Below are positions 1 through 64,000 of a stretch of DNA of 64,000 nt, one piece after another. How positions within the stretch are numbered: position 1 is the first letter of the stretch; the number at the start of each line of letters is the position of its first letter. The stretch is from an uncultured Bacillaceae bacterium (GTDB taxonomy: Bacteria > Bacillota > Bacilli > Bacillales > Bacillaceae_L). The notes beneath the pieces were generated by a model. That model did no database searches and was not told the DNA's origin. It worked only from the letters and a program-made list of their open reading frames with translations. The stretch lies in assembly GCA_947497585.1 (NCBI GenBank), contig CANMHG010000013.1, forward strand, positions 13,568 to 77,567, read 5' to 3'. The position numbers and the translations under genes are program-made.

Positions 1-8
1 ATCACTAT

Positions 9-935
9 TTATTCCCCCTGATTAATGGTTGATATGATTAATGAATATAATTCTTGAGCCGTAAATCGGTTTATTGGTCTACGTATTTGGTAAAGTTGAA
101 TATTATTGACAAAACTTGTCGTAAAAGTAAAATGCCATTCCAATAAGCCAGAAGGTTCTAGAAAGAAATTACGGTAGGTATGATAATACAATACTTGCAA
201 GCGTTCTAGACTATTAATAGGTTGTATATCAATAAGTTCATTTTCCGTCTTTGTTAATTCATACACTCCAGCTAGTGGGAGTTGCTTAGTTGCAAATTGA
301 GAATGAACTGGTATGGCAAACTTTGTTTCTCGCTCAATAATCGGGCGCAAACCGTCGAGCTCGATTCCAAATTCCTCAAGACTATTTTTCCATAGCTTTT
401 GTTGTGGATAAGCTGGTGTTACGACAGGAACATTTCCTTCAGTAAGCATAACTGGTATGACATCATCACTAATAAGCTGGTGGCCCCTATTTAGAAATGC
501 TGTTGCAAGCGTTGACTTTCCTGCACCAGAATCGCCAACAATTGCATATGCCTTTCCATTAACTTCTATTGCACTACCATGTAATGGTAGTATTTTTCGT
601 TGTAATAAGATTAACCCCATACATGTACCAAGTATATATAGCCTTAGCTGGTCTTCATGTACATTCTCCATTGGTGATACTAATATTTCTTTTCCTTCTT
701 TTACTAGGAAAATAGCTACATTTGGTATTTTAAACATTATCGTATCTTTATCCATACAGTAATAATTATTGTTTTCGCCTACTTCAAACCAGTCTTTTGA
801 TAGATTAGAATATTTAATTTCAATATCCACTTGAAATCCTTGTTTTTGAACTGAATAGAGTTCAGGTAGAAGGATTTCACTACTTATATTTAACCCAAAC
901 GCTGTGAAATCTGCACTTAATAATGTATCTTTCAT
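9..935 (-). CDS. Lasso peptide kinase, HPr kinase-like (PadeK type)
   Basis: LHGSA motif and Walker A GDSGAGKST; xxSDD motif; directly downstream of a lasso precursor ending in Ser, as in paeninodin-type clusters. Confidence 0.85.
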   Translation of the reverse strand: MKDTLLSADFTAFGLNISSEILLPELYSVQKQGFQVDIEIKYSNLSKDWFEVGENNNYYCMDKDTIMFKIPNVAIFLVKEGKEILVSPMENVHEDQLRLYILGTCMGLILLQRKILPLHGSAIEVNGKAYAIVGDSGAGKSTLATAFLNRGHQLISDDVIPVMLTEGNVPVVTPAYPQQKLWKNSLEEFGIELDGLRPIIERETKFAIPVHSQFATKQLPLAGVYELTKTENELIDIQPINSLERLQVLYYHTYRNFFLEPSGLLEWHFTFTTSFVNNIQLYQIRRPINRFTAQELYSLIISTINQGE

Positions 936-969
936 ATTTCCCCCTAGTTAAAGAGATAGATATACTTGC

Positions 970-1002
970 AACCCTTATATAAATGATATTTATATAAGGG
1001 TT
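970..1002 (-). promoter_or_regulatory. Perfect 15-bp stem-loop between precursor A1 and kinase (attenuator or mRNA stabiliser)
   Basis: AACCCTTATATAAAT-gat-ATTTATATAAGGGTT. Confidence 0.6.
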
Positions 1003-1022
1003 ATAATAATAGTTAATATTAA

Positions 1023-1196
1023 TTAGCTACCACCTAATAAATCAGGATGTACACATGCTTTATTTATCTTACCGTCGGGGTCAATATTTGGATGCGAACT
1101 CGTGCAATAACTATCTGAAACTGCTTCACCATCACCACCCATTGTCATACCAATATTAAGTACTTCTAAAACTGGCTGTTTCCATGATTTTCTCAT
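1023..1196 (-). CDS. Lasso peptide precursor A1, 57 aa: MRKSWKQPVLEVLNIGMTM / GGDGEAVSDSYCTSSHPNIDPDGKINKACVHPDLLGGS
   Basis: Hand-translated, not in ORF track. WxxPxLEVL leader, Thr at -2, Gly1, Asp9, C-terminal Ser; ATG overlaps the cyclase stop (TAATG). Confidence 0.92.
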   Translation of the reverse strand: MRKSWKQPVLEVLNIGMTMGGDGEAVSDSYCTSSHPNIDPDGKINKACVHPDLLGGS

Positions 1197-3163
1197 TAAA
1201 TCACCCCCTTTCTTCTAGTCTTTCTAATAAATCGATAGAGAACTAGAGCACGTGTTAACACTCTAAAATCATCTTTTAATACGAAATCCTGTTGAGGTAC
1301 CTCACTGTACTTAGGGATTAAATCTTTTATTACTTCTATATTGATTAGATCTTCTATTATAGGATCTCTAATAAGTTGTTGAAGTTCATCAATAAATGCC
1401 TTCCAAGTAGGAGTCATTCGATGTATTAGGTCTGCAGACTGCATACCTCGGCTTTTGTTGTTTAACCTAACCATATCTGGAAGATAGTGTCGGGTTGCTC
1501 GCCTAATTAATGAGCGATCCAACCCTCCTTTTGTATATTGTTCATTAGGTATAGATAAACAAAAACGTATCACTCTAATATCATTAGTTGGGTCTCGGTC
1601 CCATAATGAATATCTTAATGACAATTTCGTTGTTGCATTTCCTGTCTTATTCCAAGAATATAGTTTTGCAAAATGCTCATTTCTACCAATAAATGGTTTT
1701 CGACTAGATTCTTCTGTATGATTAACTCCATAATTTGCTAGCTTTTCATTTATGTTTGTTTTATTTGCTAATAAAGGATGAAGTAAGGATGGGAATCGGT
1801 AATCATCCTGATTATCATTATTAAAAATATTTGTAATAGAAGGTAAACTCCTCTTCACCAAAACTGGAAGAATAGTTGATTTTCCTGTATTGAAATTTTC
1901 ACAATACAGATCTAATTCTCTATATAATCTAAGCCACCTAAGATTCCTAAATAAATCTGTATAGTAATCTAAGTTGCACATGATAGAACCCCAAGAGATT
2001 GAAAAATTCCCTCTTGCTCCATTCAAGAGTACTTTAATTCCACTTTGCTGTGCCTTCTCATTTATCCCCATCAACCAAAACGAGTTTTCAAAAAATTTAT
2101 ATGGCATTTCCATAATATCTAGAAACTCGTCTAACTCTGTTAGTGGATTCCTGCCTTCAAAGTTTAAATAATGGTCAGTAATATTCCCCACTTGATTAAC
2201 GGTTTCCTTAATAAACGGTCGTTCATCAGCAATTAGATATTTTGAAGTCCAATCAACAAAGTCATTTGAGGGTATGTAACTAAAGGTGTATAATCTTTTG
2301 TTCTCTTTACACAGTTCCTTAGAGGCAAAACTAACGACAGATCCTGAATCTAAACCTCCACTTAGCTGCGCACCAACATTCCCAAAGGTACGTAGTCTAT
2401 CCTTAACAGCTCTTTCAAAAACTTCTCTAAAGGCCTCTTCATATTCACTATCTGATTTAAGTTTAATCATCTTGCAATCAACAACATTGCAATATTGAGA
2501 AATTCTTACTTTACCATTCTTAATAGAGATGGAATGTGCCGGAGGTATTTGCTTAATATCTTTATAGACAGTGGAGAGTGTATCGACTGATTCCACCATA
2601 CTAGGTATTGCTAAAAACTCTGCTAACCATTCCTCATTAAGCTCTTTACTAACATAGGGAAGAGAAAACAATGGTTCAATAGTCGTGGAAAAGGCAAATC
2701 GATTGTAGTCATTGAAAAAATATAGAGTTCTTGCTCCAGAAAAATCTCTTGCTCCAAAGAGAGTCCGCTCAATTTCATCCCATATGACGAATACAAAATC
2801 CCCTACCAAATGCTTTGGAGAGTCTTCTCCCCACTTTCTGTATGCTAGTAAAATTAATTTACTATCCGTCATTAGTGCTCTTTTCTCTTTTCGAACATCT
2901 AGCTTTTCAAACAATTCATTACGGTTATCAATAATACAATCTGATGTTATATATAGATTAGTTTCATAGTCATAATACGGTAGTTTTTCATTAACTGATT
3001 CAGGAGTGATCCATTGTGCGTGGCAACCAAAGAACAGATTCCCAGTATGAATCATATGGATATCATCCGCAGGAAACTGCTTGAACACCCTCATTAGTTC
3101 TTTAGTTTGTACAAGGTTAATAGGCTCTTGACTAAAATGAATTAGACCAGCGATTGCACTCAT
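1196..3163 (-). CDS. Lasso peptide cyclase C1 (asparagine synthetase-like, PadeC type)
   Basis: Starts MSAIAG, lacking the AsnB catalytic Cys; LSGGLDSG ATP motif; adjacent to precursor; start reassigned to ATG 3163 after GGAGG. Confidence 0.9.
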   Translation of the reverse strand: MSAIAGLIHFSQEPINLVQTKELMRVFKQFPADDIHMIHTGNLFFGCHAQWITPESVNEKLPYYDYETNLYITSDCIIDNRNELFEKLDVRKEKRALMTDSKLILLAYRKWGEDSPKHLVGDFVFVIWDEIERTLFGARDFSGARTLYFFNDYNRFAFSTTIEPLFSLPYVSKELNEEWLAEFLAIPSMVESVDTLSTVYKDIKQIPPAHSISIKNGKVRISQYCNVVDCKMIKLKSDSEYEEAFREVFERAVKDRLRTFGNVGAQLSGGLDSGSVVSFASKELCKENKRLYTFSYIPSNDFVDWTSKYLIADERPFIKETVNQVGNITDHYLNFEGRNPLTELDEFLDIMEMPYKFFENSFWLMGINEKAQQSGIKVLLNGARGNFSISWGSIMCNLDYYTDLFRNLRWLRLYRELDLYCENFNTGKSTILPVLVKRSLPSITNIFNNDNQDDYRFPSLLHPLLANKTNINEKLANYGVNHTEESSRKPFIGRNEHFAKLYSWNKTGNATTKLSLRYSLWDRDPTNDIRVIRFCLSIPNEQYTKGGLDRSLIRRATRHYLPDMVRLNNKSRGMQSADLIHRMTPTWKAFIDELQQLIRDPIIEDLINIEVIKDLIPKYSEVPQQDFVLKDDFRVLTRALVLYRFIRKTRRKGVI

Positions 3164-3210
3164 GATATCCTCCAACCCAAAGATAAATTAACTATACAGC
3201 ACACCCTTTT

Positions 3211-3226
3211 GTTCATTATAATGAAC
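3211..3226. promoter_or_regulatory. SinR-type operator upstream of cyclase C1
   Basis: Perfect 16-bp palindrome GTTCATTATAATGAAC. Confidence 0.65.
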
Positions 3227-3252
3227 ACTACCTCAAAAAAATTTCACTGTAA

Positions 3253-4476
3253 CTATTGTTCGTTCTTTATAAGTATGGACATTGATGACAGATTCGTAAG
3301 ATTATTTTTTGTTAAATAATCAATTATTGGATTTTTATCAAACGTATGATGTTCCACATTTCTTGAAAATGTTTGAAATAGCTTTACTACTATACTAACG
3401 TTAAAGTCTTCTTTATGATAAGCCAATAATCCTATAGTCTTCATTTTCAATAATGAATAATTGACAACTAGCATACTATACATTTCAAATACATCATTTT
3501 CTTTTGCTACTGGAAATAGATTTTTAAACATGTAGTTCACTAGGTAATTTTCAAAAATATATTCATGTTCTCTTATAAAGGGCTTAAAAAATGTTTCATA
3601 GGTATTCATGTAATCTTCTATACTCGACTCGTCTAGAGTTGGACCAGTAAATTTTATTCCATCTAATGATTCCATTACGCATTCCAAGTATCTTTTATCT
3701 TTAAGACCCGTGAAAATACCTATATCTACAATCTTCCTTAGAATCTGTATCTGATTATTTAAATCTAAGGGCAAATCATGGATCCTGTTAATTATTTCAC
3801 CACTATCAATTAATTGTTCGTAATTTCCTATTATATCAGTTATTTCATTATCTACTAACTTTATTAGGATTTCTTCCATAAACACTCCCAGTATTAGTAA
3901 CCGATCAGTCAAACTATACTTTCTATTTTGTACTATTTTTATTGAAAAATCTCTTAGTTCTAGAAAATAGTAGCGTTCTTTATGGGTACTTTCATATTTA
4001 GATGAATTTATCTTTCTTGATACCAAGTGACGGGTACTGGTTGATTCATTTATTTCTTCAAACTGAATCCCATTTGAATTGAGTAGCACAGTACGAGCTG
4101 CCTCTGGACAAGACACTGTTAATGAACTCTCAAGTCCCCCATTTACAAGGGATGTCACACGAGGGTATGTTGCACATAAATTTGAAAGATAGCCTTCTCC
4201 TTTATCAATATGCACACTACATAATTTTTCCTCAGTAAGTAAAGGACATAACGATTGTGAATTTAGAATAATCTCAGCAAACCATTCTTTGTTTGATTTA
4301 AACTCTATTTTTTTCAGAGATTTCTTTAACTTTTCATTTGATGATACCTGGTATTTCTCATAGGTATCTTGGTCAATTGTAATCCTCCATCCTGAGCAAC
4401 ATGTATCTTCACATGAAGAACCAACACATGAGAATTGTTTTAGATATTGAGGGACTCGAATGGTACGAGTTGACAT
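3253..4476 (-). CDS. FliB-family (flagellin lysine N-methylase-like) Cys-rich Fe-S protein
   Basis: FSCVGSSCEDTCCSGWRITID, CPLL..LCSVH, CATYPR, SCPEA; C-terminal ENYLVNYMF..LFP pattern typical of FliB. Confidence 0.75.
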   Translation of the reverse strand: MSTRTIRVPQYLKQFSCVGSSCEDTCCSGWRITIDQDTYEKYQVSSNEKLKKSLKKIEFKSNKEWFAEIILNSQSLCPLLTEEKLCSVHIDKGEGYLSNLCATYPRVTSLVNGGLESSLTVSCPEAARTVLLNSNGIQFEEINESTSTRHLVSRKINSSKYESTHKERYYFLELRDFSIKIVQNRKYSLTDRLLILGVFMEEILIKLVDNEITDIIGNYEQLIDSGEIINRIHDLPLDLNNQIQILRKIVDIGIFTGLKDKRYLECVMESLDGIKFTGPTLDESSIEDYMNTYETFFKPFIREHEYIFENYLVNYMFKNLFPVAKENDVFEMYSMLVVNYSLLKMKTIGLLAYHKEDFNVSIVVKLFQTFSRNVEHHTFDKNPIIDYLTKNNLTNLSSMSILIKNEQ

Positions 4477-4548
4477 TCATTCTTTCCTTTCTGGGTAAGT
4501 ATTACTTTTACACTTACTCCTTTATTGTAACTTACCTACGGAACGTCT

Positions 4549-4646
4549 TTTCACTATAAAGAACTAGTTTGACAATATCTCGTCAAAATTATTCTTTATT
4601 AAGAACAATATATGTTAAAAATATCATCTTAAAGCTTAGGTGTCAA
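4549..4646 (-). promoter_or_regulatory. sigma-A promoter for the FliB-like gene with two downstream SinR-type boxes
   Basis: TTGACA (4641-4646), 17 nt, TGa-TATTTT (4618-4623); boxes at 4591-4606 and 4549-4564. Confidence 0.65.
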
Positions 4647-4715
4647 TAATAAATGGGCTTTTAAAAAGGAAAAAGGAAAATTATTATTGGGGGTAAGAGG
4701 GACTCTATAGACAAG

Positions 4716-4739
4716 GCCCCTAATTATATTTCTAGGGGC
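4716..4739 (-). terminator. Stem-loop after precursor A2
   Basis: GCCCCTA-N10-TAGGGGC; no strong U-tract. Confidence 0.4.
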
Positions 4740-4767
4740 TAGGTTTAAGAATGCTGGGTATAGAAAC

Positions 4768-4917
4768 TTAACTATCAATATCGTTTCCCCATGTTAAATC
4801 ACTAAATCTTGTGTTAGCAGGGAATGAATCATCGATAAAGTCTCCGGGTTGTGTATTCGCCATCGTCAAGTTTACATCTAGTACCTCAAGAACAGGCTTT
4901 ATCCATTCTTTTTTCAA
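4768..4917 (-). CDS. Lasso peptide precursor A2, 49 aa: MKKEWIKPVLEVLDVNLTM / ANTQPGDFIDDSFPANTRFSDLTWGNDIDS
   Basis: Hand-translated, TTG start after AAAGGAGGTG; paeninodin-like leader WxxPxLEVLDV..TM; C-terminal Ser; immediately after cyclase C2. Confidence 0.92.
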   Translation of the reverse strand: MKKEWIKPVLEVLDVNLTMANTQPGDFIDDSFPANTRFSDLTWGNDIDS

Positions 4918-4932
4918 ACCTATCACCTCCTT

Positions 4933-6876
4933 TCAGGTAAACATTTTATTAATAAATTTATATACTATAAGACTTCTCATTAATATCCTATAATCAGGGT
5001 CGGTCGCGTTTTCTACTCGTGGGCCATTTTCAGCCTTACTAATTGCTACATTTAAGACTTTGGCGTCTATAAATTCAAAAATAAGGTTATCTTTCTTTAG
5101 TTGTTGTATGTCCTTTATATATAATCCCCAATTTGGTTTCATTCGATGAACCCAATCTGCTCCTTGAACTCCACGAATATGTTGGTTTAGTCTGATTTTA
5201 TCTGGCAAATAACTCTGTGTAGCTCTTCGAATAAGAGCACGGTCCATACCATTTTGAACATACTGGTCTTCAGGTAGTGATAAGCAAAAACGAATAACAC
5301 GAATATCATTTGTTGGATCTCGTTTCCAAAGAGAATAACGCAAAGAAAATTTTGTGGAAACTGTATTTGTAGCATTCCAATGAAATACATCTTCAAAGTG
5401 ATTTTTTCTTTGCTTAAAAATATTATCAGTAGAGTACCATCCCGTTTCATCCATACCAAATTTTCTAAGTTTATCGAATACCCTAGTTCGATTTGCAAAT
5501 TCTTGGTTAATTATCTTGGGACTTTTATATTGAGTGGTAAGTGGAAACAACCGATCAATCATAGGAAACGCTTCTCTTACAATAATGGGTAACCTTCTTA
5601 ATCTAGCACCGCCTATATTTTGACTATAATAATTTAATTCTTTAATAAGGCGAAACCACTTCATTTTTTTAAGTAGTATTGCATAATATTCTATTGCCGA
5701 CCCCCAAGAAACACCTAAGTTCCCTCTTCCGCCATTTAAAAGAACTCCAACATTCTCTTTTTGAGCATTCTCAAACATTCCCTTTATCCAAAACGAGTTT
5801 TCAAAAAACTTGTAGGGCATCTCCATTGTTTCTAAAAAATCATCCAATTCCGTGTATGGGCTTTTCCCTTCAAAATCTAAATAATGTGCCTTGACATTTC
5901 CTACATAATTAACTGTTGATTCAATGAAAGGTCGTTCATTAGGCATTAAATATTTTGGGGTGTAATCTATAAAATCAGTGGTTGGAATATAACTAAAAGT
6001 TTGTAATTCTTTTCCTAGTAGTTGTAATTGTTTTGCTGCAAAGCTTACAACTGCTCCAGAATCAAGGCCTCCACTTAATTGAGCCCCCACTTTATGAATA
6101 GTACGTAATCGAGATTTAACAGCTTTACTAAAGACTTCTTGGAAGGCTTCTACATACTCTTCATTAGAATTTAATTTTAATGGTTTGCTGGCATATAAAT
6201 TACAATATCTCTTAATCTTTACCGAATCTCTAGTAATTGAAATAAAATGAGCTGGTGGAATTTGTTTTATATCTTGGTAGGGTGTCATAGAGGAATCAAT
6301 TGTATCTATCACAGTAGTAATTGCTAAATACTCTGCTAACCATTTTTCATTTAATTGTCTCGTTACATCAGGCTGTGTAAGTAACGGTTCTATTGTTGTA
6401 CAAAAAGAAAAGTTCTGATGATTATGACGGTAATAAAGTGTTCTTCCCCCTGAAAAGTCTCTTGCTGCAAATATAGAGTGTGCCCTTTCGTCCCAAATGA
6501 CATATGCAAAGTCACCAACTAGATATTTTGGTGATTCCTCACCCCACTTTTCGTAGCCTCGCAAAATTAACTGACTGTCAGGTATCGATTTCTCTAGTAT
6601 CGGATCGATCTTCAGTAGACCAAATAGTTCTTCACGATTATCAATAATTGCATCAGATACTATTGCGAGCTTTCTCTCGTAATCATAGAAAGGGAGGCTT
6701 TCACCGATTGATTCAGGAGTAATCCATTGCATATGACAACCTAAGAAGACTGTATTATTATTCCACGTTTGAATGTCATCGGCTGGATATCTTTTTAAGG
6801 ACTCCATTAATCTAGTACCATTTTCTATTCGAATAGGTTGCTTATTTAGATGTATAATTCCTGTTATTGCACTCAT
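4933..6876 (-). CDS. Lasso peptide cyclase C2 (asparagine synthetase-like, PadeC type)
   Basis: MSAITG start without catalytic Cys; LSGGLDSG; collinear with C1 (MPYKFFENSFW, RDPTNDIRVIRFCLS shared). Confidence 0.9.
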   Translation of the reverse strand: MSAITGIIHLNKQPIRIENGTRLMESLKRYPADDIQTWNNNTVFLGCHMQWITPESIGESLPFYDYERKLAIVSDAIIDNREELFGLLKIDPILEKSIPDSQLILRGYEKWGEESPKYLVGDFAYVIWDERAHSIFAARDFSGGRTLYYRHNHQNFSFCTTIEPLLTQPDVTRQLNEKWLAEYLAITTVIDTIDSSMTPYQDIKQIPPAHFISITRDSVKIKRYCNLYASKPLKLNSNEEYVEAFQEVFSKAVKSRLRTIHKVGAQLSGGLDSGAVVSFAAKQLQLLGKELQTFSYIPTTDFIDYTPKYLMPNERPFIESTVNYVGNVKAHYLDFEGKSPYTELDDFLETMEMPYKFFENSFWIKGMFENAQKENVGVLLNGGRGNLGVSWGSAIEYYAILLKKMKWFRLIKELNYYSQNIGGARLRRLPIIVREAFPMIDRLFPLTTQYKSPKIINQEFANRTRVFDKLRKFGMDETGWYSTDNIFKQRKNHFEDVFHWNATNTVSTKFSLRYSLWKRDPTNDIRVIRFCLSLPEDQYVQNGMDRALIRRATQSYLPDKIRLNQHIRGVQGADWVHRMKPNWGLYIKDIQQLKKDNLIFEFIDAKVLNVAISKAENGPRVENATDPDYRILMRSLIVYKFINKMFT

Positions 6877-6904
6877 AATTTTTTCTCCCTGACTAACTTA
6901 TGAT

Positions 6905-7044
6905 TTTCACTATAAAGAACAATAGTTAATTTAAACACAAGGATAATTTATAAATTTCAAGTTAATTATCTTTAGTTCCAATAATTTTGTTCTTTATAAG
7001 GAACATCTTCATTTAAAGTTAACACTTTTTCTGAACAGTGTCAA
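6905..7044 (-). promoter_or_regulatory. sigma-A promoter for cyclase C2 with two downstream SinR-type boxes
   Basis: TTGACA (7039-7044), 17 nt, TGt-TAACTT (7016-7021); boxes at 6989-7004 and 6905-6920. Confidence 0.65.
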
Positions 7045-7120
7045 TATTTCAGTTATTAGGAATAGGCCAAAAGGCGAATCAGAAGAAGCTATATTTTTGA
7101 TGGTTATTGGAGAATATAAT

Positions 7121-7146
7121 AGACACTCAAACTAAGATGAGTGTCT
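7121..7146 (-). terminator. Probable terminator at the end of the EPS locus
   Basis: AGACACTCA-N8-TGAGTGTCT. Confidence 0.5.
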
Positions 7147-7180
7147 AAATACCTAATAACAAATTTTATTAACTATTAAT

Positions 7181-8260
7181 TTATAAAACGATATGGTCGA
7201 GGGTTCCTCTTAGAACTTCATTCTCTGTAGTCAATACCGGTTCTCTATCCATATCCCTAATCCATAGTAACCCATCCGGAAGAGGATTAAACTTCGTATC
7301 AAGCGCAGGAAACTTATTGTACAGAATAATATCTTTATAGATCTCAGGCATATTTAATCCTGCTTCTGTAAAGAAATAACATGTCGTAAAAAAGCGCATA
7401 TTTATCTCAGTAGGGTTAGGGAAATCATTTCTGTCATACGTCATATCCACACCGTATACTCCATGAGGCTTCTTATCAATCGCATATATTGTTTCCATAG
7501 CTACTTTGTTCACTGTTTCATCTGAGTAAGTCTCACCTACCCCAGTTATTCCAGTCACACCTGATAGTGTCCGATTACCAAATCCCCAGGACTTTCTTCT
7601 TCTAGTTTGGGCTACAACTAGCTCGCCTTCATACCAAATAGATAACCAAGTAACCGTCTTATCAGACTGGAGTAACTCTGAAGCAGTAAAACTTCCCCAA
7701 CCGTTATAGATATCTATCCAGTTTTGAGCAAACTCATAATCATTTGTAGGTAGTGCTCCTCTTCCACCAGCACCTACTGTAGATCTTAACCAGATTTTCC
7801 CCTCTTCATCTCCTAGATCTTGAAAAGCTTGTTTTAATTCATGTTTATCTCGAATAGGCAGTGTTTTTGGCACCTTAATACCTGTAGCTTCCCAAACCTT
7901 ATAGGATTTATATTTATCTGTACATGCTTCAATCACATCATGATCTGGCATAAATAACTTTGTACCTGTAGCTGTGATTTCATCTCGAAATCTTGAGGCT
8001 TCGAGTATTTCTCTATCATTCATAAAAACAGCTAAACTAGGTTTATCATTATTCATAATACCCAGTAATTCTTTTTTATAATCTTTTCCGAATGCATATT
8101 CATATGGGATGTGTCGCTTAGTTTCAGCCTTCGAAGTATACAAATTATAAGGATTCCTTGATAACCCTATTACTTCGTTCCTAATTTCCGCCTTATTCCA
8201 CGATTTTATAACATTCTCTGCTGGCGAAACCCCGACATCAGTTATTAGTATTTTCTCCAT
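7181..8260 (-). CDS. ATP-grasp (carboxylate-amine ligase-like) protein
   Basis: DKYKSY..W, IKVPKT, GAGGRG loop, GVDMT...TEINMRF pattern. Confidence 0.75.
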   Translation of the reverse strand: MEKILITDVGVSPAENVIKSWNKAEIRNEVIGLSRNPYNLYTSKAETKRHIPYEYAFGKDYKKELLGIMNNDKPSLAVFMNDREILEASRFRDEITATGTKLFMPDHDVIEACTDKYKSYKVWEATGIKVPKTLPIRDKHELKQAFQDLGDEEGKIWLRSTVGAGGRGALPTNDYEFAQNWIDIYNGWGSFTASELLQSDKTVTWLSIWYEGELVVAQTRRRKSWGFGNRTLSGVTGITGVGETYSDETVNKVAMETIYAIDKKPHGVYGVDMTYDRNDFPNPTEINMRFFTTCYFFTEAGLNMPEIYKDIILYNKFPALDTKFNPLPDGLLWIRDMDREPVLTTENEVLRGTLDHIVL

Positions 8261-8278
8261 TTCAGCACCTCTTTATAA

Positions 8279-8893
8279 TTATAGATTCCTAGATATTCCC
8301 TTGTACCTTTCCATACTGAAGTGATTCTTTGAACTTACTCCTTCTTTTTTAAATACCTTTTTTATTGTTACTAGTAAAATTTTCATATCCAGCCAAACAG
8401 ATTGATTATTAACATACCAGATATCTAATTCAAATTTTTCTTCCCAGTTAATTGCATTCCGTCCGTTTATTTGAGCCCAGCCAGTTATCCCGGGTTTGAC
8501 TTCATGTCTTCGAGCCTGTTCTTCGGTATACAAAGGTAAATACTCCATTAATAATGGACGGGGACCTACTAAACTTAAATCACCCTTAATGACATTGAAT
8601 AGTTGTGGTAACTCATCTAAACTATATTTACGTAACAAGATTCCTAGTTTGGTTAATCTGTATTTTCCAGGTAATAGATTGCCTTGATTATCTTTCTTAT
8701 CATTCATTGTTCTAAACTTATATATATATAAAGGCTTTCCATATAAACCTGGTCGGACTTGTTTAAATAATATTGGTGAACCCATCTTTATATAAATAAT
8801 TGCGGAAATCAGAATTAAAAATGGCGAAAAAATAATGACTAATGATAGGGCACCAAATAAATCTATTAATCTTTTCAAAGTATCCACCTCCAT
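8279..8893 (-). CDS. Priming sugar-phosphate transferase (EpsL/PglC family)
   Basis: KRLIDL, FKQVRPG, YKFRTM, SLDELPQL, VGPRP, KPGITGWAQ. Confidence 0.92.
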   Translation of the reverse strand: MEVDTLKRLIDLFGALSLVIIFSPFLILISAIIYIKMGSPILFKQVRPGLYGKPLYIYKFRTMNDKKDNQGNLLPGKYRLTKLGILLRKYSLDELPQLFNVIKGDLSLVGPRPLLMEYLPLYTEEQARRHEVKPGITGWAQINGRNAINWEEKFELDIWYVNNQSVWLDMKILLVTIKKVFKKEGVSSKNHFSMERYKGISRNL

Positions 8894-8919
8894 AACATTA
8901 CTTTGAAAAATATTTTAAG

Positions 8920-9750
8920 TTAATTTATATCTCTTTCTCTAACTCGGTTTAAGGGATGATTGTAGAGGAAAAAGTATTGTCTTCTCTTTTCGATATATTT
9001 AGGAGTCATGATCTTTATTTCTTTTCCTTCTACTACATTGATTGCATTACTTTGTAGGAATTCTCTATACCTTGATGAATAATGTAGTTCTATAAAATCA
9101 TAGGCTTCAGTTAACTCGAACTTTCGCCTTGTGTAATGATGTGCATCAGATGCTACGAAATGAACAAGTTCATGATCTAGGAGATGTCTAGAAAAGTTTT
9201 TCAACCTATTCCCATGCAGTCCTAATATACTTGCAGCTGTTACTTGTATAAGTATTCCACTTTGTACAAGCTTATAAATTTCAGAGGGATTTTTTCTTAG
9301 AATTCTATTTCTCTCCGGGTGAGCAAGAATTGGAAGAAACCCCATTTCTTTTAACTGGGAGAAAACATCTACTATATATGATGGATAATTTTTAGAATGT
9401 GGCTCCATCAATAAGTATTTTCCTGTGTTATTTAATGTTAAAAAACTATCGAGCTTTTCTTCTAAATCATATTGAATTTCTTCATGTAAATGAAATTCAA
9501 TTCCTGGCATTACAACTAAAGGGATATTTTTCTCTTGCAATAATTGATTTAGTTTATCAACCATTTTTATTATAGTAGCAGGATCATTTTCGTAAAAATA
9601 CTGATGGTGTTGATGTTTATGATGTGGAGTTGCAATCACATGTGTTATTCCTGTCTCTACGGCTTGTTTGGCCAACAATATTGCTTCTTCCCAATCATGT
9701 GGACCATCATCTAGTCCAGGTAAAATGTGGTTATGAATGTCCACAATCAT
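8920..9750 (-). CDS. PHP-family tyrosine-protein phosphatase (CpsB/YwqE type)
   Basis: DIHNHILPGLDDG, ATPHH, AHPERN, ASDAH; start reassigned to ATG 9750 after AAGGAG. Confidence 0.9.
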   Translation of the reverse strand: MIVDIHNHILPGLDDGPHDWEEAILLAKQAVETGITHVIATPHHKHQHHQYFYENDPATIIKMVDKLNQLLQEKNIPLVVMPGIEFHLHEEIQYDLEEKLDSFLTLNNTGKYLLMEPHSKNYPSYIVDVFSQLKEMGFLPILAHPERNRILRKNPSEIYKLVQSGILIQVTAASILGLHGNRLKNFSRHLLDHELVHFVASDAHHYTRRKFELTEAYDFIELHYSSRYREFLQSNAINVVEGKEIKIMTPKYIEKRRQYFFLYNHPLNRVRERDIN

Positions 9751-9800
9751 TTTCTTGCTCCTTTCGAAAAACACTAACAAACCCCCACAAAGAACAACAG

Positions 9801-9816
9801 GTTCTTTATAAAGAAC
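9801..9816. promoter_or_regulatory. SinR-type operator
   Basis: Perfect palindrome GTTCTTTATAAAGAAC upstream of the phosphatase. Confidence 0.65.
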
Positions 9817-9847
9817 AATACTATACTATTACTTTTATTGCAATACC

Positions 9848-10603
9848 TTATTCATAAATTGCATTTGCATATTTTCTCTTAAAAAGACATACTCCTGCAT
9901 TTTCTAATATTTTTACCATTAATTCAGAATTAGGATAGTTTATTTCTTTATAAAGATTTATTACCTTATTCAAATCATATTGAACTCTCACTATTGAAGT
10001 TTGAACACAATCTTCCTCAATATCAACGAGAGCATAGGATGATTGATTCACACCATCAAATGGAAGCCCAACACTTCCTATATTTATTATACATTTCCCA
10101 TTTATGTATCTTATATATGGCTTATGTATATGTGCATAGATATATATATTTGCATTATTGCTCATTAACTTTTCAGTTAGTAAATCATCACTTTCTTGTG
10201 GTGAAACGATTTCAAATAAGCTTTTAGGTGTGGCATGGAATGCATGAATTTTAGCTCTACCAAATTCTAATTCTAATTCGGTTGGTAGATTTTCAAGGTA
10301 GCTAACATCTTTAGACTCTAGTTTAGAGACAGTCCATTCTCTTTCGGTACTCATTATTTCTAATGCTGAATCAGGAACCTCACCTTGCCTAATTCCACGA
10401 ACCACCCATTCATCTGCGTTACCTTTTATTACTTCGGTATTTAAGGTTCTAACTAAATCAAGTGACTTTTTAGGTTCTGGTCCCCTAAAGCACAGGTCTC
10501 CTAAAACATAAACTTTGTCAACGTTTCTTTCTTTAATATCCTTCAATACCGCTTCTAATGCTGTTGCATTTCCATGAATATCTGAAATAAATGCTAGTTT
10601 CAT
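9848..10603 (-). CDS. Metallophosphoesterase
   Basis: SDIHGN, LGDL, GNAD, FHA, AHIH, GSVG motifs. Confidence 0.88.
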   Translation of the reverse strand: MKLAFISDIHGNATALEAVLKDIKERNVDKVYVLGDLCFRGPEPKKSLDLVRTLNTEVIKGNADEWVVRGIRQGEVPDSALEIMSTEREWTVSKLESKDVSYLENLPTELELEFGRAKIHAFHATPKSLFEIVSPQESDDLLTEKLMSNNANIYIYAHIHKPYIRYINGKCIINIGSVGLPFDGVNQSSYALVDIEEDCVQTSIVRVQYDLNKVINLYKEINYPNSELMVKILENAGVCLFKRKYANAIYE

Positions 10604-10633
10604 TTGTTGTACCCCATTTCTAAAAATACTTTA

Positions 10634-10665
10634 AGGAGATGGTCCCCTTTTTTAGACCACCTCCT
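10634..10665 (-). terminator. Internal terminator-like hairpin
   Basis: On the minus strand AGGAGGTGGTC-N10-GACCATCTCCT (11 bp with one G.U), then an A/U-rich tract. Confidence 0.5.
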
Positions 10666-10722
10666 ATGAATTTTAGACTTTATACCACATTCGTATACTT
10701 AGAATTTCTTTATTAGATTATT

Positions 10723-11874
10723 TTAGATATTTATTGGTGCCTTATTAATTGTTTCATACCACGCAGTTAATGCCAGGCTTTCAGGTAACTCAACATCATC
10801 AAAAGTTATCATTTCTCCTGCTTCAACTTCCCTTTTCAACACTGCATTTACAAGCAACCCAATCGGAACATGGTTAGCATTGGTAGCAATTTTAACTGCA
10901 ACTCCTCTTACTTGGAAACTTCCAATGCCTTTCTCGATTGTCTCACCTAGTTGGAGTGTTCTTTTAGCAATTGCTGCAACACTAATAGTAGGATTTTCAC
11001 CATTGTTTAATAGAACTCCACCACCATTAATGACACGTCTAATCGTTTTCATAATTTCTAAATGACATAGATGGTAGTTTTGTAGAATTGTGTAGTAAGG
11101 ACCTTCTCCCATTTTATAGTAACGAAGGGCATCTTTTTGTCGAATATCGTGTTCTGCTGTGATAAAAACTCCTGGAGGAGCTTTAGGTGCTAAAACATAT
11201 TCACAAATTGGATAACCTAAACTATTAGCCTCTATTGCTAACTCCTCTCCAGTTTCATTTAAATTATCTGAACTCGGAGAAAGTAAGCCATTAACTGCTA
11301 TTCCCGCCCCAAGACCATTTGCTACTAGTGCTTGTTCAATTTGCACTTTTGTCCCATCAGTGAAGGATGTTGTCATATCAAGTCTTACACCATTTCGATT
11401 TGACCAATATTCCATATCCTCACGTTTTGGATCTAGGTTTAGAAATCCTTTAATATTTCCATAAACCAACGGCTTGAAGCCCATTTGAACAACATTTTCA
11501 TGTAGTGAAGCTAAGCAACCTGGTTGATCTCCTTCAGCCTCCGTAATAAATCCTCTTCTAGCAAAATATGAACCGGTTGTTACTTGAAGCTCTGCATTCA
11601 TTGTTACAACTGGTTTAGATGCTTTGATGGCTTTATCAATGACTTCCGTTCCATAGATAACATCCCCACTACATTCAACAATTAAGTCGCACTCTTCAAT
11701 AAACTCTTCCATAGAATTTGTAAGAACTTCGGAAAATGGATATTCCATAGTGTTTATATCACGGCGAGTGAGCACCTTTGATAAAATTAAGTCGGTTTGC
11801 TTCTCCACTTCAAAGGCTAAGCCCTTACCAATTAAACCTGTTCCAGCTATACCTATTCTAGTTAATTTATCCAC
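10723..11874 (-). CDS. NAD(P)-dependent oxidoreductase, homoserine dehydrogenase-like with C-terminal SAF domain
   Basis: GIAGTGLIG, AEGDQPG, DGTKVQIE, C-terminal SAF-like segment; GTG start after GGAGG. Confidence 0.75.
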   Translation of the reverse strand: MDKLTRIGIAGTGLIGKGLAFEVEKQTDLILSKVLTRRDINTMEYPFSEVLTNSMEEFIEECDLIVECSGDVIYGTEVIDKAIKASKPVVTMNAELQVTTGSYFARRGFITEAEGDQPGCLASLHENVVQMGFKPLVYGNIKGFLNLDPKREDMEYWSNRNGVRLDMTTSFTDGTKVQIEQALVANGLGAGIAVNGLLSPSSDNLNETGEELAIEANSLGYPICEYVLAPKAPPGVFITAEHDIRQKDALRYYKMGEGPYYTILQNYHLCHLEIMKTIRRVINGGGVLLNNGENPTISVAAIAKRTLQLGETIEKGIGSFQVRGVAVKIATNANHVPIGLLVNAVLKREVEAGEMITFDDVELPESLALTAWYETINKAPINI

Positions 11875-11909
11875 TAATATTCCTCCATCTGGTACCATGA
11901 CCACAAACT

Positions 11910-11925
11910 ATTCATTATAACGAAC
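11910..11925. promoter_or_regulatory. Degenerate SinR-type operator
   Basis: ATTCATTATAACGAAC in a short intergenic gap. Confidence 0.45.
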
Positions 11926-11941
11926 AATTCCGCAAAAAAAA

Positions 11942-13006
11942 TTATTTTGTCGAAACAAGTGTATCCACTGTTTCACTACTTTCAATTTCTAAAATTCCAC
12001 CATACATATCTACCTGTTTCATGATGCTTTGCCATTTAATTAATTCTTTATACCAGTTTAAGGTTATTGTTTGTTCTGACTTCTTAAGGTTACCACTCTC
12101 TAATGCTTTATAAATTTGTAAAGCCCCGTCAGCTGCGGTATATTTTGCTTCCCAATTTAAAAGTTTTTCGATTTTATCAAAATTCACACGATATGAACGA
12201 TGATCTGGGTCACCGTACCACTCAATCTTTACTTCAATAGGTAGCGCTTCTGCAATTTCTTCCGCTAAAGGTCCTAATTGATAGTTGTTTCGGTTTGATC
12301 CTACATTCAATATTTCACCATTAATTATTTGTCCATCAGCTTCTAGTAATAAGCACATAACATCAGTTGTATCTTCAACGTGTACCATAGGTCTCCACTG
12401 TGAGCCATCTCTCATTAATGGAATAACACCATTCTCCCATGCACCATAAGTCATTCCATTGATGGCTAAGTCAAATCTCATTCTTGGTGAATACCCATAA
12501 ACAGTTGCTTGCCTCATTACCACAACAGTAAAATCTTGATCAGCTAACGGAAGAACTCCTTGTTCAGCTTTTTCATTTGCTTTTGCATAAACGGTTAATG
12601 GATTAGTAGGTGATGTTTCGTCAACAATTACGTCCTTATCCTGGAATCCATAAAGACTGCATGAAGATGGTAAAATGTAACGCTCTACCCCCATTTTCTT
12701 CGCTAAAGTTGCTGTATTTACTCTAGATAAGTGATTCACTTCATATGTAACCTCTTTAAACAATTCCCCACTCGGATCGTTCGAAATTGCTACTAAATCA
12801 ATAACTGCATCAACATCTACAAAATGTTCTTCCTTTAATCTTCTACAATCTTCATGAACAATTGTTAGATTAGGATGTGGTTGAAGCTTATCGACACCAA
12901 AGTAAAAACGATCAACCGCTTTAACCTCATAGCCTTTTGCTAACAACTTTGGAACTAAAATGCTACCAATATAGCCACCTGCACCTGTAACAAGTATATT
13001 TTTCAT
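11942..13006 (-). CDS. Extended SDR, NAD-dependent epimerase/dehydratase
   Basis: TGAGGYIG, ISNDP, R.ATVYG.SPRMRFDL; YAKAN in place of YxxxK. Confidence 0.85.
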   Translation of the reverse strand: MKNILVTGAGGYIGSILVPKLLAKGYEVKAVDRFYFGVDKLQPHPNLTIVHEDCRRLKEEHFVDVDAVIDLVAISNDPSGELFKEVTYEVNHLSRVNTATLAKKMGVERYILPSSCSLYGFQDKDVIVDETSPTNPLTVYAKANEKAEQGVLPLADQDFTVVVMRQATVYGYSPRMRFDLAINGMTYGAWENGVIPLMRDGSQWRPMVHVEDTTDVMCLLLEADGQIINGEILNVGSNRNNYQLGPLAEEIAEALPIEVKIEWYGDPDHRSYRVNFDKIEKLLNWEAKYTAADGALQIYKALESGNLKKSEQTITLNWYKELIKWQSIMKQVDMYGGILEIESSETVDTLVSTK

Positions 13007-13018
13007 TTAATTTCCCCC

Positions 13019-14251
13019 CTATGAAATGTTTTCATTTACATTTTCTTTTTGTCGACCTTGTTTAACTACTATTTGATCCACTACATATCTTGAAAAAGGA
13101 AATGCGCATGTGAATCCTGGTGAAACAGCATTTAAGATATGAAAAGATTGTTGATCTCCTTCAACCACAAAATCTTGTACGAGCTCTAGAGTATCCTTGT
13201 TTAGAAGTTGTGCACGGATACCTGGTCTCATAAACTGCCCAAATCCGTTTTTATCTACTTTCTTTACCATTTTTAAAGATAAATTAATAAAATATGATTT
13301 CATATACTTTCTCATTTCTTCAATAGCAAGTGAACGGAAGTTAAAAGAGTTGTTTATAAAAAGCTTTGCTTCATAATATAAAATGGTCATAAACTCGTTT
13401 AAGTTAAAATTTTTCAACCCGCTGTAGTTTTCTCTCCAAAATGCAGGGATAGCGGTCGGTCCAATTTTAATCGAATCATCCACTGTTTTTGTAAAATGAA
13501 CGCCTAAAAATGGATTTGCTAAATTAGGAACTGGATAAATATTAGTTAACACATCCGTCTTGTTTTTTGCATATTTCAAATAGATTCCTTTAAATGGAAT
13601 AATTGTGTACTTCTCTCCGAACTTAAAATCCTTAGCGATTTTATCTGCATACAATCCTGCTGCATTTATAAAGTAATTACAACGAAAAGATCCCTTGCTA
13701 GTTTTAATTTCATCATTAGATTTCCCAAGGTATTGTGTATTACGAATTATATCGACCCCTAGATTAATTACATCTGTTTTAATTGATTTGCATACCTCTA
13801 TAGGGTCAACAGAAGATGTAGACGGTGAATAGAGTGCTTTTTTATACGTTTTTACATTGGGATCAATTTTTCTTACCTCTGATTCTTTCACCCAGTTTAA
13901 CTCTACTCCATTTTTCTCTGCTCTCTTTTTTAATTCTACTAACCCGTTTAATTCTTCCTCATTTGTTGCAACCACAAGTTTCCCGCACTTGTTAATTTTC
14001 AGACCCTTTTCCTCACAATACTTAGTCATCTCTCGGTTTCCATCTCTAGTAAACTTAGCTTTCAAGCTATTAGCCGAATAATAAAATCCAGCATGTAAAA
14101 CCCCGCTATTTCTTCCGCTTGAGTGAAATGCAACATCAGATTCCTTTTCTATAATGCAGATAGAATTTTTCGGGAAACGAGTCTTCAATTCCCTCGCGAT
14201 GGATAAACCAATGATTCCTCCACCTACTATAATGTAATCATAGAACTTCAT
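13019..14251 (-). CDS. FAD-dependent oxidoreductase, L-2-hydroxyglutarate oxidase (LhgO)-like
   Basis: VGGGIIG, SGRNSGVLHAG, YPVP...PFLGVHFT, GIRAQ, NAVSPGFT. Confidence 0.85.
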   Translation of the reverse strand: MKFYDYIIVGGGIIGLSIARELKTRFPKNSICIIEKESDVAFHSSGRNSGVLHAGFYYSANSLKAKFTRDGNREMTKYCEEKGLKINKCGKLVVATNEEELNGLVELKKRAEKNGVELNWVKESEVRKIDPNVKTYKKALYSPSTSSVDPIEVCKSIKTDVINLGVDIIRNTQYLGKSNDEIKTSKGSFRCNYFINAAGLYADKIAKDFKFGEKYTIIPFKGIYLKYAKNKTDVLTNIYPVPNLANPFLGVHFTKTVDDSIKIGPTAIPAFWRENYSGLKNFNLNEFMTILYYEAKLFINNSFNFRSLAIEEMRKYMKSYFINLSLKMVKKVDKNGFGQFMRPGIRAQLLNKDTLELVQDFVVEGDQQSFHILNAVSPGFTCAFPFSRYVVDQIVVKQGRQKENVNENIS

Positions 14252-14822
14252 GGACTTCCTCCATTTTGGGCTTATAAGTAAAATTTATTTCTGCATCTTT
14301 AAACATTGGCTGTTCCGTATCCTTTTCAGACAAAATTGGCGTTAAAGTCGGCCATTCAATTCCAAGTGTTGGGTCATTCCATAAAATTCCTTTATCGTTT
14401 TCAACTGAATAATATTCGTCAACCTTATACTGAACATGTGTATTGTCTGTGAGTGTACAGAATCCATGAGCAAAACCTTTTGGTACTAAGAGCATTCGGT
14501 GGTTCTCTTCTGTTAATGTTACACCTACCCACTGCCCATAAGTTGGTGAACCTAATCGAATATCAACAGCAACATCATATATTGCTCCAGTAATAACTCG
14601 AACAAGCTTTGTTTGTGCTCTTGGATTTAATTGATAATGTAGACCACGAATAACATCCTTACCTACTGAAAGTGAGTGATTATCCTGGATAAAATTGAAA
14701 TTCAAACCAAGCTCAGAAAACGTTTTATGATTAAAACTCTCCATAAAAAATCCTCGATTGTCTTTAAAAACCTTTGGTTCAATAATTTTTACACCATCAA
14801 GTTTTGTATCTAGTATTCTCAT
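14238..14822 (-). CDS. rfbC: dTDP-4-dehydrorhamnose 3,5-epimerase
   Basis: DNRGFFMES, QDNHS, RGLHYQ, VPKGFAHGF. Confidence 0.93.
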   Translation of the reverse strand: MRILDTKLDGVKIIEPKVFKDNRGFFMESFNHKTFSELGLNFNFIQDNHSLSVGKDVIRGLHYQLNPRAQTKLVRVITGAIYDVAVDIRLGSPTYGQWVGVTLTEENHRMLLVPKGFAHGFCTLTDNTHVQYKVDEYYSVENDKGILWNDPTLGIEWPTLTPILSEKDTEQPMFKDAEINFTYKPKMEEVHEVL

Positions 14823-14857
14823 GTTTCATTCATCCAATCTATAAGGTTAATGTTTTA

Positions 14858-15760
14858 CTACTTAACAAGTTCAATTTCTTTCTCTTTGTGTTTATTCATT
14901 TCTACTAGTCTAAGTAAATATTGACCATACTCACTTTTCTTTAATGGCTCTGCTAATTCTAATAACTTCTCTTCGGAAATATAGCCTTTGTTATAAGAAA
15001 TTTCCTCCAAGCAAGCTACTTTCAAAAGCTGACGTTTTTCTATAATTTCAATAAATTGGGATGCCTCTAACAATGATTCGTGTGTTCCTGTATCAAGCCA
15101 TGCAAACCCACGACCTAGTAATTCCACCTTTAACTTATCTCTTCTTAGATATTCATTTAAAATATCTGTAATTTCTAACTCCCCTCTAGCAGATGGCTTC
15201 ACACCTTTTGCAATCTCAACAACTTGATTGTCAAAGAAATAAAGGCCAGTAATGGCATAATTTGATTTAGGGAAAATTGGTTTTTCTTCAATGGACATTA
15301 CTTTTTTATCAGAATTAAACTCTACTACACCAAATCGTTCTGGGTCCCTAACATTGTAACCAAATATTGTAGCTCCATTAAGTTGTTTAGTTACCCTTTC
15401 AAGAGTAGAAATAAATTCATGCCCATAGAAGATATTGTCACCCAGAATTAAGCTAACATCATCTGCACCAATAAACTCCTCACCAATGATAAAGGCCTCA
15501 GCTAAACCATTCGGCTTTTCTTGTATCGAGTAGGATAATTGGATACCTAATTCACTTCCATCACCTAACAATTGTTCAAAACGTGGAACATCCTCTGGTG
15601 TAGATATAATTAAAATATCTTTGATACCTGCAAGCATTAACACTGAAATTGGATAATAAATCATAGGTTTATCATAAATAGGAAGTAATTGCTTTGATAT
15701 AGATCTTGTTAATGGATACAACCTTGTTCCGCTTCCACCTGCTAAAATGATTCCTTTCAT
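14858..15760 (-). CDS. rfbA: Glucose-1-phosphate thymidylyltransferase
   Basis: [47 protein letters not shown]. Confidence 0.96.
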
Positions 15761-15811
15761 CGTAGGACCACCTCATCAATTTTTTATATAAAATTTAAAA
15801 AACACCTCAAA

Positions 15812-16813
15812 TCAATTGAGGTGCTGCTTTTGATTTAATTTGGTTTTTGCGTCTCGAATAAACTCATAAATAGCTGGATTTATACTAAATAACACACACA
15901 TTAATTTCTGTCTAAAACTTAAATCTTTAAGCTTCAATAAATGAATTATACTATTATCAAATGTTCTTTTGAGCATTTTTAATTCTTTATTAACATCTGT
16001 TAGGTTTGTTTTAGCCATATAATAGTACCAAAAAAACACTTCCATATAATGCTTTAATGCCTTTTGGTGAAGTTCTGATTCCTTTTTGTTTCTAAAAAAT
16101 TCCTCTCTACCTTTTAAAGCATATACCCTACCAAACTTCTTGGTGGAAAAAGGGGAATTTATTTGACTACCTTTTCTTTTAACATAGTAATATAGTTCAC
16201 TTTGAATATATGTGACTTTATTACTTCTATAAAGAAGCTTGTGGGCTATAGTTTCATCATCATAGATGTTACCATGTTCGTATTTTATTTCATCAAATAA
16301 ATATCTCTTGTAAAGTTTGTTCCAAGGGTAAATGAAAGTATCTTTTTCCATATTCTTATAGATGAAATGTAATGCTTCCTTATTACTAAAGTTTTGGAGA
16401 CTATAATCAGAATTGAACACCTCTGTATCAATGAACTGGTCTTCTTCAACTTTTAGATAATCGCATACTACAGTGTCGGATGAATGCTTTATAGCATTAT
16501 TAAATAGTTCTTCAAACATATATTTATTTATATAGTCATCGTTATCTACAAAACCTATATATTCCCCTCTAGCTACCTCAAGTCCAGCATTTCGTGAAGA
16601 AGCAATTCCACCATTTTCTTTATGAATAACTCGAACTCTACTATCCAATCTTGCATATTCATCACAAAGTTCTCCACTATTATCTGTTGATCCATCATTA
16701 ACAAGGATTAACTCAAAATTTGTGAATGATTGAGATAAGATTGAATCAATGCACTGTGGTATATAACTTTCAAGATTGTATATGGGAACAATGATGCTTA
16801 TTCCAATATTCAT
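15812..16813 (-). CDS. Glycosyltransferase family 2
   Basis: SIIVPIYN, VNDGSTD, FVDNDD; start reassigned to ATG 16813. Confidence 0.9.
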   Translation of the reverse strand: MNIGISIIVPIYNLESYIPQCIDSILSQSFTNFELILVNDGSTDNSGELCDEYARLDSRVRVIHKENGGIASSRNAGLEVARGEYIGFVDNDDYINKYMFEELFNNAIKHSSDTVVCDYLKVEEDQFIDTEVFNSDYSLQNFSNKEALHFIYKNMEKDTFIYPWNKLYKRYLFDEIKYEHGNIYDDETIAHKLLYRSNKVTYIQSELYYYVKRKGSQINSPFSTKKFGRVYALKGREEFFRNKKESELHQKALKHYMEVFFWYYYMAKTNLTDVNKELKMLKRTFDNSIIHLLKLKDLSFRQKLMCVLFSINPAIYEFIRDAKTKLNQKQHLN

Positions 16814-16955
16814 AAAACACTTCCCCAATAAATTTGTAGTCAATTTACAGAACATAAAGAACATGTTAATTGATTAAGAGACTTAGTATACCTTTAAAAA
16901 TTAATAATCTATATCATTATTCCTGTTACTATCAAAGTATTATGGATTTTGATAG

Positions 16956-18137
16956 TTAAAAAGGTAAAGCCGTATTTTTCACCGATTTTGATTTTATTAA
17001 TTCTTGTTTATAATTAACTCTATAAGCTAAATTCCTCCCAATCTTAATATTTGGTTTTTCAATTAAATTATAGGCCACCGCAGATATAATTAAACTTAAA
17101 ACTATAGCTATTAGACATATGATCCATAATGGAATAATTTTATGAAACAAATAGATACATGTCAGAATTACTGGTAAGTGATATAAATACAAACTGTAAG
17201 ATATCTTCCCCAAGAATAAGATTGGTTTATATAAGAGAAACTTTGTTACCCTAGTAGAACCTAGTGCACTAATAATTAGTCCCATAGATCCAATTGCAAT
17301 TAAGTATTCCACAAAGATATAAAAGAAAGTAGAAATTACCTCGATATTTGTAATTTCATATAATGAACCTATTATTATTTCGGCTAGGTTATACATAATA
17401 TAAGAAGTTATAAATAATATCCATTTCAACCTAATATGTAATTCTTTATAAAATGCTATTAAATAATTTTTATACTTTGCTAATAGTGAGCCTAAGATAA
17501 AAAGTGAAATGTAATGAACCGTGGCAAAATAAGTTATATTGTATCCGTTTGATGCCTGTAATTCGAATATTTTATTTATTCCTGCAACTGAAGATAATAC
17601 TATACAAACTAAAATGCTTACCTTCCAATTAAACCGTTTTATTAATATTACAATTAATGGGAATAAAAGAGATATTCTTAGTTCATGAATCAATGACCAA
17701 ATCACACCATTAAAAGAGTTTGAGTGAATATTACCTAAAAAATATAAATGCTCAAAGATCAGCTTTATACTTACTGGTGTGCTCCACAACATATCCCAAG
17801 CACGTACCCCATTAACTTTTTCATAAATAAAAATTTGTGATAAAATTATTGCAACAGTAATTGCAAAGATGTAAGGAACATAAATCCTAAAGAATCTTTT
17901 GATTAAATAAGGAATATATGTAACTTCTTTCTGTTGTAAAAATGGTAAAGATAATACAAATCCGCTTAATACGAAAAATAACATCACAGAGCTGTGACCA
18001 TTATCAATTCCGATATAAGTTATTAGGTAAACACCTAAAGGAGGAATTGCAAGTGCAATAAGGGGTAAATGGTTAAAGACAACCACTAATGCCGCTAAAC
18101 CACGAATTGAATCTAATTGTTGAATACGATTGTTCAT
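16956..18137 (-). CDS. Membrane O-acyltransferase (acyltransferase 3 / OafA family)
   Basis: LDSIRGLAA, FFVLSGF, RFFRIY, WSL..E, GKISYSLYLYH; multi-TM. Confidence 0.9.
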   Translation of the reverse strand: MNNRIQQLDSIRGLAALVVVFNHLPLIALAIPPLGVYLITYIGIDNGHSSVMLFFVLSGFVLSLPFLQQKEVTYIPYLIKRFFRIYVPYIFAITVAIILSQIFIYEKVNGVRAWDMLWSTPVSIKLIFEHLYFLGNIHSNSFNGVIWSLIHELRISLLFPLIVILIKRFNWKVSILVCIVLSSVAGINKIFELQASNGYNITYFATVHYISLFILGSLLAKYKNYLIAFYKELHIRLKWILFITSYIMYNLAEIIIGSLYEITNIEVISTFFYIFVEYLIAIGSMGLIISALGSTRVTKFLLYKPILFLGKISYSLYLYHLPVILTCIYLFHKIIPLWIICLIAIVLSLIISAVAYNLIEKPNIKIGRNLAYRVNYKQELIKSKSVKNTALPF

Positions 18138-18223
18138 TTTTTAATCTCTCCTAGAAATTTTGATTTCAAAGTATCTGTTCATTAAGAAGTTTCAAAAGTG
18201 GTGTTAACCTAACATAACAATTC

Positions 18224-19381
18224 TCATATAACTTTAGGGGTTGCTTTATTTTCACAAATAACTTTCTTTAAATTTTGCAATTTTTCAAGTAACCTTAAAT
18301 CATTTATGTTGTTATTACTTATATCCAATTCTTCCAAGTTAATAAAATATTGAATACCGTCTAAATTTGTGATTTTTTGGTTACATAAATTTAACTCTTT
18401 GATATTTTTTAATTGTGAAATATATATCCACTGATTCGGGTTTATTACTAGTAATTCTCGAATATACTTTTCAAAATTTCGGTCAATGAATGTAGCTATT
18501 CCACTCAACTCTGCAGTTGTATAAAATTCCAAATCATTTTTTTTTGCTTGATTAATTAAGTATTGGAGATTCTTTGGACAAGTACGCCACCTTTGTTCAT
18601 GGCTTTCCATATGCCATCCAAACTTTTCCCATTCACGATCTTTAGATAAAATAGAATGACATGTTAAAATCAAATTACTCCCAGATTTCTTAACATATTT
18701 AAGTACTCTCTTTACATTTCTTGGATTACTCAAATAATGACTGTCTATACAAATTGAAGGTGCAAATCCAGTGTGGTTATGAGGAGTTAAATTATTACCT
18801 GCTAAATGCCCCCTAGCAATCTTAAAATATTTTGGGACTATTGCATTTAATGTTTGTTCATTAAAACGAAAATATGGGAACACAAATGTAATTGGTTTCT
18901 TAAACTTCTCTCCTGTTATTGAATGGGACTGTTTTTCTAACCAATTAAACAGTCTAGTTATATCTTCTTCAATCCACTTTTCTATCCCCTCTACTTCAGA
19001 ATACTCTACAGCGTTTTGATGATTATAACCATGATGAGCTATTTCATGACCGTTTGATTGTAAATCGAGAAGCATATCAATTTCAGATTGGGTATGCTTT
19101 CTTCTTCCTTCATAGTGATGATGTGCATTCACATTAAATGTTACTTTTACATCGTAAAAACCAAATAAATCCTTACCATATGAATACCAGTCTTGTACCC
19201 GAAAGCTATCATCAAAAGAGAAAGCTATTCCTGGTTTATCTAGATAAGGAATATTAGCAGAGTCTTTTTTTCGACCCATTTTTTTATTAAAATTATTGTT
19301 CCTCTTCATATTCTTATAAATATAACTCCAATATCTCCAATCAACATATTGCCTTTTTAAAATATTGAATATTAATTTCAT
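18224..19381 (-). CDS. Polysaccharide deacetylase (NodB-like) with C-terminal leucine-rich repeats
   Basis: AFSFDD, HEIAHHGYNH, FVFPY, LTCH; C-terminal LxxLxLxxNxIxxL repeats. Confidence 0.75.
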   Translation of the reverse strand: MKLIFNILKRQYVDWRYWSYIYKNMKRNNNFNKKMGRKKDSANIPYLDKPGIAFSFDDSFRVQDWYSYGKDLFGFYDVKVTFNVNAHHHYEGRRKHTQSEIDMLLDLQSNGHEIAHHGYNHQNAVEYSEVEGIEKWIEEDITRLFNWLEKQSHSITGEKFKKPITFVFPYFRFNEQTLNAIVPKYFKIARGHLAGNNLTPHNHTGFAPSICIDSHYLSNPRNVKRVLKYVKKSGSNLILTCHSILSKDREWEKFGWHMESHEQRWRTCPKNLQYLINQAKKNDLEFYTTAELSGIATFIDRNFEKYIRELLVINPNQWIYISQLKNIKELNLCNQKITNLDGIQYFINLEELDISNNNINDLRLLEKLQNLKKVICENKATPKVI

Positions 19382-19453
19382 TTAATTATTTGTCCTCCCA
19401 AAGTGCTGAGTTGCCTATCAGTCTACAAAAGCATCTAAATTAAGAGTTTAATA

Positions 19454-19566
19454 TTGGGCATCAAACCCGTCCTCACAGCATACCACCGACACCTAGTATC
19501 TAAGGTTAAATTTAAACCCACAGCATGATCGAGTATCTCCATTAGTATAGGTAAGGAGACATCACC
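19454..19566 (-). ncRNA. EAR/epsC-like cis-regulatory antiterminator RNA, copy 2
   Basis: 113-nt near-copy of 43837-43949 with compensatory stem changes; in a leader behind an internal promoter of the EPS locus. Confidence 0.72.
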
Positions 19567-19580
19567 TATTTTTAAATAAC

Positions 19581-19663
19581 GTTCTTTATAATGAACAAAA
19601 AAGTTGAAAAAAATTCGATTATAAATTTAAAACCATTATAATTCTTTATTAAGAACAAAGCAA
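19581..19663 (-). promoter_or_regulatory. Internal sigma-A promoter with a SinR-type box filling the spacer, plus a second box
   Basis: TTGCTT (19658-19663), 17 nt, TATAAT (19635-19640); boxes at 19641-19656 and 19581-19596. Confidence 0.7.
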
Positions 19664-19681
19664 TTGTTTATTACCTAAAAC

Positions 19682-19728
19682 AAAAGATTATTAAAAAACT
19701 TAAAAGATCTTACATTTAATAATCTTTT
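19682..19728 (-). terminator. 14-bp inverted repeat ending the proximal EPS unit
   Basis: AAAAGATTATTAAA-N19-TTTAATAATCTTTT. Confidence 0.45.
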
Positions 19729-19763
19729 TATGTCGAAATAATTGCATTAACTCTTGACTTATA

Positions 19764-20798
19764 CTATCTTACATTAGTGATTTTTAAAGCCTTGTTACAC
19801 AACTCATAAAACGATGGACTAAAGACAAATAACAATATCATTACTTTATGTTTCCAGCTTATAAGTTTATTTGTAATAATAAGAAAAACACTTTTGTCTA
19901 TTGTTCTTTTGAGAAATCTTAAATCTCTTTCTACACCTGTTAATTCTTGCTTTGCCTTAAAATAATTCCAAAAAAATACGTCTATGTAATGCTTTATTGC
20001 CTTCTCATTTAATTCGTATTCCTTTATTTTTCTAAAGAAGTCTGCCCTGTCTTTCATAGCATATAACTTATCAAATTTTCTTGTAGTAAATGGAGAGTTA
20101 ACTGTACTACCTTGTCTTTGAATATAATAGTATAATCTTAAGTCTATATAAGTTAACTTTCGGCATCTATATAAAATTCTATGAGCTAAAAAAACATCCT
20201 CGTATATTCTACCTTCAATAAATCTTAAATTATTAAACAAATGACGTTTAAAAAGTTTATTACAAGCAATTGCATAGGTTCCACGATTTGTATCGTTTAA
20301 TAAATTTAATGCTTGTAAATTTGATAAATGTTCTATAGTAGTATTTTTCACTAAATCTACTTGAAGATTCTTATCGTTCATTTTTTGTTTTTCAGCCTCT
20401 ATTTCGTCCAATTCATAATAGTCACACATAACTATATCCGAGTCATTATTAATAGCTAAGTCAAACAATATTTTATACATTGTTTGATGTACATAATCAT
20501 CGCTGTCAACAAACCCAATATAATCACCTCGTGCAATGTCAATACCTGTATTTCTGGCTGATGATTGACCTCCATTTTCTTTATGAATAACTATTATCCT
20601 TTTATCAATTTTCGAATAGTACTCGCAAATCTCTCCACTAGAGTCCGTAGAACCATCATTTACAAGAATTATCTCTAAATCAGGATGAGTTTGAGATAAG
20701 ATAGACTTTATACACCTATCCAAATAAACCTCAACATTATATACTGGAACAACAATACTTATACTTGTCACTATATCATCCCCCTTTAATATTAACAT
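19764..20798 (-). CDS. Glycosyltransferase family 2
   Basis: SIVVPVYN, VNDGSTD, FVDSDD; close paralog of 15812-16813. Confidence 0.9.
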   Translation of the reverse strand: MLILKGDDIVTSISIVVPVYNVEVYLDRCIKSILSQTHPDLEIILVNDGSTDSSGEICEYYSKIDKRIIVIHKENGGQSSARNTGIDIARGDYIGFVDSDDYVHQTMYKILFDLAINNDSDIVMCDYYELDEIEAEKQKMNDKNLQVDLVKNTTIEHLSNLQALNLLNDTNRGTYAIACNKLFKRHLFNNLRFIEGRIYEDVFLAHRILYRCRKLTYIDLRLYYYIQRQGSTVNSPFTTRKFDKLYAMKDRADFFRKIKEYELNEKAIKHYIDVFFWNYFKAKQELTGVERDLRFLKRTIDKSVFLIITNKLISWKHKVMILLFVFSPSFYELCNKALKITNVR

Positions 20799-20935
20799 AA
20801 ATTACCAATAGTATATTTTGATAAAAATAACAAAAATGTATTGAAGAAGCCTTTATTTTATAATATATACAATATGTTTATATTCAAATTATTTTCATTT
20901 AGGATTGTTTTTCTATAGGCTAGAATTAAAATATT

Positions 20936-22474
20936 TTAAACTGCTTTAGTAACATTTATCTTGTTTTTTCTAAATCTCTTTATAATTATACTTTTAATGT
21001 ACTTGAATTCACTAGTTTTATAAAAAACGGATATATATATTATATTTGGAACAATTATGCAAATAAATCCTTTTAATATTAAATCTAAAAAACCACTACC
21101 AGTAATTAATATATTACAGATAGTAGATGTCAAAAACATAGCGAACAAGGTTAATCCAGAATAAAGTAGATATTTCTTATAATATGACCAAACAGGTATT
21201 CCGAAGATATATTTAAATACCAAGTACGGAGCATTAAAAAATATAAAGAGAGTACTAATTGTTGTACCTAGAAAAATACCTGCTAACCCTAGATACTTTA
21301 CTAGTATCAATGATGCACCCAAATTAATAGCAGCTTCAAATAATGGTATATATTTATCCTGAGTAAATATTCCGCCCTTAACTTTAAACATTAAGATAGA
21401 TGCTCTTAAACCTCCCAAGAAAAAGTTAACAAGAATTACTGAAAAAGTTAAAGAATCCAGTAATAACCCTTCACCTAGCCACCAGTCTATGAATGGCTCT
21501 AATAAAACAAATAAGAATATAACACAAAATGAGTATATCCAAAAATTCACTAGATCTATTACCTTAAAAACTGAATACCTTTTTTCATTAGTTTCAACAG
21601 CTATTAAATTCCCTATACTCGCACCAACCCCGCCCATAATTGGGGAGACTAGTGCTCCTAGTTGACCAATTATCATGGTATAATTTGAATACAGTCCTAC
21701 AGCACCGATACCAATTAATGATGAAATTAAAATATTATCTGTACCAAATACAAAAAATGTTCCTATATTGTGTAAAAAAAGTGCTTTAATATTAACTATT
21801 AATTTTTCCTTTTCAGTATTAGTGATATAGTATTTTTGCTTAGTTTTAATATATGAATATCTTTTTTCAACAATCCTGCCATTAAATAACGTTTGAAAGA
21901 TGAATAATATTAGTTCAACTAACAAAAAGAGAACATAGTTTTGTGTTAATAGAAGAATAATAATCTTTGCTACAGTTGTAATAATTTGGAAGATAAAGTT
22001 ATATCCAGCTATAACATATCCTTTTTGATCAGCATTTATTAAGACGACTTTATGAGCATTTAAGTAATATGTCATGTTTTTTGCAACGAAAAGTAAATAA
22101 ACAATTGTTAAATGCGAGAGTGAATCTCCATCCTTTATTAATATTTCTAAAAATGGATATAAAGCCATGCTCAAAACAAAAACTATAGAAGCGATAACTT
22201 TATATGCTTTTTTATAAAGCTGGATAAGAGCAATAATTCTTGGTTTATCTTTCTCAGCCAAAGGTTTATACAAAAAATAAACAATACTAGTACCTATACC
22301 ACTTTCAACTAGTGCAAGCATAGTTATTACATTTGTTAGTAATCCATTTAGACCTAAATATTCAACACCTAGACTATCTATGAAGACTTTTCTCGACACA
22401 AACCCTAATATAACAATTACGATTTGCGATAAAATACCAATGGATATATTTTTCAAGGAATTTTCAGTTCTCAT
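20936..22474 (-). CDS. Wzx-type oligosaccharide flippase
   Basis: Multi-TM 512 aa; SRKVFIDSLG..YLGLNGL, ESGIG, TDNILIS..G...VGLYSNY. Confidence 0.85.
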   Translation of the reverse strand: MRTENSLKNISIGILSQIVIVILGFVSRKVFIDSLGVEYLGLNGLLTNVITMLALVESGIGTSIVYFLYKPLAEKDKPRIIALIQLYKKAYKVIASIVFVLSMALYPFLEILIKDGDSLSHLTIVYLLFVAKNMTYYLNAHKVVLINADQKGYVIAGYNFIFQIITTVAKIIILLLTQNYVLFLLVELILFIFQTLFNGRIVEKRYSYIKTKQKYYITNTEKEKLIVNIKALFLHNIGTFFVFGTDNILISSLIGIGAVGLYSNYTMIIGQLGALVSPIMGGVGASIGNLIAVETNEKRYSVFKVIDLVNFWIYSFCVIFLFVLLEPFIDWWLGEGLLLDSLTFSVILVNFFLGGLRASILMFKVKGGIFTQDKYIPLFEAAINLGASLILVKYLGLAGIFLGTTISTLFIFFNAPYLVFKYIFGIPVWSYYKKYLLYSGLTLFAMFLTSTICNILITGSGFLDLILKGFICIIVPNIIYISVFYKTSEFKYIKSIIIKRFRKNKINVTKAV

Positions 22475-23418
22475 TTTAATACTCGCCCAATTCTATTTAT
22501 TTGTGTACTTCCATTTTTCCTCATAGTAAAATTCAAATGCCTAATTACAAAAATTAAACATTCTAAAATAGCTAACCCTCCAATTTCCTTAAAGCCTTTA
22601 AAAATTTTGAATGAATTTTTAAATAAAAATGCTGAGGGATAATCATATAGAATATCCATATAATATTTTTTGAAATATTTCACAGCCTTTTCAAAATCTA
22701 TTTTGTAATTTGCATATAGCTTTTCTTCAATTAAGTAATTTTTGATTTGGATATAAGCCCATAGGTTATCTAAAATTTTTTCGTCTCTTCTGCCAGTAGT
22801 GGATTCATTTCTTTTTAAGTAGTTATAAGCTATCTCACTTATAACCGATACTTTTTGGGACTTAATAAATAACTTTGGAATTAGTTCAACGTCCTCATAA
22901 TATTTACCCTCAATAAAGTACAAATTATTATTTATGAATAATTCTCTTTTTATAATTTTGTTACAAGGATATGCCCTTTTTAAAATTTCACTCAAAGTAA
23001 CTTTTCTTGGAATGTATTCTCTTAATTTACTGCCATCTTCATTTACTTCCCTTATACCAATTATTGAAATATCTGAGCTCTTTTGGAAACATGTCTCATA
23101 TAATTGTTTATACATTTCTGGTTCAATCCAATCATCACTATCAACAAAGCCAACATAATCCCCTTTTGCGATTTTAAGTCCTAAGTTCCTTGCACTGGAT
23201 TGTCCTTTGTTTTTAGTATGTATAACCTTAATCCTTGAATCATATTTTGCAAATTCATCACAAATTTCGCCACTATTATCGACTGATCCATCATTAATTA
23301 GAATCAATTCAAAGTCTGTAAAAATTTGATTAAGTATAGATTTAATACATTTAGCTAAATATTTTTCTACATTAAATACAGGAACAATTATGGATATTTT
23401 TGGATTCAAATTGTCCAT
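22471..23418 (-). CDS. Glycosyltransferase family 2
   Basis: SIIVPVFNVEKYL, INDGS, FVDSDD. Confidence 0.9.
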   Translation of the reverse strand: MDNLNPKISIIVPVFNVEKYLAKCIKSILNQIFTDFELILINDGSVDNSGEICDEFAKYDSRIKVIHTKNKGQSSARNLGLKIAKGDYVGFVDSDDWIEPEMYKQLYETCFQKSSDISIIGIREVNEDGSKLREYIPRKVTLSEILKRAYPCNKIIKRELFINNNLYFIEGKYYEDVELIPKLFIKSQKVSVISEIAYNYLKRNESTTGRRDEKILDNLWAYIQIKNYLIEEKLYANYKIDFEKAVKYFKKYYMDILYDYPSAFLFKNSFKIFKGFKEIGGLAILECLIFVIRHLNFTMRKNGSTQINRIGRVLK

Positions 23419-23424
23419 CTCCGT

Positions 23425-24450
23425 CTATATTTTTTTAAATCTAAGCATTTTCTCTAGAAATAATATGCTTCTAACAATCTCCACCAAACAATTGGCCTTT
23501 AAAACTAAGAGGTTTCTATTAAAGTTATTTATTGCAAATAAGAAGTATTTTTCATGTATCAAATTCTTAATTTGAAAATATTTATTTTTTACTGCCGTTT
23601 CTTTTAAATTCAATATTTCTTTAATTTTTTGTAAATACGCTGCTACAGTTTTACTATTTTCATATTTTTCGCATTTGGAGTATATATACCTATTTATATT
23701 GATAAATTTTAATGTTTTCAAGATCTCTTCTCTTGCTACCAAATGTAAATAAAATGATCCTTCAGTTTTATTCATTATGCTTTCATTATTAACCCTTCTA
23801 TACTTATAAAGACCTTCATTTACTGCACTTATGTTTTTTGCTACTGATAAAGCAATTAAGTTAAAGCACAAATCCTCTGCTATCATTATTTTTTCATTTA
23901 TTAATATTTTTTTATCAATAAGGAAACTTTTCTTATATAATTTATTACACATACTTGCATAGCCTAATATTTTATTGTCACTTAACAATAGTTCCAAATT
24001 TGCCTTTATTTCTTTCCCTTCAATACACACATTACCAGCTAAAGGATTTAAAGATTCCCTTATACATTCTCCAGATTTATCAAATTCGATATAACCGCAC
24101 GATATAATATCTGAATTATTCTTTAGTGCAATTTGATACATTTTTTCATACATATTGTTTTGAATAATATCGTCGGCGTCAACAAAACCTATATACTCAC
24201 CTTTTGAAATTAATATACCTAAATTTCTTGTTGCACTTGGTCCCTCATTTATCTTATGTATTACTTTTATTCTAGTATCTTTCCTTGCGTACTCATCACA
24301 AATTTCTCCACAGTTGTCTGGCGATCCATCATTAATTAAAATTAACTCAAACTCTTTTAATGTTTGTCCTAATATAGAGTCCACACACTCGTGTATATAC
24401 TTTTCAACTTTGTAAACCGGAACAATTATACTAATCTTTGGTTTCGCCAT
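23425..24450 (-). CDS. Glycosyltransferase family 2
   Basis: SIIVPVYKVEKY, INDGSPD, FVDADD. Confidence 0.9.
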   Translation of the reverse strand: MAKPKISIIVPVYKVEKYIHECVDSILGQTLKEFELILINDGSPDNCGEICDEYARKDTRIKVIHKINEGPSATRNLGILISKGEYIGFVDADDIIQNNMYEKMYQIALKNNSDIISCGYIEFDKSGECIRESLNPLAGNVCIEGKEIKANLELLLSDNKILGYASMCNKLYKKSFLIDKKILINEKIMIAEDLCFNLIALSVAKNISAVNEGLYKYRRVNNESIMNKTEGSFYLHLVAREEILKTLKFININRYIYSKCEKYENSKTVAAYLQKIKEILNLKETAVKNKYFQIKNLIHEKYFLFAINNFNRNLLVLKANCLVEIVRSILFLEKMLRFKKI

Positions 24451-24543
24451 TTAGTAAGTTCCTCTCTAAAAATTATTAAACTAAAGTATTGAAGGTTTTA
24501 AATGAATTAATTATCTTTACTTATCCATGACATATAAGTGTTG

Positions 24544-25761
24544 TTAACCCTTATTGTTTGCAAAACTATATAATTTTTCTATTTCAAAAGTAGTATCTGT
24601 ATTTTCACTAAGTAAGTTCCTTTTGATTTCTCTCCGTAATTTTTCTTCATTAATTATTTGGGTAATAGCTTCATACAATTGGTGCTTATCAAAATCAACA
24701 ATTATACCAGTTTCATAATTCCTAATCTGTTCATTAGCACCCGTGAAATTAGTACATATTATCGGATTATCAAAACACCTTGCTTCTGCTAATGTTATAC
24801 AATATCCCTCATGTCGTGATGGTTGAACATAAATATCACAGTTTTTCATATAAGGATAAGGATTGGGGTTTGCTCCTAATAAAATGTAACTATCTTCAAT
24901 TGAATAACTTTTTATAAGTTTCTCATATTCATTCCTCGAACTACCATCGCCTATACAATACCACCTTACATTGTAACCAGACGATTTTAATTTTGCCATT
25001 ACGGAAATCGTTAAATCCTGCCCCTTCTCTTTACTTAAACGTCCTACCGTAAGTATTTTTAATCCATTAAATTCTTCCTCAGTTTCAAATCCTTTTCCAT
25101 CATTGGCCATTTTGTTTATAAGATTTGGTGATATAATGTTTAAGAATTTCTCAGTTTTATCCTTAATTACAGGTAGTTTTTTATCTAATTTACTTTTAGC
25201 TTCATTTGATACAACAAAAATCTTATCAAACTTTTTATAAATTTTTTCAGCGTATTTCTTGTTAAATCCTATTTTTGTAATATCAAAATGTATCCACTGT
25301 ATTTTCTTTTTGGCATTCACTTTATTTAAAACAAAGTAGCTTATGAAATCCATTGGACCTGCATAAGCTACTGCAATATCATATTCTACTAATTTATATG
25401 AATGTTTTTTAAAAATGTAATTAAAGAAAACACTTCTGTTATTAATCCATTTAGATATTAAATGGATAGCCATAATATTTAAAGCATCAATTACTTTTCC
25501 TTTCCTTAAAAAATCTAGTGAAGACACACGTGGTGGATTATTAATAAGTCCTTTTATCTTGTCATAGGATTCTAAATATTCAAGATTCACCCAATTGGGT
25601 ATATAATTTAAATATCCACCATTTTTCTCCAACATAAGTAAAGTAATATCATATTGCTCTTTTGGCATTACTGAAATCATATTCAGTAAGGCTTTTTCAG
25701 TGCCACCCACGTTCATATTTATTATCATAAATAGTATCTTTTTTTTCATAACTTCACTCAC
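24544..25761 (-). CDS. Glycosyltransferase family 4
   Basis: GGTEKAL, VGRLSKEKG, PSRHEGYCITLAEA. Confidence 0.9.
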   Translation of the reverse strand: MSEVMKKKILFMIINMNVGGTEKALLNMISVMPKEQYDITLLMLEKNGGYLNYIPNWVNLEYLESYDKIKGLINNPPRVSSLDFLRKGKVIDALNIMAIHLISKWINNRSVFFNYIFKKHSYKLVEYDIAVAYAGPMDFISYFVLNKVNAKKKIQWIHFDITKIGFNKKYAEKIYKKFDKIFVVSNEAKSKLDKKLPVIKDKTEKFLNIISPNLINKMANDGKGFETEEEFNGLKILTVGRLSKEKGQDLTISVMAKLKSSGYNVRWYCIGDGSSRNEYEKLIKSYSIEDSYILLGANPNPYPYMKNCDIYVQPSRHEGYCITLAEARCFDNPIICTNFTGANEQIRNYETGIIVDFDKHQLYEAITQIINEEKLRREIKRNLLSENTDTTFEIEKLYSFANNKG

Positions 25762-25812
25762 TTACTAAAGATTATTAAAACTAAATAACTACTGCTCTTT
25801 AATCGAGTACTT

Positions 25813-27003
25813 TCATCCTAATAATTGATAAAACATCTGAATTTCTTCACTATTCCCCTTTTTTTCTGACTTTAAATATTTTATAATGCTTTGTCTTAAC
25901 TCAATTTGCTTGATAAGTTTAAGAATTCCATCGCAAACAGACTCACTATCCATATTGACTACTAGCCCGTTTTTTTCATCAACCATTTGACTATAAACTG
26001 CATCAAATCTTGTTGTAACTACTGGAACATTCAACATCCTTGCCTCAGCAATTGCTAGGCCAAATCCTTCAAACCTTGAGGTTTGAACATAAATATCTGC
26101 GTTCTTTATATATGGGTACGGATTTGCTTTAACTCCTAGTAAAATGAAATTCTCTGATAAGTTATTTTGTTTAATGTATTCTCTGATTTCTTTTTCCAAA
26201 GGACCCTTACCTAGTGAATACCACTTAAAATCAATGCCCTTTTCTTTTAGCATTTTGCATGCTCCTAGTGCGATATCATATCCTTTTTGGTAAGCTAACC
26301 TTCCAATCGTAAGAATCTTTAAACCCTCATATTGATCATTAAAACCTTCTCCTAAATCAGCCATTTTCTCAATAAAAGAAGGATTATTTATATCATAAAT
26401 CACCTTCATTTTTTGTGAATAGTAAGGGAAGGTTTCAATAAATACTTTTTTTGTTGAATCAGAAACAGCTATTATGTTGTTGTACTGGTCATAATACTTT
26501 TTTTGAAATTCTTTTTCAATTTTCTCTAGACGATAACTTACATTTACCCATGCATATTTCTTCTTAGCTTTTATTTTCTCTGCTACATAAAACGTTGGAA
26601 CCCCTTGAGCGTAACTTATCGCAATGTCATATGTTTTGGGATTACTATCGATTACTTTTGAGACACTTTGCCAGTAAATTCTAGCTTTTTGAGGGTTACT
26701 ATACTGTTTTTTTCTTATCGCTAATGAGTAACTTATCCTTGAATTCAACATCTCAAAGTCAAAGTTCTTTATTGAAGAAATAAAAGCTTCTTTAAGACCT
26801 AATTCGGAAAACTTTGAATATTTTAATGGCTCCAAAATGTTAACTTCAATCGGAACTAGTTCCTCTAATACCTTACCATGTGCAAACAGCATTAGATCTA
26901 CTGTAAATTTCGTATAATCTAACATAGATAAAAGGGTTACTAAACTTTTTTCTGCACCAGCAACATCTAAAGAGTCAATTGCAAATAAGAGTTTCTTTTT
27001 CAA
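25813..27003 (-). CDS. Glycosyltransferase family 4
   Basis: AGAEKSL, IGRLAYQKG, TSRFEGFGLAIAEA. Confidence 0.9.
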   Translation of the reverse strand: MKKKLLFAIDSLDVAGAEKSLVTLLSMLDYTKFTVDLMLFAHGKVLEELVPIEVNILEPLKYSKFSELGLKEAFISSIKNFDFEMLNSRISYSLAIRKKQYSNPQKARIYWQSVSKVIDSNPKTYDIAISYAQGVPTFYVAEKIKAKKKYAWVNVSYRLEKIEKEFQKKYYDQYNNIIAVSDSTKKVFIETFPYYSQKMKVIYDINNPSFIEKMADLGEGFNDQYEGLKILTIGRLAYQKGYDIALGACKMLKEKGIDFKWYSLGKGPLEKEIREYIKQNNLSENFILLGVKANPYPYIKNADIYVQTSRFEGFGLAIAEARMLNVPVVTTRFDAVYSQMVDEKNGLVVNMDSESVCDGILKLIKQIELRQSIIKYLKSEKKGNSEEIQMFYQLLG

Positions 27004-27059
27004 TTTAATCTCCCTATCCTATTAACATATAATTAATTATGAAAAAATCTTTATATTAC

Positions 27060-28043
27060 TTATCTTCTTATGATACCCTTCACGGAAATCATAACAACTA
27101 AAAAACGCACATTATAATTCAATAATGTAATCAAGTACTTATACATTAGTGATAATGTCTCAGTCTTTAAAATCTGACTATAGTATCGTCTGACACATCC
27201 TTGAATCATTTCCAAGTATTTATGTCTGTATACCCTATTCTCAACCTGATTCAAAACATAATAAACATTATCAACACACCAATAACCAAAACTGGAAAAT
27301 ACAGTTTCTGAAAGCTGGGGATACTTTTTACTCATGAAAACCAGTATTTCATCCCAACCTAAAAAAGCATCCAGCCTCTTTTCACTGAATGTTGATGTTA
27401 ATATACTATTTTCTCTTTTTACATACATGTAGCCAATATAGCTTGTGTAAACAGCTTTATTTGCATTGGCAAACAATCTATAAGTAGTTGATAGATCTTC
27501 GTGAATACGGCCTTCTGGGAATTGAATTTTATCAAAACAGCTTCTTTTAAATAGTTTATTACATAATGAAAATCTATAAAGTGCCCCTTTAAAAAGCTCA
27601 TTCATAGATTCTACATGATTTAATTCCTTTACAAATTCTTCCTCACCACTATTTATAAGTGTTCCGTTTACTACTCTTCCTAACTTACAAATGGCAATAT
27701 CACTATTAGTTTTAGAGGATAATGCATATAGGTTACTATACATTTTAGCTTCAATGTAGTCATCCCCATCAACGAAACCAATGTATTCACCTGTCGCCGC
27801 ATTGATACCTGTGTTTCTTGCAGAGCTTACTCCACCATATTCCTTATGAATGACTTTCACTCTGTTATCATTATCAGCATATTCATCACAAATTGAGCCA
27901 CTTCCATCTGTTGAGCCATCATTTATGAGTAGCAATTCAAAATCTGAGAATGATTGTGATAGAATACTATCGATACAACCATTGAGATAGGGCTCTAAAT
28001 TATAAATTGGTACAATAATACTTATCTTAGGCTTCATGTACAT
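27060..28043 (-). CDS. Glycosyltransferase family 2
   Basis: SIIVPIYN, INDGSTD, FVDGDD. Confidence 0.9.
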   Translation of the reverse strand: MYMKPKISIIVPIYNLEPYLNGCIDSILSQSFSDFELLLINDGSTDGSGSICDEYADNDNRVKVIHKEYGGVSSARNTGINAATGEYIGFVDGDDYIEAKMYSNLYALSSKTNSDIAICKLGRVVNGTLINSGEEEFVKELNHVESMNELFKGALYRFSLCNKLFKRSCFDKIQFPEGRIHEDLSTTYRLFANANKAVYTSYIGYMYVKRENSILTSTFSEKRLDAFLGWDEILVFMSKKYPQLSETVFSSFGYWCVDNVYYVLNQVENRVYRHKYLEMIQGCVRRYYSQILKTETLSLMYKYLITLLNYNVRFLVVMISVKGIIRR

Positions 28044-28052
28044 ATATCCACC

Positions 28053-28469
28053 TTATAATTTAATTTTTTCTTTTACAATTGTAGAGGAAACGCCTTTTGT
28101 ATAAGGGAAATAAACAACATCTACACCCACTTGATTAAATTTCTTTTCTACTTGTTCAAAAAGATGATTCCCTTTCCAGTCATCTCCCACAAACATGACA
28201 TCAAATTTGATACTTTCCCACGCTGAATACTTATCACGATTCACTTGAGGAACAACCTGATCGACATATTTTATACCTTCCACAATCGCCATTCTTTCCT
28301 CTTCTGGTATAACTGGAACTCTATCTTTATATTCCATGACCAACGCATCCGTACTTACTCCAACGATAAGATATTCACATTGTTCTTTTGCTTTTTGTAA
28401 GATATTTAGATGACCTACGTGAAATAAATCAAATACCCCAGTTGTATACCCAATTTTATACGGCTTCAT
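28053..28469 (-). CDS. tagD: Glycerol-3-phosphate cytidylyltransferase
   Basis: YTTGVFDLFHVGH, GDDWKG, YT.GVSST; start reassigned to ATG 28469. Confidence 0.85.
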   Translation of the reverse strand: MKPYKIGYTTGVFDLFHVGHLNILQKAKEQCEYLIVGVSTDALVMEYKDRVPVIPEEERMAIVEGIKYVDQVVPQVNRDKYSAWESIKFDVMFVGDDWKGNHLFEQVEKKFNQVGVDVVYFPYTKGVSSTIVKEKIKL

Positions 28470-29643
28470 ATATATCACTCCGATTCCTACTAAAACAAAC
28501 ATCATGAATATGTTCTAGTAAATGTTCACTTGCATTTCCATTTTCAAATGATCCAATGTCTTGTAAAAAATCTTTTAGATTCTTATTATATAAATCATAA
28601 TTAAAGTTCTTTATCTTATTGGATAAATCCTCATTGCTAATTGCACTCTCAAAAGGGAGTTCGTTTAAGTCAAAATATAAGTTTCGATCATTTTTTATGT
28701 AGTCTTCCATATCTGGTACATATAAGAAGCAAGGTCGATTAGTAATACAAAAATCAAACATCAAAGATGAATAATCCGATATTAATACATCTGATATCGC
28801 TAATAGTTCTTGGGTGTCATCATAGGAGGTCACATCGATTACCAGCTTATCTTCCTTAATCAATTTATCAGAAAGAGATATTAGGTGTGGATGAAGTTTA
28901 ATTAGTACTGTCCATTCCCCATCAAATTTAGATTTTAATGAAGAAAGGAGTTTTGAGTAATTTAGATTATAAACTGTGGTGTCATTGTTCTTTCTAAAGG
29001 TTGGTGCATAGAATACAACCTTATTTTCTATTGGAATATTCAAACTTTCTCTTAGCTTTTTCATTGTTGCGACATTATTAAAAAGGAGATCATTCCTTGG
29101 AGTTCCAATTTCAAATATCTTTCCTTTGTACCAAAATGACCTTTTGAAAATATCTGTACTATACCTACAACCTGACAATAATAAGTCAACTTTCAATGAA
29201 TCCTTTTTGGCCATTTGAACATAGCTTTGAGGTAAAGATTTCTCTGCATCTTTTTCGATTTGTTTTAATCGTAATGAACTGTGCCATGTTTGGATGTAAT
29301 ATTGATTTTTCCTTTTTACAAAAAAATCAGTTGTTCTAAAGTTTGTAATAATTACCTTTGCAGTACATAATTCATAGAAGTACTTTATCGACATTGTCTT
29401 AACCTTCCTAATTCCAGTTAAGTGTTCTTTTGATTCTAAATCGTTGAACGCCCATACAATGTCATATTTATCCTGATAGCCATTTTCAATCATGTATTCC
29501 GTTATATACTTTGGGTTACACCCATATTGACTTCCATAATAACTAAACAGAAATATTTTATTTTTCTTAATAGGGAAGCAGTTAAATAAATAGATAATTA
29601 GTAAACAAAGTATTTTCTTTAAACTATTCATTAAATTACTCAA
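28456..29643 (-). CDS. CDP-glycerol:glycerophosphotransferase (TagB/TagF family)
   Basis: YGCNPKY, QTWH, GTPRND, YAPTFR, KLHP, ISDYSS. Confidence 0.9.
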   Translation of the reverse strand: MSNLMNSLKKILCLLIIYLFNCFPIKKNKIFLFSYYGSQYGCNPKYITEYMIENGYQDKYDIVWAFNDLESKEHLTGIRKVKTMSIKYFYELCTAKVIITNFRTTDFFVKRKNQYYIQTWHSSLRLKQIEKDAEKSLPQSYVQMAKKDSLKVDLLLSGCRYSTDIFKRSFWYKGKIFEIGTPRNDLLFNNVATMKKLRESLNIPIENKVVFYAPTFRKNNDTTVYNLNYSKLLSSLKSKFDGEWTVLIKLHPHLISLSDKLIKEDKLVIDVTSYDDTQELLAISDVLISDYSSLMFDFCITNRPCFLYVPDMEDYIKNDRNLYFDLNELPFESAISNEDLSNKIKNFNYDLYNKNLKDFLQDIGSFENGNASEHLLEHIHDVCFSRNRSDIYEAV

Positions 29644-29668
29644 GCATCATTTCCCTCCTTTCTAAGTC

Positions 29669-30697
29669 TTATAGATTAATTCTTTCTAACTTTAGAGGTT
29701 GTGGAACTAATCTAATCTTTCGTAAAATTTTATATGTAACTCCAGGTAGAATGTTTAAATAAGGATGGATTAAAAACAGTTTGAGTTGTTGCTTTATATA
29801 GTTGTCTTCTTCTACTGATTTCATTAGTACTACATTATTTTCTTTGATATATCTCTGAATATCTTTTTTATGGACTCCGCCTCTATCTTTTTTACTGTTA
29901 ATAAGTAGCAGATTAAAGTGTATAAGGTTTGCTTTTAGTATGTTCTTATAAGAAGCACTTGTTAGATGTTTATAGTGTGTTTCTAAAAACGCATGCCTCT
30001 CAATTAACCCTTTTATAATATCTAAGTTTCTAGGCGTATAAGTAGATACAATACTGTCACTACGTTGGAAGTAATAACACATTGGTTTATGCAACATAAC
30101 AAAGGTATTTACCAGATGCATAACCTGATGTGCCCAAAATACATCCTCAAATAATACTCCTTTTTTAAAAGGAATATCTTTAATCAGTTCAGTTTTGTAG
30201 AGTTTCCCCCAGGCAAAATTTTTCACTCTCTCATTAATTACAAGCTCTTTCATTAACTCTTGTTTATCGAGTAGAGTAGGTGGTTCGTCTTTAGAAAAAT
30301 ACCTGTTTTCAAATAATAAATGATCTTCATAGGCATAAAAAAAAGCTGATTGTACAACATCAGCTCTGAATTTTATACTATTATCTACCATTATTTCTAT
30401 CATTTGTAGCTCTAACCAATCATCGCTGTCCACAAAAAGTGTATACTGACCAGTGACATAGTTCATACCATAATTTCTAGCATCTGATAATCCACCATTC
30501 TCCTTATGAACAGAAATAATCCTAGAATCTATTTGTGAATACTGGTCAATTAAGCTTCCACATTTATCTGGCGATCCATCATCAACCAGGATAATTTCCA
30601 AGTTAGTATAAGTCTGATTAATTATACTTTTTACACACCTATCAATATATTTTTCTACCTTATAGACAGGAACAACTACGCTTACCATTGGCTTCAT
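29669..30697 (-). CDS. Glycosyltransferase family 2
   Basis: SVVVPVYKVEKY, VDDGSPD, FVDSDD. Confidence 0.9.
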   Translation of the reverse strand: MKPMVSVVVPVYKVEKYIDRCVKSIINQTYTNLEIILVDDGSPDKCGSLIDQYSQIDSRIISVHKENGGLSDARNYGMNYVTGQYTLFVDSDDWLELQMIEIMVDNSIKFRADVVQSAFFYAYEDHLLFENRYFSKDEPPTLLDKQELMKELVINERVKNFAWGKLYKTELIKDIPFKKGVLFEDVFWAHQVMHLVNTFVMLHKPMCYYFQRSDSIVSTYTPRNLDIIKGLIERHAFLETHYKHLTSASYKNILKANLIHFNLLLINSKKDRGGVHKKDIQRYIKENNVVLMKSVEEDNYIKQQLKLFLIHPYLNILPGVTYKILRKIRLVPQPLKLERINL

Positions 30698-30709
30698 CTT
30701 TGTTCCCCC

Positions 30710-31900
30710 CTATATCAACTCGTATAACTTCTGTAATTCGGTGCTATTGCTAAAGTTAGTTGAAACACAATTTCCAGATAGAATGCTCCTTAATTCGTGG
30801 TCATGATATAGCCTTTCAATTCCATTAGCTAATCCTTCAACGGACAGCTCACAAATAAGACCATCATAGCCATTTCGAACTTGACTATTCGCCGTTGTAT
30901 AATTAGTTATTAGAACGGGCTTAGTAAGGATTTGAGCTTCTCCTACCGTAACTGCTTTTCCTTCATATCTCGAAGGCTGTACATATAAATCTGCAGCCTT
31001 CATAAAAGGATAGGGATTCGTCTTTTTTCCTATTAAGATAAATGAATCCTTTAGTTCATATTTATCTATCAATTCCCTTATCATTTCCTCGTCTCCCCCA
31101 TATCCAACTACGTACCAGGCAATGTCTTCATAGCCCTTATCCTTCAATATTTTTAGAGCTTTAACCGCATTATCAATGCCTTTAGCATGTGAAAATCTTG
31201 CTACTGAAATCATCTTAAAGCGGTTATCATCAATCATTGGATTCTCAACAATTTCTTCAGATAGGGTCCTAACAAATTGGGGAGATGTGATATTCTCCAT
31301 TACCTTTACCTTACTAGTGAGACTTGGATACTTATTCAAAAAGGAATTTTTACACTCCTCTGAAACTGCTATGATATGATTAAATTTATTCCACATAGTA
31401 AGATCTAACACAATGTCCGTATCTACTGTTGAAAAATCTGTGTGAATCCAAGCAATTTTGGTCTTTGCGTTTACCTTTTCTGCTACAAAGTAATGAGGCC
31501 ACAAATAACTAATTGCTACATCATACTTTTTATCAAGCTTTGGTAAAAAAGGTAGTGAATATTTCCACATATATTGCATTTGCTTGTATCCATTTTCAGA
31601 TGAACTATGTAAGCTTGCTTTGTATTTTGAAAACAAGCGTACAATCCCAATCGGTAAATTACCGTTTCTTATAATCTGTCCTATCGACATCCTAAATGTT
31701 TTATAAGATTTAGACTCCTGTAAAAGATTCGGTGTCTTTGGAAGCAACTCCATGAATTCACCTGTATGACTATAAAGCATTAAGTCAACATTATAACTAC
31801 TGTAGTCAAAATTGGTTAACATGCTGATTAAGCTTCTTTCGACACCACCAACCTCCATATCAAATGTAGAAATTAATAGATTCTTCATGCTTTCCCCCAC
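30710..31900 (-). CDS. Glycosyltransferase family 4
   Basis: GGVERSL, VARFSHAKG, PSRYEGKAVTVGEA. Confidence 0.9.
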   Translation of the reverse strand: MGESMKNLLISTFDMEVGGVERSLISMLTNFDYSSYNVDLMLYSHTGEFMELLPKTPNLLQESKSYKTFRMSIGQIIRNGNLPIGIVRLFSKYKASLHSSSENGYKQMQYMWKYSLPFLPKLDKKYDVAISYLWPHYFVAEKVNAKTKIAWIHTDFSTVDTDIVLDLTMWNKFNHIIAVSEECKNSFLNKYPSLTSKVKVMENITSPQFVRTLSEEIVENPMIDDNRFKMISVARFSHAKGIDNAVKALKILKDKGYEDIAWYVVGYGGDEEMIRELIDKYELKDSFILIGKKTNPYPFMKAADLYVQPSRYEGKAVTVGEAQILTKPVLITNYTTANSQVRNGYDGLICELSVEGLANGIERLYHDHELRSILSGNCVSTNFSNSTELQKLYELI

Positions 31901-31903
31901 AGA

Positions 31904-33010
31904 TTAGATCTGATAAATATCCATTAATCTTGTTATTCCTCGTTGAATTTCATAACCATTTTCGTTGAAACCAACGATAATCTTGTTAGGATTGTTTTCT
32001 TTTTTTCCTGCAATTTTAATTATTCTATCGGCCCATTCTTTTGCGCCATCTGATAAGGAAAGTCTTGTTATGAGACCAAGCTTCAAATCAGCTTCAGGTT
32101 GTATAGCTTCTGAAACGATGCAAGGTGTCCCGGTTGCTTGAGCCTCTAATAAAACAAGCCCTAACCCCTCATAAATAGAAGGAAAAACAAAAACATCCAT
32201 ACTATGAAGCATTGTTTCTATATCAGAACGAATACCAACAAATCTTATATAAGACTCTAATCCTTCTTTTCTAGCTTTTTCTTCTATTTCTTTCCGTAAA
32301 TCACCATCTCCTACGAGTAACAATTTAATATCTAATCGCTTTTTGAGCATTTCTTTCATTATTTCTAATAGAAAATGATGATTTTTCGCTTCCATAAATC
32401 TACCTATATGACCTATTACTAAACTCTCACTTAACCCCTGTTCAGCTTTAAACTGAATGACTTTTTCTCGATTTCCTTTTAGAAATTGCTTATAATCTAT
32501 CAAGTTGGGAAAGTATTGATAAGTGCCACCATCTATTGATTTATTCCCATATAAATAGTGACCTGCTTGCTGGCTACATGCTAGTAAATGGGTTGAAGAA
32601 GCAGTAATGACAGTACGCATTGTTTTTATATACAATTTCCTAGCTAAACTATCACTTCTATCCAGAGTAGTATGGGCATGTGCAATTCTCGTTTTAATTC
32701 CAGCAATTTTCCCAGCCAGATTTGCAATTCCACAATGAAAGAGGGTATGAGAATGTATCGCATCATATGGTCCATATTTCTTAATTGCGTCTACGAGCTG
32801 TTTAATTGATTGCGATTTTGATAATTTAATGACTCTTCCGCCTAAAGCTTTGATTTCATAGTCATAATGTGCATCCTGCTGGCTATATGAAATAAAATCA
32901 AATTGTATTTTTTCTCTATCAATATTTCGATAGATATTCATAAGCATCGTTTCTGTACCAGCCCTATTCATAGCCCCAACGACATGGAGAACTCTTCTAA
33001 CTTCTTGCAT
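31904..33010 (-). CDS. Glycosyltransferase family 4 (EpsF-like)
   Basis: MNRAGTETMLMN, GHIGRF..AKNH, PSIYEGLGLVLLEAQ. Confidence 0.9.
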   Translation of the reverse strand: MQEVRRVLHVVGAMNRAGTETMLMNIYRNIDREKIQFDFISYSQQDAHYDYEIKALGGRVIKLSKSQSIKQLVDAIKKYGPYDAIHSHTLFHCGIANLAGKIAGIKTRIAHAHTTLDRSDSLARKLYIKTMRTVITASSTHLLACSQQAGHYLYGNKSIDGGTYQYFPNLIDYKQFLKGNREKVIQFKAEQGLSESLVIGHIGRFMEAKNHHFLLEIMKEMLKKRLDIKLLLVGDGDLRKEIEEKARKEGLESYIRFVGIRSDIETMLHSMDVFVFPSIYEGLGLVLLEAQATGTPCIVSEAIQPEADLKLGLITRLSLSDGAKEWADRIIKIAGKKENNPNKIIVGFNENGYEIQRGITRLMDIYQI

Positions 33011-33012
33011 GG

Positions 33013-34167
33013 CTATACCTTTACTCTTAGACAGCTTTTAATACAATCGATTACTCTTAAATGTTCTTCCCTTGTCATATTAGATCCAGATGGTAGACAC
33101 AAGCCAGTATCAAATAGTTGTTTAGAAATATCCTCTGTTTCACTATGAGGATAGTATTTAACACCTTCAAATAATGGCTGTAAATGTAATGGTTTCCATA
33201 CAGGTCGGGCTTCAATGTTTTCCTCTGTTAGAGCATGCAACAATTCCGCTATAGTAACCCCAACAATATTTTCATCAATTGTTAATGCTGTTAGCCATCT
33301 GTTTGAAAGAGTATTATCTAATTCAGGCATGAAATGAATTCCTGGGATGTGGCCTAGTTCCTGTTTATAGAAATCGAAAATTGCCCTTCTTGCCTCAACC
33401 CTATTTTCTAAAACCTCTAATTGTGCTCTACCAATCCCCGCTAAAACATTGCTAAGGCGATAATTATAGCCTAGCTTACTATGTTGATAGTGTGGTGCTG
33501 GATCCCTAGCTTGTGTCGCAAGAAATCTCGCCTTGTGCAATGACTCAATATCATCTGAAATTAGCACTCCTCCTCCAGATGTAGTAATGATTTTATTTCC
33601 ATTAAAGGAATACACACCATATTTACCGAAGGTTCCACTTGGTGTGCCTTTATAATAAGAACCGAGTGACTCAGCGGCATCTTCAATAATTGGGACATTA
33701 TATTGATTACAGATTGACACTAATTCATCCATCTTTGCGCTTTGTCCATAAAGGTTTACAATAATAACGGTTTTGGGTAGTTTTCCTTCATATGCAGCTT
33801 CCGTTAAAGCCTTTTCAAGTGCCTGAGGTGACATATTCCAGGTATCAGGTTCTGAATCTATAAATACTGGAATAGCTCCTTGATAAATGATTGGGTTGGC
33901 ACTTGCTACAAAGGTAAGAGTAGAACAAAATACAACATCATTTTTCTCTACACCTAACAAAGAAAGAGCCAAATGAATCGCTGCAGTTCCTGAACTTACT
34001 GCTACAGCTTCATTGGCTCCTACGTAATTGGCTAGTTCTTTTTCAAACGCATCCACATTTGGACCTAGTGGTGCAATCCAATTCGTTTCAAATGCTTCTT
34101 TAATATATTTCAATTCGTTCCCACTCATATGAGGTGGAGATAAGTAAATTCTTTTATTTTTAGTCAA
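33013..34167 (-). CDS. DegT/DnrJ/EryC1/StrS PLP sugar aminotransferase (EpsN/PglE-like)
   Basis: YLSPPHM, SSGTAAIHLAL, EDAAESLG, SFNGNKIITTSGGG. Confidence 0.93.
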   Translation of the reverse strand: MTKNKRIYLSPPHMSGNELKYIKEAFETNWIAPLGPNVDAFEKELANYVGANEAVAVSSGTAAIHLALSLLGVEKNDVVFCSTLTFVASANPIIYQGAIPVFIDSEPDTWNMSPQALEKALTEAAYEGKLPKTVIIVNLYGQSAKMDELVSICNQYNVPIIEDAAESLGSYYKGTPSGTFGKYGVYSFNGNKIITTSGGGVLISDDIESLHKARFLATQARDPAPHYQHSKLGYNYRLSNVLAGIGRAQLEVLENRVEARRAIFDFYKQELGHIPGIHFMPELDNTLSNRWLTALTIDENIVGVTIAELLHALTEENIEARPVWKPLHLQPLFEGVKYYPHSETEDISKQLFDTGLCLPSGSNMTREEHLRVIDCIKSCLRVKV

Positions 34168-34189
34168 GTTGACACCTCCTTAGAATAAT

Positions 34190-35245
34190 TCAGCTATGTA
34201 GTACCTTTTTATTAATAATTCCCCGATATACTGGAAAGAAATTTTCATTAACTTCATAATTTTCCTTTATTGTTCCCACAACTTCTTGATATTTTGTTAG
34301 ATTGTAGATTTTTTTCCCAATATAGTAGTCATGGTTATTGTTATTTGTAAAGGATGTTTTATATGCAAACAGTCCATCATTCTCTTGATACCCACCACCT
34401 AAGTGAAGTTGCTTTGCTCCTAATGACTTGCAAAACTCAATCATATAATCGAACAATAGGTTATTCGGACGATAATCAAGATACTTTGTTCTCGAGGCCC
34501 CTAAGTGGTAATGTGCAAATTCTTTACCTAGGATGACCATGACTCCAGCGATTATTTCACCTTCAAATTGGGTAAATAATAAATATGTTTTACTAATGCA
34601 TGTTTCCTTTACTTGATCTAAAAAATAACTTCTATCAAAATAGTAATAACCAATGGCATTATTTCGATCCATTGTTTCTTTGTACATGTCTAAAAAGATT
34701 TCAATATTTTCAATTGAACTTTGTGCCATGAAACAAGATAACTGATTTGATTTAGCTTTTTTTATATTTTTTTTATTCATAGAAGAATAATTTTGTCTGA
34801 TTTTCTCTAATGGAAACGATAAATCAACTGATGTTGTTTTTCTGATATATTGTACATTCAAGATCTCTTTGCAATATGCATCGTTCTTATACAATGGGTG
34901 AAACCTTATTGTTTCAGTGATAATATTTTCAGTTTCACAATACTCACTGAAAAAAGTATAAAAAGGATCTATTTTCTTTGAATCTCCTTCAATAAGAGGT
35001 CCACCATATCCATAAGGTGTAACAATATCATATAGTCCTTTGTAATCACCTGGTATTTCACGTTTTATAAATGGGTAAAAAACCTTTGTTGTATGATCTT
35101 CAAGAAATGCTCCTAGTAATTGACCATTTTCAATAGTAGCGAACAACTTACCATATTCATAAGAGTAATAGCTATCAATTGTTTTAAATTTTTTTAAAAT
35201 CTTATTCCATGTATAAGAATCTTCAACCACTTTAAAATAGGACAT
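34190..35245 (-). CDS. GNAT/FemAB-fold acyltransferase
   Basis: TPYGYGGP, IRFHP, YHLGAS...PNNLL, HLGGG. Confidence 0.75.
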   Translation of the reverse strand: MSYFKVVEDSYTWNKILKKFKTIDSYYSYEYGKLFATIENGQLLGAFLEDHTTKVFYPFIKREIPGDYKGLYDIVTPYGYGGPLIEGDSKKIDPFYTFFSEYCETENIITETIRFHPLYKNDAYCKEILNVQYIRKTTSVDLSFPLEKIRQNYSSMNKKNIKKAKSNQLSCFMAQSSIENIEIFLDMYKETMDRNNAIGYYYFDRSYFLDQVKETCISKTYLLFTQFEGEIIAGVMVILGKEFAHYHLGASRTKYLDYRPNNLLFDYMIEFCKSLGAKQLHLGGGYQENDGLFAYKTSFTNNNNHDYYIGKKIYNLTKYQEVVGTIKENYEVNENFFPVYRGIINKKVLHS

Positions 35246-35255
35246 TCACACACCC

Positions 35256-35414
35256 CTATGTGTTCTCATTGGTATCTATAACTCCTAAGAACTGATTTCT
35301 AATTTCTTCAATTGCTTCAAGTAGTTTCATAGATTCTGTTTCATTTCCTTTTTGATACATAGTTAATAAAATCTCTTGAAGTTGTTCAGCAGTTAGTTTT
35401 TCTGAAATACTCAT
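35256..35414 (-). CDS. Hypothetical 52-aa protein MSISEKLTAEQLQEILLTMYQKGNETESMKLLEAIEEIRNQFLGVIDTNENT
   Basis: Hand-translated; AGGAAGG RBS; fills the galE-GNAT gap in operon orientation. Confidence 0.6.
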   Translation of the reverse strand: MSISEKLTAEQLQEILLTMYQKGNETESMKLLEAIEEIRNQFLGVIDTNENT

Positions 35415-35446
35415 TTTCTTATCCTTCCTACAAACATTCTACTCTT

Positions 35447-36490
35447 TTATGAAAGAATACTATCTACCTTCAATTCACTATGGCTATAACCGTTCGGATT
35501 TTTAGACTGCCACTTCCATGCATCGAAGCACATCTCCTGAATCCCTTTTTCCGCTTTCCAACCAAGCTCCTTTTTAGCCTTTGCTACATCAGCATAACAG
35601 GTTGCTATATCACCTGGTCTTCTGGCTACAATTTTGTGAGGTATTTTTATACCAGTTGAAGTCTCAAATGCAGAAATTACCTCTAGCACACTGTATCCAA
35701 TTCCGGTTCCCAGGTTATATACAGACACTTCATTCGAACTTTGATTTTTACTTAAAGCTTTTACATGTCCTAATGCTAGGTCAACCACGTGAACATAATC
35801 TCTTACTCCAGTACCGTCAATGGTCGGATAATCTCCACCAAACACCTGAAGCTCCTTCAATTCTCCTATTGCAACCTTTGTTATATAAGGCATTAGATTG
35901 TTCGGTATCCCATTGGGATCCTCTCCAATCTCACCACTACTATGAGCTCCGACTGGATTAAAGTAACGTAAGATTGAAATACTCCATTCATTATCTGAAA
36001 CATAAAGATCTCGAAGGATTTCTTCAATCATTAGCTTGGTTCGACCATATGGATTGGTAGCTTGTAAAGAATTGTCTTCTAGAATCGGTACATGTTCTGG
36101 GTTTCCATAAACTGTTGCGGATGAACTAAAAACAATATTTTTCACATTGAATTTTTTCATTACCTCACAAAGTACAATTGTTCCAGAGATATTATTGTTA
36201 TAATAGTCTAATGGTTTCTCAACAGATTCTCCCACTGCTTTATAGCCCGCAAAATGAATAACCCCATCTATTTTGTTATCTGAAAAAATTTTATTTAAAC
36301 CTTCCCTATCAAGAAGATCTATCGTGTAAACCATAAAAGTTTTGCCTGTAATGTTCTTAACTTTCTCTAGGGATTGAGGTTTACTATTTGAAAAGTTGTC
36401 TAATACAATTACTTCATATCCAGCTTCAAGAAGTTCAACAATGGTGTGAGTTCCGATGTACCCTGCTCCTCCAGTAACTAATATTGCCAC
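35447..36490 (-). CDS. galE: UDP-glucose 4-epimerase
   Basis: [44 protein letters not shown]. Confidence 0.96.
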
Positions 36491-36566
36491 TTTTTACACA
36501 CCTCACTTATGAAAATAAAAAAGTAAATTGATACGGAGATCAATTTACTCAAAAGAATTTTGCTTA

Positions 36567-37649
36567 TTATAGTTGTAAATAATCACTACGATATTGGATA
36601 AATAAGGTCATTACACTTTCAAAATAATAATATAGAAAATAACAACTAATAATTCCAAAGTATACCAACTTTTGCTGTTTTTCATGAAAAAGCATAACTA
36701 CCCATGAAATTAAAATTAAGGAATATAGACTAAAGTAAATAGAAAATCTAGCAAAAATCCAATTCTGAGTAGAGATTATCATAAAGATAAAGCCAATCAT
36801 CGCCATATTAACAATATAGTCACTATTAGGAAAAATTTGTCTGAGCTTTTCCCTACCTAAAAACGCAAGCAATAACGGTACAGCATCCACAGCTACTCTA
36901 ATAATATTTGCTCCACCTTCAGTTGAATTCTGATAAACTCCATACTCTGTATCTTCTATTGCGGAAAATAAAATTGCTGAAAATTGATTGAATCCTAAAA
37001 CGATAATTACCGCTCCTGCCATAAGAAAAAATGTTGATTTCGACCATGCTTTTGCACGAACTATGAAATAAATAGGGATTAGTACTAATGCACTTTGGTG
37101 AAAAAAAGATGCAAAAACGACTACTAGAATATATTTCATCCAATTACCATTAATGATAAATTTTGTTGCAGTGAATATGATTGCAGCTGCAAGTACTTGC
37201 CTAATCCCATTCATTGATACTAAAAACAAGCCACCCGTTATATATACATACAGACTCAACTCTAACATTCTTGAATACTTATAAAGAACAAGCACAATAC
37301 ACATATTTGTTATCAATGCAGTTGTAAATACCATAATTTGTGCATCTTCAGATATCATTTTTAATAACATCTGAAGAATTCCAAATCCAATGTCCTTATG
37401 AGTTAAAATGAATTCCCATGTAAATTCATTTCTCTCATATATCAGCCTATAAAAAAAGGTATCTCCAATATTCCTTCTTAGACCTGAAACTATAACTAAA
37501 GAAGATAAAGCAATTAGGACCAATATTTTATTTGGTTTAATTGGCACATCTGAGTAGTTAGTCGTTGTAATGGTCCGAAAGGTTGAGAAATATCTCGAAA
37601 ATAGCGAAAACAAAAAAACTATGGCTAGATTAGTCCATAGAATAGTCAT
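36567..37649 (-). CDS. EpsG-family polysaccharide polymerase (Wzy)
   Basis: Multi-TM; SGLRRNIGDT, SMNGIRQ, FHQSAL, WIFARF. Confidence 0.85.
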   Translation of the reverse strand: MTILWTNLAIVFLFSLFSRYFSTFRTITTTNYSDVPIKPNKILVLIALSSLVIVSGLRRNIGDTFFYRLIYERNEFTWEFILTHKDIGFGILQMLLKMISEDAQIMVFTTALITNMCIVLVLYKYSRMLELSLYVYITGGLFLVSMNGIRQVLAAAIIFTATKFIINGNWMKYILVVVFASFFHQSALVLIPIYFIVRAKAWSKSTFFLMAGAVIIVLGFNQFSAILFSAIEDTEYGVYQNSTEGGANIIRVAVDAVPLLLAFLGREKLRQIFPNSDYIVNMAMIGFIFMIISTQNWIFARFSIYFSLYSLILISWVVMLFHEKQQKLVYFGIISCYFLYYYFESVMTLFIQYRSDYLQL

Positions 37650-37679
37650 ATCATATGTCCTTTCAGAAAAAGGTTTACT

Positions 37680-38561
37680 TTATATTTTAGCCGGTTTTGC
37701 TTTTGTTATTATTAGTAGATATAGTAGTAATCCAAATGGAATTGCAAATAAAGTCAGCCCTTTTTGAGGGGTTTCTGCTAAAAATGATTTATTTTTATCT
37801 AGTAAACTGCTTGATACATAGTGAATAGCCTGCTTAAATTTAAACCCTAAACTTGCAAATGGCAGTTTCATTAGTTCTTTACGATAAAATGCAAAACCTT
37901 TAGGATTTTTACGATATTGACTCAACATATTCAAAGACGATCCATCTGGAAGATATTCTACACAACATACCACTTCATTCATCAGCAGCATTTCATATTC
38001 CATATCTAGTTTATAATACTTGTACGCTAAGCCAACATATCTTTCATTTTCAAATAGTGGATATGGATATTTTTTAGTTAAATCTGTTCGATAGACCAGC
38101 TTTTTGTCACCGGAAACTCCATGCTTATAATAGAGATGAAATAGAGTTGAAATCTTCAGACCTTCTGGTAGTTTAGTACCAATAATTTTTCCATCCGTAT
38201 AGGAATCTAGCGCTATTATACCACCTACTGTTTTACTACCATTTCTTTGCCAAAAAGATAGTATTTTTTCAACAGCATCATCTGGCATATAATCATCAGA
38301 ATCTATACAAACATTTAACTCAGTATCAATAAGCTCATAAGCTGTGTTATGAGCACCATGCATCCCTTGATTTGTTTGGTAATGGTATCTAATTTCAACT
38401 AGATTCTCTTGGATCCATCCATCAACAAGTATGGATGTATTATCAGTTGAACCATCGTCAATGATTAACCAAATAAAATCATTTGAGGATTGACGCTTTA
38501 AGCTTTCATAGCAATGATGAAGACAATATGCTCGATTATAGGTTGGTGTAAATACTGTCAA
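37680..38561 (-). CDS. Glycosyltransferase family 2
   Basis: VFTPTYNR, IDDGSTD, CIDSDD. Confidence 0.9.
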   Translation of the reverse strand: MTVFTPTYNRAYCLHHCYESLKRQSSNDFIWLIIDDGSTDNTSILVDGWIQENLVEIRYHYQTNQGMHGAHNTAYELIDTELNVCIDSDDYMPDDAVEKILSFWQRNGSKTVGGIIALDSYTDGKIIGTKLPEGLKISTLFHLYYKHGVSGDKKLVYRTDLTKKYPYPLFENERYVGLAYKYYKLDMEYEMLLMNEVVCCVEYLPDGSSLNMLSQYRKNPKGFAFYRKELMKLPFASLGFKFKQAIHYVSSSLLDKNKSFLAETPQKGLTLFAIPFGLLLYLLIITKAKPAKI

Positions 38562-39681
38562 CTTTTTCAGTTACATCTCCCCCGAACCTTTGGTAATAGT
38601 CTTCAATAAATAATGCTGTTTTTCTAATATCATATCCTTTTAGAGAAATTTCCTTTAAAGGTGACTTTCTTGAGTAACTTTTTTGCTTCCATTCAATAAT
38701 GCTGTTCATCCACTGGTTCATTCTATCCAGTGATGCATAATGAACTAGACCCACTCCCAAATCAACTTCTTTTGTAATAGATTGAGATATTATACAAGGT
38801 AACCCTGTTGCTTGTGCTTCAACTAAAGTAACTGGTAAACCCTCGTGTAATGATGGGAAAACAAATAAATCGAAGGCTTGTAGAAGGTCAGATATATCAC
38901 CTCTTACTCCTAGCAGTTTAACCTTTCCGTCCAGATTAAGATGCTTTACTTTTTCCTCAATTCTATTTCGAAGAACTCCATCACCAACTAAAACTAGAGT
39001 TGCATTTGGGACTTTCTTAATTAACCCTGCAAATATATCTAGCAAAAATGTATGGTTTTTTTGATGATTAAATCTGCCAACATGACCAATAACTAATGTG
39101 TCTTCTTTTATCTGTAATGACTCTCTTATCTTAGATCTAACGGTTTTAGAAAATTTAAATCGATTAGTTTCTATCCCATTATTAAGAATGACAGCTTTCT
39201 GAGCTCGAATTCCAAACAACCATTTCGCTGCATCATTTGAACAAGCAAATAGAGAGTTTGCATTAAAACGAATATAACTTCCGGAGATTGATTTATATAA
39301 TTTCGCAGCAATGCCACCTTCACTTTGAGTGTTATGGCTATGTGCAATTCTAACTGAAATACCAGACTTTTTTGCTGCACGAAGGACAAAACCACTCATC
39401 TTATCCATATGAGAATGAACAATTTTATAATGATTTAAACGAAAAAAACTATCTAAAGCTTTAAGGTAAACCGAATGACCAGTCTCTGTAACATATGGTA
39501 TTCTGTGAATCTTACCACCCATCTCACTAATTTCTTTATCAAACACACCTTCCTTACAAGTAAGAAAGTCAAATTGAATTTTCGATCGATCCACATTCCG
39601 GTAAAGATTCATTAGAAGCGTTTCGGCTCCACCGCGATTCATATTTACTACCACATGCAAGATTCTTAATGGGCCGCCCAC
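38536..39681 (-). CDS. Glycosyltransferase family 4 (EpsF-like)
   Basis: MNRGGAETLLMN, GHVGRFNHQKNH, PSLHEGLPVTLVEAQ. Confidence 0.9.
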   Translation of the reverse strand: MGGPLRILHVVVNMNRGGAETLLMNLYRNVDRSKIQFDFLTCKEGVFDKEISEMGGKIHRIPYVTETGHSVYLKALDSFFRLNHYKIVHSHMDKMSGFVLRAAKKSGISVRIAHSHNTQSEGGIAAKLYKSISGSYIRFNANSLFACSNDAAKWLFGIRAQKAVILNNGIETNRFKFSKTVRSKIRESLQIKEDTLVIGHVGRFNHQKNHTFLLDIFAGLIKKVPNATLVLVGDGVLRNRIEEKVKHLNLDGKVKLLGVRGDISDLLQAFDLFVFPSLHEGLPVTLVEAQATGLPCIISQSITKEVDLGVGLVHYASLDRMNQWMNSIIEWKQKSYSRKSPLKEISLKGYDIRKTALFIEDYYQRFGGDVTEKVDSIYTNL

Positions 39682-40844
39682 TTTAGTTCCTCCATTTCTT
39701 TCATATACCTTCTGTAAATCCTACTCTTTTGGTCAAGTACATTTGTAACGCCATAGTTTTGTTCAATCATTAGCCTTGAAGATTTGCCAAGCTTATTTCT
39801 CATATATTCACTTTGAGCAAGCTCAATAATTTTAGAAGCAAATTTCCCTACATCTAAAGGGTTATTGATAAATCCGGTTTCATTATTCTTTACTAGCTCT
39901 CTATGCCCTCGATTCTCGGTTGCCACCACTGGAAGCCCACAGGCCATCGCTTCCAAAATATTTACTGGTAACCCTTCACGAAGACTCGAAGCAACAGCTA
40001 AATCGCTCATTTTCACAAGCAACTCAACATCGTTTCTCAACCCTAGAAAATGAACATACTCATCAATCCCTAGTTTTCTTGCTAGTGCTTTACATTCCTC
40101 CAATAAGGGACCTTCTCCAGCTAGCAAAAGCTTTGCATTAGGTATGTCACCCTTAACTTTGGTAAACGCATTTATGAGTAATTGCTGATTTTTATTCTTA
40201 TTAAATTCAGCAGCATATAATAGAAGAAAGTCTTCTGGACTATAACCAAAAGATCGTCTAATCATATTTTTACGCAACTGATCCACAGGCCTATATACAT
40301 CTGTATTCACCCCTACACCATGAACGTGTTCAATTACACCTGCTTTAAACCCATGACTTTTAGATAGGTTGTAATCCTCACTATTAATCGTTATTAAACA
40401 GTCAGTATAGGAAGCAAGCATTCTTTCAATTGGATAGTAGAGTAGCCAATTAACTAACGGAGCACCTTTGCAAAAATGAAAACCATGTGCTGTATAAATT
40501 ACCTTTGTTCCATTCTTTCTTGCAGCCCTAGCAGCAATGCGAGCTAGTACACCACCCATCGGGGTATGACAATGTATAATCTGGTATTGGTTATTATCAA
40601 TGGTCTCCTTTAACTGGTTATAAGCAGTGAGATTCTTAACCTTAAAAGGTGACCGTTGAATTGGAATATCATATTTCTCATCAACAAAAGGGAGCTCTAG
40701 GTTACCACTAGCTGCAATGTGAACTTCCCAGCCTTGTTCTTTAAACCATTTTAGATAAGGAATGTGGAAGGCTTTAAAGTGATAATCAACGGTAGCACAA
40801 AAAAGCACACGCTTTTTTGTCGTCTGCTTTCCATTCGTCATCAT
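39666..40844 (-). CDS. Glycosyltransferase family 4 (EpsD-like)
   Basis: [32 protein letters not shown]...EAMA. Confidence 0.9.
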
Positions 40845-41728
40845 TTTACTAGCTCTTTATCTAACACAGTTTTGAAATAATCTAATAAATTGTTACGCAA
40901 ATCGTCACGTTTTAATGCAAACTCTAATGTAGTTTGAATAAACCCCATTTTTTCACCAACGTCGTAACGAGTTCCTTCAAAATCATAAGCATATACTGCT
41001 TCGTGTTGGTTTAAACCAGCGATTGCATCTGTTAACTGAATTTCTCCCCCAGCACCTGGAACCTGGTTTTCAAGAATATTAAATATCCTAGGATTTAGAA
41101 TATAACGTCCCATAATTGCTAGATTTGATGGTGATTCCTCTTGTCTAGGTTTCTCTACAAGACTATTTACGCTGAAGAAACGTTCACCGATTTTGTTTCC
41201 ATCGACAATTCCATATCTTGATACTTCATTTTCAGGTACAGTTTGAACACCTAAGATAGAAGCATTATAACGTTTATATTGCTCAATCATCTGCGTTAAA
41301 CATGGCCTTTCTGCAGAGACAATATCATCTCCTAATAGAACAGCAAATGGTTCATCACCAATGAATTTACGTGCACACCAAATCGCATGACCTAATCCCT
41401 TAGGTTCTTTTTGACGAATATAATGGATATCAACTAGTTTCGATGATTTTTGTACTTCTTCTAATAATTCAAATTTACCTTTATCAAATAAATTCTGTTC
41501 TAGCTCAAACGAATGATCGAAGTGATCTTCAATCGCACGTTTACCTTTACCAGTAACAATGATTATATCCTCAATCCCAGAATCTACAGCTTCTTCAATA
41601 ATATATTGAATTGTCGGTTTATCAACAATCGGTAACATTTCTTTTGGCATTGCTTTGGTTGCTGGTAGAAATCTCGTTCCAAGACCGGCAGCTGGGATAA
41701 TGGCTTTTCTTACTCTTTTCATCAACAT
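40841..41728 (-). CDS. galU: UTP-glucose-1-phosphate uridylyltransferase
   Basis: [35 protein letters not shown]. Confidence 0.96.
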
Positions 41729-41736
41729 TGCTCCTT

Positions 41737-43587
41737 TTAACCTGGGATAGATAGTAGTTTCTGGGCGACAGGCTTACGATTAGCTAGCTTTAAAAGTTCA
41801 TCCCTAAGTTCTTCTTTTGATAGTTTAGTATAAACAGAAATTAGCTCTTCAATTTCGTTAATATACAGGTGAGCGGATTTTCCTACATAAATTTTTGGAT
41901 ACACCTGGTTTTCATGAACTTCCTCATCCTTTAGTAACTCCTCAAAAAGCTTTTCACCTGGTCTCTTTCCGGTATACTCAATTCCGATTTCATCAATTGA
42001 GTTACCTGAAAGCTTAATTAGGTTCTTGGCTAAATCCACTATTTTAACTGGATCACCCATATCAAGGACGAAGACTTCTCCACCTTTTGCTAGAGAACCA
42101 GCTTGGATCACTAATCTTGATGCTTCAGGAATTGTCATAAAATAGCGAACCATTTCAGGATCTGTAACAGTAACCGGTCCGCCTTTTTCGATTTGCTTTT
42201 TAAAGAGAGGAATGACACTTCCTCGACTTCCTAATACATTGCCGAACCGAACTGCTACAAACTTTGTTTTACTATATCGGTCCATATTTTGAATCAGCAT
42301 TTCTGCTAATCGCTTTGTTGCTCCCATTACACTTGTAGGGTTAACCGCTTTATCTGTTGAAACCATTACAAATGTTTCTACACCGTGCCAACTTGCAGCC
42401 TGAGCGACATTCCTCGTACCAATAATGTTATTCTTAACTGCTACATCAGGATTTTTCTCCATTAACGGAACATGCTTGTGTGCAGCTGCGTGATACACAA
42501 CATTTGGACGATGTGCATTCATAACTCTCATCATTTGCTTCTCATCTTGTAGCTCTGCTATTTCAGTTACGAACTCAATTTTTGACTGTCTGAAAGTCTC
42601 TTTTAATTCCATTTCAATGGTATAGATGCTGTTTTCTCCGTGCCCTAGAAGGATAAGCTGTTTTGGATTAAATTTAGAAATCTGTCTACAAATCTCTGAA
42701 CCTATTGAACCACCAGCCCCAGTTACTAGAACCACCTTATCAGTTACATATTCAGAAATGCTTTCAATATCTAGATCAACCGGTTCTCTCCCTAGTAGAT
42801 CCTCTACTTGGACATCTCGGAACTGACTGACTGAAACCTTTCCAGTGATTAAGTCCTCTAACATTGGGAGGATTTGAGTCTTAGCATTTGTTTTTGCACA
42901 TTCTTGAAAGATGACATTAAGTTCCCGTTTACTTAATGAAGGAATGGCAATAATAATATTTTCTATTGATAGTTCCTTTACAGCACATTCAATTTGATTA
43001 ACCCCACCTAATACTGGTAATCCTAAAATATCTAGCTTCTGCTTTTTTACACTGTCGTCGATGAACGCAACTGCTAATAGATCGCCCTCATTGTTTTTTA
43101 AAAGTTGTCTTGCAACCATTCGACCTGCTGAACCAGCTCCAACAATAAGTGTTCTCCTTCTGTTTTCCGGCTTATTGATTATAGAATTTCGATATAATCT
43201 AAGAGTAAAACGTGAGCCACCCATTAATAACATATGAAGCATATAAGTCACGGTAAGAAGCCGAAAGTGAACCTGTTGATTCATTACTAACTGAACGATC
43301 GCAGCCAATAATAAAGAAAAGCCTACAACTCTGAGTATGATTAGTAATTCACCAATACTTGCATACTCCCAAGCTTTCTTATAAAGTTTAAATTTTAATG
43401 AGAAAAAATGATGACTAAAAAGAATGACAGCTGAAGTGATTATGATTTGTAGGTTGAATACATGAATGTCAGCATTCACTAAAAAGCTACTAAAGAAAAT
43501 TGCAGTAAAAACGATACACGAATCTATCAAGATAAAAAACGATAGCCTCTGACGGTAGGTCATAGCTTTCCCCCTTCCAATAACCAT
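41737..43587 (-). CDS. Polysaccharide biosynthesis protein, NDP-sugar 4,6-dehydratase (EpsC/CapD/PglF type)
   Basis: N-terminal TM helices; [46 protein letters not shown]. Confidence 0.93.
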
Positions 43588-43593
43588 TTATCC

Positions 43594-43734
43594 TTACTCT
43601 GCATGGACTAATCTCGTTTGTATCGCATATTCAATCAGTTTTTTAATATCCTCCAGTTGTTCCTTTGTTGCATCTTGTTTGATGTATCTAACAGCTTTTT
43701 TAATTGATTTTGGAAATTTATCAAATTCCTTCAT
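43594..43734 (-). CDS. Hypothetical 46-aa protein MKEFDKFPKSIKKAVRYIKQDATKEQLEDIKKLIEYAIQTRLVHAE
   Basis: Hand-translated; AAGGAG upstream; first ORF after EAR copy 1. Confidence 0.6.
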   Translation of the reverse strand: MKEFDKFPKSIKKAVRYIKQDATKEQLEDIKKLIEYAIQTRLVHAE

Positions 43735-43836
43735 AAAAAGTGCTACAGCTCCTTATTTTATTAGTTGAATAAATTAAAGTTCTTAACTATAAGGTCTTGT
43801 AAGGAAACCTTATGGTTAAAAGCTTTAAATTTAAAA

Positions 43837-43949
43837 TTGGGCATCTAACCCACCCTCACACCACACTTTTGACAACAGATGTGTCTAAGGTTTTTTCAAC
43901 CCACAGCATGATCGAGTGCCTCCATCGATAACGGTAAGGAGACATCACC
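43837..43949 (-). ncRNA. EAR/epsC-like cis-regulatory antiterminator RNA, copy 1
   Basis: Multi-hairpin 113-nt element upstream of an epsC-like gene (canonical EAR context); duplicated at 19454-19566. Confidence 0.75.
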
Positions 43950-43970
43950 GCATAATAAAACGAACATTAA

Positions 43971-44139
43971 TTTCTCAATAAAGAACACTATAGTAAAAAT
44001 ATAACCAACATATGTCTGGTTTAGTTTGATTTATTCTTTTTAAAGAACATTTCCTGTGAAAAAATACTTTTTTACTTACTTTTGTTCAGTTTGGAAAACT
44101 TATTACCCTCAGTTTAGTTCTTTATACAGAACAAGTCAA
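43971..44139 (-). promoter_or_regulatory. Main EPS sigma-A promoter with three SinR-type boxes
   Basis: TTGACT (44134-44139), 17 nt, TAAACT (44111-44116) with box 44117-44132 in the spacer; further boxes at 44033-44048 and 43971-43986. Confidence 0.7.
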
Positions 44140-44173
44140 TCTGTTTTTTACATTTTTTTGAATTTATTAATAC

Positions 44174-44518
44174 CTATGAACTATAGTTTCTTTCTTTTCC
44201 AAGGGTTAAAGCTAGTTCTTTTAACTCATCAACTGTAATGTTATATTTTTTTAATTCTAAAGATAGACGTTTTAATTCTAGGTCAAATGAATCAGGTTCT
44301 TCTTGGTTGGCAGTTGGTTTCAGATCACCAAAGAAATAGGATATATCAATATCAAAGTACTTTGATAAGTCCTCTAGAAAGTCAATCGCCGGTTTTCTAC
44401 TTCCACGTTCAATTTTTGATAAATTGCTGTAGTTAAATTGAATAGCCTCTCCTAATTCCTTTAACGTCATTCCACGGTCAATTCTTAATTCCTTAATACG
44501 GTCTCCTATGTGCTTCAC
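44174..44518 (-). CDS. XRE-family HTH transcriptional regulator
   Basis: IGDRIKELR...TLKELGE...SNLSKIERG; GTG start after GAGGTG. Confidence 0.85.
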   Translation of the reverse strand: MKHIGDRIKELRIDRGMTLKELGEAIQFNYSNLSKIERGSRKPAIDFLEDLSKYFDIDISYFFGDLKPTANQEEPDSFDLELKRLSLELKKYNITVDELKELALTLGKERNYSS

Positions 44519-44557
44519 CTGTATTCTATCACCTCTTATGTACTCACAGAACATTAC

Positions 44558-44608
44558 GTTCTTTATAAAGAATAAAATTACTATAACACGGATTGTCAGT
44601 TTGAACAA
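44558..44608 (-). promoter_or_regulatory. Promoter of the XRE gene with a SinR-type box over +1
   Basis: TTGTTC (44603-44608), 17 nt, TGt-TATAGT (44580-44585); box 44558-44573. Confidence 0.55.
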
Positions 44609-44626
44609 TATTATTTTCTAATATAC

Positions 44627-44725
44627 GTTCACTAAAAAGAACGATTGGTTTTTTATAGTAATTTAGATATATTTATCATCTTTATTAAAATAGTTCTTTA
44701 AAAAGAACATATTATTCTGTATAAT
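44627..44725 (+). promoter_or_regulatory. Two SinR-type boxes and the probable sinR promoter
   Basis: Boxes at 44627-44642 and 44693-44708; TATAAT at 44720-44725 with the -35 position inside the second box. Confidence 0.55.
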
Positions 44726-44813
44726 GAAAATGTCGTATTAATGTAAAATTCTTGCACTTAATTTAATTAAATTGCTTTTAGATAAAAGCTACTTTGAAAT
44801 AAGGAGTAACCAA

Positions 44814-45179
44814 ATGATAGGGATAGGTGACCGCATAAAAAGCTTACGCAAGCAAAAAGGCTATTCAATAACAGAGCTTGCAGTTCTAGCTGGTGTTTCT
44901 AAATCATACTTAAGTTATATAGAACGAAATCTTCAAAATAACCCTTCGTTACAGTTTTTAGTAAAGATTGCCTCTCCTCTCGACACTTCCTTAGATTTTT
45001 TGATTGGTGATGATACACAGATTGAATCGAAATCTGAGATTAAAGATAAGTTGGACGATGAATGGAGATGTATTATTCAAAAAGCGATAGATGATGGAAT
45101 GAGTAAGGATGATTTTAGGGAGTATCGTGAATTCATTCGCTTTAAGAACTGGAGGCGGAATCGTCAACTACGTGATTGA
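44814..45179 (+). CDS. sinR: SinR-family biofilm regulator (XRE HTH plus SinI-type dimerisation domain)
   Basis: KGYSITELA..AGVSKSYLSYIERNLQNNPSLQFL; C-terminal LDDEW..IIQKAIDDGMSKDDFREY; next to yqzG/yqzE/comG as in B. subtilis; start reassigned to ATG 44814. Could also be SlrR-like. Confidence 0.75.
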   Translation: MIGIGDRIKSLRKQKGYSITELAVLAGVSKSYLSYIERNLQNNPSLQFLVKIASPLDTSLDFLIGDDTQIESKSEIKDKLDDEWRCIIQKAIDDGMSKDDFREYREFIRFKNWRRNRQLRD

Positions 45180-45223
45180 GGATTTTCTATATTTAACAAA
45201 ATTTTGTGGACTAAAGGTGAAAT

Positions 45224-45745
45224 ATGATTAAACGTCTTATATCATTAAGTATAATTACTATTATTATGGTGGCTGGAATTGTACAAGTACGCTCTATAGA
45301 TAGAATACATGCAAATACAAATCCATTATCAAGTGCATATAACGTTATCAAGAAAGACATTACTCAGGAAAAATTTTCTCCATCGGTTGGAGAAGTTATT
45401 GGGGTATTATCAATTCCCCGCTTAAATTCGGAGTTGGGAATAACAGAAGGAAATGAAGAATTAGGTCGTGGAATTTCTCACGAGGTGAATTCTGCTTTTC
45501 CAAGCGACAATGGTTTAATTATTCTTAACTTAATGGAGAGTTCAGTTCTAAATCGTGCAAGCGAAATTCAAAATGGTGATGAGATTATCATCAATCTTCC
45601 ATACGGAAGCTTTACATATCAAGTTAAAGAGAGCTATCCTTCTTCTGATTTCAATCCTTTAAATTCTAATACTGAATGTCTAATTCTAACAATACCAGAT
45701 AATTCTTATACCATCTATGCAGAAAGAGTAAAAGCGACCAATTAG
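45224..45745 (+). CDS. Class D sortase-like protein lacking the catalytic residues
   Basis: N-terminal TM; GVLSIPRL, GISH, GDEIII..YQV; no GHR or TLxTC motif. Confidence 0.65.
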   Translation: MIKRLISLSIITIIMVAGIVQVRSIDRIHANTNPLSSAYNVIKKDITQEKFSPSVGEVIGVLSIPRLNSELGITEGNEELGRGISHEVNSAFPSDNGLIILNLMESSVLNRASEIQNGDEIIINLPYGSFTYQVKESYPSSDFNPLNSNTECLILTIPDNSYTIYAERVKATN

Positions 45746-45752
45746 GCCGCTT

Positions 45753-46379
45753 CTATTTTTTGTCTTCAGTTGCAGTTAAAACAAGTCCACGTTCGTTTTC
45801 AATAACCCTATAGTTAACATTATTTAACGTTGCCTCAGAATCAAGTAGGTCCTTATCTTTCTCTAAAATAACCAAATCATGAACCATTGAGTTAATTTGA
45901 GCTTCACTCACTTTTTTATCTTTATTCGTAACAGATACGAGTAAAAAGAATGAAGCAAGTGTATCTTCAAACTGATCAAGAGATTGCTCTAGCTTTTCAG
46001 CTTCTACTTCTTTTCGGATAATGGAAAGCTTTGAGACTTCGTTTGTATCTTCGTTTACGATTCCTTCTAAAATTAAGCCTTCACCTACATCAGTTTTAAA
46101 TTCTCCATTTGATACAACAAGATCTTTGATTTGATAGGCTTCGTCTTCTTTCATTTCAGCTTGTGCTGCGTTCCAGTTTTCTTTTAATTCTTCAGGTGTA
46201 AAACCTAATGTACCTAATTCAGTTTGTGCTTGGATACGTGCAATGCCTGCATCATTCACTGTGGTACCTTCTGTTTCTGCTGTTTTGGCTTCTTTTTTCT
46301 CTTCCTTGGCTTTGTCTTTGCCGCCGCCACAGCCAACTAAAGTCATCGCGCATATTAGTATAAAGAATAATTTTTTCAT
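45753..46379 (-). CDS. Putative lipoprotein
   Basis: MKK signal with lipobox LVG/C, then a Lys/Glu-rich linker. Confidence 0.8.
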   Translation of the reverse strand: MKKLFFILICAMTLVGCGGGKDKAKEEKKEAKTAETEGTTVNDAGIARIQAQTELGTLGFTPEELKENWNAAQAEMKEDEAYQIKDLVVSNGEFKTDVGEGLILEGIVNEDTNEVSKLSIIRKEVEAEKLEQSLDQFEDTLASFFLLVSVTNKDKKVSEAQINSMVHDLVILEKDKDLLDSEATLNNVNYRVIENERGLVLTATEDKK

Positions 46380-46477
46380 AACATCCTCCCAATAATAATG
46401 CCTGTTTCATATAGCATTAATATGTACGGAAGGGCTGCAAATCATTCTTCAATTAAGAGAAGGATTGTATTTTTTTA

Positions 46478-47131
46478 TTAAAAAGGCTCTTGATCTAATA
46501 GCATAATCCGATACAAGAAAACTTCTTTGTATTTCTTAACAAACTTCTTAAGCTCTTCTTCGTCTTCAAAGTTAATAGTTCTCATCGTCATTGAGTTTCC
46601 GTCATTTCTTATGGTAACTGCTAGTGTAACCGGCTTTTGTATACCCTCAATATTGATATCATGACCAAAACCCGAATATGCCTCACTTAAGTTTGGATAT
46701 TCAGCTTTAATGGCACCAGATTGGGAAGAAGCGGTTGTACCTCCTTGGGATAGTGAAGAATTCCAACGATCGTATTTTTCCTCATCTACTTCAAAGGAAG
46801 TTTTTGCAAATGCTACTGTAAAGGTTTTCTCTTTCTCTTTATCCTCAGGTCCAAGACCCATGGCAGCACCTGTTAAATTATCCTGTTTTTCACCATTTTT
46901 ATAATGTTCTACCCAAAATTCGATGTACTTTACTTCTTCTGGTTTGTAAAGATCAATATCGTAAACAGCTACTTTTTCGACGCCTAATGATTCAACAAGG
47001 CTCATATTGATTTCACTTAGATCTGAGGTTTTTACTTTTGCTAACGTATTTTCCGAAGGCTTATCCTGCGTACAACCAAATAGGAAAAGAATACTAAAAC
47101 CGATTAGCCACTTACTAAATTTTTTCATCAT
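46478..47131 (-). CDS. Putative lipoprotein
   Basis: Signal peptide with lipobox LFG/C. Confidence 0.8.
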   Translation of the reverse strand: MMKKFSKWLIGFSILFLFGCTQDKPSENTLAKVKTSDLSEINMSLVESLGVEKVAVYDIDLYKPEEVKYIEFWVEHYKNGEKQDNLTGAAMGLGPEDKEKEKTFTVAFAKTSFEVDEEKYDRWNSSLSQGGTTASSQSGAIKAEYPNLSEAYSGFGHDINIEGIQKPVTLAVTIRNDGNSMTMRTINFEDEEELKKFVKKYKEVFLYRIMLLDQEPF

Positions 47132-47183
47132 TCATCCCACCTAATGTATAGTTATAATCGTTGTGTAAATGCTATAAAATGAG

Positions 47184-47537
47184 GTGATTATTATTTATAA
47201 AAAATGTGTATTAAGTCTATTTATAGCTATGTTCATTCCCTCTGGTTATTCTTACGTATTACCTACTGAAAAAGTTTCAGCTGAATCCGGGCAATTAAAG
47301 GAAGGCGAAAAGTGGGGAGAGCTAGCTATTGAAGAAGTTCAGAAAAAGTATGATGGTGTATTAATCAAGGAATATAAATATGTTTGGCATGAGGAAAAGA
47401 AGGATGGTACTGGTATTAAGCGATTTAAGTTTTTATTACGACACTCTGGCAAAGAATTTGGAGTGTATGTGACGATTAGTTATGATGTAAAGTCAGAAGA
47501 GGTAAAAGAGATACAAATAATGGAGGTTGCCCACTAA
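47184..47537 (+). CDS. YqzG-like (DUF3889) exported protein
   Basis: KWGELAIEEVQKKY, FKFLL...KEFGVYVTI; conserved position next to yqzE. Confidence 0.7.
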   Translation: MIIIYKKCVLSLFIAMFIPSGYSYVLPTEKVSAESGQLKEGEKWGELAIEEVQKKYDGVLIKEYKYVWHEEKKDGTGIKRFKFLLRHSGKEFGVYVTISYDVKSEEVKEIQIMEVAH

Positions 47538-47541
47538 AACT

Positions 47542-47572
47542 AAAAAAGAGTGACATGAGAAAATGTCACTCT
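47542..47572 (-). terminator. Intrinsic terminator between convergent genes
   Basis: AGAGTGACAT-N6-ATGTCACTCT with an A-tract on the left. Confidence 0.7.
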
Positions 47573-47575
47573 GGG

Positions 47576-47764
47576 CTATTTTCGTTTCTTTAACAATAAT
47601 TTAAAAGCAAAAGGGATGACCCCAAACCATTGATCCATAAAGGGTGAGCGTTCACTCTTACGTAGTTGTCTTGTTTCTTTACGAATATTTTTTGGTTTAT
47701 CTATATAGCTTACAATTTGCTGCGTCATAAATTTCACATAATCATTTGGAGACATATATAACAC
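47576..47764 (-). CDS. yqzE: YqzE family protein
   Basis: NDYVKFMTQQIVSYIDKPK, QWFGVIPF. Confidence 0.85.
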   Translation of the reverse strand: MLYMSPNDYVKFMTQQIVSYIDKPKNIRKETRQLRKSERSPFMDQWFGVIPFAFKLLLKKRK

Positions 47765-47800
47765 CTACTTACTCTTTTAGTGTCATTTTGCCCAAGTTTA

Positions 47801-48298
47801 TTACTTTTTAATCACCAACATGATCTCATTTACAATATCGCTCACGTCTTTGTTTGAGGTATTAACTGTGTAATGTGCTTCTTGATAAAGAGGTAATCTG
47901 TCATGGAACAGTTTTTCTGTTCTAGACATTTGCTCATGATTAAATAACGGTCTTGAGTTATCATTCTTTAAGCGTTCTACAATAATGTTGAAATCACAGT
48001 GCAAGTAAATAACAGTACCATTAAATAACATCCATTCACGATTTTCTTTTTGAGTCACCATTCCCCCACCAGTTGTAATAATCACATGCTCAGTTGGTAG
48101 CTCCTTCAAAGCTTCTCGCTCATAGGTTCTAAATGAGGTTTCTCCTTCAGTGTTAAAGATGTCTCTAATTTTTTTATCCTTCTTTTTTTCGATATAGTCA
48201 TCTGTATCAATAACCGGAAGATTTAAAGCCTTACCAAGTTCTAAACCAATAGTTGATTTTCCCGCTCCCATAAACCCTGTTAAGTAAATTGCTTTCAT
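47801..48298 (-). CDS. aroK: Shikimate kinase
   Basis: GFMGAGKST, DTD, GE..FR..E, TGGG, RPL. Confidence 0.93.
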   Translation of the reverse strand: MKAIYLTGFMGAGKSTIGLELGKALNLPVIDTDDYIEKKKDKKIRDIFNTEGETSFRTYEREALKELPTEHVIITTGGGMVTQKENREWMLFNGTVIYLHCDFNIIVERLKNDNSRPLFNHEQMSRTEKLFHDRLPLYQEAHYTVNTSNKDVSDIVNEIMLVIKK

Positions 48299-48349
48299 TG
48301 TTTTCTCCTAGAATACGTTTGTTGTCATTTTACAATATCTAAACCATTT

Positions 48350-48742
48350 TTAAAACCTAATCCATAGACTTGGTTTCTTTTCTGTATAGTCATATAAATA
48401 CTTCGCGTTGTACTTCCTCCCATTTGATGTTTCACAGTACATCGTAATTGCAAATCTTTCTAGGGTTTGTTCAGCCACTTGATATCTTACTTTCCCATTT
48501 GGATAATACAACCATGCTGAATATGCACTAGTGAGGCTTCCCTCAACTATTTTACTTTCTATCTCCTCAATAATATCATTTACCGCCATACTAATAATCA
48601 TTTCCAAATGATATTGCTCTTCCACTTCCTTATAAAATCGTTTTTCAGTAAGATAAAGATCCAATTGATGTGTAAAGACTGCAAAAAATAGTAAAGAGAT
48701 AGCAATAGTTGTCGGTAAAATAAAACCTTTATCATTTTTCAT
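48350..48742 (-). CDS. comGG: Competence pseudopilin ComGG
   Basis: KGF/ILP prepilin-like site; last gene of comG operon. Confidence 0.8.
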   Translation of the reverse strand: MKNDKGFILPTTIAISLLFFAVFTHQLDLYLTEKRFYKEVEEQYHLEMIISMAVNDIIEEIESKIVEGSLTSAYSAWLYYPNGKVRYQVAEQTLERFAITMYCETSNGRKYNAKYLYDYTEKKPSLWIRF

Positions 48743-48745
48743 ACA

Positions 48746-49168
48746 TCACCCCAAAGGAAAAACAGAGAATAGTTGTGACTTAAAAACGTTGTTATGTTTA
48801 TCTATTGCTTCAATGACGACTCCATTTATGAGCATTTCATACTTAACCCCGCTAACATTTTGAAGGAGTATCTCATGCCCTGTTCCATTCACTCTTCTTC
48901 GAATGCTTGTACCATAGGTTTCATATGTTACTGTTTCTCCATTATTTTTTGAAAATCTAAGTGTTGTGTTTGTATTTGAAACCTGTATTGATTGGTATAT
49001 TTCCTGTTTTGCTTGTTGAATAAAGACTTCCCATTCGAGTTTGTTTACTCCTCCTGACTTAGGCTCCTTCATAATAGCTAACAACCCTCCAACAAATGTG
49101 ATTAATAGCATTAGAATAGAAAGTGATACTAACATTTCTAAGAATGTAAAACCTCTTTCATTGTTCAT
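48746..49168 (-). CDS. comGF: Competence protein ComGF
   Basis: RGF/TFLEML; EWEVF..Q; IRRRVNGTGHEILLQ. Confidence 0.85.
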   Translation of the reverse strand: MNNERGFTFLEMLVSLSILMLLITFVGGLLAIMKEPKSGGVNKLEWEVFIQQAKQEIYQSIQVSNTNTTLRFSKNNGETVTYETYGTSIRRRVNGTGHEILLQNVSGVKYEMLINGVVIEAIDKHNNVFKSQLFSVFPLG

Positions 49169-49497
49169 TTATTTGTATATCCACACCTTTCTTCTGGACG
49201 TTTACGTTTATCTTCCCAACGAACACAAACTTTTGTTTCATCCTCAGAACTCCACTCCAAAGTATAGTGGATACCATTACTTGAAATAGCCTTATTTTCT
49301 TTCACTCTTAAGCCATTTTTAATGGCCATTAACTCTTCAAAAATGAGTTGATTTGCAGTGTTAACAAAAAGAATATTGGCTCTTTCTTGTTTCACTAAAA
49401 CGAAGGACGGAATCAAGGTTGTTAAGAGTAATAACCAAATTGAAAAGGAAACCAAAACCTCCAATAGTGAAAATCCTCGCTCACATTTTCGTAACAT
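49165..49497 (-). CDS. comGE: Competence pseudopilin ComGE
   Basis: RGF/SLLEVL; operon position; start reassigned to ATG 49497. Confidence 0.8.
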   Translation of the reverse strand: MLRKCERGFSLLEVLVSFSIWLLLLTTLIPSFVLVKQERANILFVNTANQLIFEELMAIKNGLRVKENKAISSNGIHYTLEWSSEDETKVCVRWEDKRKRPEERCGYTNK

Positions 49498-49930
49498 AAA
49501 ACCTCCCTCTTCCAAGCAAGAATGTAGCTTTATATAGCTCCCCTTTGTAATCAAAAATAATCGCACCTGATTTGGATAAATTTCCGTTGGAGAGATAAAC
49601 AACTCCTGGAATTAAATTGTTGTAAGGAATCTTTATATTTTCTGTGTAGTTACGTCTTAGAACCTCAAGTCTGCTAGAACCAACTAACATCTTATAATGA
49701 AATTGCTGTTCGACAAAATAAACGTATACTGGCTCGCTATGGCTCATTGCATAGTTTTGGGCATATAGTAAATCAGTCTCTAATGTTTGGATAAAGGATT
49801 GGAGTTGCTTTGCTTCAAAGGCAGGCTTAAGCTGAAGTAGTGTAAGGGAAGTTAATGTAGATAAGATTGTTAAGACCAAAAGAATTTCAATAAGAGTGAA
49901 ACCACTTTGATTATTTTTAGGGAGTTCCAC
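49481..49930 (-). CDS. comGD: Competence pseudopilin ComGD
   Basis: SGF/TLIEIL; DLLYAQNYAM; FLLGRGRF. Confidence 0.85.
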   Translation of the reverse strand: MELPKNNQSGFTLIEILLVLTILSTLTSLTLLQLKPAFEAKQLQSFIQTLETDLLYAQNYAMSHSEPVYVYFVEQQFHYKMLVGSSRLEVLRRNYTENIKIPYNNLIPGVVYLSNGNLSKSGAIIFDYKGELYKATFLLGRGRFYVTKM

Positions 49931-50219
49931 TTTGAGTAACTTCTCCAGTTATTGAATCGATTACAAGTGAATTCCCACCCGGACATTTATCTGTAGTAAT
50001 ATAGTTACCTGTTTTAAGTTCAGCCAATGTCGGAATGGTCTCTTTTTCAATCTCGTATACCTGTACTTGTGCCTGAACCATCTTAATCAATGCATCACAC
50101 CCCTTATCTTTTATAACAGCATTGTGTGAGGTAATGTTTGGAATAGTAATTAGTAGTAATATAGAAATAACGAACAGCACGATGATCATTTCAATTAGTG
50201 TAAAGCCTTTTTCATTCAT
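49917..50219 (-). CDS. comGC: Major competence pilin ComGC
   Basis: KGF/TLIEMIIVLFVISILLLITIPN; GC.A...MVQAQV. Confidence 0.92.
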   Translation of the reverse strand: MNEKGFTLIEMIIVLFVISILLLITIPNITSHNAVIKDKGCDALIKMVQAQVQVYEIEKETIPTLAELKTGNYITTDKCPGGNSLVIDSITGEVTQSGTP

Positions 50220-50235
50220 TGGTATTTATCTCCTT

Positions 50236-51267
50236 TTAGATAGAATTAATAAGCTTAAACATAGGTAGCATGATTGCCATGTACATTGATACGATAATAA
50301 GTCCAATGCTCCCAAATAGGAGTGGTTGGCTTATTTTTAAGAAGCTAGCTATTTTGCTATCTAGTTGTTCTAACGTATATTGGCTATAATGATATAGCTC
50401 TAGGTCAAGGTTTCCGTGGGATTGACCGTGTTTGATGATTTGTGCTAACTCCTTATCAAAATAGGTTCGTGAATGGATGATCGTATCTAGTCTTTCACCT
50501 GAAGTTAGTGAAGCTTTGATTAGTGTAGCTTCTTCTTTGAAAAATTGAGAATGCTGCTGCTCTTCAAAGGATTTAATTGCTTCATAGATTGAGAGTCCAC
50601 CTTTTAATAGATTGCTTAGCTGCACTGAGAAAAAATGAGAATTTAGTAACCGGATCCACTTGTTTATAAACGGTATTTTTACAATAAGCTTCATCTGTTT
50701 AATTGCTGAAACTCTTTTAAAGTATAGGAAGAAAAATAGGAAGCTAATAGCAAGGACGGCTAGTACAACATAAAGACCGATTTTACCAATGTTTGTAAAG
50801 TTTTGTAGGAGGGTTATGAAGAATGAAGTATCGAGGTTCATTGAATCATAAAGCCCCAGAAACTGTGGTAAAAGAACCTTCATCATAACAATAACTATGC
50901 AGCAAACAAAGAAGATAAGGAATAATGGATAACTAATCATTTTCCTAAGCTTTGCGGTGTGTTCTATTCTTCGAGCCAAAATAGAGCTGCCTTCTCGCAG
51001 TGCAAATGAGATATCTCCTTGTTTTTGCGAAAAAAACAAATAAGACAATACATCTTTATGAAACTTTAATTCTGTCAGTATGCTATAAAAGCTCTCCCCC
51101 TCTTTTAGTTTTTGCAATCCACTTTGTAAATCACTTTTACATTTTTGACTCATTTGCAATTGGAGGAATTCGATACCTTGGGTAAGGGAGTAGCCGTGAT
51201 CCAAGAGTTCTCCTAATCTTTTCAAAAAGACCACTTGTTCGTCAGGTTTCCATTTATTCTTGTTCAT
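50236..51267 (-). CDS. comGB: Competence membrane platform protein ComGB
   Basis: FLKRLGELLDHGYSL, YP.FL, NLLKGGLS, GQSHGNL; start reassigned to ATG 51267. Confidence 0.92.
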   Translation of the reverse strand: MNKNKWKPDEQVVFLKRLGELLDHGYSLTQGIEFLQLQMSQKCKSDLQSGLQKLKEGESFYSILTELKFHKDVLSYLFFSQKQGDISFALREGSSILARRIEHTAKLRKMISYPLFLIFFVCCIVIVMMKVLLPQFLGLYDSMNLDTSFFITLLQNFTNIGKIGLYVVLAVLAISFLFFFLYFKRVSAIKQMKLIVKIPFINKWIRLLNSHFFSVQLSNLLKGGLSIYEAIKSFEEQQHSQFFKEEATLIKASLTSGERLDTIIHSRTYFDKELAQIIKHGQSHGNLDLELYHYSQYTLEQLDSKIASFLKISQPLLFGSIGLIIVSMYMAIMLPMFKLINSI

Positions 51268-52324
51268 TTTTGATAACCCATCGTTCCATCTCACTACTAT
51301 CCAAATAACCAAGTGCAATCCCCTTCTTAATCACATCACGTAATTTCAAGTAGTTCCCACTACCCTTTTCACCCTTCGCCTCTTTCATGACCTCTTCTAG
51401 AGCTCGTCCACTTAACAGTTCATACACACTAGCACGCCTAGTTTTTCTCATTTTTTTACAATAGGAAGAGCATTGTCCCTCACAAAATGGACATTTAATA
51501 GTTACGAGTCTTTGAGCTGCAATTGCAATTAATGTTTGTTCGATTTCTTGAAGAGACACATCAAATTCGAGTAGTCGATAAATCGCACCTTTTGTATCTC
51601 TCGTATGCATAGTAGAAAGTACTAAATGTCCTGTAAGTGCCGCACGTACAGCAATTTGAGCCGTTTCAGCATCACGAATCTCACCGACCATGATGATATC
51701 AGGGTCATGCCTCAGTATTGCTTTGAGGCCTGTTGCGTAGGTGATACCTGCTTTTTCGTTTACTTGAACTTGAAGAACATCCTCATTCTTACGTTCAATT
51801 GGGTCCTCAAGGGTAATGATATTCCGGTTGAATAGTTTTTTTGTAGCACCTAACAAGGAGTAAAGAGTAGTGGTTTTACCGGAGCCTGTAGGGCCAGTAA
51901 ACAAAATAAGGCCATGTGAGTGTTTTAAAAGTGAAATTAATTTTTTCGTCGTGTTTGGAAATAGTGAAAGCTGAGACAATGGGTAGGTTGTGTCCTGTGG
52001 AAGTAATCGGATAACCAAACTTTCTTCATAGGCGGTAGGTAATGTTGAAAGACGTAAACTGATTATGGTGTCATGTATGACTGTAGAAAGCGCTCCATTT
52101 TGCGGACGGCGTCTTTCTCCAATATCCATTTCTGCGAGGAACTTAAAATGTGAGATTAAGCGGTCAAATTTTTGTTTTTCGATAATTTCCTTTGTAACTA
52201 GTTCGTGGTCTAGCCTAAACTGGATAATTGCATCATTTCTGCGAGGAACAAAGTGGATATCAGATACTCGATTAATATAGGCATCTTGTAAGATCCTGTC
52301 CCCTAATTGTTCAATTGGATTCAA
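51254..52324 (-). CDS. comGA: Competence ATPase ComGA
   Basis: SDIHFVP, GPTGSGKTTT, TLEDPIE, LRHDPDIIMVGEIRD. Confidence 0.95.
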   Translation of the reverse strand: MNPIEQLGDRILQDAYINRVSDIHFVPRRNDAIIQFRLDHELVTKEIIEKQKFDRLISHFKFLAEMDIGERRRPQNGALSTVIHDTIISLRLSTLPTAYEESLVIRLLPQDTTYPLSQLSLFPNTTKKLISLLKHSHGLILFTGPTGSGKTTTLYSLLGATKKLFNRNIITLEDPIERKNEDVLQVQVNEKAGITYATGLKAILRHDPDIIMVGEIRDAETAQIAVRAALTGHLVLSTMHTRDTKGAIYRLLEFDVSLQEIEQTLIAIAAQRLVTIKCPFCEGQCSSYCKKMRKTRRASVYELLSGRALEEVMKEAKGEKGSGNYLKLRDVIKKGIALGYLDSSEMERWVIKNEQE

Positions 52325-52589
52325 TAATAATCACCTCATTTATTTTTATATAACTATATCATTTCAACAAAAAGTGACATTTCCCTTCAAATTTTTTATT
52401 GTTTTGTAAATTTTGTGTAAACTTTTCACAAATTGGCCACATTCCTTTTCCTCCATGGTTTCTCTCCCCTTTTTGCCATTAAACAGGGGTAAATTAGGTA
52501 GGTCTAATCTACTAAATCTTAATACTAGCTTAATATTCAATTGTTATAATTTGGCGTATTAGGATGATGAAGATGATGGGGGCAGAAGT

Positions 52590-54338
52590 ATGAATAAGTT
52601 TATTCACAATTTAAAAAAGAGCTTACTAAACAAACAGTCGAAAACAAGTTTCGTAAATCCCTTTAGTAAATTTAAGTTTAGTAAACTTAGTCTACGTAGT
52701 AGATTGTCATTCCTTTTTGTTATATTACTAATTACCTCACTAACAACTGTAGGGGTAAGCTCTTATTTTCAAGCAAAAAATGCGACGATACAAACAATTG
52801 AAAGTAGGTTAGAAAGAGAAGCCGAAATGATGGGGTATGTTGCTAAAAATCTAAAATTTCTATATGTAAGTGATGATTCATATTTTAAACAACAACTTGA
52901 GGTTAGTGTTCGCGATCAACAAAAACAACTAGAGAAAGATGGAATTGTTTCAAGCATTTATACGATTTCTAATAAGACGGTAACACCCTTTAAGAGTAGT
53001 AAGGATAGTTCAATCTCTTTCTCAGATACGTTTATCGATAAAATAACCCAATCTGACAAAGCTGTTTTTCAAGAAAAGATACATGGTGAAGATTATACCA
53101 TTTCCACTTTAAAAATGAATGAGGTTAATGGGCATTATCTTTTAGTCGTTCCTACTAAATCATACTTAGGAACTGTTACAAAAATGGCCATCTTTACAAT
53201 TATTACTGTAGTAATAAGTATTATTATCTCTTCAATCATTCTTAGCCTTTTTGTTAAAAGCTTAACAAAACCGCTGATGAGATTGACTGATATAATGAGA
53301 GAAGTACGTGACGGTAATTTAGTAGAGCTATCTAATTCTTTACAGACAAAGATACCAGAGATACGTTCTTTAGATAAGAGCTTTCATACAATGCTAACTC
53401 AAATGCGAATGATTATAAAAGAGATAAATGAAACAACAAATCAATTAGAAACAACAGGTGGAAATCTGAGTTGTACTTCAGAAGATGCTTTAGAATATAG
53501 CCGTCAGTTAATAAAGGCTATTAATGTTGTAAAAGAAGGTGCAGAACAGACTGCGATAAGCTCTGAAAGTAATGTAGCAAGCTATCATGCTATGAAAGAA
53601 AATGTGGATAAATTATTACATAATATGAATACAGTGTTTAAAAGTTCAGAAGACATGAATAGATCAGCTATTCGTGGTGAACAGAATAATTCAGTTTTAA
53701 TCGAAAAAACCCTTTCTTTTGAGAAAGATTTTGAACATATGACATCTACGGTAAAGCAAGTACAGTATCATTCAAATTCTATTTCGAATTTAGTAGGACT
53801 TATAAAAAAAATTGCAGAACAAACAAAGTTGTTATCACTGAATGCTTCTATCGAGGCTGCTAGGGCAGGTGAAGCTGGTAAAGGATTCGCTGTAGTTGCG
53901 CAGGAAGTAGGTAAACTGGCGGAGGAATCCTCAAAAGCTAGTAAGGAGATATCTAGTTCGATTTCAGAAATGGAAAAAGTAACATACGTTGCTACCGAAG
54001 AGTTTGACCAAATGCTACAAAAGATAAGAATAAACCTTTCAAGTGCACATGATTCCAAAGAGTCCTTTGACCATCTTATGAACGTAATTTCTAGTTTAAC
54101 AATTAAGTTAGAAGATATGAAATCTGAATTATTTGAGTTAAAAGAAGGAATCCCACAACTGGAAGAAGCAACAATCCGCTTTGCCTCAGTATCACAAGAA
54201 ACATTAGCAAGCAGCGAGGAAATGTTAGCCACAAGTGAAAATCAAATTGTCCAAATGGAAAGTACGCATGAGGCTGGTATGAAGTTGAGCCAACTATCTA
54301 AGTCTCTATCACAACTTTCTAAGAGGTTTAAATTATAA
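52590..54338 (+). CDS. Methyl-accepting chemotaxis protein
   Basis: Two TM segments, [44 protein letters not shown]. Confidence 0.95.
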
Positions 54339-54345
54339 AAACAAG

Positions 54346-54384
54346 AGCGCAACCACTTATAATAATGGTTGCGCTTCTGTTTTT
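54346..54384 (+). terminator. Intrinsic terminator after the MCP gene
   Basis: AGCGCAACCA-N10-TGGTTGCGCT followed by TCTGTTTTT. Confidence 0.75.
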
Positions 54385-55054
54385 ACTGTAGATACTTCGG
54401 AGGGGGTGTTTCATGTGACTTATAGTTAACTTCTGAAAAAATATCTGGCTGTTCATTTTCTTGCTTTTGTGATGCAGGTGGCGTAGGCTCAACTGCAGGC
54501 TCATTAAACTTAGTAATTAATTTCACTTTAGGTAAACGCTGATTAAACAGCATCTTTAACTCCTTAATATCATTTTGGATTTGTTCAACATCCTGCTTTG
54601 TGGCAGGTTGTAGATGATCTTTTAGGATAAACCCTAATTGTCCATTGGGTTCTAATGTTGCCCACTTAACATCTGATATTCTGGCTACATTTCCTTGACG
54701 CAGCTTCATTTCAAGTTGGTCAACTGTTAATCTCATCTTTTTTATGTTTTTTACATTCAATTCTCCATTTTCAATAACCATCTTAGATTTACCCGTGATA
54801 AAATTCTCTAGTTTATCTGACTTTATTTGGCCATATTCCATAACGATTAGTGTTAAAATTAGAACTGCTCCTACCCCGATTGTTACCCAAATGTTTCTGT
54901 CTGAAAGAGGCTGAACAAGCAATGACCCAATACCAATCATGATAACCGTTTGAGCTAATGTCATTTGAGAGATTGACTTTCTTCCTGCAAATCTTAACAA
55001 GAAAGTACCTGCTACTATAATCAGTACTGCCTTCCAAATCCAGTTAAAATCCAT
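54383..55054 (-). CDS. DUF421 (YetF-like) membrane protein
   Basis: GRKSISQMT, LEMKLRQ..V, ATLEPNGQLG. Confidence 0.85.
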   Translation of the reverse strand: MDFNWIWKAVLIIVAGTFLLRFAGRKSISQMTLAQTVIMIGIGSLLVQPLSDRNIWVTIGVGAVLILTLIVMEYGQIKSDKLENFITGKSKMVIENGELNVKNIKKMRLTVDQLEMKLRQGNVARISDVKWATLEPNGQLGFILKDHLQPATKQDVEQIQNDIKELKMLFNQRLPKVKLITKFNEPAVEPTPPASQKQENEQPDIFSEVNYKSHETPPPKYLQ

Positions 55055-55389
55055 TTATAAAAGCTCCTTTAAAAGATAGTTTTCTGTTTGTTATTGTTTA
55101 GAAAATATGCTATCCCTATACACTTTTTAAAGTTTTTTCATTTTTTCCGTATATTCACTCGCTAAACGGTTATGATAAATTATGTACCATCAAGTAATTA
55201 TTTTAAATGGAGATTTCAATTGTACCTTTTAGTTTAAGTATTTCACCTTGATGGTTTATTTCGTCTTGAAAGGTATTCAGCTGTCGATGATATTTCGCAA
55301 TATTTCCTGCTGAAATATTACAAAATATCCTCTTGCGGTGCGGATTCATGAAGTTAATTCAAAGAAGATGATTTATGTTTGCTTCTCAA

Positions 55390-55461
55390 TGGGCTATAGC
55401 CAAGCGGTAAGGCAACGGACTTTGACTCCGTCATGCGTTGGTTCGAATCCAGCTAGCCCAG
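55390..55461 (+). tRNA. tRNA-Gln (TTG)
   Basis: TGGGCTA/TAGCCCA acceptor stem, ACGGA-CT-TTG-AC-TCCGT anticodon arm, GGTTCGAATCC T-loop; CCA not encoded. Confidence 0.97.
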
Positions 55462-55468
55462 CTATTTT

Positions 55469-55502
55469 AAAAAGAGCTAACTCCTAGAGTTATGCTCTTT
55501 TT
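55469..55502 (+). terminator. Terminator after tRNA-Gln
   Basis: AAAAGAGC-TAACTC-cta-GAGTTA-t-GCTCTTTTT. Confidence 0.75.
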
Positions 55503-55669
55503 GACATTTTATTGAATCTTTCTCTTTTTTTGTGAATATAGCCGTCATACTGTGATATAAATCATAGCGTTACTACTATGCTCATCGTATATACTATCCC
55601 TATACATTAAAAGCGGTCTAACATTTTTGAAGATATAAAATGAAGTCAGTAGGGGTAGGAGTGAGAAGG

Positions 55670-56371
55670 ATGGAACAAACATTAAAGATTACAAACGTAC
55701 TGTCTGATCCAACACGTTATTATATTTACCAATCTGTAATTAAAAGACATGGAGAAGTAACTGTTCAAGAGATTGCTGATGAATTCAATATTCATCCCAA
55801 TGTAGCTAGACTGCATTTAACGAAATTAGAAGATGTAAATATGTTGATTTCAGAGACTAAAAAGACAGGAAAAGGTGGAAGACCTAGTAGGCTATATCGA
55901 CTATCTGAGGATGTCATACAGTTGCACTTTCCAGCTCGTGATTATAAGCTTCTTGCAAAGATTGCTATACGTTCAATGATGTCACTCGGCGAGGCTGGTA
56001 AAGATGCATTATATGAAACTGGAAGAGTGTTTGGTCAAGAACTAGTATCTTGTCATCTCTCAGCAAATAGCGGTTCTCCTTTTGATTTAGCCTTTGATCA
56101 AAAATTGGAGATTCTAAAGGATGCTTCTGATACAGCAGGATTCTATCCTGAATTTCATCATAATCTTGATAAATCAAAAATCTTTTTTAAAATCTATAAT
56201 TGTCCTTTCAAGGAAATCGCTAAAACGAACCATGAAACCATCTGTACGATGCATTTTGCCTTTTTAAATGGAATGTTTTCTGTATTATTTAATGATGTGG
56301 AGTTAATTGAAGAAGAAAATATGATGTTAAATTGTGAATCTTGCAGCTATCAAGCACTTATTTCGAATTAA
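55670..56371 (+). CDS. ArsR-like HTH domain transcriptional regulator
   Basis: LSDPTRYYIY, HPNVARLHL.KL, GGRPSRLY, YNCPFKE..C..H; start reassigned to ATG 55670. Confidence 0.8.
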   Translation: MEQTLKITNVLSDPTRYYIYQSVIKRHGEVTVQEIADEFNIHPNVARLHLTKLEDVNMLISETKKTGKGGRPSRLYRLSEDVIQLHFPARDYKLLAKIAIRSMMSLGEAGKDALYETGRVFGQELVSCHLSANSGSPFDLAFDQKLEILKDASDTAGFYPEFHHNLDKSKIFFKIYNCPFKEIAKTNHETICTMHFAFLNGMFSVLFNDVELIEEENMMLNCESCSYQALISN

Positions 56372-56518
56372 TGTTACCAATATGAGGAAAGCTATATCTC
56401 AGTGGAGCATAGTGAAAACTCCACTGGGAGAAGTTTATCGTAAAGTAATATTTACAATTCACTTTAACTTACATTATAATAGTTAAGTGATGGATAGAGG
56501 TATAAAGGAGGGATACAT

Positions 56519-56761
56519 ATGGATCGTATGTTCCGCGTATTAGGATTTTGGACAGGTATATTCGCAGTAATGTTTTACCTTGGCCACATGGAGCAAACTG
56601 CATTACTTTTCTTTGCTCAAACTGGATTCTTTATTCTTTTAAGTTATTTAAAATTGTCTGAACGTATGTATATTTATGTTTTCGGCGCATATTTAGCAAT
56701 TTTCTTTGCTGGATTTACCTACTGGACAACATTTATGATGGTTCCTGGGGCAACCCATTAA
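56519..56761 (+). CDS. DUF2626 (YqgY-like) small membrane protein
   Basis: MDRMFRVLGFWTGIFAVMFYLG. Confidence 0.8.
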   Translation: MDRMFRVLGFWTGIFAVMFYLGHMEQTALLFFAQTGFFILLSYLKLSERMYIYVFGAYLAIFFAGFTYWTTFMMVPGATH

Positions 56762-56787
56762 AAAGCGATGATATCATCGCTTTTTTT
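56761..56787. terminator. Bidirectional terminator
   Basis: AAAAGCGATG-atat-CATCGCTTTTTTT between convergent genes. Confidence 0.75.
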
Positions 56788-56790
56788 CTT

Positions 56791-57912
56791 TTACCATGAT
56801 TCTCTTAAGGTTTCATCCCATGGTATTGAGACATTTTTGTCTTGGATTACTACATGAAATGCTGCACTCATACTACCTTCCATAATTAATGAACGAAGTG
56901 CACGGTTTTGTTTACTTTTTTCTGAAAAAGGGTTTGTATCATGGTGTTCTTGTAAGTAATCAAGGATACCAGCAGCTAATAAAAAACGATCTTGCCTTAA
57001 TTTTGTAACATACTTTAATCCATGCTTTTCCCCTGTAGCCACCAAAGAATCAAAATGAATATGCGTTGTTAAATCCATCTCTCCAGGATGCTCTAAAGCA
57101 CTCTCAACAAGTTGATGCTTATAATATCCTCTTAGACTACCTTTGCTATGTTCTGGCTGCATCCACTCTTCATTTGTGTAGCCATAATCCACCGTTATTA
57201 CTATACCTTTATTGATCCATGTACCCAGCTTTTCAATATGCTCTTGCATTGCTAGTGGAACTTCAAATCTCTGTTTTTCTTTTACGGAGATGTTTTGTTC
57301 TTCAAGGTAAGTGAGGATTGCTTTATTAGTCAATGGGGTATACCTTTCAACTAATTGACCTTCATTTTCTAGACTTACCATGACCTCAAACAGCTCATTA
57401 TTATGCTTTTCAATCACTCTTACTGGAAAGGCATCATAAAGTTCATTTGAGAAAATGATTCCGTTAAATTCAGAATATATGTTTTCCATGTCCTCTAAAC
57501 TTTGGAATTGCTTAATGTTAGGATGAGTTTCTAGTAAGCTTTGTTGTAGTGATCGATGGTAAGGACTACTTTCGATTAATGTATAGGTTAGGCGATCATA
57601 AAGGTCTGGATCTTTACCTTGTACTTCATCCAAAATTGCTTTTGCGAATCGACCATTTCCTCCACCAATCTCACATATGTGAGGCATTATATCCCCTTTT
57701 GAAAGTAACTTAATAAAAACGTCTGCAAAAAGAATGCCAAATACATTAGAAATGTTGCTAGATGTTATAAAGTCTCCACCCTTACCGATTTTTTCTTTTT
57801 GCTTCATGTAATATCCGAAATCAGGATGGTATAATACGATATTCATATAGTCATCATAAGGAATTTGACCTGTTTTAGACTGGGAAATTACATGTTTTAA
57901 ATAATCTATCAT
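56791..57912 (-). CDS. SAM-dependent methyltransferase, MidA/NDUFAF7 family
   Basis: GYYM....IG..GDFITS, EIGGGNG, SNELYDAFP, DYGY, DLTTHI.F. Confidence 0.88.
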   Translation of the reverse strand: MIDYLKHVISQSKTGQIPYDDYMNIVLYHPDFGYYMKQKEKIGKGGDFITSSNISNVFGILFADVFIKLLSKGDIMPHICEIGGGNGRFAKAILDEVQGKDPDLYDRLTYTLIESSPYHRSLQQSLLETHPNIKQFQSLEDMENIYSEFNGIIFSNELYDAFPVRVIEKHNNELFEVMVSLENEGQLVERYTPLTNKAILTYLEEQNISVKEKQRFEVPLAMQEHIEKLGTWINKGIVITVDYGYTNEEWMQPEHSKGSLRGYYKHQLVESALEHPGEMDLTTHIHFDSLVATGEKHGLKYVTKLRQDRFLLAAGILDYLQEHHDTNPFSEKSKQNRALRSLIMEGSMSAAFHVVIQDKNVSIPWDETLRESW

Positions 57913-57974
57913 AATGTCACCTTCTCGTATGTTTGCACTATTGACACGGTAAAAACTTTGTTATATCTTTAGTG

Positions 57975-58055
57975 TAGTAGCTTACAATATCCCCTCCCAT
58001 TATTTTAATAGAGTATCCCTAGAGGTCCCTTCTCGTCGGTCGAGAAGGGATTTTT
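57975..58055 (+). ncRNA. Candidate C-rich small regulatory RNA
   Basis: TTGACA (57941-57946), 17 nt, TATCTT (57964-57969); ATCCCCTCCC and ATCCCT motifs; terminator TCCCTTCTCG-N5-CGAGAAGGGA-TTTTT; no plus-strand ORF. Confidence 0.55.
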
Positions 58056-58065
58056 ACTTTTTATC

Positions 58066-58713
58066 CTAAAACCCATGCAAAAACGGATTATCGTCCATCT
58101 CAGCTTGAATAGTTGTCTCAGGTCCATGGCCAGATAAAACGATTGTTTCTTCTGGTAAAGAAAGAAGCTTCTTATGGATGCTTGAAAGAAGTAGCTCAGA
58201 ATTCCCCCCAGGAAGGTCTGTACGCCCGATACTTCCTGCAAATAGTGCGTCACCTGAAAAGACTACTTCAGCTTCTTCATGGTAGAAAGAAACACTACCT
58301 GGCGAATGTCCTGGTGTATGGAATAGCTCAAACGTAAATGAACCTACTGTTAACTTTCCTTCTTCCTTAAGAAGAACATCTGCGTGATTTATTCTAACTT
58401 CATTGCCCATAAAAAATCTAGAACCATTTAATGAAGAATCACCAAGCCAGTTTTTCTCACTTTCATGTATGTACACTTTGATGCAATATTGATTTCTTAC
58501 TTCATCTACTGCCCCTATATGGTCGAAATGAGCATGTGTTAATAATATTGCCAATGGCTTTAATCCCTGACGGTTAAGGGTTGCTATCAATTTTTGACCG
58601 TCACCACCTGGATCAAATATTACACATTCTTTCTGTTGATTAGATAAAATATAGGCATTGGTCGATAACGGACCAAGCGGAACTCTTTGCCATTTCATAC
58701 TATGTACCTCCAT
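58066..58713 (-). CDS. MBL-fold metallo-hydrolase (YqgX-like, glyoxalase II family)
   Basis: THAHFDHIGA, HTPGHSPG, GDALF, GHG. Confidence 0.92.
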   Translation of the reverse strand: MEVHSMKWQRVPLGPLSTNAYILSNQQKECVIFDPGGDGQKLIATLNRQGLKPLAILLTHAHFDHIGAVDEVRNQYCIKVYIHESEKNWLGDSSLNGSRFFMGNEVRINHADVLLKEEGKLTVGSFTFELFHTPGHSPGSVSFYHEEAEVVFSGDALFAGSIGRTDLPGGNSELLLSSIHKKLLSLPEETIVLSGHGPETTIQAEMDDNPFLHGF

Positions 58714-58787
58714 TGCAGTTATTATCTTTCTATTTTACACTATAATTATACTATCGAAAAATGAATACATATAAGGAGGCTTAAATC

Positions 58788-59297
58788 ATGTTACTAAGAT
58801 TTGGGCTTGAGATGAGTATTGTGAAGGATAAGTTACCCGGCTACACAGCAACACTAATTAAAGAAATTGCAGATGTGGCTACAATCATTGACCGTGATGA
58901 GCAGCTTCTAATTGTAGCTACTGCCAAAGAAGCTTTAGAATTACAAGATTTTCTTATAGCAAAAAATCTCTTTGAAGACTTTTTCCTGCTAATTGAGCTT
59001 CACAACCCTGAAACAAAAGAAACATTTTACGATTATGGAATTCACTCTCTTCAAGAAAAAGATTATTTATTTCTTGAAATGGTCTCTGTATTTACCATCG
59101 ACAAGGGGAAAAAAGAACAAATCGAGATGTCTCTGTATCAATTTGAGGAGCATCTACTTTGTATCGATACCGGATATGAATCAAAGAAGTATTATTATGT
59201 AGATCGTAACTTTATTGATCTGGTAAATAAAATTGCACAAGCATATGACATAGAAGTTTCATTTTTTGACCTCGACAAATTAAGTGAAAAAGATTAA
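58788..59297 (+). CDS. Hypothetical protein
   Basis: 169-aa ORF with AAGGAGG RBS, divergent from the MBL hydrolase. Confidence 0.7.
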   Translation: MLLRFGLEMSIVKDKLPGYTATLIKEIADVATIIDRDEQLLIVATAKEALELQDFLIAKNLFEDFFLLIELHNPETKETFYDYGIHSLQEKDYLFLEMVSVFTIDKGKKEQIEMSLYQFEEHLLCIDTGYESKKYYYVDRNFIDLVNKIAQAYDIEVSFFDLDKLSEKD

Positions 59298-59468
59298 AAT
59301 AGGTAACGTACAAGTCCGTAAATCTACATATAGAAAGTATAGTAGATCATTAAAATTATGGAAATAATATGAGAAGGTTTATTTTCTCTAGCGTCAGATA
59401 TTATTGGTTATAAAAGATCTGGCATACACAACAACAATTTATACAATAGTAGTAAGGGGGCAAAATAA

Positions 59469-59642
59469 ATGGGTCTAGTAATTATTTTTGCATTAGTAAC
59501 TATTTTTTCTGTTTTTGGTGCATTACACTCGATTCGCACTAAAAACCTACTTGGGATTATGTTTTCTCTAGGAACTGTAGCTGTTTTTGGTTGGTTCACA
59601 ATCATGACAGTACTAAACCATGGTTTCCCTACAGCGCATTAA
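59469..59642 (+). CDS. DUF2759 (YqgW-like) small membrane protein, 57 aa
   Basis: Hand-translated MGLVIIFALVTIFSVFGALHSIRTKNLLGIMFSLGTVAVFGWFTIMTVLNHGFPTAH; RBS and downstream terminator; missed by ORF track. Confidence 0.85.
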   Translation: MGLVIIFALVTIFSVFGALHSIRTKNLLGIMFSLGTVAVFGWFTIMTVLNHGFPTAH

Positions 59643-59663
59643 TTAATAAGAAAAAGTATAAGC

Positions 59664-59694
59664 AAAAAAGCCATCAATTAGGATGGCTTTTTTT
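59664..59694. terminator. Bidirectional terminator
   Basis: AAAAAAGCCATC-N6-GATGGCTTTTTT. Confidence 0.8.
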
Positions 59695-59696
59695 GT

Positions 59697-60005
59697 TTAC
59701 ATTTTACTACGGACACTTTGAAGCTTATCATCCATTTTCACTTTTTTATCACGTCTATCATCAATTCGAATATTCGTTGCCACTCGCTTTATACCTTGAT
59801 TAAAAGGTGCCTCATGAATCGCTTGAATAACTTCAAAGAGAGACGGTAATTCCCCTTCAATTAAAGTGCTCATTGGAGTTAGCTGAAAGTTTATAGTGCC
59901 CTTCTCCTGGTAACTCTCAAGGATTTTTTGTATTTCAGCCACATACTTACTCACACTTGGTGAATCTGTTCCTATGGGGATAACAGTTACATCTACAATT
60001 GCCAA
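59697..60005 (-). CDS. MTH1187-family thiamine-binding protein (YqgV-like)
   Basis: IPIGT.SPSVSKYVA, LTPMSTLIEG, RIDDRRDK. Confidence 0.88.
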   Translation of the reverse strand: MAIVDVTVIPIGTDSPSVSKYVAEIQKILESYQEKGTINFQLTPMSTLIEGELPSLFEVIQAIHEAPFNQGIKRVATNIRIDDRRDKKVKMDDKLQSVRSKM

Positions 60006-60018
60006 ATGAAATCTCTCC

Positions 60019-61152
60019 TTATAATTGAATCAGTTCTTTTACTTCTTTTGCCTTCACATCAATTACTTTCTCATATTGATAACCATATAGGCAGTAATAA
60101 CCATTTGGAGAAAAGTTGATAGGCAGGCTATCTACATCAGAAAGAATTGTTTCACTTTCAACAGCTTCAAGTGAAAATGCGATTAGTTCAAATTTTCCAG
60201 TGTATGTATCGTAACTTGCACTTTCGCCTGGTAAAAATGTGAAGAACTGCTTTTGGTTCGTAACATAATCGTGGTATGGTACATACCATCTTGAATAAGT
60301 TGTCAATAGTGGAACCATTATTTCTTTCTTTTTATCCATTGTCCTTATATCAAACAAACTGTATGTTCCCTTAGTTGTTTGGACTTTATCATTACTTACT
60401 GTAAAAAGGACGTCCTTAAAGGTTGTAAATGAGATTACGTCTTCCATCAATAGTTTTTCTTTATTTGCTTCAAAATCAAACGTGTATAGTGGTGCTCTAA
60501 ACATTGGCTCATTCTGATTCCACTTCATAAATGCAATGCTCTTTTTATCAAACCATTGCACAAAAGGCTCATTAACAGTATACGGAGTTACTGTTTCTTC
60601 ACCTATCTTTAAAACAAATGTTGAAAAAGACCAATCCTCTAAAAAGGCAGTAACAAAAACCTCATCTAAGACATTAGGGTTCCATACAAATTGCAAATCA
60701 AAGGAATTGATTTTCCAGTCATATATCTTTTCCCCTTCTTTGTTGACAACGAACAACTCCGCCACATTTCTTTCACTCGAGGAATGAATTAGAAATAGAC
60801 TATGATCTTCATTTGCCTTCATTGTTACGATTGGTGCATCTGTATGATAAAATAACTTTCTTTCTCCTGAGAACAGGTGGTAGTAATATATATCTGACCC
60901 TCCATCTTTGTCCACGATGTATAAAATACTTTCGTCATCAAACCACTCACCAACTGTATTAAATGCTTCTCCATTTATATCAAGAGATAAAATCTTTTGA
61001 CTAGTACTAAAAAAGGGGACGGGTACTTGTCCTTTCAGTACGTCCTTTTCTTCTTTATATGGCATATCGCTTACTTCATACAATTGATGAGAGGATTGAC
61101 AACCTGAAATGAAAATGACAGTAAACATTAAAGCGAATAACACTCTCACCAA
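60019..61152 (-). CDS. YqgU-like lipoprotein (probable beta-propeller)
   Basis: Lipobox ISG/C; SPNG.YCLYGYQ.EK C-terminus; synteny. Confidence 0.7.
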   Translation of the reverse strand: MVRVLFALMFTVIFISGCQSSHQLYEVSDMPYKEEKDVLKGQVPVPFFSTSQKILSLDINGEAFNTVGEWFDDESILYIVDKDGGSDIYYYHLFSGERKLFYHTDAPIVTMKANEDHSLFLIHSSSERNVAELFVVNKEGEKIYDWKINSFDLQFVWNPNVLDEVFVTAFLEDWSFSTFVLKIGEETVTPYTVNEPFVQWFDKKSIAFMKWNQNEPMFRAPLYTFDFEANKEKLLMEDVISFTTFKDVLFTVSNDKVQTTKGTYSLFDIRTMDKKKEIMVPLLTTYSRWYVPYHDYVTNQKQFFTFLPGESASYDTYTGKFELIAFSLEAVESETILSDVDSLPINFSPNGYYCLYGYQYEKVIDVKAKEVKELIQL

Positions 61153-61216
61153 TTTTCTTCACCTCTCATATATAGTCTATTACGATTATGATGCCTAGAA
61201 AGTTTCAATTCAAGAG

Positions 61217-61245
61217 AAAAAAGCCGAATTTCACGGCTTTTTTTT
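61217..61245 (-). terminator. Terminator after the M14 peptidase
   Basis: AAAAAAGCCG-N7-CGGCTTTTTTTT. Confidence 0.75.
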
Positions 61246-61318
61246 ATAGGTCTATTGGTATTTATCGTTCACTGATAGCTAAATTTCATTCGTATAGAAT
61301 GAGAATTTTGGTAATTAC

Positions 61319-62512
61319 CTACATATACAGTGATGCTAAAAATATACCTAGGCTTTCTTCGTATATTTCGTCAAATTGTGTTAAGGGTAACGGATTGACT
61401 CCTTCTCCTAATTCAATAGTAAAGCCAGGTCTTCGCCATTCATTTATAAACCAATCCTTATATCCAGCATGGCTATCAATAAAACGGACAGACTTATATC
61501 CACTTACTCTTTCAAATTCATTCGCAATTACTTCTGCGTATGGAGGCTCCAAGTCTTCGTAGCCCCAATAGAATTCTTCCCCTTGGGTATGAAATGCTAA
61601 CACTCTTGAATAATCTCTCTGTCTTGTTAATTCTGCTATTGCAATAGCTTCGGGCTCTGTTAGTGGAGCATCACCAGGATAGTCTCGTGGAGCCGGAGCT
61701 TTAGGCTCTTTACGCTCTTTTTCAACTTCCCATTTTGCAGGATATTGATTATTTAAATCCACACCACGTATATTGGCCTTCCAATTAGAAAAATCAAAGC
61801 TTCCATTATTTATTTCGACTACATCACTTTTATAAGGTTCTCTAGTAGGAGGGCCGTTTAACACCAAATCAACACCATCAGGGTTTACCATCGGGACTAT
61901 AGAAAGGGTAACCTCCTGATAAAATGGATTTGTTGTAAATCCTCGTAATGACGACAAATTCGTTAACGAAAGTAAAAACTGGTTAACAAATTTCATGATG
62001 ATAGCAGTAGTAATCCATTCATTTGCATGAAATGACCCATTAATATGAACACGTTTAGGTCCGTTACCAATTTGGATTTCTTGTATGTCTTTACCTAAGA
62101 CAGATTTACCAATAGACTGATATCGTACAAATGGATATATATCTGACAAATCGTTAAGGTCCTTAGTCATTAAGGTTGAGTCGTACTCTCTATTTGAATT
62201 AACAATAGGCTCTGTGACCCTTGATGGAACAACTATTTCTTCACCAACTTGAAGTGTATTTGGATTTTTGTCTGGATTTAACAATTGAATGGCATCAACA
62301 GCAATATTTCTTTTCGTGGCAACTCCCCAAAAGGTGTCACCTTTTTTAATTGTATAGGTAAGCTTACGAAATCCTGGTATATTAATTTCTTGGCCAACCT
62401 GAACATTTGAAAAATTCACGTTACGGTTTGAATCAAGAACTAGCTGTAATGGTAGTGCAAACAGCTGACTATAGTACCAGAGTGAATCCCCTGTTCGAAC
62501 TCTAATTCGCAT
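61319..62512 (-). CDS. LysM-containing M14 gamma-D-glutamyl-L-diamino acid endopeptidase (YqgT-like)
   Basis: Two LysM domains; SFHANEW, NPDG, GVDLNNQYP, AFHTQG; start reassigned to ATG 62512. Confidence 0.9.
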   Translation of the reverse strand: MRIRVRTGDSLWYYSQLFALPLQLVLDSNRNVNFSNVQVGQEINIPGFRKLTYTIKKGDTFWGVATKRNIAVDAIQLLNPDKNPNTLQVGEEIVVPSRVTEPIVNSNREYDSTLMTKDLNDLSDIYPFVRYQSIGKSVLGKDIQEIQIGNGPKRVHINGSFHANEWITTAIIMKFVNQFLLSLTNLSSLRGFTTNPFYQEVTLSIVPMVNPDGVDLVLNGPPTREPYKSDVVEINNGSFDFSNWKANIRGVDLNNQYPAKWEVEKERKEPKAPAPRDYPGDAPLTEPEAIAIAELTRQRDYSRVLAFHTQGEEFYWGYEDLEPPYAEVIANEFERVSGYKSVRFIDSHAGYKDWFINEWRRPGFTIELGEGVNPLPLTQFDEIYEESLGIFLASLYM

Positions 62513-62601
62513 ACACAATGACCCTCCCTTTAAGGTTCTATTAAACTGTATGTATAACATTTTACAATCATTCTTAAAGATATAAATACTATGTAGTAGT
62601 T

Positions 62602-62633
62602 AAAAAGCTCTGACCCAACGGCCAGAGCTTTTT
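62602..62633 (-). terminator. Terminator after the LTA synthase gene
   Basis: AAAAAGCTCTG-N10-CAGAGCTTTTT. Confidence 0.75.
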
Positions 62634-62637
62634 CTCA

Positions 62638-64000
62638 TTATTGCTTTAAGTTTTGTGATTGATCTTGATAAGACTTTCCATTATAGAAACGAAGTAAATC
62701 TCCGTAAACAATTTGATCTGAGTAATCTAGTTCTTGCTTAGCCTTTTTCATAAAAGGCTCACAGTATGCTTCTTTAGTTGGTTCTCCAGTTGATTTATCA
62801 TAACACGTATTTTTTGTGTAAACATAGTTTTCAGTGATGAAACTTCCATCTCTTAAAACAGCAAATGATAATTTTTGTTTAGAGAATACATCAGAACCAA
62901 AGTGAACATCTTCTTTCGTATCGATACCTAATAAGTGAAGGATAGTTGGTTTTAAATCGATCTGGCCGGAAACTTTAGAATAAGTTTGTGGATCCTTATC
63001 TGTTACACCAGGGATATGAATAATAAATGGCACACGTTGAAGTTGCACTGATTCAAATGGTGTAACTTCACGACCTAAGAATTGTTCCATTGCTACGTTA
63101 TGGTTTTCAGAAATACCGTAATGGTCACCATACATAATAATAATCGAATTATCATACAAACCTTCTTCTTTTAAACGAGTAATAAAGTGTTTAACAGCCT
63201 CATCTTGGTAACGAACAGTTGGAAAATAACGATTCAATGTTCGGCTATTTGATGTGAATTCATTTACCATTTTATCTTCTGGGTCAAGTTCAAACGGGAA
63301 ATGATTTGTTAGTGTAATGAACTTTGAATAAAACGGTTGTGGTTGAGATTTTAGATGTGCAATGGATTGTTCAAAGAAATCCAAATCCTTCAATCCCCAA
63401 CCTACAGAATTTTCTTCATTTACAACATAATCATTAATTTCAAAGAAACGATCATAACCTAATGCTCCATACATAATGTCACGGTTCCAGAAACTCTTAT
63501 CGTTAGCATGAAGAACTGAAGAGTAATAACCATAATCTTTAATAATCTCTGGCGTACCTTTAAATTCATTACCACTATGTGTGAAGAAAACTGCCCCTCT
63601 TCCGATTGGATATAGGGAATTGTCTAATAAAAACTCTGAATCTGATGTTTTACCTTGACCAGTTTGGTGGTAAAAGTTATCAAAATAGTAGCTATCCTTA
63701 ATAAAGTCATTTAAAAATGGAGTGATTTCTTGTCCGTCAATCTTTTCATTAATTACAAAGCTTTGAGTAGACTCCAAAGATATGACAATCACGTTTTTAC
63801 CTTGTGCAGCTCCAAATAATTCTTCATTCGGTTTCTTTTGGTTTGCCTTTAAATAGTTCTCAATTTCAATAAATGAACTACTATCAGCCATTGCACGTTG
63901 CGCCGAAGATTTAGACTGTAGCACAATATCATAAATGTGATAGTTATACGTACCAATATTCTTTACTAGCATTTCTCTATCAAACGTACGAGATAACAAT
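62638..64000 (-). CDS. LTA synthase family protein (YqgS-like), 5' end outside the window
   Basis: [21 protein letters not shown]...FWNR, TLTNH.PF, YGDHYG. Confidence 0.92.

Follow-up and report, generated by a model that had tools for sequence, protein, structure and literature searches.

The locus is probably a 10-gene lasso peptide cluster of the paeninodin/pseudomycoidin type, with the order C2-A2-FliB-C1-A1-K-B1-B2-N-D followed by VanZ, in which two cyclase-precursor (C-A) modules are served by one accessory set. The window, a 64,000-nucleotide stretch from an uncultured Bacillaceae bacterium (GCA_947497585.1, CANMHG010000013.1:13568-77567), covers the 5' two-thirds of the cluster. The order C2, A2, FliB-like gene, C1, A1, and kinase, which the initial annotation had given from the sequence, was found again, and all six features were intact on the minus strand. 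The features of the cluster are as follows.

4933..6876, minus strand: C2, upstream lasso cyclase, 647 aa; NF033535, with Asn_synthase and GATase_7 domains
4768..4917, minus strand: A2 precursor, 49 aa; leader MKKEWIKPVLEVLDVNLTM, core ANTQPGDFIDDSFPANTRFSDLTWGNDIDS
3253..4476, minus strand: FliB-like [4Fe-4S] lysine-N-methylase homologue, 407 aa; NF038110; proposed A1 tailoring enzyme
1196..3163, minus strand: C1, kinase-proximal lasso cyclase, 655 aa from ATG 3163; NF033535
1023..1196, minus strand: A1 precursor, 57 aa; leader MRKSWKQPVLEVLNIGMTM, core GGDGEAVSDSYCTSSHPNIDPDGKINKACVHPDLLGGS
9..935, minus strand: K, HPr-kinase-like peptide Ser kinase, 308 aa; Hpr_kinase_C PF07475, Walker A
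1..5, minus strand: first codon of B1 (RRE), the remainder lying left of the window
C13:13264-13572, left of the window: B1, PqqD, NF033536
C13:12775-13239, left of the window: B2 peptidase, NF033537
C13:11584-12771, left of the window: N, PsmN-type nucleotidyltransferase, PF14907
C13:9776-11572, left of the window: D, ABC exporter
C13:9216-9692, left of the window: VanZ

The A2 start was placed at TTG 4917, 7 nt past GGAGG, while the ORF lister gave GTG 4926 (52 aa). For C1 the ORF lister gave 1196-3175 (TTG 3175), but the start at ATG 3163, behind GGAGG, is likelier. The A1 ATG and the C1 stop overlap as TAATG.

Both precursors exceeded the cut-off (27 bits) of the NF033524 model 'paeninodin family lasso peptide', with 41.7 bits for A1 and 41.4 bits for A2, which bears out the two small peptides of 57 and 49 aa with paeninodin-type leaders proposed earlier. 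The lasso leader motif was taken as [Y/W]xxPx[L/V/I] with Thr at -2 (PMC13381572). The leaders have the features W(-15)xxP(-12)xL(-10)EVL and T(-2)M in common, A1 reading W-15 KQP VL ... T-2 M and A2 reading W-15 IKP VL ... T-2 M. Ser is the last residue of both cores (and of 57 of 58 related cores); otherwise the two are unrelated, as had been claimed. A six-frame regex scan of the whole 4.17-Mb genome for the leader motif gave A1 and A2 as the only convincing precursors, and no third precursor was found by it.

The A1 core is about 38 aa long and has two Cys and an invariant Asp9; its orthologues keep Asp9, Cys12, Cys29, Lys24, Lys27, and the C-terminal Ser. C1 would cyclise A1 through a Gly1-Asp9 ring. 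The two Cys lie outside this predicted ring and were conserved in 24 of 24 kinase-proximal cores, and they probably form a tail disulfide (Cys12 and Cys29); there is no oxidoreductase gene in the cluster. A possible tail disulfide outside the ring would liken A1 to the class IV lasso peptides (LP2006, felipeptins, and pandonodin; PMC9266682), although the members of that class in PMC9266682 include actinobacterial ones (felipeptins), for which phosphorylation is not described there.

The A2 core was 72-83% conserved in genomes G006, G015, and G020. Its ring acceptor is ambiguous, with D7, D10, and D11 as candidates. Homologous cores do not keep Asp7; what they conserve is an acidic residue at position 10, and C2 would cyclise A2 at Asp7 or, more probably by conservation, at Asp10. 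An acidic position 10 in A2-type cores hints at an unusual ring size, and a 10-residue ring closed by the C2/A2 module is a possibility. To our knowledge, a 10-residue lasso ring has so far been described for an engineered substrate only. An alternative cleavage of A2-type precursors, with Thr3 taken as the -2 residue, was rejected, as residue 1 would become Pro or variable. Cores of the two-Cys kinase-proximal family are widespread in Bacillales, and so are those of the family with the candidate acceptor at position 10; PMC11664905 counts few characterised lasso peptides from Firmicutes and names none from either family.

The RRE and peptidase genes had been presumed to lie left of the window and to be shared. 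When the contig was followed leftwards, C13 continued with a single B1 and a single B2, then N, the ABC exporter, and VanZ. B1, B2, N, and D are present in one copy each, on the same contig and downstream of K. K matched PF07475 at 40 bits (cut-off, 33.3) with the Walker A motif GDSGAGKS. B1 scored 122.5 bits for NF033536, above the cut-off of 80, and matched a lasso PqqD chaperone of solved structure (9x90_B, E = 1.3e-27), and B2 matched NF033537 at 98.6 bits (cut-off, 33), with its Cys/His visible in the translation. N, which sits between B2 and D, matched PF14907 at 202 bits; it has an SSDLD motif, and a DxD is visible in the translation. Only one B2 was found in the whole genome. Because the genome has no second B2 and no third precursor, it is highly likely that one set of machinery is shared and that it serves two products.

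Since A1 and A2 carry the same W(-15)xxPxL/T(-2) leader, the single B1 RRE would bind both precursors and pass them on to the cysteine peptidase B2, also present once. Phosphorylation of the C-terminal Ser in A1 and A2 would fall to the one HPrK-like kinase, the PsmN-like protein would put a hexose on the phosphate, and the ABC exporter would secrete both products. The earlier proposal of two phosphorylated lasso peptides agrees with the presence of the kinase and of both terminal Ser residues, but 'phosphorylated' alone probably says too little, since the PsmN-type gene in the cluster implies a hexose on the phosphate.

The order C1-A1-K-B1-B2-N-D is that of psmCAKB1B2ND, the pseudomycoidin cluster of Bacillus pseudomycoides DSM 12442 (PMC6993621). 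Both loci encode an HPrK-like kinase and a precursor ending in Ser, and in both the gene between B2 and D is a PF14907 nucleotidyltransferase. In pseudomycoidin, the PF14907 gene is needed for hexose on the phospho-Ser (PMC6993621). However, the present locus has an extra cyclase-precursor module and the FliB-like gene upstream, and the A1 core, with 38 aa and two Cys, is not of the Ala1-Asp9 paeninodin-like kind. The reference order C-A-K-B1-B2-D used by the initial annotation fits paeninodin, but the locus is nearer to the pseudomycoidin order with N. The paeninodin cluster padeCAKB1B2D of Paenibacillus dendritiformis C454 (PMC9266682) shares with it the WxxP leader, the split B1/B2, a kinase of the PadeK type whose target is the C-terminal Ser, and precursors that match NF033524, but its cyclase and precursor are single, and it lacks both N and FliB. 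Neither the A1 nor the A2 core resembles the paeninodin pattern AGPG..PD..QPDPD..HY(D)S.

The twin design is not peculiar to this locus but occurs widely in Bacillales, a point that had been missed. The tandem arrangement C-A-C-A-K-B1-B2-N-D was found in about 20 of the 90 genomes with paeninodin-type clusters (cyclase-positive) among 401 sampled Bacillales, and K, B1, B2, N, and D were always single in these tandem clusters. The identical architecture was present in three sister-genus genomes, with A1 orthologues at 77-81% and A2 orthologues at 72-83%. Nothing relevant on clusters with two lasso cyclases was found in the literature searched, which is not proof of novelty.

NF033535 (lasso cyclase) was the best family for both cyclases, with 384 bits for C1 and 395 bits for C2, both of which are under the strict cut-off of 525 bits of this exception model. 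Both also have the Asn_synthase/GATase domains, with PF00733 above its cut-off. C2 is not frameshifted, and the PP-loop SGGLDS is intact in C1 and C2, which are 52% identical. Three Fredinandcohnia-genus genomes have a C2 orthologue (64-65% identity) at the equivalent position. The solved structures related to the cyclase were limited to a distant amidotransferase. The genome has two lasso-type cyclases. Asn-synthase-like genes on contigs C8, C4, and C3 were considered as further cyclases and rejected, with 25-209 bits for NF033535 against 343-347 in the genome scan; no lasso B2 or precursor was found on these contigs, and on both grounds the genes were taken as ordinary asparagine synthases.

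The cyclase phylogeny was analyzed in a quick tree of 57 rows with SH-aLRT, with which a careful tree of 20 rows agreed. The data showed that cyclase lineage follows the type of the adjacent core, with 6 label changes among the 57 cyclases in comparison with 29.7 after shuffling (0 of 200 shuffles as low). The kinase-proximal cyclases, including C1, form one clade, always beside a two-Cys Asp9 core (SH-aLRT 100 for 24 rows in the 57-row tree; 100/99 in the 20-row tree), and the paeninodin-like cyclase group is one clade with support of 96. Because lineages partition by adjacent core type, each cyclase is likely to be dedicated to its neighbouring precursor, and the comparison thus supports what the initial annotation had proposed, although linked C-A inheritance without strict specificity would also yield such a co-phylogeny. 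A leaderless core can be cyclised by PsmC (PMC6993621), which indicates that cyclases of this family read the core.

Partial redundancy of C1 and C2, as paralogues that can each cyclise both cores and whose duplication serves dosage or robustness, is improbable. The two enzymes are alike over the full length and have the same motifs, the A1 and A2 leaders are nearly identical, and many core variants are generally known to be tolerated by some lasso cyclases (fusilassin work cited in PMC8498205). However, lineage tracks the adjacent core across many families, the upstream cyclase lineage switches whenever the upstream core type does while the di-Cys module stays constant, and the A1 and A2 cores differ in residue 1, acceptor position, and length. 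The felipeptins (filA1/filA2 and FilC; PMC7689547) are likewise two lasso peptides from one locus with common leader recognition and peptidase, but there FilC serves both precursors, whereas in the present locus A1 and A2 are each paired with a cyclase, and the two cyclases differ in lineage. If such dedication is true, twin clusters with one RRE and peptidase and two cyclases are a natural system for cyclase core choice, which bears on an open lasso peptide engineering problem; by the comparative data, pairing of C with A should be strict, and C-A cassettes should be exchanged as modules.

The FliB-like gene very probably belongs to the pathway and is no passenger, which had also been overlooked. 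Its product matched NF038110 at 306.5 bits (cut-off, 85) with 367 of 373 profile positions covered, and its CX4CX3CC [4Fe-4S] motif is C17-VGSS-C22-EDT-C26-C27. The numbering is the same in Salmonella FliB, a [4Fe-4S] flagellin lysine-N-methyltransferase (PMC8598068), and eight Cys are conserved overall. No solved structure related to FliB was found. Unlike Salmonella FliB, the window gene has no linkage to flagellin (hag/fliC); it sits between two lasso modules of a RiPP cluster, falls in a separate long-branch clade, and has as its predicted substrate a peptide of about 38 aa with G-K-x-x-K.

Related FliB loci were found with an alignment of three lasso-FliBs, while a single-FliB query gave none. 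The lasso-embedded FliBs of five genera are monophyletic (100/100), with a long stem, and are nested among flagellar-locus FliBs. They are 43-52% identical to the window's copy, keep CX4CX3CC, and always directly precede a cyclase gene. This placement recurs in at least five genera, in twin clusters as well as in the single-module clusters of Evansella clarkii, a Paenibacillus sp., and a metagenome contig. All 8 cores that follow FliB-C contain G-K-x-x-K, which none of the 53 other cores has, and the cyclases linked to GKxxK cores fall in two different cyclase clades. Judged by these comparisons, the balance tips slightly towards FliB being a lysine-methylating tailoring enzyme for A1; as a recruited [4Fe-4S]/SAM enzyme, it is predicted to N-methylate Lys24 and Lys27 of the A1 G-K-I-N-K. 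The chances are about even that FliB was captured once by paeninodin-type clusters and would now N-methylate both GKxxK lysines, in A1 as well as in the HGKSSK/LGKSSK cores of Paenibacillus, where they are ring lysines.

That the enzyme is instead a true lysine methylase of flagellin, encoded in the cluster by a passenger or displaced housekeeping gene and leaving the lasso peptides untouched, is rather unlikely, although several findings would suit it. NF038110 is a flagellin-methylase equivalog model, this is the only FliB in a genome that has flagellin genes (on another contig), and close outgroups with 43-45% identity, in G016, G017, Paenibacillus, and Sporosarcina, are found in hag-FliB-flaG-fliD-fliS loci. 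Genome G015 has kept the cluster with FliB decayed to a 63-aa remnant, and its A1 still has GKINK, so FliB is dispensable at least in that genome. Against this, FliB is absent from 22 of 28 genomes of the source organism's family, the embedded FliBs are one old clade at a constant site, and the GKxxK association is perfect. As the sole FliB of its genome, the tailoring enzyme proposed here could still methylate flagellin.

Lysine methylation is absent from the lasso peptide modifications listed in a 2022 review, and the literature searched held nothing relevant on a lasso peptide together with FliB (again not proof of novelty). If true, methylation of a short G-K-x-x-K peptide by a FliB-type enzyme would be a new lasso peptide modification, and such a peptide would give FliB a small, defined, and tractable substrate; [4Fe-4S]-dependent methyl transfer by FliB is as yet unresolved (PMC8598068).

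Candidate regulatory elements were also located.

4716..4739, minus strand: terminator-like GC-rich hairpin just past A2; 8-bp stem with 5 GC pairs, fold z-score not significant
4618..4646, minus strand: promoter-like TTGACA-17-TATTTT with TG, ahead of the FliB-like gene; 10/12 consensus matches
4548..4564, minus strand: 17-nt box GTTCTTTATAGTGAAAA with SinR-type GTTCTYT, upstream of FliB
6904..6920, minus strand: second, identical GTTCTTTATAGTGAAAA box, 27 nt upstream of the C2 start
3262..3271, plus strand: GTTCTTTATA box within the FliB 3' end, some 90 nt ahead of C1
6989-6998, plus strand: GTTCTTTATA, inverted partner of the C2-upstream GTTCTTTATAGTGAAAA box
969..1003, minus strand: 16-bp perfect hairpin in the A1-kinase gap; -18.7 kcal/mol, z = -3.8

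The promoter and terminator candidates were called from matches to consensus, which were no commoner here than in shuffles. With up to 2 mismatches allowed, the GTTCTTTATAGTGAAAA box occurs 3 times in the window, in comparison with 0.11 expected. Two transcription units are probable, C2-A2 and FliB-C1-A1-K-...-D, each behind the same SinR-type box. If true, SinR-type boxes before both modules would tie the peptides to biofilm/matrix regulation and give a clue to their biological role.

The apparent terminator of C2-A2, the 290 nt that separate this module from the rest, and the fast turnover of module content between species of one genus would also suit a cluster in which one module is silent or decaying, a recent insert or defunct cassette, and a single peptide is made. 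This is very improbable: both cyclases and both precursors are full-length with their motifs kept, orthologues of each with about 60-83% identity in another genus imply long purifying selection on both modules, and the same regulatory 17-mer precedes both units. In the A1-K gap, 0 of 200 shuffles folded as well as the hairpin, which is followed by no U-tract; by analogy with hairpins after RiPP precursor genes, it may be a transcript stabiliser or attenuator.

The initial annotation had read one end of the window as a twin-module lasso peptide cluster in the order C2, A2, FliB-like gene, C1, A1, kinase. All six features were found, and all lie on the minus strand:

4933-6876, minus strand: lasso cyclase C2, 647 aa
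4768-4917, minus strand: precursor A2, 49 aa from a TTG start 7 nt after GGAGG
3253-4476, minus strand: FliB-like gene, 407 aa
1196-3175, minus strand: lasso cyclase C1, extent as given by the ORF lister
1023-1196, minus strand: precursor A1, 57 aa, its ATG overlapping the C1 stop
9-935, minus strand: HPr-kinase-like gene K

The ORF lister starts A2 at GTG 4926, which gives 52 aa. For C1, the ATG at 3163 is the likelier start, as it has GGAGG ahead of it and aligns with residue 1 of C2. The lasso identity of the small and large ORFs was borne out: A1 and A2 each scored about 41 bits on NF033524 (paeninodin-family lasso peptide), whose cut-off is 27, and the best family for both cyclases was NF033535 (lasso cyclase), with Asn_synthase/GATase domains also present. 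C1 and C2 were 52% identical, and the SGGLDS PP-loop was kept in both.

The annotation had also placed a shared RRE and peptidase left of the window. On contig C13 the window spans 13568-77567; the 13.5 kb on its left side, into which the cluster strand continues, was examined and contained them, together with further cluster genes:

Left of the window, minus strand: B1, a PqqD-like RRE whose start lies 3 nt past the end of K (NF033536, 122 bits)
Left of the window, minus strand: B2 peptidase (NF033537, 98.6 bits)
Left of the window, minus strand: N, PsmN-type nucleotidyltransferase (PF14907, 202 bits)
Left of the window, minus strand: D, ABC exporter, after N
Left of the window, minus strand: VanZ and DUF5658 protein, after the ABC exporter
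C13:8210-8557, opposite strand to the cluster: SinR/SlrR-like regulator, beyond the VanZ/DUF5658 protein

B1 matched the solved structure 9x90_B ("lasso peptide biosynthesis PqqD family chaperone") with E = 1.3e-27. In the whole genome there were one B2 and two lasso-type cyclases, the remaining Asn-synthase-like matches scoring far below C1 and C2, and a six-frame motif scan found two paeninodin-type precursors only. The full order is therefore C2-A2-FliB-C1-A1-K-B1-B2-N-D, which occupies C13:9776-20443, and its 3' seven genes are identical in order to pseudomycoidin psmCAKB1B2ND, in which PsmK phosphorylates the C-terminal Ser and addition of a hexose to the phosphate requires PsmN (PMC6993621). 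Both leaders carry W-15, P-12, L-10 and T-2, the positions of contact in the PbaB1-leader crystal structure (PMC13381572), and 57 of the 58 cores compared end in Ser, so a common B1, B2 and K fits both precursors. In the psm system, losing B is tolerated. Computed monoisotopic masses of the predicted products are 3793.695 for the A1 lasso (3791.679 with a disulfide), to which each phosphate would add 79.966, each hexose 162.053 and each methyl 14.016, and 3297.449 for the A2 lasso, 3377.415 with phosphate and 3539.468 with phosphate and hexose. Every sequence-testable hallmark of a paeninodin/pseudomycoidin-type lasso cluster was present, except that the position-7-9 acceptor of A2 is ambiguous, and on sequence the cluster is assigned to this group. 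In most of the paeninodin-type clusters examined, the ABC exporter is followed by a VanZ-family gene, here at C13:9216-9692, with a possible immunity or accessory role.

The twin-cyclase design is widespread and old, and is not peculiar to the window. In a sample of 28 genomes of the GTDB family, 13 had such cyclases and six had two in tandem. Three genomes of a sister genus, two of them named Fredinandcohnia, had the same C2-A2-...-FliB-C1-A1-K-B1-B2-N-D layout, with identities to the window of 64-65% for C2, 61-62% for C1, 77-81% for A1 and 72-83% for A2. Among 401 genomes drawn evenly from Bacillales, a paeninodin-type cyclase was found in 90 and two cyclases in 22; both lay on one contig, at most about 5 kb apart, in 20 of these 22. 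Twenty loci were fetched (17 tandem-cyclase, 3 single-cyclase), and the twin loci showed the map C-A-C-A-K-B1-B2-N-D, with accessory genes in single copy in nearly every case. As far as our literature search reached, this two-cyclase architecture is without prior characterisation.

The pairing of cyclases and precursors was then compared across loci. In all kinase-proximal precursors the core is long and carries Asp9 and two Cys, never more or fewer, for example NGPGNANADCFDV...SNASC...S and the window type GG.G.A..DSYC...C...S. The upstream precursors are Cys-free and fall into three types:

Type 1, paeninodin-like: AGPG..PD.VQPDPD..HYS
Type 2, ASTV-type: ASTV.GPYTDEAYVPG..RFTS
Type 3, A2's own: AN...GD..D..[FY]P.GT...DLTWS

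In a careful tree of 20 cyclases, the kinase-proximal cyclases formed one clade (support 100/99). In a 57-cyclase tree, all 24 cyclases adjoining di-Cys (two-cysteine) cores formed one clade (SH-aLRT 100) and 10 cyclases adjoining paeninodin-like cores formed a separate one (support 96). Core-type labels changed 6 times on this tree compared with 29.7 times in shuffles, and none of 200 shuffles was as low. One di-Cys module was combined with upstream modules of three lineages, and the upstream cyclase always fitted the core type of its neighbour; C-A pairs thus act as exchangeable cassettes, as would be expected under dedicated pairing. The ability of PsmC to cyclise a core that lacks its leader (PMC6993621) indicates that the cyclase reads the core and also fits dedicated pairing. 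The cyclase phylogeny, in which lineages partition by neighbouring core type in both trees, therefore gives strong comparative support, short of proof, to the proposal in the initial annotation that each cyclase would be dedicated to its adjacent precursor.

A1 and 23 related kinase-proximal cores make up a widespread, uncharacterised family with invariant Asp9 and exactly two Cys, the first just past the ring and the second 17-31 residues on. In most sampled loci the di-Cys core was paired with a second module. Many cores of this family start with Asn1, a first core residue reported only recently, for metanodin. In three species of the window's genus, three different lasso cluster versions stand beside the same VanZ-DUF5658 flank, namely the twin cluster of the window and single ASTV-type and single paeninodin-like clusters in loci L036 (genome G002) and L042 (genome G003), which shows rapid cassette turnover at one locus. 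In L036 and L042 there is also a divergent set of K/RRE/D/N genes, similar to that of the LPP clusters described by Popov et al.

The ring acceptor of A2 was less regular. Asp9 was present in all di-Cys and paeninodin-like cores, but the A2 core (ANTQPGDFIDD...) has Asp7, Asp10 and Asp11. Asp7 was not kept in A2-homologous cores: SNPHSGNALDQ has Asn at this position, and the ASTV.GPYTDE family has Pro. Core position 10, three before an aromatic residue, was acidic throughout the 19 A2-type and ASTV-type cores, and nine of these 19 had no acidic residue at positions 7-9. Natural lasso rings are described as having 7-9 residues, and the only report of a 10-residue ring concerns an engineered substrate of the fusilassin system (PMC8498205). 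This pattern of conservation suggests that the A2/ASTV clade would either form 10-residue macrolactam rings or have its leader cleaved one residue further on than expected from the Thr(-2) rule. If A2-type ring or cleavage does differ, there would be a mechanistic reason for the separate cyclase.

The 407-aa FliB-like protein scored 306 bits on NF038110 (cut-off 85). CX4CX3CC was kept in all lasso-embedded copies, in the window protein as C17, C22, C26 and C27, the same residue numbers as in Salmonella FliB, where the motif binds an essential [4Fe-4S] cluster. By sequence and motif the protein is a FliB family member, but linkage to flagellin was not found: the flagellin genes lie on another contig. 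The genome has no second FliB homologue. Within the family FliB was absent from 22 of 28 genomes, occupied the canonical hag-FliB-flaG-fliD-fliS site in two, and lay, intact or as a remnant, inside the twin lasso cluster in four. In one sister-genus genome (G015) it was cut down to a 63-aa remnant, which indicates that FliB is accessory. A search of 5.8 billion proteins returned matches at least 46% identical, and every one with neighbouring sequence available lay directly upstream of a lasso cyclase, in Evansella clarkii (FliB-C-A-K-B1-B2-N-D), Paenibacillus sp. sgz302251 (FliB-C-A-K-B1-B2/N-D) and two metagenome contigs. The lasso-embedded FliBs grouped together with 100/100 support, on a long stem (0.76-0.84) nested among flagellar FliBs; this clade took in a copy from an Anaerobacillus MAG of a different family with the order C2(ASTV type)-A-FliB-C1-A1. 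Outside the GTDB family, homologues at most 45% identical sit in flagellar loci.

The main rival explanation is that the FliB-like protein still methylates flagellin. A dual role, on lasso peptide and flagellin, is possible. However, G-K-x-x-K occurred in all eight cores downstream of FliB-C and in none of 53 other cores, among them the A2 cores that lie upstream in those clusters. It read DGKINKAC in the FliB-linked di-Cys cores, A1 included, and HGKSSKNHD or LGKSSKSQD in Paenibacillus-type cores. The FliB-linked cyclases fall in two separate cyclase clades, so this association is not one inherited accident. The FliB lineage is probably a new tailoring enzyme, and we lean towards methylation of the GKxxK lysines, in A1 Lys24 and Lys27, as its function. 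Lysine methylation is missing from the lasso modifications in a review (PMC9266682), and our literature search found no paper on FliB and lasso peptides together.

A possible GC-rich hairpin follows A2 (4739-4716, minus strand), a tentative promoter-like site precedes FliB (4646-4618, minus strand), and a 16-bp hairpin lies between A1 and K (z = -3.8). An identical 17-mer, GTTCTTTATAGTGAAAA, stands ahead of C2 (6920-6904) and FliB (4564-4548), both on the minus strand, and its core GTTCTTT fits the published SinR operator consensus GTTCTYT. The window has 11 copies of GTTCTTTATA, where 0.6 would be expected, and across 34 Bacillales lasso loci GTTCTYT was enriched about 11-fold in the 200 nt ahead of the first cyclase. 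Further candidate sites were:

3262-3271, plus strand: SinR-operator-like box
6989-6998, plus strand: SinR-operator-like box
9801-9816: SinR-operator-like palindrome GTTCTTTATAAAGAAC

The boxes before both modules, the 7-mer enrichment and the nearby SinR/SlrR-like gene weakly suggest that the lasso cluster is co-regulated with biofilm and matrix genes.

A polysaccharide-type locus (window 7181-13006) with ATP-grasp, sugar transferase, PHP-type phosphatase, dehydrogenase and epimerase genes lies directly upstream of C2, and its ATP-grasp gene is syntenic and 78-85% identical in Fredinandcohnia-genus loci. Popov et al. likewise observed polysaccharide genes beside related clusters. Metallophosphoesterase-like genes recur in or beside clusters, at window 9848-10603, at L090:18527-19549, and in the sister-genus Fredinandcohnia loci L031, L032 and L033, where a 332-aa membrane-anchored form lies between A2 and FliB; this form might act on the phosphorylated peptides.

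Follow-up and report, generated by a model that had tools for sequence, protein, structure and literature searches.

Lasso peptides are prized as stable scaffolds, and the characterised phosphorylated representatives (paeninodin, pseudomycoidin) are short and free of cysteine. The 64,000-nucleotide stretch of DNA analysed here (the window, from an uncultured Bacillaceae bacterium) raises the question of what is made from a precursor, A1, that appears to belong to the same family and yet has a predicted core of 38 residues, with a pair of cysteines beyond the presumptive macrolactam ring and a serine at its end. In the original prediction the product was taken to be a disulfide-containing, C-terminally phosphorylated lasso peptide, and this combination was thought to be unusual. 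The gene and its landmarks are as follows:

1201..1210, minus strand: Shine-Dalgarno sequence of A1, AAGGGGGTGA, recognised by sequence reading within the 3' end of the cyclase gene C1, 4 nt 5' of the ATG
1023..1196, minus strand: A1 precursor gene, 57 aa, defined by the open reading frame and its translation from an ATG start
1196-1140, minus strand: A1 leader, residues 1-19
1139-1026, minus strand: A1 core, residues 20-57
1137-1139, minus strand: codon of core Gly1
1113-1115, minus strand: codon of core Asp9
1104..1106, minus strand: codon of core Cys12, conserved in all A1-type orthologues
1059..1070, minus strand: codons of Lys24-Ile-Asn-Lys27 (K-x-x-K motif), inferred candidate target of a FliB-like methylase
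1053..1055, minus strand: codon of core Cys29, position 29 being that of the second Cys in most two-Cys cores
1026-1028, minus strand: codon of core Ser38
1025-1023, minus strand: A1 stop codon

The translation of the reading frame at 1023-1196 is exactly that given originally, and comprises the leader MRKSWKQPVLEVLNIGMTM followed by the core GGDGEAVSDSYCTSSHPNIDPDGKINKACVHPDLLGGS (whole product MRKSWKQPVLEVLNIGMTMGGDGEAVSDSYCTSSHPNIDPDGKINKACVHPDLLGGS). We regard A1 as a real gene because it matches the NCBIfam model for paeninodin family lasso peptides (NF033524) at 41.7 bits (E 7e-11, residues 2-30), well above the curated cut-off of 27 bits, because it has a strong Shine-Dalgarno sequence, because its ATG (1196-1194) overlaps the stop codon of C1 (1198-1196) in a TAATG arrangement indicative of translational coupling, and because its core is under strong purifying selection. 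When A1 is compared with two orthologues at ~76% nucleotide identity, the core codons show 15-20 synonymous and 4-5 non-synonymous differences, and the leader is freer to change than the core. The closest orthologues (77-81% identity) are found in Fredinandcohnia humi, Fredinandcohnia sp. 179-A 10B2 NHS and Bacillus sp. JJ1566; all three bear an NCBI annotation that places them in the paeninodin family of lasso peptides, and all three lie in syntenic clusters, and the synteny is also seen in two more distant genomes. The small size of the open reading frame, and nothing more, would speak for a non-functional relic or a chance ORF, a reading that is effectively refuted by the score above cut-off, the Shine-Dalgarno sequence and coupling to C1, the synteny in three orthologous and two more distant genomes and the strong purifying selection.

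The leader of A1 contains the (Y/W)xxPxL motif for RRE recognition (W5-K-Q-P8-V-L10) and a threonine at position -2 (T18-M19, followed by G20 of the core), and the W, P and T are invariant in the precursor alignment. From the motif and Thr18 we place the core at 38 residues, in agreement with the original prediction. Asp9 is the sole acidic residue among core positions 7-9, Cys12 and Cys29 form the only Cys pair and both follow Asp9, and the last residue is Ser38. The proposed Gly1-Asp9 geometry, the two post-ring cysteines, the terminal serine and the assignment to the paeninodin type are all supported. Conservation of the cysteines in homologs, which had been suggested as a check, is also observed, both residues being present in every A1 orthologue; the three closest orthologues retain Cys12, Cys29, Lys24, Lys27, Asp9 and the terminal Ser. 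Glu5 of A1 is replaced by Asn in other orthologues and is therefore not the ring acceptor.

The genes and non-coding elements that surround A1 are:

9..935, minus strand: HPr-kinase-like peptide kinase K, 308 aa, Hpr_kinase_C domain, directly downstream of A1
969..1003, minus strand: perfect 16-bp stem-loop between A1 and K, without a U-tract (MFE fold, z-score -3.4)
1196..3175, minus strand: lasso cyclase C1, 659 aa, Asn_synthase and GATase domains
3253..4476, minus strand: FliB-like [4Fe-4S] lysine N-methylase homologue, 407 aa, NF038110, candidate tailoring enzyme
4618..4646, minus strand: promoter-like TTGACA-17-TATTTT with extended TG, upstream of the FliB-like gene, from a consensus scan only
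4716..4739, minus strand: terminator-like hairpin downstream of A2
4768..4926, minus strand: second precursor A2, core ANTQPGDFIDDSFPANTRFSDLTWGNDIDS, no Cys, terminal Ser, NF033524 at 41.4 bits
4933..6876, minus strand: lasso cyclase C2, 647 aa
contig C13 9776-13572 (locus L003), same strand as K: B1 (PqqD RRE), B2 (leader peptidase), N and D (ABC exporter)

The first base of the window is base 13568 of contig C13, and the rest of the operon was sought in the preceding 13.5 kb. The cluster has the order C2-A2-FliB-like-C1-A1-K in the window and continues just outside it with B1-B2-N-D, all on the minus strand; a VanZ-family gene is also part of this continuation. B1 and B2 were identified by NCBIfam and D by ABC-transporter matches. 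N has no NCBIfam match and was assigned as PsmN-like (NTP_transf_5) from PF14907 matches to orthologous N genes and from its conserved residues D135 and D137. The stem-loop between A1 and K recurs, with the same stem base and in the same place, in four related loci (the three orthologous clusters and Evansella clarkii). A stem-loop between precursor and enzyme genes is the usual arrangement for producing more precursor than enzyme transcript, and this one probably governs the ratio of precursor to enzyme, either by attenuation or by stabilising the mRNA. The promoter-like site is weak and the transcription-unit boundaries are tentative, because such sites are no more numerous than in shuffled sequence. 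Directly upstream of the cluster (window 7181-14251, minus strand) are polysaccharide-type genes encoding an ATP-grasp protein, a sugar transferase, a CpsB-like phosphatase and an epimerase, and the same neighbours flank the three orthologous lasso clusters.

The modifying enzymes retain their catalytic residues. Residues H119, K140, D157 and D158 of K are intact and, in alignments of 65-68 homologs of K and N, at least 97% conserved, as are D135 and D137 (DxD) of N. A His-Lys-Asp-Asp catalytic motif has been described for lasso peptide kinases (PMC9266682), and D135 and D137 are equivalent to D134 and D136 of PsmN (PMC6993621). In the pseudomycoidin system PsmK (poly)phosphorylates the terminal serine and PsmN adds a hexose to the phosphate (PMC6993621; PMC9266682). 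The sequence hallmarks of a phosphorylated lasso peptide of the PadeK/ThcoK/PsmK type, namely a terminal serine (here Ser38) and a kinase with the catalytic motif, are both found at this locus.

A search with NF033524 of 401 genomes drawn evenly from the same order was positive in 91 of them, and extraction of all match regions yielded 140 unique cores. No cysteine is present in 98 of these, one in 13, two in 28 and three in 1, compared with 84, 43, 11 and 2 expected under independence; single-Cys cores are hence about 3-fold rarer than chance predicts, although these statistics are inflated by shared ancestry because most two-Cys cores belong to one clade. A terminal Ser is almost universal in the family (138/140). 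The median core length is 24 aa without Cys as against 35.5 aa with two, and two-Cys cores range from 26 to 47 aa. Asp9 combined with Thr at -2 is found in 26 of the 28. The first Cys occupies position 10 or 12, apart from one core in which it is at 8; the second is mostly found at 29 and has 2-18 residues after it. Within the two-Cys clade the sequence between the cysteines diverges while the pair is retained. The main core type reads NGPGNAN[AP]DCFDVSEG..ETH.G.SNASC...S and the smaller type, to which A1 belongs, GG.G.A..DSYCT...DGKINKAC...S; both have a DGxxNxxC motif. When 1.8 billion representative proteins were searched separately with a profile, 64 matches were obtained; at least 13 of these represent additional 50%-identity clusters in which the core is long, contains exactly two Cys and ends in Ser.

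The two-Cys precursors are also associated with a cyclase lineage of their own. A single branch with 100/100 support separates the cyclases encoded directly upstream of two-Cys precursors (28) from 59 others; C1 falls on the two-Cys side of this branch and C2 on the other, from which C1 appears to be dedicated to A1 and C2 to be paired with A2. The best NCBIfam match of C1 is NF033535 at 383.9 bits, below the 525-bit cut-off. The view that the combination is unusual is consequently not supported: 28 of 140 unique family cores (20%) share this architecture, which stands out only when set beside the few characterised peptides and, judged from these sequences, is old, coherent and common (~20% of the family in this order). 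About a fifth of the paeninodin-family precursors in the order thus form a coherent branch for which our literature search found neither a study nor a characterised member, and a full-text search found no paper containing the two-Cys core motifs. This branch is a testable target for establishing how long a substrate a lasso cyclase can thread, and bears on whether a loop-closing disulfide can substitute for steric plugs and on how a disulfide cooperates with a phospho-glycosyl tail.

The explanation that we favour, with moderate confidence, is that A1 is a translated lasso precursor of the paeninodin/pseudomycoidin type from this widespread, long two-Cys subfamily, matured by a route that can be drawn by analogy with the characterised systems. 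K would phosphorylate core Ser38 on the linear precursor, B1 would bind the WxxPxL leader, and B2 would cleave after Met19, two residues after Thr18. C1 would then join the Gly1 amine to the side chain of Asp9, forming a 9-residue ring around the tail, N would add a hexose to the phosphate and D, the ABC transporter, would export the product. A Cys12-Cys29 disulfide would close an 18-residue loop that starts just after the ring, which would formally make the product a class IV-type lasso, class IV being a structural label. The expected product has 38 residues. This length counts against the explanation, since to our knowledge no lasso cyclase has been shown to process so long a core. The record-holders for size in a 2026 review are achromonodin-1 (30 aa) and pandonodin (33 aa) (PMC13352647). 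The monoisotopic masses calculated for A1 are 3811.705 Da for the linear core, 3793.695 Da for the macrolactam, 3791.679 Da once a disulfide is added, 3871.645 Da with one phosphate as well and 4033.698 Da with both phosphate and hexose; every N-methyl group would contribute another 14.016 Da.

We infer the disulfide from the fact that the cysteines are strictly paired and sit at a fixed place beside the ring, from the export of the peptide and from the precedent of class IV. The conservation of the pair in itself signifies a joint function of the two residues, which need not be a disulfide. The lasso cluster contains no gene for a thiol oxidoreductase; a DsbB/BdbC-family oxidase is encoded in the genome, and no dedicated enzyme appears to be needed for the disulfides of class IV lassos (PMC9266682). 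Taken together with Ser38 and K, a disulfide plus a C-terminal phosphoserine is plausible for A1.

It is conceivable that the product is instead a class II lasso in which no disulfide forms, the cysteines being left reduced or serving to bind a metal or as reactive thiols. A metal site would also appear as a conserved Cys pair, the missing oxidoreductase gene would fit, and Cys12, His16, Cys29 and His31 of A1 could form a C2H2-like site. However, His16 and His31 are both absent from the Evansella clarkii orthologue, His31 is absent from a further orthologue (genome G144), and the main two-Cys clade has different residues at these positions, so that a C2H2 site was rejected as the main explanation. 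Moreover, the peptide would be exported by the ABC transporter into an oxidising milieu, and in characterised lassos whose tail holds two cysteines these are joined in a disulfide, for which no dedicated enzyme is used (PMC9266682). We therefore judge the reduced or metal-bound state unlikely. A DxDxDG-like calcium loop in the sequence NIDPDG was likewise dropped, because only the 'DG' is conserved across the clade.

Threading of A1 is uncertain, because pseudomycoidin lacking its modifications is not threaded (PMC6993621). The product could accordingly be a branched-cyclic, unthreaded macrolactam that owes its compact shape to the disulfide, as might be suspected from the behaviour of pseudomycoidin made without the kinase and N (PMC6993621) and from two-Cys relatives in which the second Cys is followed by 2-3 residues, leaving little tail to serve as a lower plug. 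This outcome nevertheless seems distinctly unlikely to us in view of the complete B1/B2/C machinery and the conserved, dedicated cyclase lineage, and because the phosphate and hexose were proposed to act as the lower plug by the pseudomycoidin authors (PMC6993621) and both of the enzymes concerned are intact here. Still more improbable is a shift of register, in which cleavage after Gly20 would give a 37-aa core with an 8-residue Gly-Asp ring, or the use of another acidic acceptor. A glycine N-terminus would result in both registers, as the A1 core starts with Gly-Gly, and the Asp at position 10 of A2-type cores in the same clusters hints at a variable register. On the other hand, Thr at -2 and Asp at +9 occur in 26/28 two-Cys cores, including those that start with Asn-Gly or Leu-Gly, for which only one register yields a 9-residue ring; as for other acceptors, the Asn replacing Glu5 in other orthologues speaks against this residue, and Asp3 is too close to the N-terminus.

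The favoured assignment, a long two-Cys lasso of the paeninodin/pseudomycoidin type, can be set against the systems that it most resembles. The pseudomycoidin cluster of Bacillus pseudomycoides (psmC-A-K-B1-B2-N-D; PMC6993621) has an order identical to that from C1 to D, and the resemblance extends to the type of leader, the C-terminal Ser, the Asp-Asp metal site of the kinase and the DxD of the NTP_transf_5 protein. Pseudomycoidin is shorter (~2.6 kDa), has been described as class II and is encoded with a single C-A pair and no FliB-like gene (PMC6993621), whereas A1 has 38 core residues, a Cys pair and a cyclase of a separate lineage. Paeninodin from Paenibacillus dendritiformis (PadeA/PadeK) shares with A1 the precursor family, the division of B into B1 and B2 and an HPr-kinase-like enzyme, which in the paeninodin system takes the linear precursor as its substrate and phosphorylates the last Ser, but paeninodin is class II and shorter (PMC9266682); the paeninodin-like cores in our survey are 22-28 aa long and contain no Cys. 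The pade cluster, unlike that of A1, has no N gene (PMC6993621). The class IV lassos (LP2006, pandonodin and the felipeptins) resemble A1 in having one Cys pair wholly after the ring, and pandonodin is also unusually long, with 33 aa and an 18-aa tail (PMC9266682, PMC13352647). In contrast to the two-Cys family described here, the producers of these peptides are Actinobacteria and Proteobacteria, and two reviews describe for them neither a kinase nor a C-terminal phosphoserine or hexosylation (PMC9266682, PMC13352647). The first Cys in our family lies 1-3 residues after the ring Asp, which is also unlike class IV lassos.

A further feature of the locus is the FliB-like gene, the product of which scores 306.5 bits against the FliB equivalog model NF038110 (cut-off 85). 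A CX4CX3CC motif (C17, C22, C26 and C27) is invariant in the FliB-like proteins, which contain further conserved Cys residues. This motif binds a [4Fe-4S] cluster in Salmonella FliB (PMC8598068), where it is located at the same residue numbers (PMC8598068, PMC7181671). Unlike the Salmonella gene, that in the window is flanked by a lasso module on either side and falls within a lasso-only clade. It is the sole FliB homolog in the genome, so that a role in flagellin modification may also apply; the flagellin genes are on contig C3 and not adjacent. We examined the 80 closest relatives in public genomes, obtained by a search with an alignment of four FliB-like proteins. Flagellin is encoded within 10 kb in 56/80, while 4/80 are located in lasso clusters, none of these four being near flagellin. 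The seven lasso-linked sequences, comprising these four relatives, the copy in the window and two from the survey (window 3253-4476, L009, L010, L011, L014, L175 and L187), form one clade with 100/100 support, nested among flagellin-linked sequences.

Within lasso clusters, the FliB-like gene is found only beside three core types, namely ...DGKINKAC... (the A1 type), NGKSSKSND... (Paenibacillus foliorum) and AGPLAKGKPD... (genome G174), each of which has a K-x(1-2)-K motif. Such a motif is present in 3/3 FliB-positive but only 8/62 FliB-negative survey clusters (Fisher p 0.004, a value that ignores shared ancestry). The gene is absent from all surveyed two-Cys clusters of the NGPGNAN...SNASC type, on which ground a general role as a two-Cys accessory (e.g. 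in disulfide chemistry) was rejected, and it can represent at most an optional tailoring step, because the A1-type cluster of Bacillus sp. JJ1566 does not contain it. From the sequences, the enzyme may N-methylate Lys24 and Lys27 of A1. We put forward, tentatively and as a possibility that we consider less likely than not, that a FliB-type clade has left the flagellin locus for lasso tailoring and that here Lys24 and/or Lys27 of A1 are N-methylated. If so, the product would be a 38-residue lasso with three kinds of modification (N-methyl-lysine, a disulfide in the tail and a phospho-hexose at the C-terminus). It would also be the longest lasso and the first to contain methyl-lysine, and the FliB family would gain its first substrate other than flagellin. 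With a lasso-specific FliB clade, an unusual [4Fe-4S] methyltransferase chemistry would reach beyond flagellin into RiPPs; our literature search found no paper in which FliB is considered together with lasso peptides.

Several variations in the arrangement of these clusters were observed in the survey. Approximately 20 of 25 two-Cys clusters (loci L119-L193) are 'twin-module', with two cyclase-precursor pairs and one K-B1-B2-N-D set, and the partner precursor is usually a Cys-free sequence of the ASTV.GPYTDEAYVPG... or AGPG...PDAVQPDPD... type. A2-type cores (for instance SNPHSGNALDQTY... and ASTVWGPYTDEAY..., compared in loci L179, L128, L138, L131 and L149) have their conserved acidic residue at position 10 by the Thr(-2) rule and not at 7-9, from which it follows that either the leader is cut one residue further on (placing Thr at -3) or the ring has 10 residues; with its D7, D10 and D11, A2 is ambiguous in this respect. 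Loci L148 and L167 each encode three precursors, one of them with an 18-aa core, FRCLPPLSVGTE[DE]FNCES, that contains two Cys and no acidic residue at positions 7-9. A metallophosphoesterase gene (PF00149, 320-340 aa) is located inside or beside related lasso clusters (L004 5531-6493, L005 6588-7550, L006 3729-4691 and L007 15029-16051), and there is none in the cluster of the window. Finally, a paeninodin-type leader is also found in front of Pro/Gly-rich cores that start with Lys-[Gly/Phe]-[Trp/Phe/His] (e.g. KGWKHGHGG...FGS) and mostly end in Ser (loci L143, L150, L157, L160, L164, L171, L172, L178, L185, L186, L189, L192, L195, L199, L201 and L204). Neither a kinase nor B1, B2 or N is encoded within ~10 kb at these loci, and several of the genomes concerned hold a complete lasso cluster elsewhere.

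Follow-up and report, generated by a model that had tools for sequence, protein, structure and literature searches.

SinR of Bacillus subtilis recognizes the half-site GTTCTYT and binds the inverted-repeat duplex TTTGTTCTCTAAAGAGAACTTA (PMC3163267), and a 16-bp inverted repeat with 2 bp between its heptamers is the arrangement that it binds about 10 times more tightly. Its tetramerisation residue is W104 (PMC6123443). In Bacillus thuringiensis, the locus krsEABC for the lipopeptide kurstakin belongs to the SinR regulon (PMC3909190). Paeninodin-type lasso peptide clusters of Bacillota, whose gene order is C-A-K-B1-B2-N-D, and the LPP clusters next to them are located together with loci for capsular polysaccharide or exopolysaccharide, and RT-qPCR in P. 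alginolyticus revealed that lasso and eps genes are up-regulated synchronously (PMC13381572). This paper from 2026 names no regulator or operator, and it calls a role of lasso peptides in biofilms speculative and untested. A literature search found no paper linking SinR to lasso peptides.

The locus analyzed here is a window of 64,000 nucleotides from the genome of an uncultured Bacillaceae bacterium. It contains lasso genes of the same order and families as the paeninodin-type clusters of PMC13381572, and beyond that study, a conserved SinR-type box was found on the lasso promoter. We estimate a probability of about 0.8 that the boxes are SinR-family operators, with canonical SinR as the likeliest binder, and that EPS, lasso, and FliB-like genes are de-repressed jointly. 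The synteny of gcvT / yqhH-yqhG-sinI-sinR ... comG is common to B. subtilis and this genome, but the place of tapA-sipW-tasA is taken here by a block of about 50 kb with lasso and EPS genes. Also unlike in B. subtilis, the predicted targets include lasso RiPP clusters and the FliB-like gene, nearly all sites are full palindromes, and a second SinR paralog is present. As in B. thuringiensis, SinR would be tied to a secondary-metabolite peptide as well as to biofilm functions. However, kurstakin is a non-ribosomal lipopeptide and the lasso peptides are ribosomal, eps is outside the control of SinR in B. thuringiensis but has the strongest sites here, and that regulon was obtained with microarrays (PMC3909190), whereas the present one is predicted from operators.

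Fifteen boxes had been listed in the initial annotation of the window, and every one was found at its coordinate. They are those matches that share the full 16-bp consensus GTTCTTTATAAAGAAC, in which the heptamer arms GTTCTTT and AAAGAAC are separated by AT. The half-site of the 15-box consensus fits GTTCTYT, and the inverted 7-2-7 geometry is that of the SinR-bound duplex, in which AA separates GTTCTCT from AGAGAAC, so that the claimed resemblance to SinR sites holds for sequence and spacing alike. All 15 boxes are intergenic, as had also been proposed. Box 44558 lies inside an open reading frame only if a TTG start at 44608 is used; the GTG start at 44518, preceded at a distance of 9 nt by the RBS GAGGTGA, puts the box 40 nt upstream of the gene. 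Perfect GTTC-N8-GAAC matches occur 8 times in the window versus 0.61 expected, a number that was reached in 0 of 100 shuffles, and 7 of the 8 have an AT-rich spacer. The eighth, at 15574, is in coding sequence, has a GC-containing spacer, and looks like a chance match. With one mismatch, 38 matches were found in the window versus 17 expected.

The genome was scanned in a held-out test, for which a PWM was built only from the six boxes near the regulator genes and the eps promoter (43971-44693) and applied to all 4.17 Mb. Scores of at least 16 were obtained for 23 matches. A crude mask placed 21 of them in intergenic DNA, and the other two include box 44558 with its alternative start. Eight of the nine held-out boxes were within genome ranks 1-21, and the ninth, box 11910, had rank 37. 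In the 609 kb of intergenic DNA, the 21 matches at this threshold compare with 1.43 ± 1.26 in 30 dinucleotide shuffles (maximum 5), and 15 matches of at least 18 compare with 0.33. A PWM scan of the genome had been suggested in the initial annotation, and it revealed intergenic enrichment (21 versus 1.4 shuffled at scores of at least 16). The comG-yqg backbone, in which a manual scan for that annotation had revealed no box, yielded zero matches of at least 13 over 45.2-64 kb. Unlinked top matches were located at biofilm-type genes. Two boxes on contig C15 are upstream of genes for Wzz and a BY-kinase-type ATPase, and a box on contig C3 is beside a UDP-glucose dehydrogenase gene, with a c-di-GMP-I riboswitch 280 bp downstream of the box. 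An origin of the boxes by duplication of a promoter or from a mobile repeat was rejected, because their flanks are dissimilar to one another, apart from the two EAR leaders.

The lasso genes of the window are located on the minus strand. Module 1 includes lasso cyclase C1 (1196-3175; NF033535, 384 bits, below the cutoff of 525), which probably starts with the ATG at 3163, the paeninodin-family precursor A1 (1023-1196; NF033524, 41.7 bits versus a cutoff of 27), and an HPr-kinase-like lasso peptide kinase (9-935; PF07475, 40 bits versus 33). It extends to the left beyond the window with genes for B1 (PqqD; NF033536, 122 bits versus 80), B2 (NF033537, 99 bits versus 33), a nucleotidyltransferase, and an ABC exporter. 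The second module contains the asparagine-synthetase-like cyclase C2 (4933-6876), which has orthologs in other genomes, and the precursor A2, likewise of the paeninodin family (4768-4926; NF033524, 41.4 bits versus 27), with a terminator-like hairpin 3′ of it at 4716-4739. The PadeA-family precursors, the split B1/B2, the Asn-synthetase-like cyclase, and the HPr-kinase-like kinase identify the cluster as paeninodin-type, and NF033535 is the best model for the cyclase in spite of the score under its cutoff. Between both modules sits the gene for a FliB-type lysine-N-methylase homolog (3253-4476, minus strand; NF038110, 306.5 bits versus a cutoff of 85). Both lasso modules, the FliB-like gene, and the EPS promoters had been reported to be marked by boxes, and all four carry them.

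The positions of the boxes relative to promoters were not uniform. Box 3211-3226 (GTTCATTATAATGAAC; PWM score 18.0, held-out rank 16) is located in the 77-bp gap between the stop codon of the FliB-like gene and cyclase C1, about 48 nt upstream of ATG 3163. The sequence upstream of it has no convincing -35 element, and the box may be an internal roadblock or lie on a weak promoter. Two boxes, 4549-4564 (TTTCACTATAAAGAAC) and 4591-4606 (ATTCTTTATTAAGAAC), precede the FliB-like gene, and the minus-strand promoter TTGACA(4646-4641)-17-TG-TATTTT(4623-4618) lies 11 nt upstream of box 4591. Upstream of cyclase C2 are boxes 6905-6920 and 6989-7004 (GTTCTTTATAAGGAAC), the distal of which, 6989, follows the minus-strand promoter TTGACA(7043-7038)-17-TGtTAACTT at a distance of about 10 nt. 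A cross-genome alignment showed that this C2 layout of promoter and box recurs at 63 other loci.

The perfect consensus box at 9801-9816, upstream of a CpsB/CapC-type phosphatase gene, has the best PWM score in the genome (23.9) and is followed by an extra direct half-site GTTCTTT. The weaker box 11910-11925 (ATTCATTATAACGAAC; PWM score 14.5) lies in a short gap within the EPS gene array, where a convincing promoter was not found, and it is the least certain among the 15. Two copies of the epsC (EAR) RNA leader (RF01735, gathering score 42) are present on the minus strand, copy 1 at 43838-43950 (108.2 bits) and copy 2 at 19455-19567 (95.8 bits). Copy 1 precedes a 46-codon open reading frame and then an EpsC/CapD-like gene (41737-43587; Polysacc_synt_2, 415 bits). 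Boxes 43971, 44033, and 44117 (43971-44132) are upstream of copy 1, and box 44117 occupies the spacer of the minus-strand promoter TTGACT-17-TAAACT (44139-44111). Boxes 19581 and 19641 (19581-19656) are upstream of copy 2; box 19641 occupies the 17 nt between the elements of the minus-strand promoter TTGCTT-17-TATAAT, and box 19581 is 14 nt upstream of the 5′ end of the leader. Thus, the box-marked EPS promoters are each followed by an epsC/EAR leader, with two or three boxes before each leader. Multiple boxes at eps or biofilm-matrix promoters, as found at the EAR leaders and at the Wzz and kinase genes on C15, are a property of SinR operators, and several sites per promoter as well as eps targets are also characteristic of the SinR/SinI control of epsA-O and tapA-sipW-tasA in B. 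subtilis. The last three boxes, 44558, 44627, and 44693 (44558-44708), are in the divergent region between an XRE gene and a SinR paralog, and box 44693 overlaps the -35 element of the plus-strand promoter TTTAAA-17-TATAAT (44697-44725).

The initial annotation had assigned many boxes to -35, -10, or +1 positions. Strand reading and cross-genome alignment bore this out for boxes 44117, 19641, 4591, 6989, 44693, and 9801, but a generic promoter/terminator scanner did not, as it found promoter-like sites to be no commoner than in shuffles. Therefore, the promoter assignments rest on strand reading and cross-genome conservation. Because many boxes are at about +1 to +20 of transcripts, have TATAAA- or TATAAT-like cores, and in one case were scored as a terminator-like stem, they could be hairpins of 5′-leader RNAs, or chance AT-rich or promoter-like sequences, instead of protein operators. 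We regard this as very improbable. The GTTC...GAAC arms are conserved in sequence without compensatory changes, boxes 44117 and 19641 are in promoter spacers that are never transcribed, and the matches outnumber those in dinucleotide-shuffled AT-rich intergenic DNA about 15-fold at scores of at least 16 and about 45-fold at scores of at least 18.

Two full-length SinR homologs are encoded in the genome. The canonical yqhH-yqhG-sinI-sinR unit (C13:7973-8557) is outside the window, with sinI-sinR 5 kb to the left of it and adjoining the tail of lasso module 1. Canonical SinR (C13:8222-8557) matches 1b0n_A with an E value of 2e-42 and has the recognition segment KSYLSSIERNLQSNPS. Like the B. subtilis protein, it consists of an HTH and a SinI-like C-terminal domain, and a small gene next to it may encode SinI, as the neighbour of sinR does in B. 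subtilis: the 44-aa open reading frame C13:7973-8107 at the sinI position of yqhG-sinI-sinR has NF046031 SinI as its sole match, with 33.5 bits versus a cutoff of 80. In B. subtilis, sinI is under Spo0A control. Here, unlike in B. subtilis, the putative sinI is located behind a riboswitch, of the c-di-GMP-I type in this lineage (sinI leader C13:7847-7939). The second homolog, SinR2 (44814-45179, plus strand, 121 aa), contains HTH_3 and a C-terminal SinI-type domain (PF08671 SinI, 36.4 bits versus a cutoff of 31.4), matches 1b0n_A over residues 2-108 (E 2e-28), and is 49% identical to canonical SinR. No SinI gene was found adjacent to SinR2. Its recognition segment KSYLSYIERNLQNNPS (B. subtilis: KSYLSSIERNLQTNPS) is nearly identical to that of canonical SinR, and both proteins have the HTH of the SinR family, with canonical SinR having the segment closer to that of the B. 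subtilis protein. This comparison is based on identity to the B. subtilis sequence, as a look for DNA-contacting SinR residues in PMC6123443 yielded tetramerisation residues only. Both homologs align to residues 108-109 of 1b0n_A, and the tetramerisation Trp is conserved.

SinR2 had been named as the local SinR homolog reading the boxes. Its membership in the SinR family was verified, but it is a paralog and probably the wrong regulator, canonical SinR being outside the window. SinR2 is itself flanked by three boxes. In having SinR-type boxes on its promoter and in adjoining the eps locus, SinR2 is similar to SlrR, the SinR-repressed SinR paralog of B. subtilis; unlike SlrR, it has a length of only 121 aa and no C-terminal extension. 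SinR2 was rejected as an SlrR ortholog (NF046032, 86 bits versus a cutoff of 250), and so was the XRE-family regulator encoded at 44174-44518 on the minus strand (29 bits versus 250). The latter has 114 aa from GTG 44518, its best PDB match is 9sf2_A (E 2e-13), and its gene presumably occupies the position that slrR has relative to eps in B. subtilis.

Conservation of the box was analyzed at 80 lasso loci of Bacillales from many genera, Paenibacillus included. At 65 of the 80, a box is present within 400 bp upstream of the cyclase gene, compared with 0.19 on average and at most 2 in shuffles. At the other 15 no box was found within this distance, although 14 of those genomes encode SinR, and therefore the link between box and lasso cluster is frequent, but not universal. 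In 13 loci, with cyclases that are 50-65% identical, boxes recur upstream of cyclase and FliB-like genes. Across loci, a TTGACA-17-extended -10 promoter usually has its region from about +1 to +20 covered by the distal box, and this geometry is conserved.

The XRE protein had been considered as a second candidate reader of the boxes. XRE-family proteins commonly read short AT-rich palindromes, and the gene is beside three boxes, so the boxes could be bound by this protein or by an unlinked non-SinR factor, and their likeness to SinR sites would be a coincidence. However, the recognition segment of the XRE protein, YSNLSKIERGSRKPAI, differs from that of SinR and its similarity to SinR is weak, and therefore this generic XRE protein is unlikely to read the boxes. 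Moreover, half-site and spacing are exactly those of the SinR operator. SinR orthologs co-occur with the boxes in 34 of the 35 lasso genomes tested, and no box was found in the lasso locus of the sole SinR-less genome, that of Sporosarcina sp. BP05; this presence test is only weakly informative because nearly all of the genomes have SinR. SinR genes also adjoin lasso clusters: sinI-sinR does so here and in 7 relatives, and in several Paenibacillus-type loci a SinR-like gene is divergent, beside the cyclase gene. Taken together, binding by a non-SinR regulator appears quite unlikely.

A reading of the boxes solely by SinR2, without involvement of canonical SinR, would be in line with the location of its gene between the EPS locus and comG, with the occurrence of three boxes in the region that controls it, and with its SinR-like recognition helix and C-terminal domain. 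Nevertheless, high-scoring lasso boxes are retained in four genomes without a SinR2 ortholog (G006, G008, G010, and G029), in which the best match is 45-54% identical and of the canonical type; canonical SinR is thus enough to explain the boxes. In Paenibacillus and other box-bearing genera SinR is also of the canonical type, and the recognition segment of canonical SinR is the one nearer to that of B. subtilis. We consider it unlikely that SinR2 is the only reader. Judged from these sequence comparisons, canonical SinR rather than SinR2 is more likely to be the primary binder of the boxes.

Canonical SinR might occupy the boxes as a tetramer, or as dimers on paired sites. At the eps promoters with boxes 44117 and 19641, it would block the sigma-A promoter via the -35/-10 spacer. 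It would block from about +1 to +20 at the promoters of C2 and the FliB-like gene, as well as at most lasso promoters of other genomes. A second box at a distance of 40-95 bp could allow cooperative binding or looping. The putative SinI, encoded just upstream of SinR, would titrate SinR and thereby lift the repression of all targets together. These would be both paeninodin-type lasso modules and the FliB-like gene, the EPS operons, which carry EAR antitermination leaders, and the Wzz/tyrosine-kinase genes, which are unlinked. SinR2, itself under three boxes and equipped with a near-identical recognition helix, would probably read the same sites and form a secondary loop.

The recurrent box suggests that lasso clusters switch on together with biofilm matrix genes. 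With somewhat less confidence than for the operators themselves, we also consider it probable that paeninodin-type lasso clusters and adjacent LPP clusters are core, ancient members of the SinR/SinI biofilm regulon across Bacillales, and that SinI is gated by a c-di-GMP riboswitch in this lineage.

For the lasso peptides of Firmicutes, no natural role has been established, and the native hosts often yield no detectable product. A conserved SinR-type operator gives these clusters a specific, testable candidate regulator. It predicts that lasso peptides are made at the same time as the products of the matrix genes, downstream of SinI and possibly of c-di-GMP, and it would add ribosomal peptides to a SinR regulon that otherwise comprises matrix genes and one lipopeptide. 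If this is true, lasso peptides would be products of the biofilm state, and removal of sinR or induction of SinI would be a general switch for lasso clusters that are silent in the laboratory, in many genera.

The boxes, 16-bp SinR-type palindromes named here by their start positions in the window, were confirmed as observed. Each of the 15 that had been proposed as operators in the initial annotation was found at its position, and exactly these sites fit the longer consensus GTTCTTTATAAAGAAC. The core motif GTTC-N8-GAAC has 8 matches in the window versus 0.61 expected, and an AT-rich spacer is common to 7 of these; with one arm mismatch allowed, the numbers are 38 versus 17 expected. All 15 boxes lie outside genes, as had been claimed. 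Box 44558 was counted as intergenic because a good ribosome-binding site precedes the GTG start codon at 44518; it falls inside the ORF only when this is lengthened to an upstream TTG. The flanks are unrelated from one box to another, and therefore it was ruled out that the boxes are copies of one repeated segment.

A position weight matrix was trained with only six boxes (43971 to 44693) and used to scan the whole draft genome (4.17 Mb, 36% G+C), of which the window is C13:13568-77567. At a score of at least 16, 23 matches were found, and a crude ORF mask placed 21 of them between genes; of the remaining two, one is box 44558. Eight of the nine held-out boxes were within the top 21 genome-wide, and box 11910 ranked 37th. 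In the 609 kb of intergenic DNA, the 21 matches compare with 1.43 ± 1.26 in dinucleotide shuffles, and at a score of at least 18, 15 matches compare with 0.33. The comG-yqg part of the window, which had been described as free of boxes, yielded no match with a score of at least 13. Because of the intergenic enrichment and the empty backbone, the alternative that the motif is equally common in coding or other AT-rich intergenic DNA does not hold.

NCBIfam and Pfam confirmed two paeninodin-type lasso modules in the window, with the HPr-kinase-like lasso kinase gene (9-935), the precursors A1 (1023-1196) and A2 (4768-4926), and the cyclases C1 (1196-3175) and C2 (4933-6876). A homolog of FliB-type lysine-N-methylases (3253-4476) lies between the modules. 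Rfam identified two minus-strand epsC/EAR antitermination leaders (copy 1, 43838-43950; copy 2, 19455-19567), each with a box 14-21 nt upstream. The two leaders of the polysaccharide region are separate and have their own promoters with boxes, which speaks for a pair of long operons or of glycan loci rather than a single one. Between copy 1 and an EpsC/CapD-like gene, a 46-codon ORF (MKEFDKFPKSIKKAVRYIKQD...; 43590-43730, minus strand) is preceded by an AAGGAG ribosome-binding site.

The best remaining genome matches, all outside the window, are a box pair on contig C15 upstream of genes for a Wzz chain-length protein and a BY-kinase-type ATPase, a box on contig C3 beside a UDP-glucose dehydrogenase gene, and two boxes just left of the window (C13:9156 and 9716) in the tail of lasso module 1. 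This tail has genes for a VanZ-family protein, a membrane protein (104 aa) and a Cys-rich protein (71 aa) (positions 8576-9692 of the fetched C13 locus, minus strand). On C3, the box at C3:47417 is followed after about 280 bp by a c-di-GMP-I riboswitch (C3:47697-47781, positions 3698-3782 of the fetched locus; 68.8 bits), which precedes ORFs without a family match and adjoins the UDP-glucose dehydrogenase gene; repressor site and riboswitch may act in series. The box-associated gene set looks like a biofilm-matrix regulon.

Alignments anchored on the distal box revealed a conserved promoter layout: a TTGACA -35 element is separated by 17 nt from a TG-extended -10 element, which ends 6-14 nt ahead of the box, so that the box spans about +1 to +20. 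The C2 and FliB-like promoters of the window share this cross-genome layout, whereas in both eps promoters the box occupies the -35/-10 spacer. Second boxes are 42-93 bp from the first, a spacing consistent with the proposal that SinR tetramers bind several sites (PMC3163267). A generic promoter scanner was uninformative on the box promoters. No clear promoter was found for boxes 3211 and 11910, which may therefore act as roadblocks or be weak sites.

Orthologous cyclases with 50-65% identity were present in 12 of 40 relatives, and in the 13 fetched loci C1, C2 and the FliB-like gene are again immediately preceded by high-scoring boxes. A wider scan, of named genomes, yielded 80 lasso loci; the genera include Bacillus, Neobacillus, Peribacillus, Virgibacillus, Halobacillus, Paenibacillus and Cohnella. 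In 65 of the 80, the 400 bp ahead of the cyclase contain a box with a score of at least 14, versus 0.19 on average, and at most 2, after shuffling. This 400-bp bin holds 116 of about 260 box matches; across the 80 loci, 43 matches are at the cluster end, at about +6.8 to +7.2 kb counted from the start of the cyclase. In several loci of the Paenibacillus type, a SinR-like gene is divergently oriented to the cyclase gene. A SinR ortholog was found in 34 of the 35 lasso-bearing genomes tested; the sole genome without one, Sporosarcina sp. BP05, has no box with a score of at least 14 in its 13.9-kb lasso locus. Beside their lasso cluster, relatives have a second unit (L024 1-5200, L028 2800-7700, L031 13200-18400, L036 2800-7200), made up of genes for a kinase, an ABC exporter and a nucleotidyltransferase that share only 23-35% identity with their lasso counterparts; this unit is also flanked by high-scoring boxes and resembles the LPP clusters of PMC13381572.

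The regulator named in the initial annotation (SinR2, 44814-45179) is indeed a SinR homolog: it aligns to B. subtilis SinR across both domains (E 2e-28) and has a Pfam SinI domain. However, it is a paralog, 49% identical to a canonical SinR encoded left of the window (1b0n_A match, E 2e-42) together with a 44-aa SinI-like protein (C13:7973-8557). Both SinR proteins retain the tetramerisation Trp, and their recognition segments are near-identical to the one in B. subtilis SinR; the protein at 44174-44518 differs in its recognition helix and is an ordinary XRE regulator. SinR2 orthologs occur in only two genera among the relatives, and genomes without one keep boxes at their lasso genes, which points to canonical SinR as sufficient and as the more likely primary binder, a correction to the regulator choice of the initial annotation. 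Directly 3' of SinR2 lies a truncated-looking class D sortase homolog (45224-45745, plus strand), which at 65.6 bits is below the cutoff of 140.

The order gcvT leader/yqhH-yqhG-sinI-sinR is the same as in B. subtilis. The remaining lasso genes (B1, B2, nucleotidyltransferase, ABC exporter, VanZ-family gene) are convergent on sinI-sinR, and thus the lasso and EPS block takes the place that tapA-sipW-tasA has between sinR and comG in B. subtilis. The yqhH-yqhG-sinI-sinR genes adjoin 7 of the 13 fetched lasso loci. A c-di-GMP-I-family riboswitch (RF03167 GGC variant, C13:7847-7939, 67.7 bits) precedes the sinI start by 34 nt and is 5.6 kb left of the window. All seven relatives with yqhG-sinI-sinR have such a riboswitch (RF01051 or RF03167) ahead of sinI, as previously listed for B. 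methanolicus MGA3 (PMC4342826).

The SinR half-site and a bound inverted repeat are established (PMC3163267), and kurstakin lipopeptide of B. thuringiensis is a precedent for SinR control of a secondary metabolite (PMC3909190). The literature searched contained no paper on SinR and lasso peptides together. According to PMC13381572, the roles of paeninodins are unknown, they frequently adjoin capsular polysaccharide loci, a biofilm link is untested, and in P. alginolyticus lasso and eps genes are up-regulated in synchrony. The box statistics and the order-level conservation make the predicted SinR-type regulon shared by lasso and EPS genes well supported, and lasso genes would be a new target class for a known repressor-operator system.

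Follow-up and report, generated by a model that had tools for sequence, protein, structure and literature searches.

A FliB-type lysine methylase homologue heads a paeninodin-type lasso peptide operon in an uncultured Bacillaceae bacterium and may act on its peptide

The lysine methylase FliB of Salmonella enterica acts on flagellin monomers before their export, and its residues C17, C22, C26 and C27, arranged in a CX4CX3CC motif, bind an essential [4Fe-4S] cluster (PMC8598068). Lasso peptide clusters of the paeninodin (padeCAKB1B2D) and pseudomycoidin (psm, including PsmK and PsmN) type lack a FliB-type gene, and their known tailoring consists of phosphorylation with or without glycosylation (PMC9266682, PMC6993621). 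Methyltransferases described from other lasso clusters are the C-terminal O-methyltransferases LasF and StspM and the PIMT-type Asp methyltransferases TceM and LihM, and a review of lasso modifications from 2022 nowhere mentions lysine (PMC9266682). In a literature search we found no link of FliB, lysine-N-methylase or PF03692 to lasso peptides or to RiPPs.

In the window, the whole 64,000-nt stretch of DNA analysed here, two lasso modules flank a gene for a 407-aa protein (Table 1). An earlier, sequence-only reading had described a Cys-rich, FliB-like ORF between precursor A2 and cyclase C1 on their strand, and this description holds. The ORF matches the NF038110 profile (Lys_methyl_FliB) with 306.5 bits, against a cut-off of 85, over model positions 1–367 of 373, and it also gives a weak match to the Pfam family CxxCxxCC. 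A whole-genome profile search returned the same ORF at 306.3 bits, on contig C13, and no second FliB copy. The protein carries cysteines at positions 17, 22, 26, 27, 77, 86, 101, 123 and 266. The first four form the motif C17-VGSS-C22-EDT-C26-C27 and are invariant in two alignments, one with 24 homologues and one with 120, and all eight cysteines conserved in the family, that is, all except C266, are retained and invariant. At the level of sequence, family membership and the cofactor-binding residues are established. The AlphaFold model has a pLDDT of 93.9. Automatic annotation names the product flagellin lysine-N-methylase, NF038110 being an equivalog-level model.

The gene is placed between module 2 (C2-A2) and module 1, which is ordered C1-A1-kinase-B1-B2-nucleotidyltransferase-ABC exporter and extends beyond the left edge of the window, where B1, B2, NTP_transf_5 and the exporter are encoded. 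The paeninodin-type set is complete, with an Asn-synthetase-like cyclase, split B1 (PqqD) and B2 (transglutaminase-like) proteins, an HPrK-like kinase and an ABC exporter. Both precursors exceed the cut-off of 27 bits for NF033524, the paeninodin-family (PadeA) precursor model, while the cyclases lie below the 525-bit cut-off of NF033535, C1 at 384 and C2 at 395 bits, and match it mainly over the N-terminal 410 positions. Both leaders end in TM, with Thr at position −2, and both cores end in Ser. The A1 core has two lysines, K24 and K27, and the A2 core has none, as had been read from the sequence earlier.

Table 1. Features of the FliB-like gene and its surroundings (positions in the window; a dot marks elements given without strand)
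Feature	Position	Strand	Evidence and remarks
HPr-kinase-like lasso Ser kinase (PadeK type)	9..935	-	Hpr_kinase_C, 40 bits
Precursor A1, core GGDGEAVSDSYCTSSHPNIDPDGKINKACVHPDLLGGS	1023..1196	-	NF033524, 41.7 bits; methylation proposed at K24 and K27
Lasso cyclase C1 (Asn-synthetase-like)	1196..3175	-	NF033535, 383.9 bits; Asn_synthase and GATase_7 domains; directly downstream of FliB-like gene
Perfect SinR-type palindrome GTTCATTATAATGAAC	3211..3226	.	Inside the 77-nt FliB-C1 spacer
FliB-family [4Fe-4S]/SAM lysine N-methylase homologue, 407 aa	3253..4476	-	NF038110 profile match, Cys motif
Second box GTTCTTTATAGTGAAA (minus strand) before FliB-like gene	4549..4564	-	Identical to the box before C2
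SinR-type 16-bp palindrome GTTCTTAATAAAGAAT	4591..4606	.	Read 4606-4591; starts 11 nt past the −10 of the FliB promoter
FliB-like gene promoter	4618..4646	-	−35 TTGACA 4646-4641, 17-nt spacer, extended −10 TG-a-TATTTT 4623-4618
Terminator-like hairpin after A2	4716..4739	-	Sets module 2 apart from the FliB promoter
Precursor A2, core ANTQPGDFIDDSFPANTRFSDLTWGNDIDS	4768..4926	-	NF033524, 41.4 bits; no Lys; FliB not in front
Lasso cyclase C2	4933..6876	-	NF033535, 395 bits
Second box GTTCTTTATAGTGAAA before C2	6905..6920	-	Exact copy of the 4549 box
C2 promoter and palindrome	6989..7044	-	TTGACA 7044-7039, 17 nt, TG-t-TAACTT 7021-7016, 11 nt, GTTCCTTATAAAGAAC 7004-6989

The FliB-like gene has its own predicted promoter, with 10 of 12 matches and the TG extension, which is the top promoter-like site on the minus strand between 900 and 7300. 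It shares its layout with the C2 promoter, a palindrome beginning exactly 11 nt past the −10 in both, as described in the sequence-only reading, with the qualification that the C2 −10 hexamer is weak (3/6) and was not called by the promoter scan. The identity of the second box, TTTCACTATAAAGAAC, is likewise exact at its two sites, and allowing up to two mismatches it has 5 matches against 0.27 expected. For the SinR-type palindrome we found 25 strand matches against 1.08 expected, with the sites located at promoters of eps-like operons, and the same element occurs upstream of FliB in seven other loci (L005, L006, L010, L085, L086, L087 and L127). In the 77-nt spacer between FliB and C1 no terminator is predicted. 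SinR-like genes with HTH_3 and SinI domains lie on the flanks of the region (SinR at 8210–8557 of L004), and the window encodes three SinR/XRE-type proteins that are candidate binders of the palindrome. Together these observations support reading the palindromes as SinR-type operators, with SinR as the presumed repressor, and the conservation of the operator upstream of FliB in other genera supports the co-regulation that had been suggested.

The arrangement recurs elsewhere. In nine genomes FliB stands directly before a lasso cyclase, with the genes for precursor, kinase, B1 (B2, N) and D coming after it: our own, Fredinandcohnia sp. (L005), F. humi (L184), Neobacillus cucumis (L006), an Anaerobacillus MAG (L010), G174 (L127), Evansella clarkii (L085), Paenibacillus sp. 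(L086) and a Logan contig (L087). These loci span six named genera and one metagenome contig, and their flanking genes are unrelated. The lasso-linked homologues are 46–52% identical to the protein studied here and are the first gene of a FliB-C-A-K-B1... operon, whereas homologues of 45% identity or less are positioned between hag and flaG/fliD; the eight closest syntenic relatives are all lasso-linked and the more distant ones flagellin-linked. In single-module clusters (L006, L085, L086, L087, L127) FliB accompanies their one module, while in twin clusters it always precedes the module with a lysine pair and never the A2 module. A survey of 401 genomes of the order yielded 17 copies of FliB and some 113 lasso cyclases, and four of the FliB copies lie directly upstream of a cyclase. 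Such conserved co-location with core biosynthetic genes across taxa is expected of a lasso tailoring enzyme. Seven FliB homologues without nearby flagellar genes (L014, L020, L055, L056, L063, L072, L076) had no recognisable RiPP genes in their ORF listings; the FliB context of L063 resembles a glycosylation island.

On the FliB tree, which placed eight of the nine lasso-linked copies, these eight form one clade (SH-aLRT 99) apart from the flagellin-linked FliBs and together with a solitary copy (L020), which has no lasso genes within 10 kb. A single label change suffices to explain the distribution, and none of 500 shuffles did as well. By this tree the lasso-linked clade has a single origin; it is nested among flagellin-linked FliBs of Bacillota, and its members share conserved substitutions of their own. 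With moderate confidence we propose that FliB was recruited from a flagellar late-gene locus into a paeninodin-type lasso pathway. A second, flagellin-linked paralogue, which would have pointed to neofunctionalisation after duplication, was sought in the lasso-linked genomes and not found, these having one FliB copy each.

The sequence-only reading left a choice between lasso tailoring and methylation of flagellin as part of a motility-to-biofilm switch, and synteny, tree and core sequences now favour the former. A flagellin lysine methylase which sits by chance in a lasso cluster, perhaps tying methylation to a SinR-governed switch, is in our judgement unlikely. The high score on an equivalog model and the nesting among flagellin-linked relatives speak for it; moreover, this flagellin-bearing genome has no other FliB, the lasso-linked copy is the sole one in each of the eight genomes checked, and since every linked genome has flagellin and only one FliB, a retained flagellin role can be envisaged. 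However, nine genomes from several genera keep the gene first in the lasso operon although their flanking genes are unrelated, which a chance location would not predict, and the copies make up a separate clade that has conserved substitutions of its own. Flagellin-family matches in this genome are confined to contig C3, where the flagellin gene spans 247240-248358, consistent with their reported absence from the window, and the hag/flgK/flgL/fliW/flaG/fliD/fliS locus there is without FliB. Two same-genus genomes (G167, G296) have lasso cyclases and retain flagellin, but lack any FliB and any core with a lysine pair. In B. subtilis, genes under SinR repression are switched on as SinR-SlrR turns hag off; by analogy, an enzyme repressed by SinR would be produced at times without flagellin synthesis. 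A role in flagellin methylation also leaves the association with lysine pairs, described below, unexplained. In one FliB-lasso genome, Fredinandcohnia sp. (G385), a family match split in two had suggested a broken flagellin; the split is due to a group I intron (RF00028, 55.8 bits), which probably leaves the flagellin gene functional, and the argument was dropped.

The core peptides point to the substrate. A close lysine pair is present in 9/9 FliB-linked cores and in ten of 103 FliB-less paeninodin-type cores (raw Fisher test, p = 1e-7, computed on eight linked cores). The linked cores belong to three unrelated types, GKINK, GKSxK and KGK; the GKINKAC motif of A1 is kept in L005, L010, L085 and L184, and the class-II cluster of Neobacillus cucumis has the core QGKSAKAQD.... 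Within the class-I cyclase clade, linked cores read ..DGKINKAC as against ..HxG(Q/R)SNASC in FliB-less cores, and A2-type cores without a preceding FliB have one lysine or none. The presence of any lysine was rejected as a signature, since 57/103 FliB-less cores have at least one, and among lysine criteria only the close pair discriminates. Co-inheritance of FliB with one cyclase lineage was also ruled out, the linked cyclases occurring at no fewer than three places on the cyclase tree. That tree gives three independent contrasts between FliB and no FliB, and the lysine pair tracks FliB in all three, a number so small that the p value of a sign test cannot fall below 0.25. Because the linked peptides always carry a close lysine pair, lysine N-methylation appears the most likely reaction, and we consider it probable, on comparative grounds, that the FliB-like enzyme makes N-methyl-lysine, a modification so far undescribed in lasso peptides, on A1.

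The tailoring could be of another kind, for example a C-methylation or a radical-type reaction, with the lysine pair serving as a recognition element or present by coincidence. To our knowledge, epsilon-N-methylation of lysine is the sole activity demonstrated for the FliB family, and the pair is the one feature common to three otherwise unrelated linked core types, both of which make a different chemistry improbable. Its basis lies in the Salmonella enzyme, which requires a reduced [4Fe-4S] cluster and yields MTA besides SAH, from which its authors proposed a radical-assisted mechanism (PMC8598068); given such a mechanism, a peptide substrate might undergo something other than N-methylation. 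A Foldseek comparison with the PDB gave a best E-value of 0.55 and no solved relative, and the best profile match to sequences of solved structures (E = 0.00048) is not meaningful, being limited to some 75 residues of a chain of 824, none of its matched stretches passing individually, so that the chemistry cannot be read from structure. Methylation of another cellular protein, such as the producer's own copy of the lasso target in self-immunity, or the lack of any pathway function, is very improbable: conserved linkage to a biosynthetic cluster would also fit an immunity gene, but the clusters already have an ABC exporter, the usual device for immunity and export, there is no evidence for any target, and lysine pairs in the core are not predicted.

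Under the preferred reading, lysine methylation of A1, a sigma-A-type promoter would transcribe FliB as the first gene of FliB-C1-A1-K-B1-B2-N-D, with repression probably exerted by a SinR-type protein encoded just past the exporter. The FliB-type enzyme, a SAM-dependent methyltransferase presumably needing a [4Fe-4S] cluster, would N-methylate the epsilon-amino groups of K24 and K27 (GKINKAC) either before or after leader removal by B1/B2 and ring closure by C1. Phosphorylation of the C-terminal Ser by the kinase would follow, with possible extension of that phosphate by the nucleotidyltransferase-like protein. We infer the substrate, the lysine methylation chemistry, its timing and the repression of the FliB-led operon by SinR.

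If this is correct, lysine N-methylation joins the list of lasso peptide modifications, and a FliB gene before a cyclase together with a GKxxK core becomes a rule for genome mining. The name flagellin lysine-N-methylase probably assigns the wrong substrate to the lasso-linked clade. The enzyme would then have passed among three or more unrelated core types, each gaining a lysine pair, and so would act as a portable, motif-directed module for peptide-lysine methylation. We give about even chances to the broader proposal that the clade comprises the first Fe-S (FliB-type) lysine methylases to have a ribosomal peptide as substrate and yields the first epsilon-N-methyl-lysine lasso peptides, as such a portable module, with the whole cluster switched on with biofilm matrix genes via SinR. 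FliB itself is poorly understood, with a [4Fe-4S] cluster needed for a seemingly simple N-methylation, no solved structure or fold relative, and a single known substrate that is a large protein and awkward to handle; should the clade modify a peptide some 38 residues long, this would be a small and tractable substrate for studying the mechanism. The conserved SinR-type operators point to joint production of these lasso peptides and the biofilm matrix, a clue to their biological role.

Compared with Salmonella FliB (PMC8598068, PMC7181671), the protein described here is a full-length family match with CX4CX3CC at the same residue numbers and eight conserved cysteines, and SAM-dependent methyl transfer to lysine epsilon-amines is presumed to be common to both. 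It differs in that its gene is not beside a flagellin or flagellar gene, heads a lasso operon and belongs to a separate clade, in its promoter with SinR-type operators in place of a flagellar late operon, and in its proposed substrate, a peptide roughly 38 residues long that has a lysine pair, rather than surface domains of folded flagellin. The palindrome, RTTCNTTAWAANGAAY, comprises two inverted half-sites resembling the GTTCTYT of B. subtilis SinR operators (PMC3163267). The flagellin-linked FliBs of Bacillota, as in Paenibacillus sp. P1XP2 (annotated 'FliU', L186), Brevibacillus and Lysinibacillus, are 37–45% identical and represent the source group of the lasso-linked clade; their genes lie between hag and flaG/fliD/fliS, whereas this gene and eight relatives precede a lasso cyclase. 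With the paeninodin and pseudomycoidin clusters (PMC9266682, PMC6993621) the locus shares an NF033524 precursor, split B1/B2, a kinase of the HPrK-like type for the C-terminal Ser, NTP_transf_5 and an ABC exporter, and differs in the added FliB-type gene, the lysine-pair core and the two cyclase-precursor modules. Like LasF, StspM, TceM and LihM (PMC9266682), the enzyme is proposed to carry out SAM-dependent tailoring from within a lasso cluster, but those are Rossmann-fold proteins with carboxylate targets, whereas here a predicted Fe-S enzyme of unrelated fold belongs to an amine-methylating family.

The FliB-like gene of the window (C13:13568-77567, a contig interval of the 4.17-Mb source assembly) lies between two lasso peptide modules, the features of which are listed in the table. 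Left of the window the operon goes on with genes for B1 (PqqD), B2 (transglutaminase-like), an NTP_transf_5 protein and an ABC exporter, and a sinR homologue, carrying HTH_3 and SinI domains, occurs about 1.2 kb past the left-hand operon end. Twin-module lasso clusters without FliB are common in the order (fetched loci L088, L094, L108, L115, L129, L143, L144 and others), and they combine a core of the ANxxxGD...DLTWS or ASTVxGPYTDEAYVPG type with one of the NGPGNANADCFD...SNASC type; in the lineage of the window, FliB sits as an insertion between the two modules and the cyclase starts are 3.7 kb apart, compared with about 2.5 kb. In two Fredinandcohnia loci, A2 is separated from the FliB-like gene by genes for a 332-aa protein and a 401-aa membrane protein (L005:6962-9311) or for a metallophosphoesterase (L184:6797-7759), which ties FliB to the downstream module and not to A2. 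Another genome (G372) carries two tandem, near-identical precursor genes (LGEDGD(Y/F)TDAAFPENTPKKDLTFS; L174:557-706 and 814-960) 3' of a single cyclase.

Features of the lasso region and palindromic sites, in window positions
Feature	Position	Strand	Remarks
C2 promoter	7044-7039, 7021-7016	minus	TTGACA, 17 nt, TG-t-TAACTT
Palindrome GTTCCTTATAAAGAAC	7004-6989		11 nt past C2 -10
Second 16-mer GTTCTTTATAGTGAAA	6905-6920, 4549-4564	minus	identical at both positions
Cyclase C2	6876-4933	minus	
Precursor A2	4926-4768	minus	NF033524 (paeninodin precursor family) match
Terminator-like hairpin	4739-4716	minus	between A2 and FliB promoter
FliB promoter (4646-4618)	4646-4641, 4623-4618	minus	TTGACA, 17 nt, TG-a-TATTTT
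Palindrome GTTCTTAATAAAGAAT	4606-4591		exactly 11 nt past FliB -10
FliB-like gene	4476-3253	minus	407 aa
Palindrome RTTCNTTAWAANGAAY	3211-3226		in FliB-C1 spacer (77 nt)
Cyclase C1	3175-1196	minus	
Precursor A1	1196-1023	minus	NF033524 (paeninodin precursor family) match
HPr-kinase-like kinase	935-9	minus	
Palindrome RTTCNTTAWAANGAAY, 5' of eps-like genes	9801-9816, 11910-11925, 19581-19596, 19641-19656, 44033-44132 (44033, 44117)		9801-9816 is a perfect GTTCTTTATAAAGAAC
Palindrome RTTCNTTAWAANGAAY, divergent SinR/XRE spacer	44558-44708		

The FliB-like reading frame matches NCBIfam NF038110, the equivalog model for flagellin lysine-N-methylase, over almost the whole model at 306.5 bits (cut-off 85). 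Salmonella FliB has eight conserved cysteines and an oxygen-sensitive [4Fe-4S] cluster, held by a CX4CX3CC motif (C17, C22, C26, C27), which it requires to methylate flagellin lysines with SAM (PMC8598068). The window protein carries C17, C22, C26 and C27 at identical residue numbers, together with C77, C86, C101 and C123, and none of the eight varies in alignments of 24 and of 120 homologues. Its AlphaFold model is confident (pLDDT 93.9, pTM 0.93) and, given the NF038110 match, the conserved cysteines and this model, the protein is an intact, probably active enzyme of the FliB family. Among solved structures, a fold search with the model yielded no relative (best E-value 0.55), and the best match of a sequence-profile search (E = 0.00048) spanned no more than about 75 residues of an unrelated chain of 824 residues.

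A sequence-only reading had proposed either that this enzyme tailors the lasso peptide, at K24 and K27 of A1, or that it methylates flagellin. The gene is not linked to flagellin: the source genome has a single FliB copy, on C13, and its flagellin gene lies in a flgK-flgL-fliW-hag-flaG-fliD-fliS locus on contig C3 which is devoid of FliB. We fetched 80 FliB loci, one genome per species, and searched their flanks with the lasso proteins of the window and the flagellar proteins of the source genome. In the three closest, from Fredinandcohnia sp., Neobacillus cucumis and Anaerobacillus (52%, 48% and 43% identity), FliB is directly 5' of a lasso cyclase which is followed by kinase, B1, B2, nucleotidyltransferase and exporter genes. 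Flagellar genes occur near 43 others of the 80, mostly with FliB between hag and flaG/fliD, and the Paenibacillus P1XP2 homologue (45% identity) also has a flagellar context. Further close homologues, from Fredinandcohnia humi, Evansella clarkii, Paenibacillus sp. sgz302251 and a Logan contig, have the same lasso gene arrangement. Across 401 evenly sampled genomes of the order, with at most two cyclase candidates scored per genome, we counted about 113 lasso cyclases in 91 genomes, as against 17 FliB copies in 15 genomes; four of the 17 are immediately upstream of a cyclase, including a further case, genome G174. The gene order FliB-C-A-K-B1... (cyclase, precursor, kinase) was thus found in nine genomes in total, with unrelated genes outside the cluster.

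For whole FliB-family clades, a tblastn search with the source genome's flagellar proteins detected no flagellar gene within 10 kb; the loci are from Clostridium (L052-L055, L065, L077, L084), Acidobacteriota (L061-L083) and Cohnella (L063, L070). The family may have more non-flagellin contexts, or the flagellar genes there may be too divergent for detection.

Cyclase-associated precursors were assigned by leader HMM and proximity, and those that follow FliB-C have cores of three unrelated kinds: class I, GG(D/A)G..DSYCT....(D/N)GKINKAC...S, in A1 of the window and in the Fredinandcohnia sp., F. humi, Anaerobacillus and E. clarkii loci; class II, xGKS(A/S)KxxDG..., in N. cucumis, Paenibacillus sp. 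and the Logan contig; and AGPLAKGKPD... in G174. Each of the nine has a pair of lysines 1-2 residues apart, in the form G-K-x-x-K in eight cases. Of 103 cores taken from modules without FliB in the same order, 57 contain lysine, but only 10 have a pair at that spacing and three have KxxK. Raw Fisher tests of eight FliB-linked cores against the 103 gave p = 1e-7 for the Lys pair and 3e-8 for KxxK. Second-module precursors of the twin clusters, which are not preceded by FliB, have no lysine (source genome, Fredinandcohnia sp., Anaerobacillus) or one (F. humi). FliB-linked cyclases occupy at least three places in a tree of 115 cyclases, and the Lys pair accompanies FliB in 3/3 independent contrasts, three pairs being too few for significance. 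The most telling contrast is within the class-I cyclase clade, where 18 FliB-less cores read ...ETHxG(Q/R)SNASC... and five linked cores ...DGKINKAC...; the lysines therefore stand in place of Q/R and N/A, precisely at the two sites, K24 and K27, that had been singled out originally. Two genomes of the same genus (G167, G296) have lasso cyclases and flagellin and lack both FliB and the Lys pair.

A lasso cluster of the FliB-less genome G359 encodes a short, very Lys-rich core, SGKGKRPGKKNDGVEDCS (L168:866-1003), and thus provides a counter-example to a strict rule pairing the lysines with FliB. In the FliB-linked core of G174, AGPLAKGKPDWTEEGGDES (L127:853-984), the first acidic residue would be position 10 under the usual Thr(-2) cleavage rule, so that either the ring would have 10 residues or cleavage would fall one residue further on.

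The FliB and C2 promoters were earlier considered to be co-regulated, and this holds, since they share their layout, a palindrome 11 nt past the -10 and an identical second 16-mer. The same palindrome, again just past the promoter, precedes the FliB-like gene of Fredinandcohnia, Neobacillus, Anaerobacillus, Evansella, Paenibacillus and two more loci, so that the operator is conserved across genera. The FliB promoter is the top minus-strand promoter-like site of the region; the -10 of C2 is weak (3/6). Palindrome RTTCNTTAWAANGAAY, present at both lasso promoters, has 25 strand matches in the window (about 15 sites; 1.08 matches expected), and is built from an inverted pair of half-sites of GTTCTYT, the SinR consensus of B. 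subtilis (PMC3163267). We infer from this likeness that SinR binds these predicted operators. The occurrence of the same 16-bp palindrome at eps-like promoters and in the SinR/XRE spacer suggests a single regulon that takes in the lasso cluster together with some 35 kb of polysaccharide genes. FliB-lasso expression is probably SinR-repressed and thereby coupled to matrix production.

A maximum-likelihood tree of 84 FliB proteins places the eight lasso-linked copies included, with the solitary L020, in one clade (SH-aLRT 99), which is itself nested within flagellin-linked FliBs from the Paenibacillaceae and Bacillaceae. Grouping with flagellin-linked FliB had been held to favour the flagellin role; the lasso-linked copies form their own clade. 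Given this nesting, and since the 'lasso' label needs only one change, the tree indicates one recruitment event, with a flagellar ancestor as the source. Conserved substitutions peculiar to the clade include R56K, K68E, K247R, S260D and A351M. Each of the eight lasso-linked genomes checked has one FliB copy only, so the clade was not gained as an additional paralogue next to a kept flagellar copy. Flagellin is encoded elsewhere in all eight, and the explanation that their sole FliB is still a flagellin methylase therefore stays alive. In B. subtilis, flagellin synthesis is off in the matrix-producing, SinR-derepressed state and, by analogy, the probable SinR-type control would argue against a flagellin substrate. 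The lasso-linked proteins (window 3253-4476; homologues P0002, P0003, P0005 and P0007) are publicly annotated as 'flagellin lysine-N-methylase' through the equivalog-level model, and the substrate part of this name is probably wrong for the clade.

In the Fredinandcohnia genome G385, a group I intron (L187:2203-2453, contig C21; Rfam RF00028, 55.8 bits, gathering score 50) splits the flagellin gene 3' of fliW-csrA after codon ~75, with exons in ORFs 2423-2650 and 1629-2180.

As a lasso tailoring enzyme, the FliB-like protein would bind a [4Fe-4S] cluster via C17/C22/C26/C27 and, with SAM, transfer methyl groups to the epsilon-amines of A1 K24 and K27. This would occur alongside steps already known for paeninodin-type pathways (literature summarised in PMC9266682): B1 would recognise the leader, B2 cleave it and C1 close the G1-D9 ring, after which the kinase would phosphorylate the C-terminal Ser, with possible extension by a PsmN-like protein, and the ABC transporter would export the product. 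Our guesses as to the purpose of the methylation are protease resistance, altered charge or amine protection during Asp activation. A literature search found no paper naming FliB or lysine-N-methylase together with lasso peptides; a 2022 review of lasso modifications lists O-methylations as the only methylations and never names lysine, and the FliB-like gene goes unmentioned in a paper on Neobacillus lasso clusters. The enzyme family and the peptide class are each known; their joining, and the proposed modification, are undescribed.
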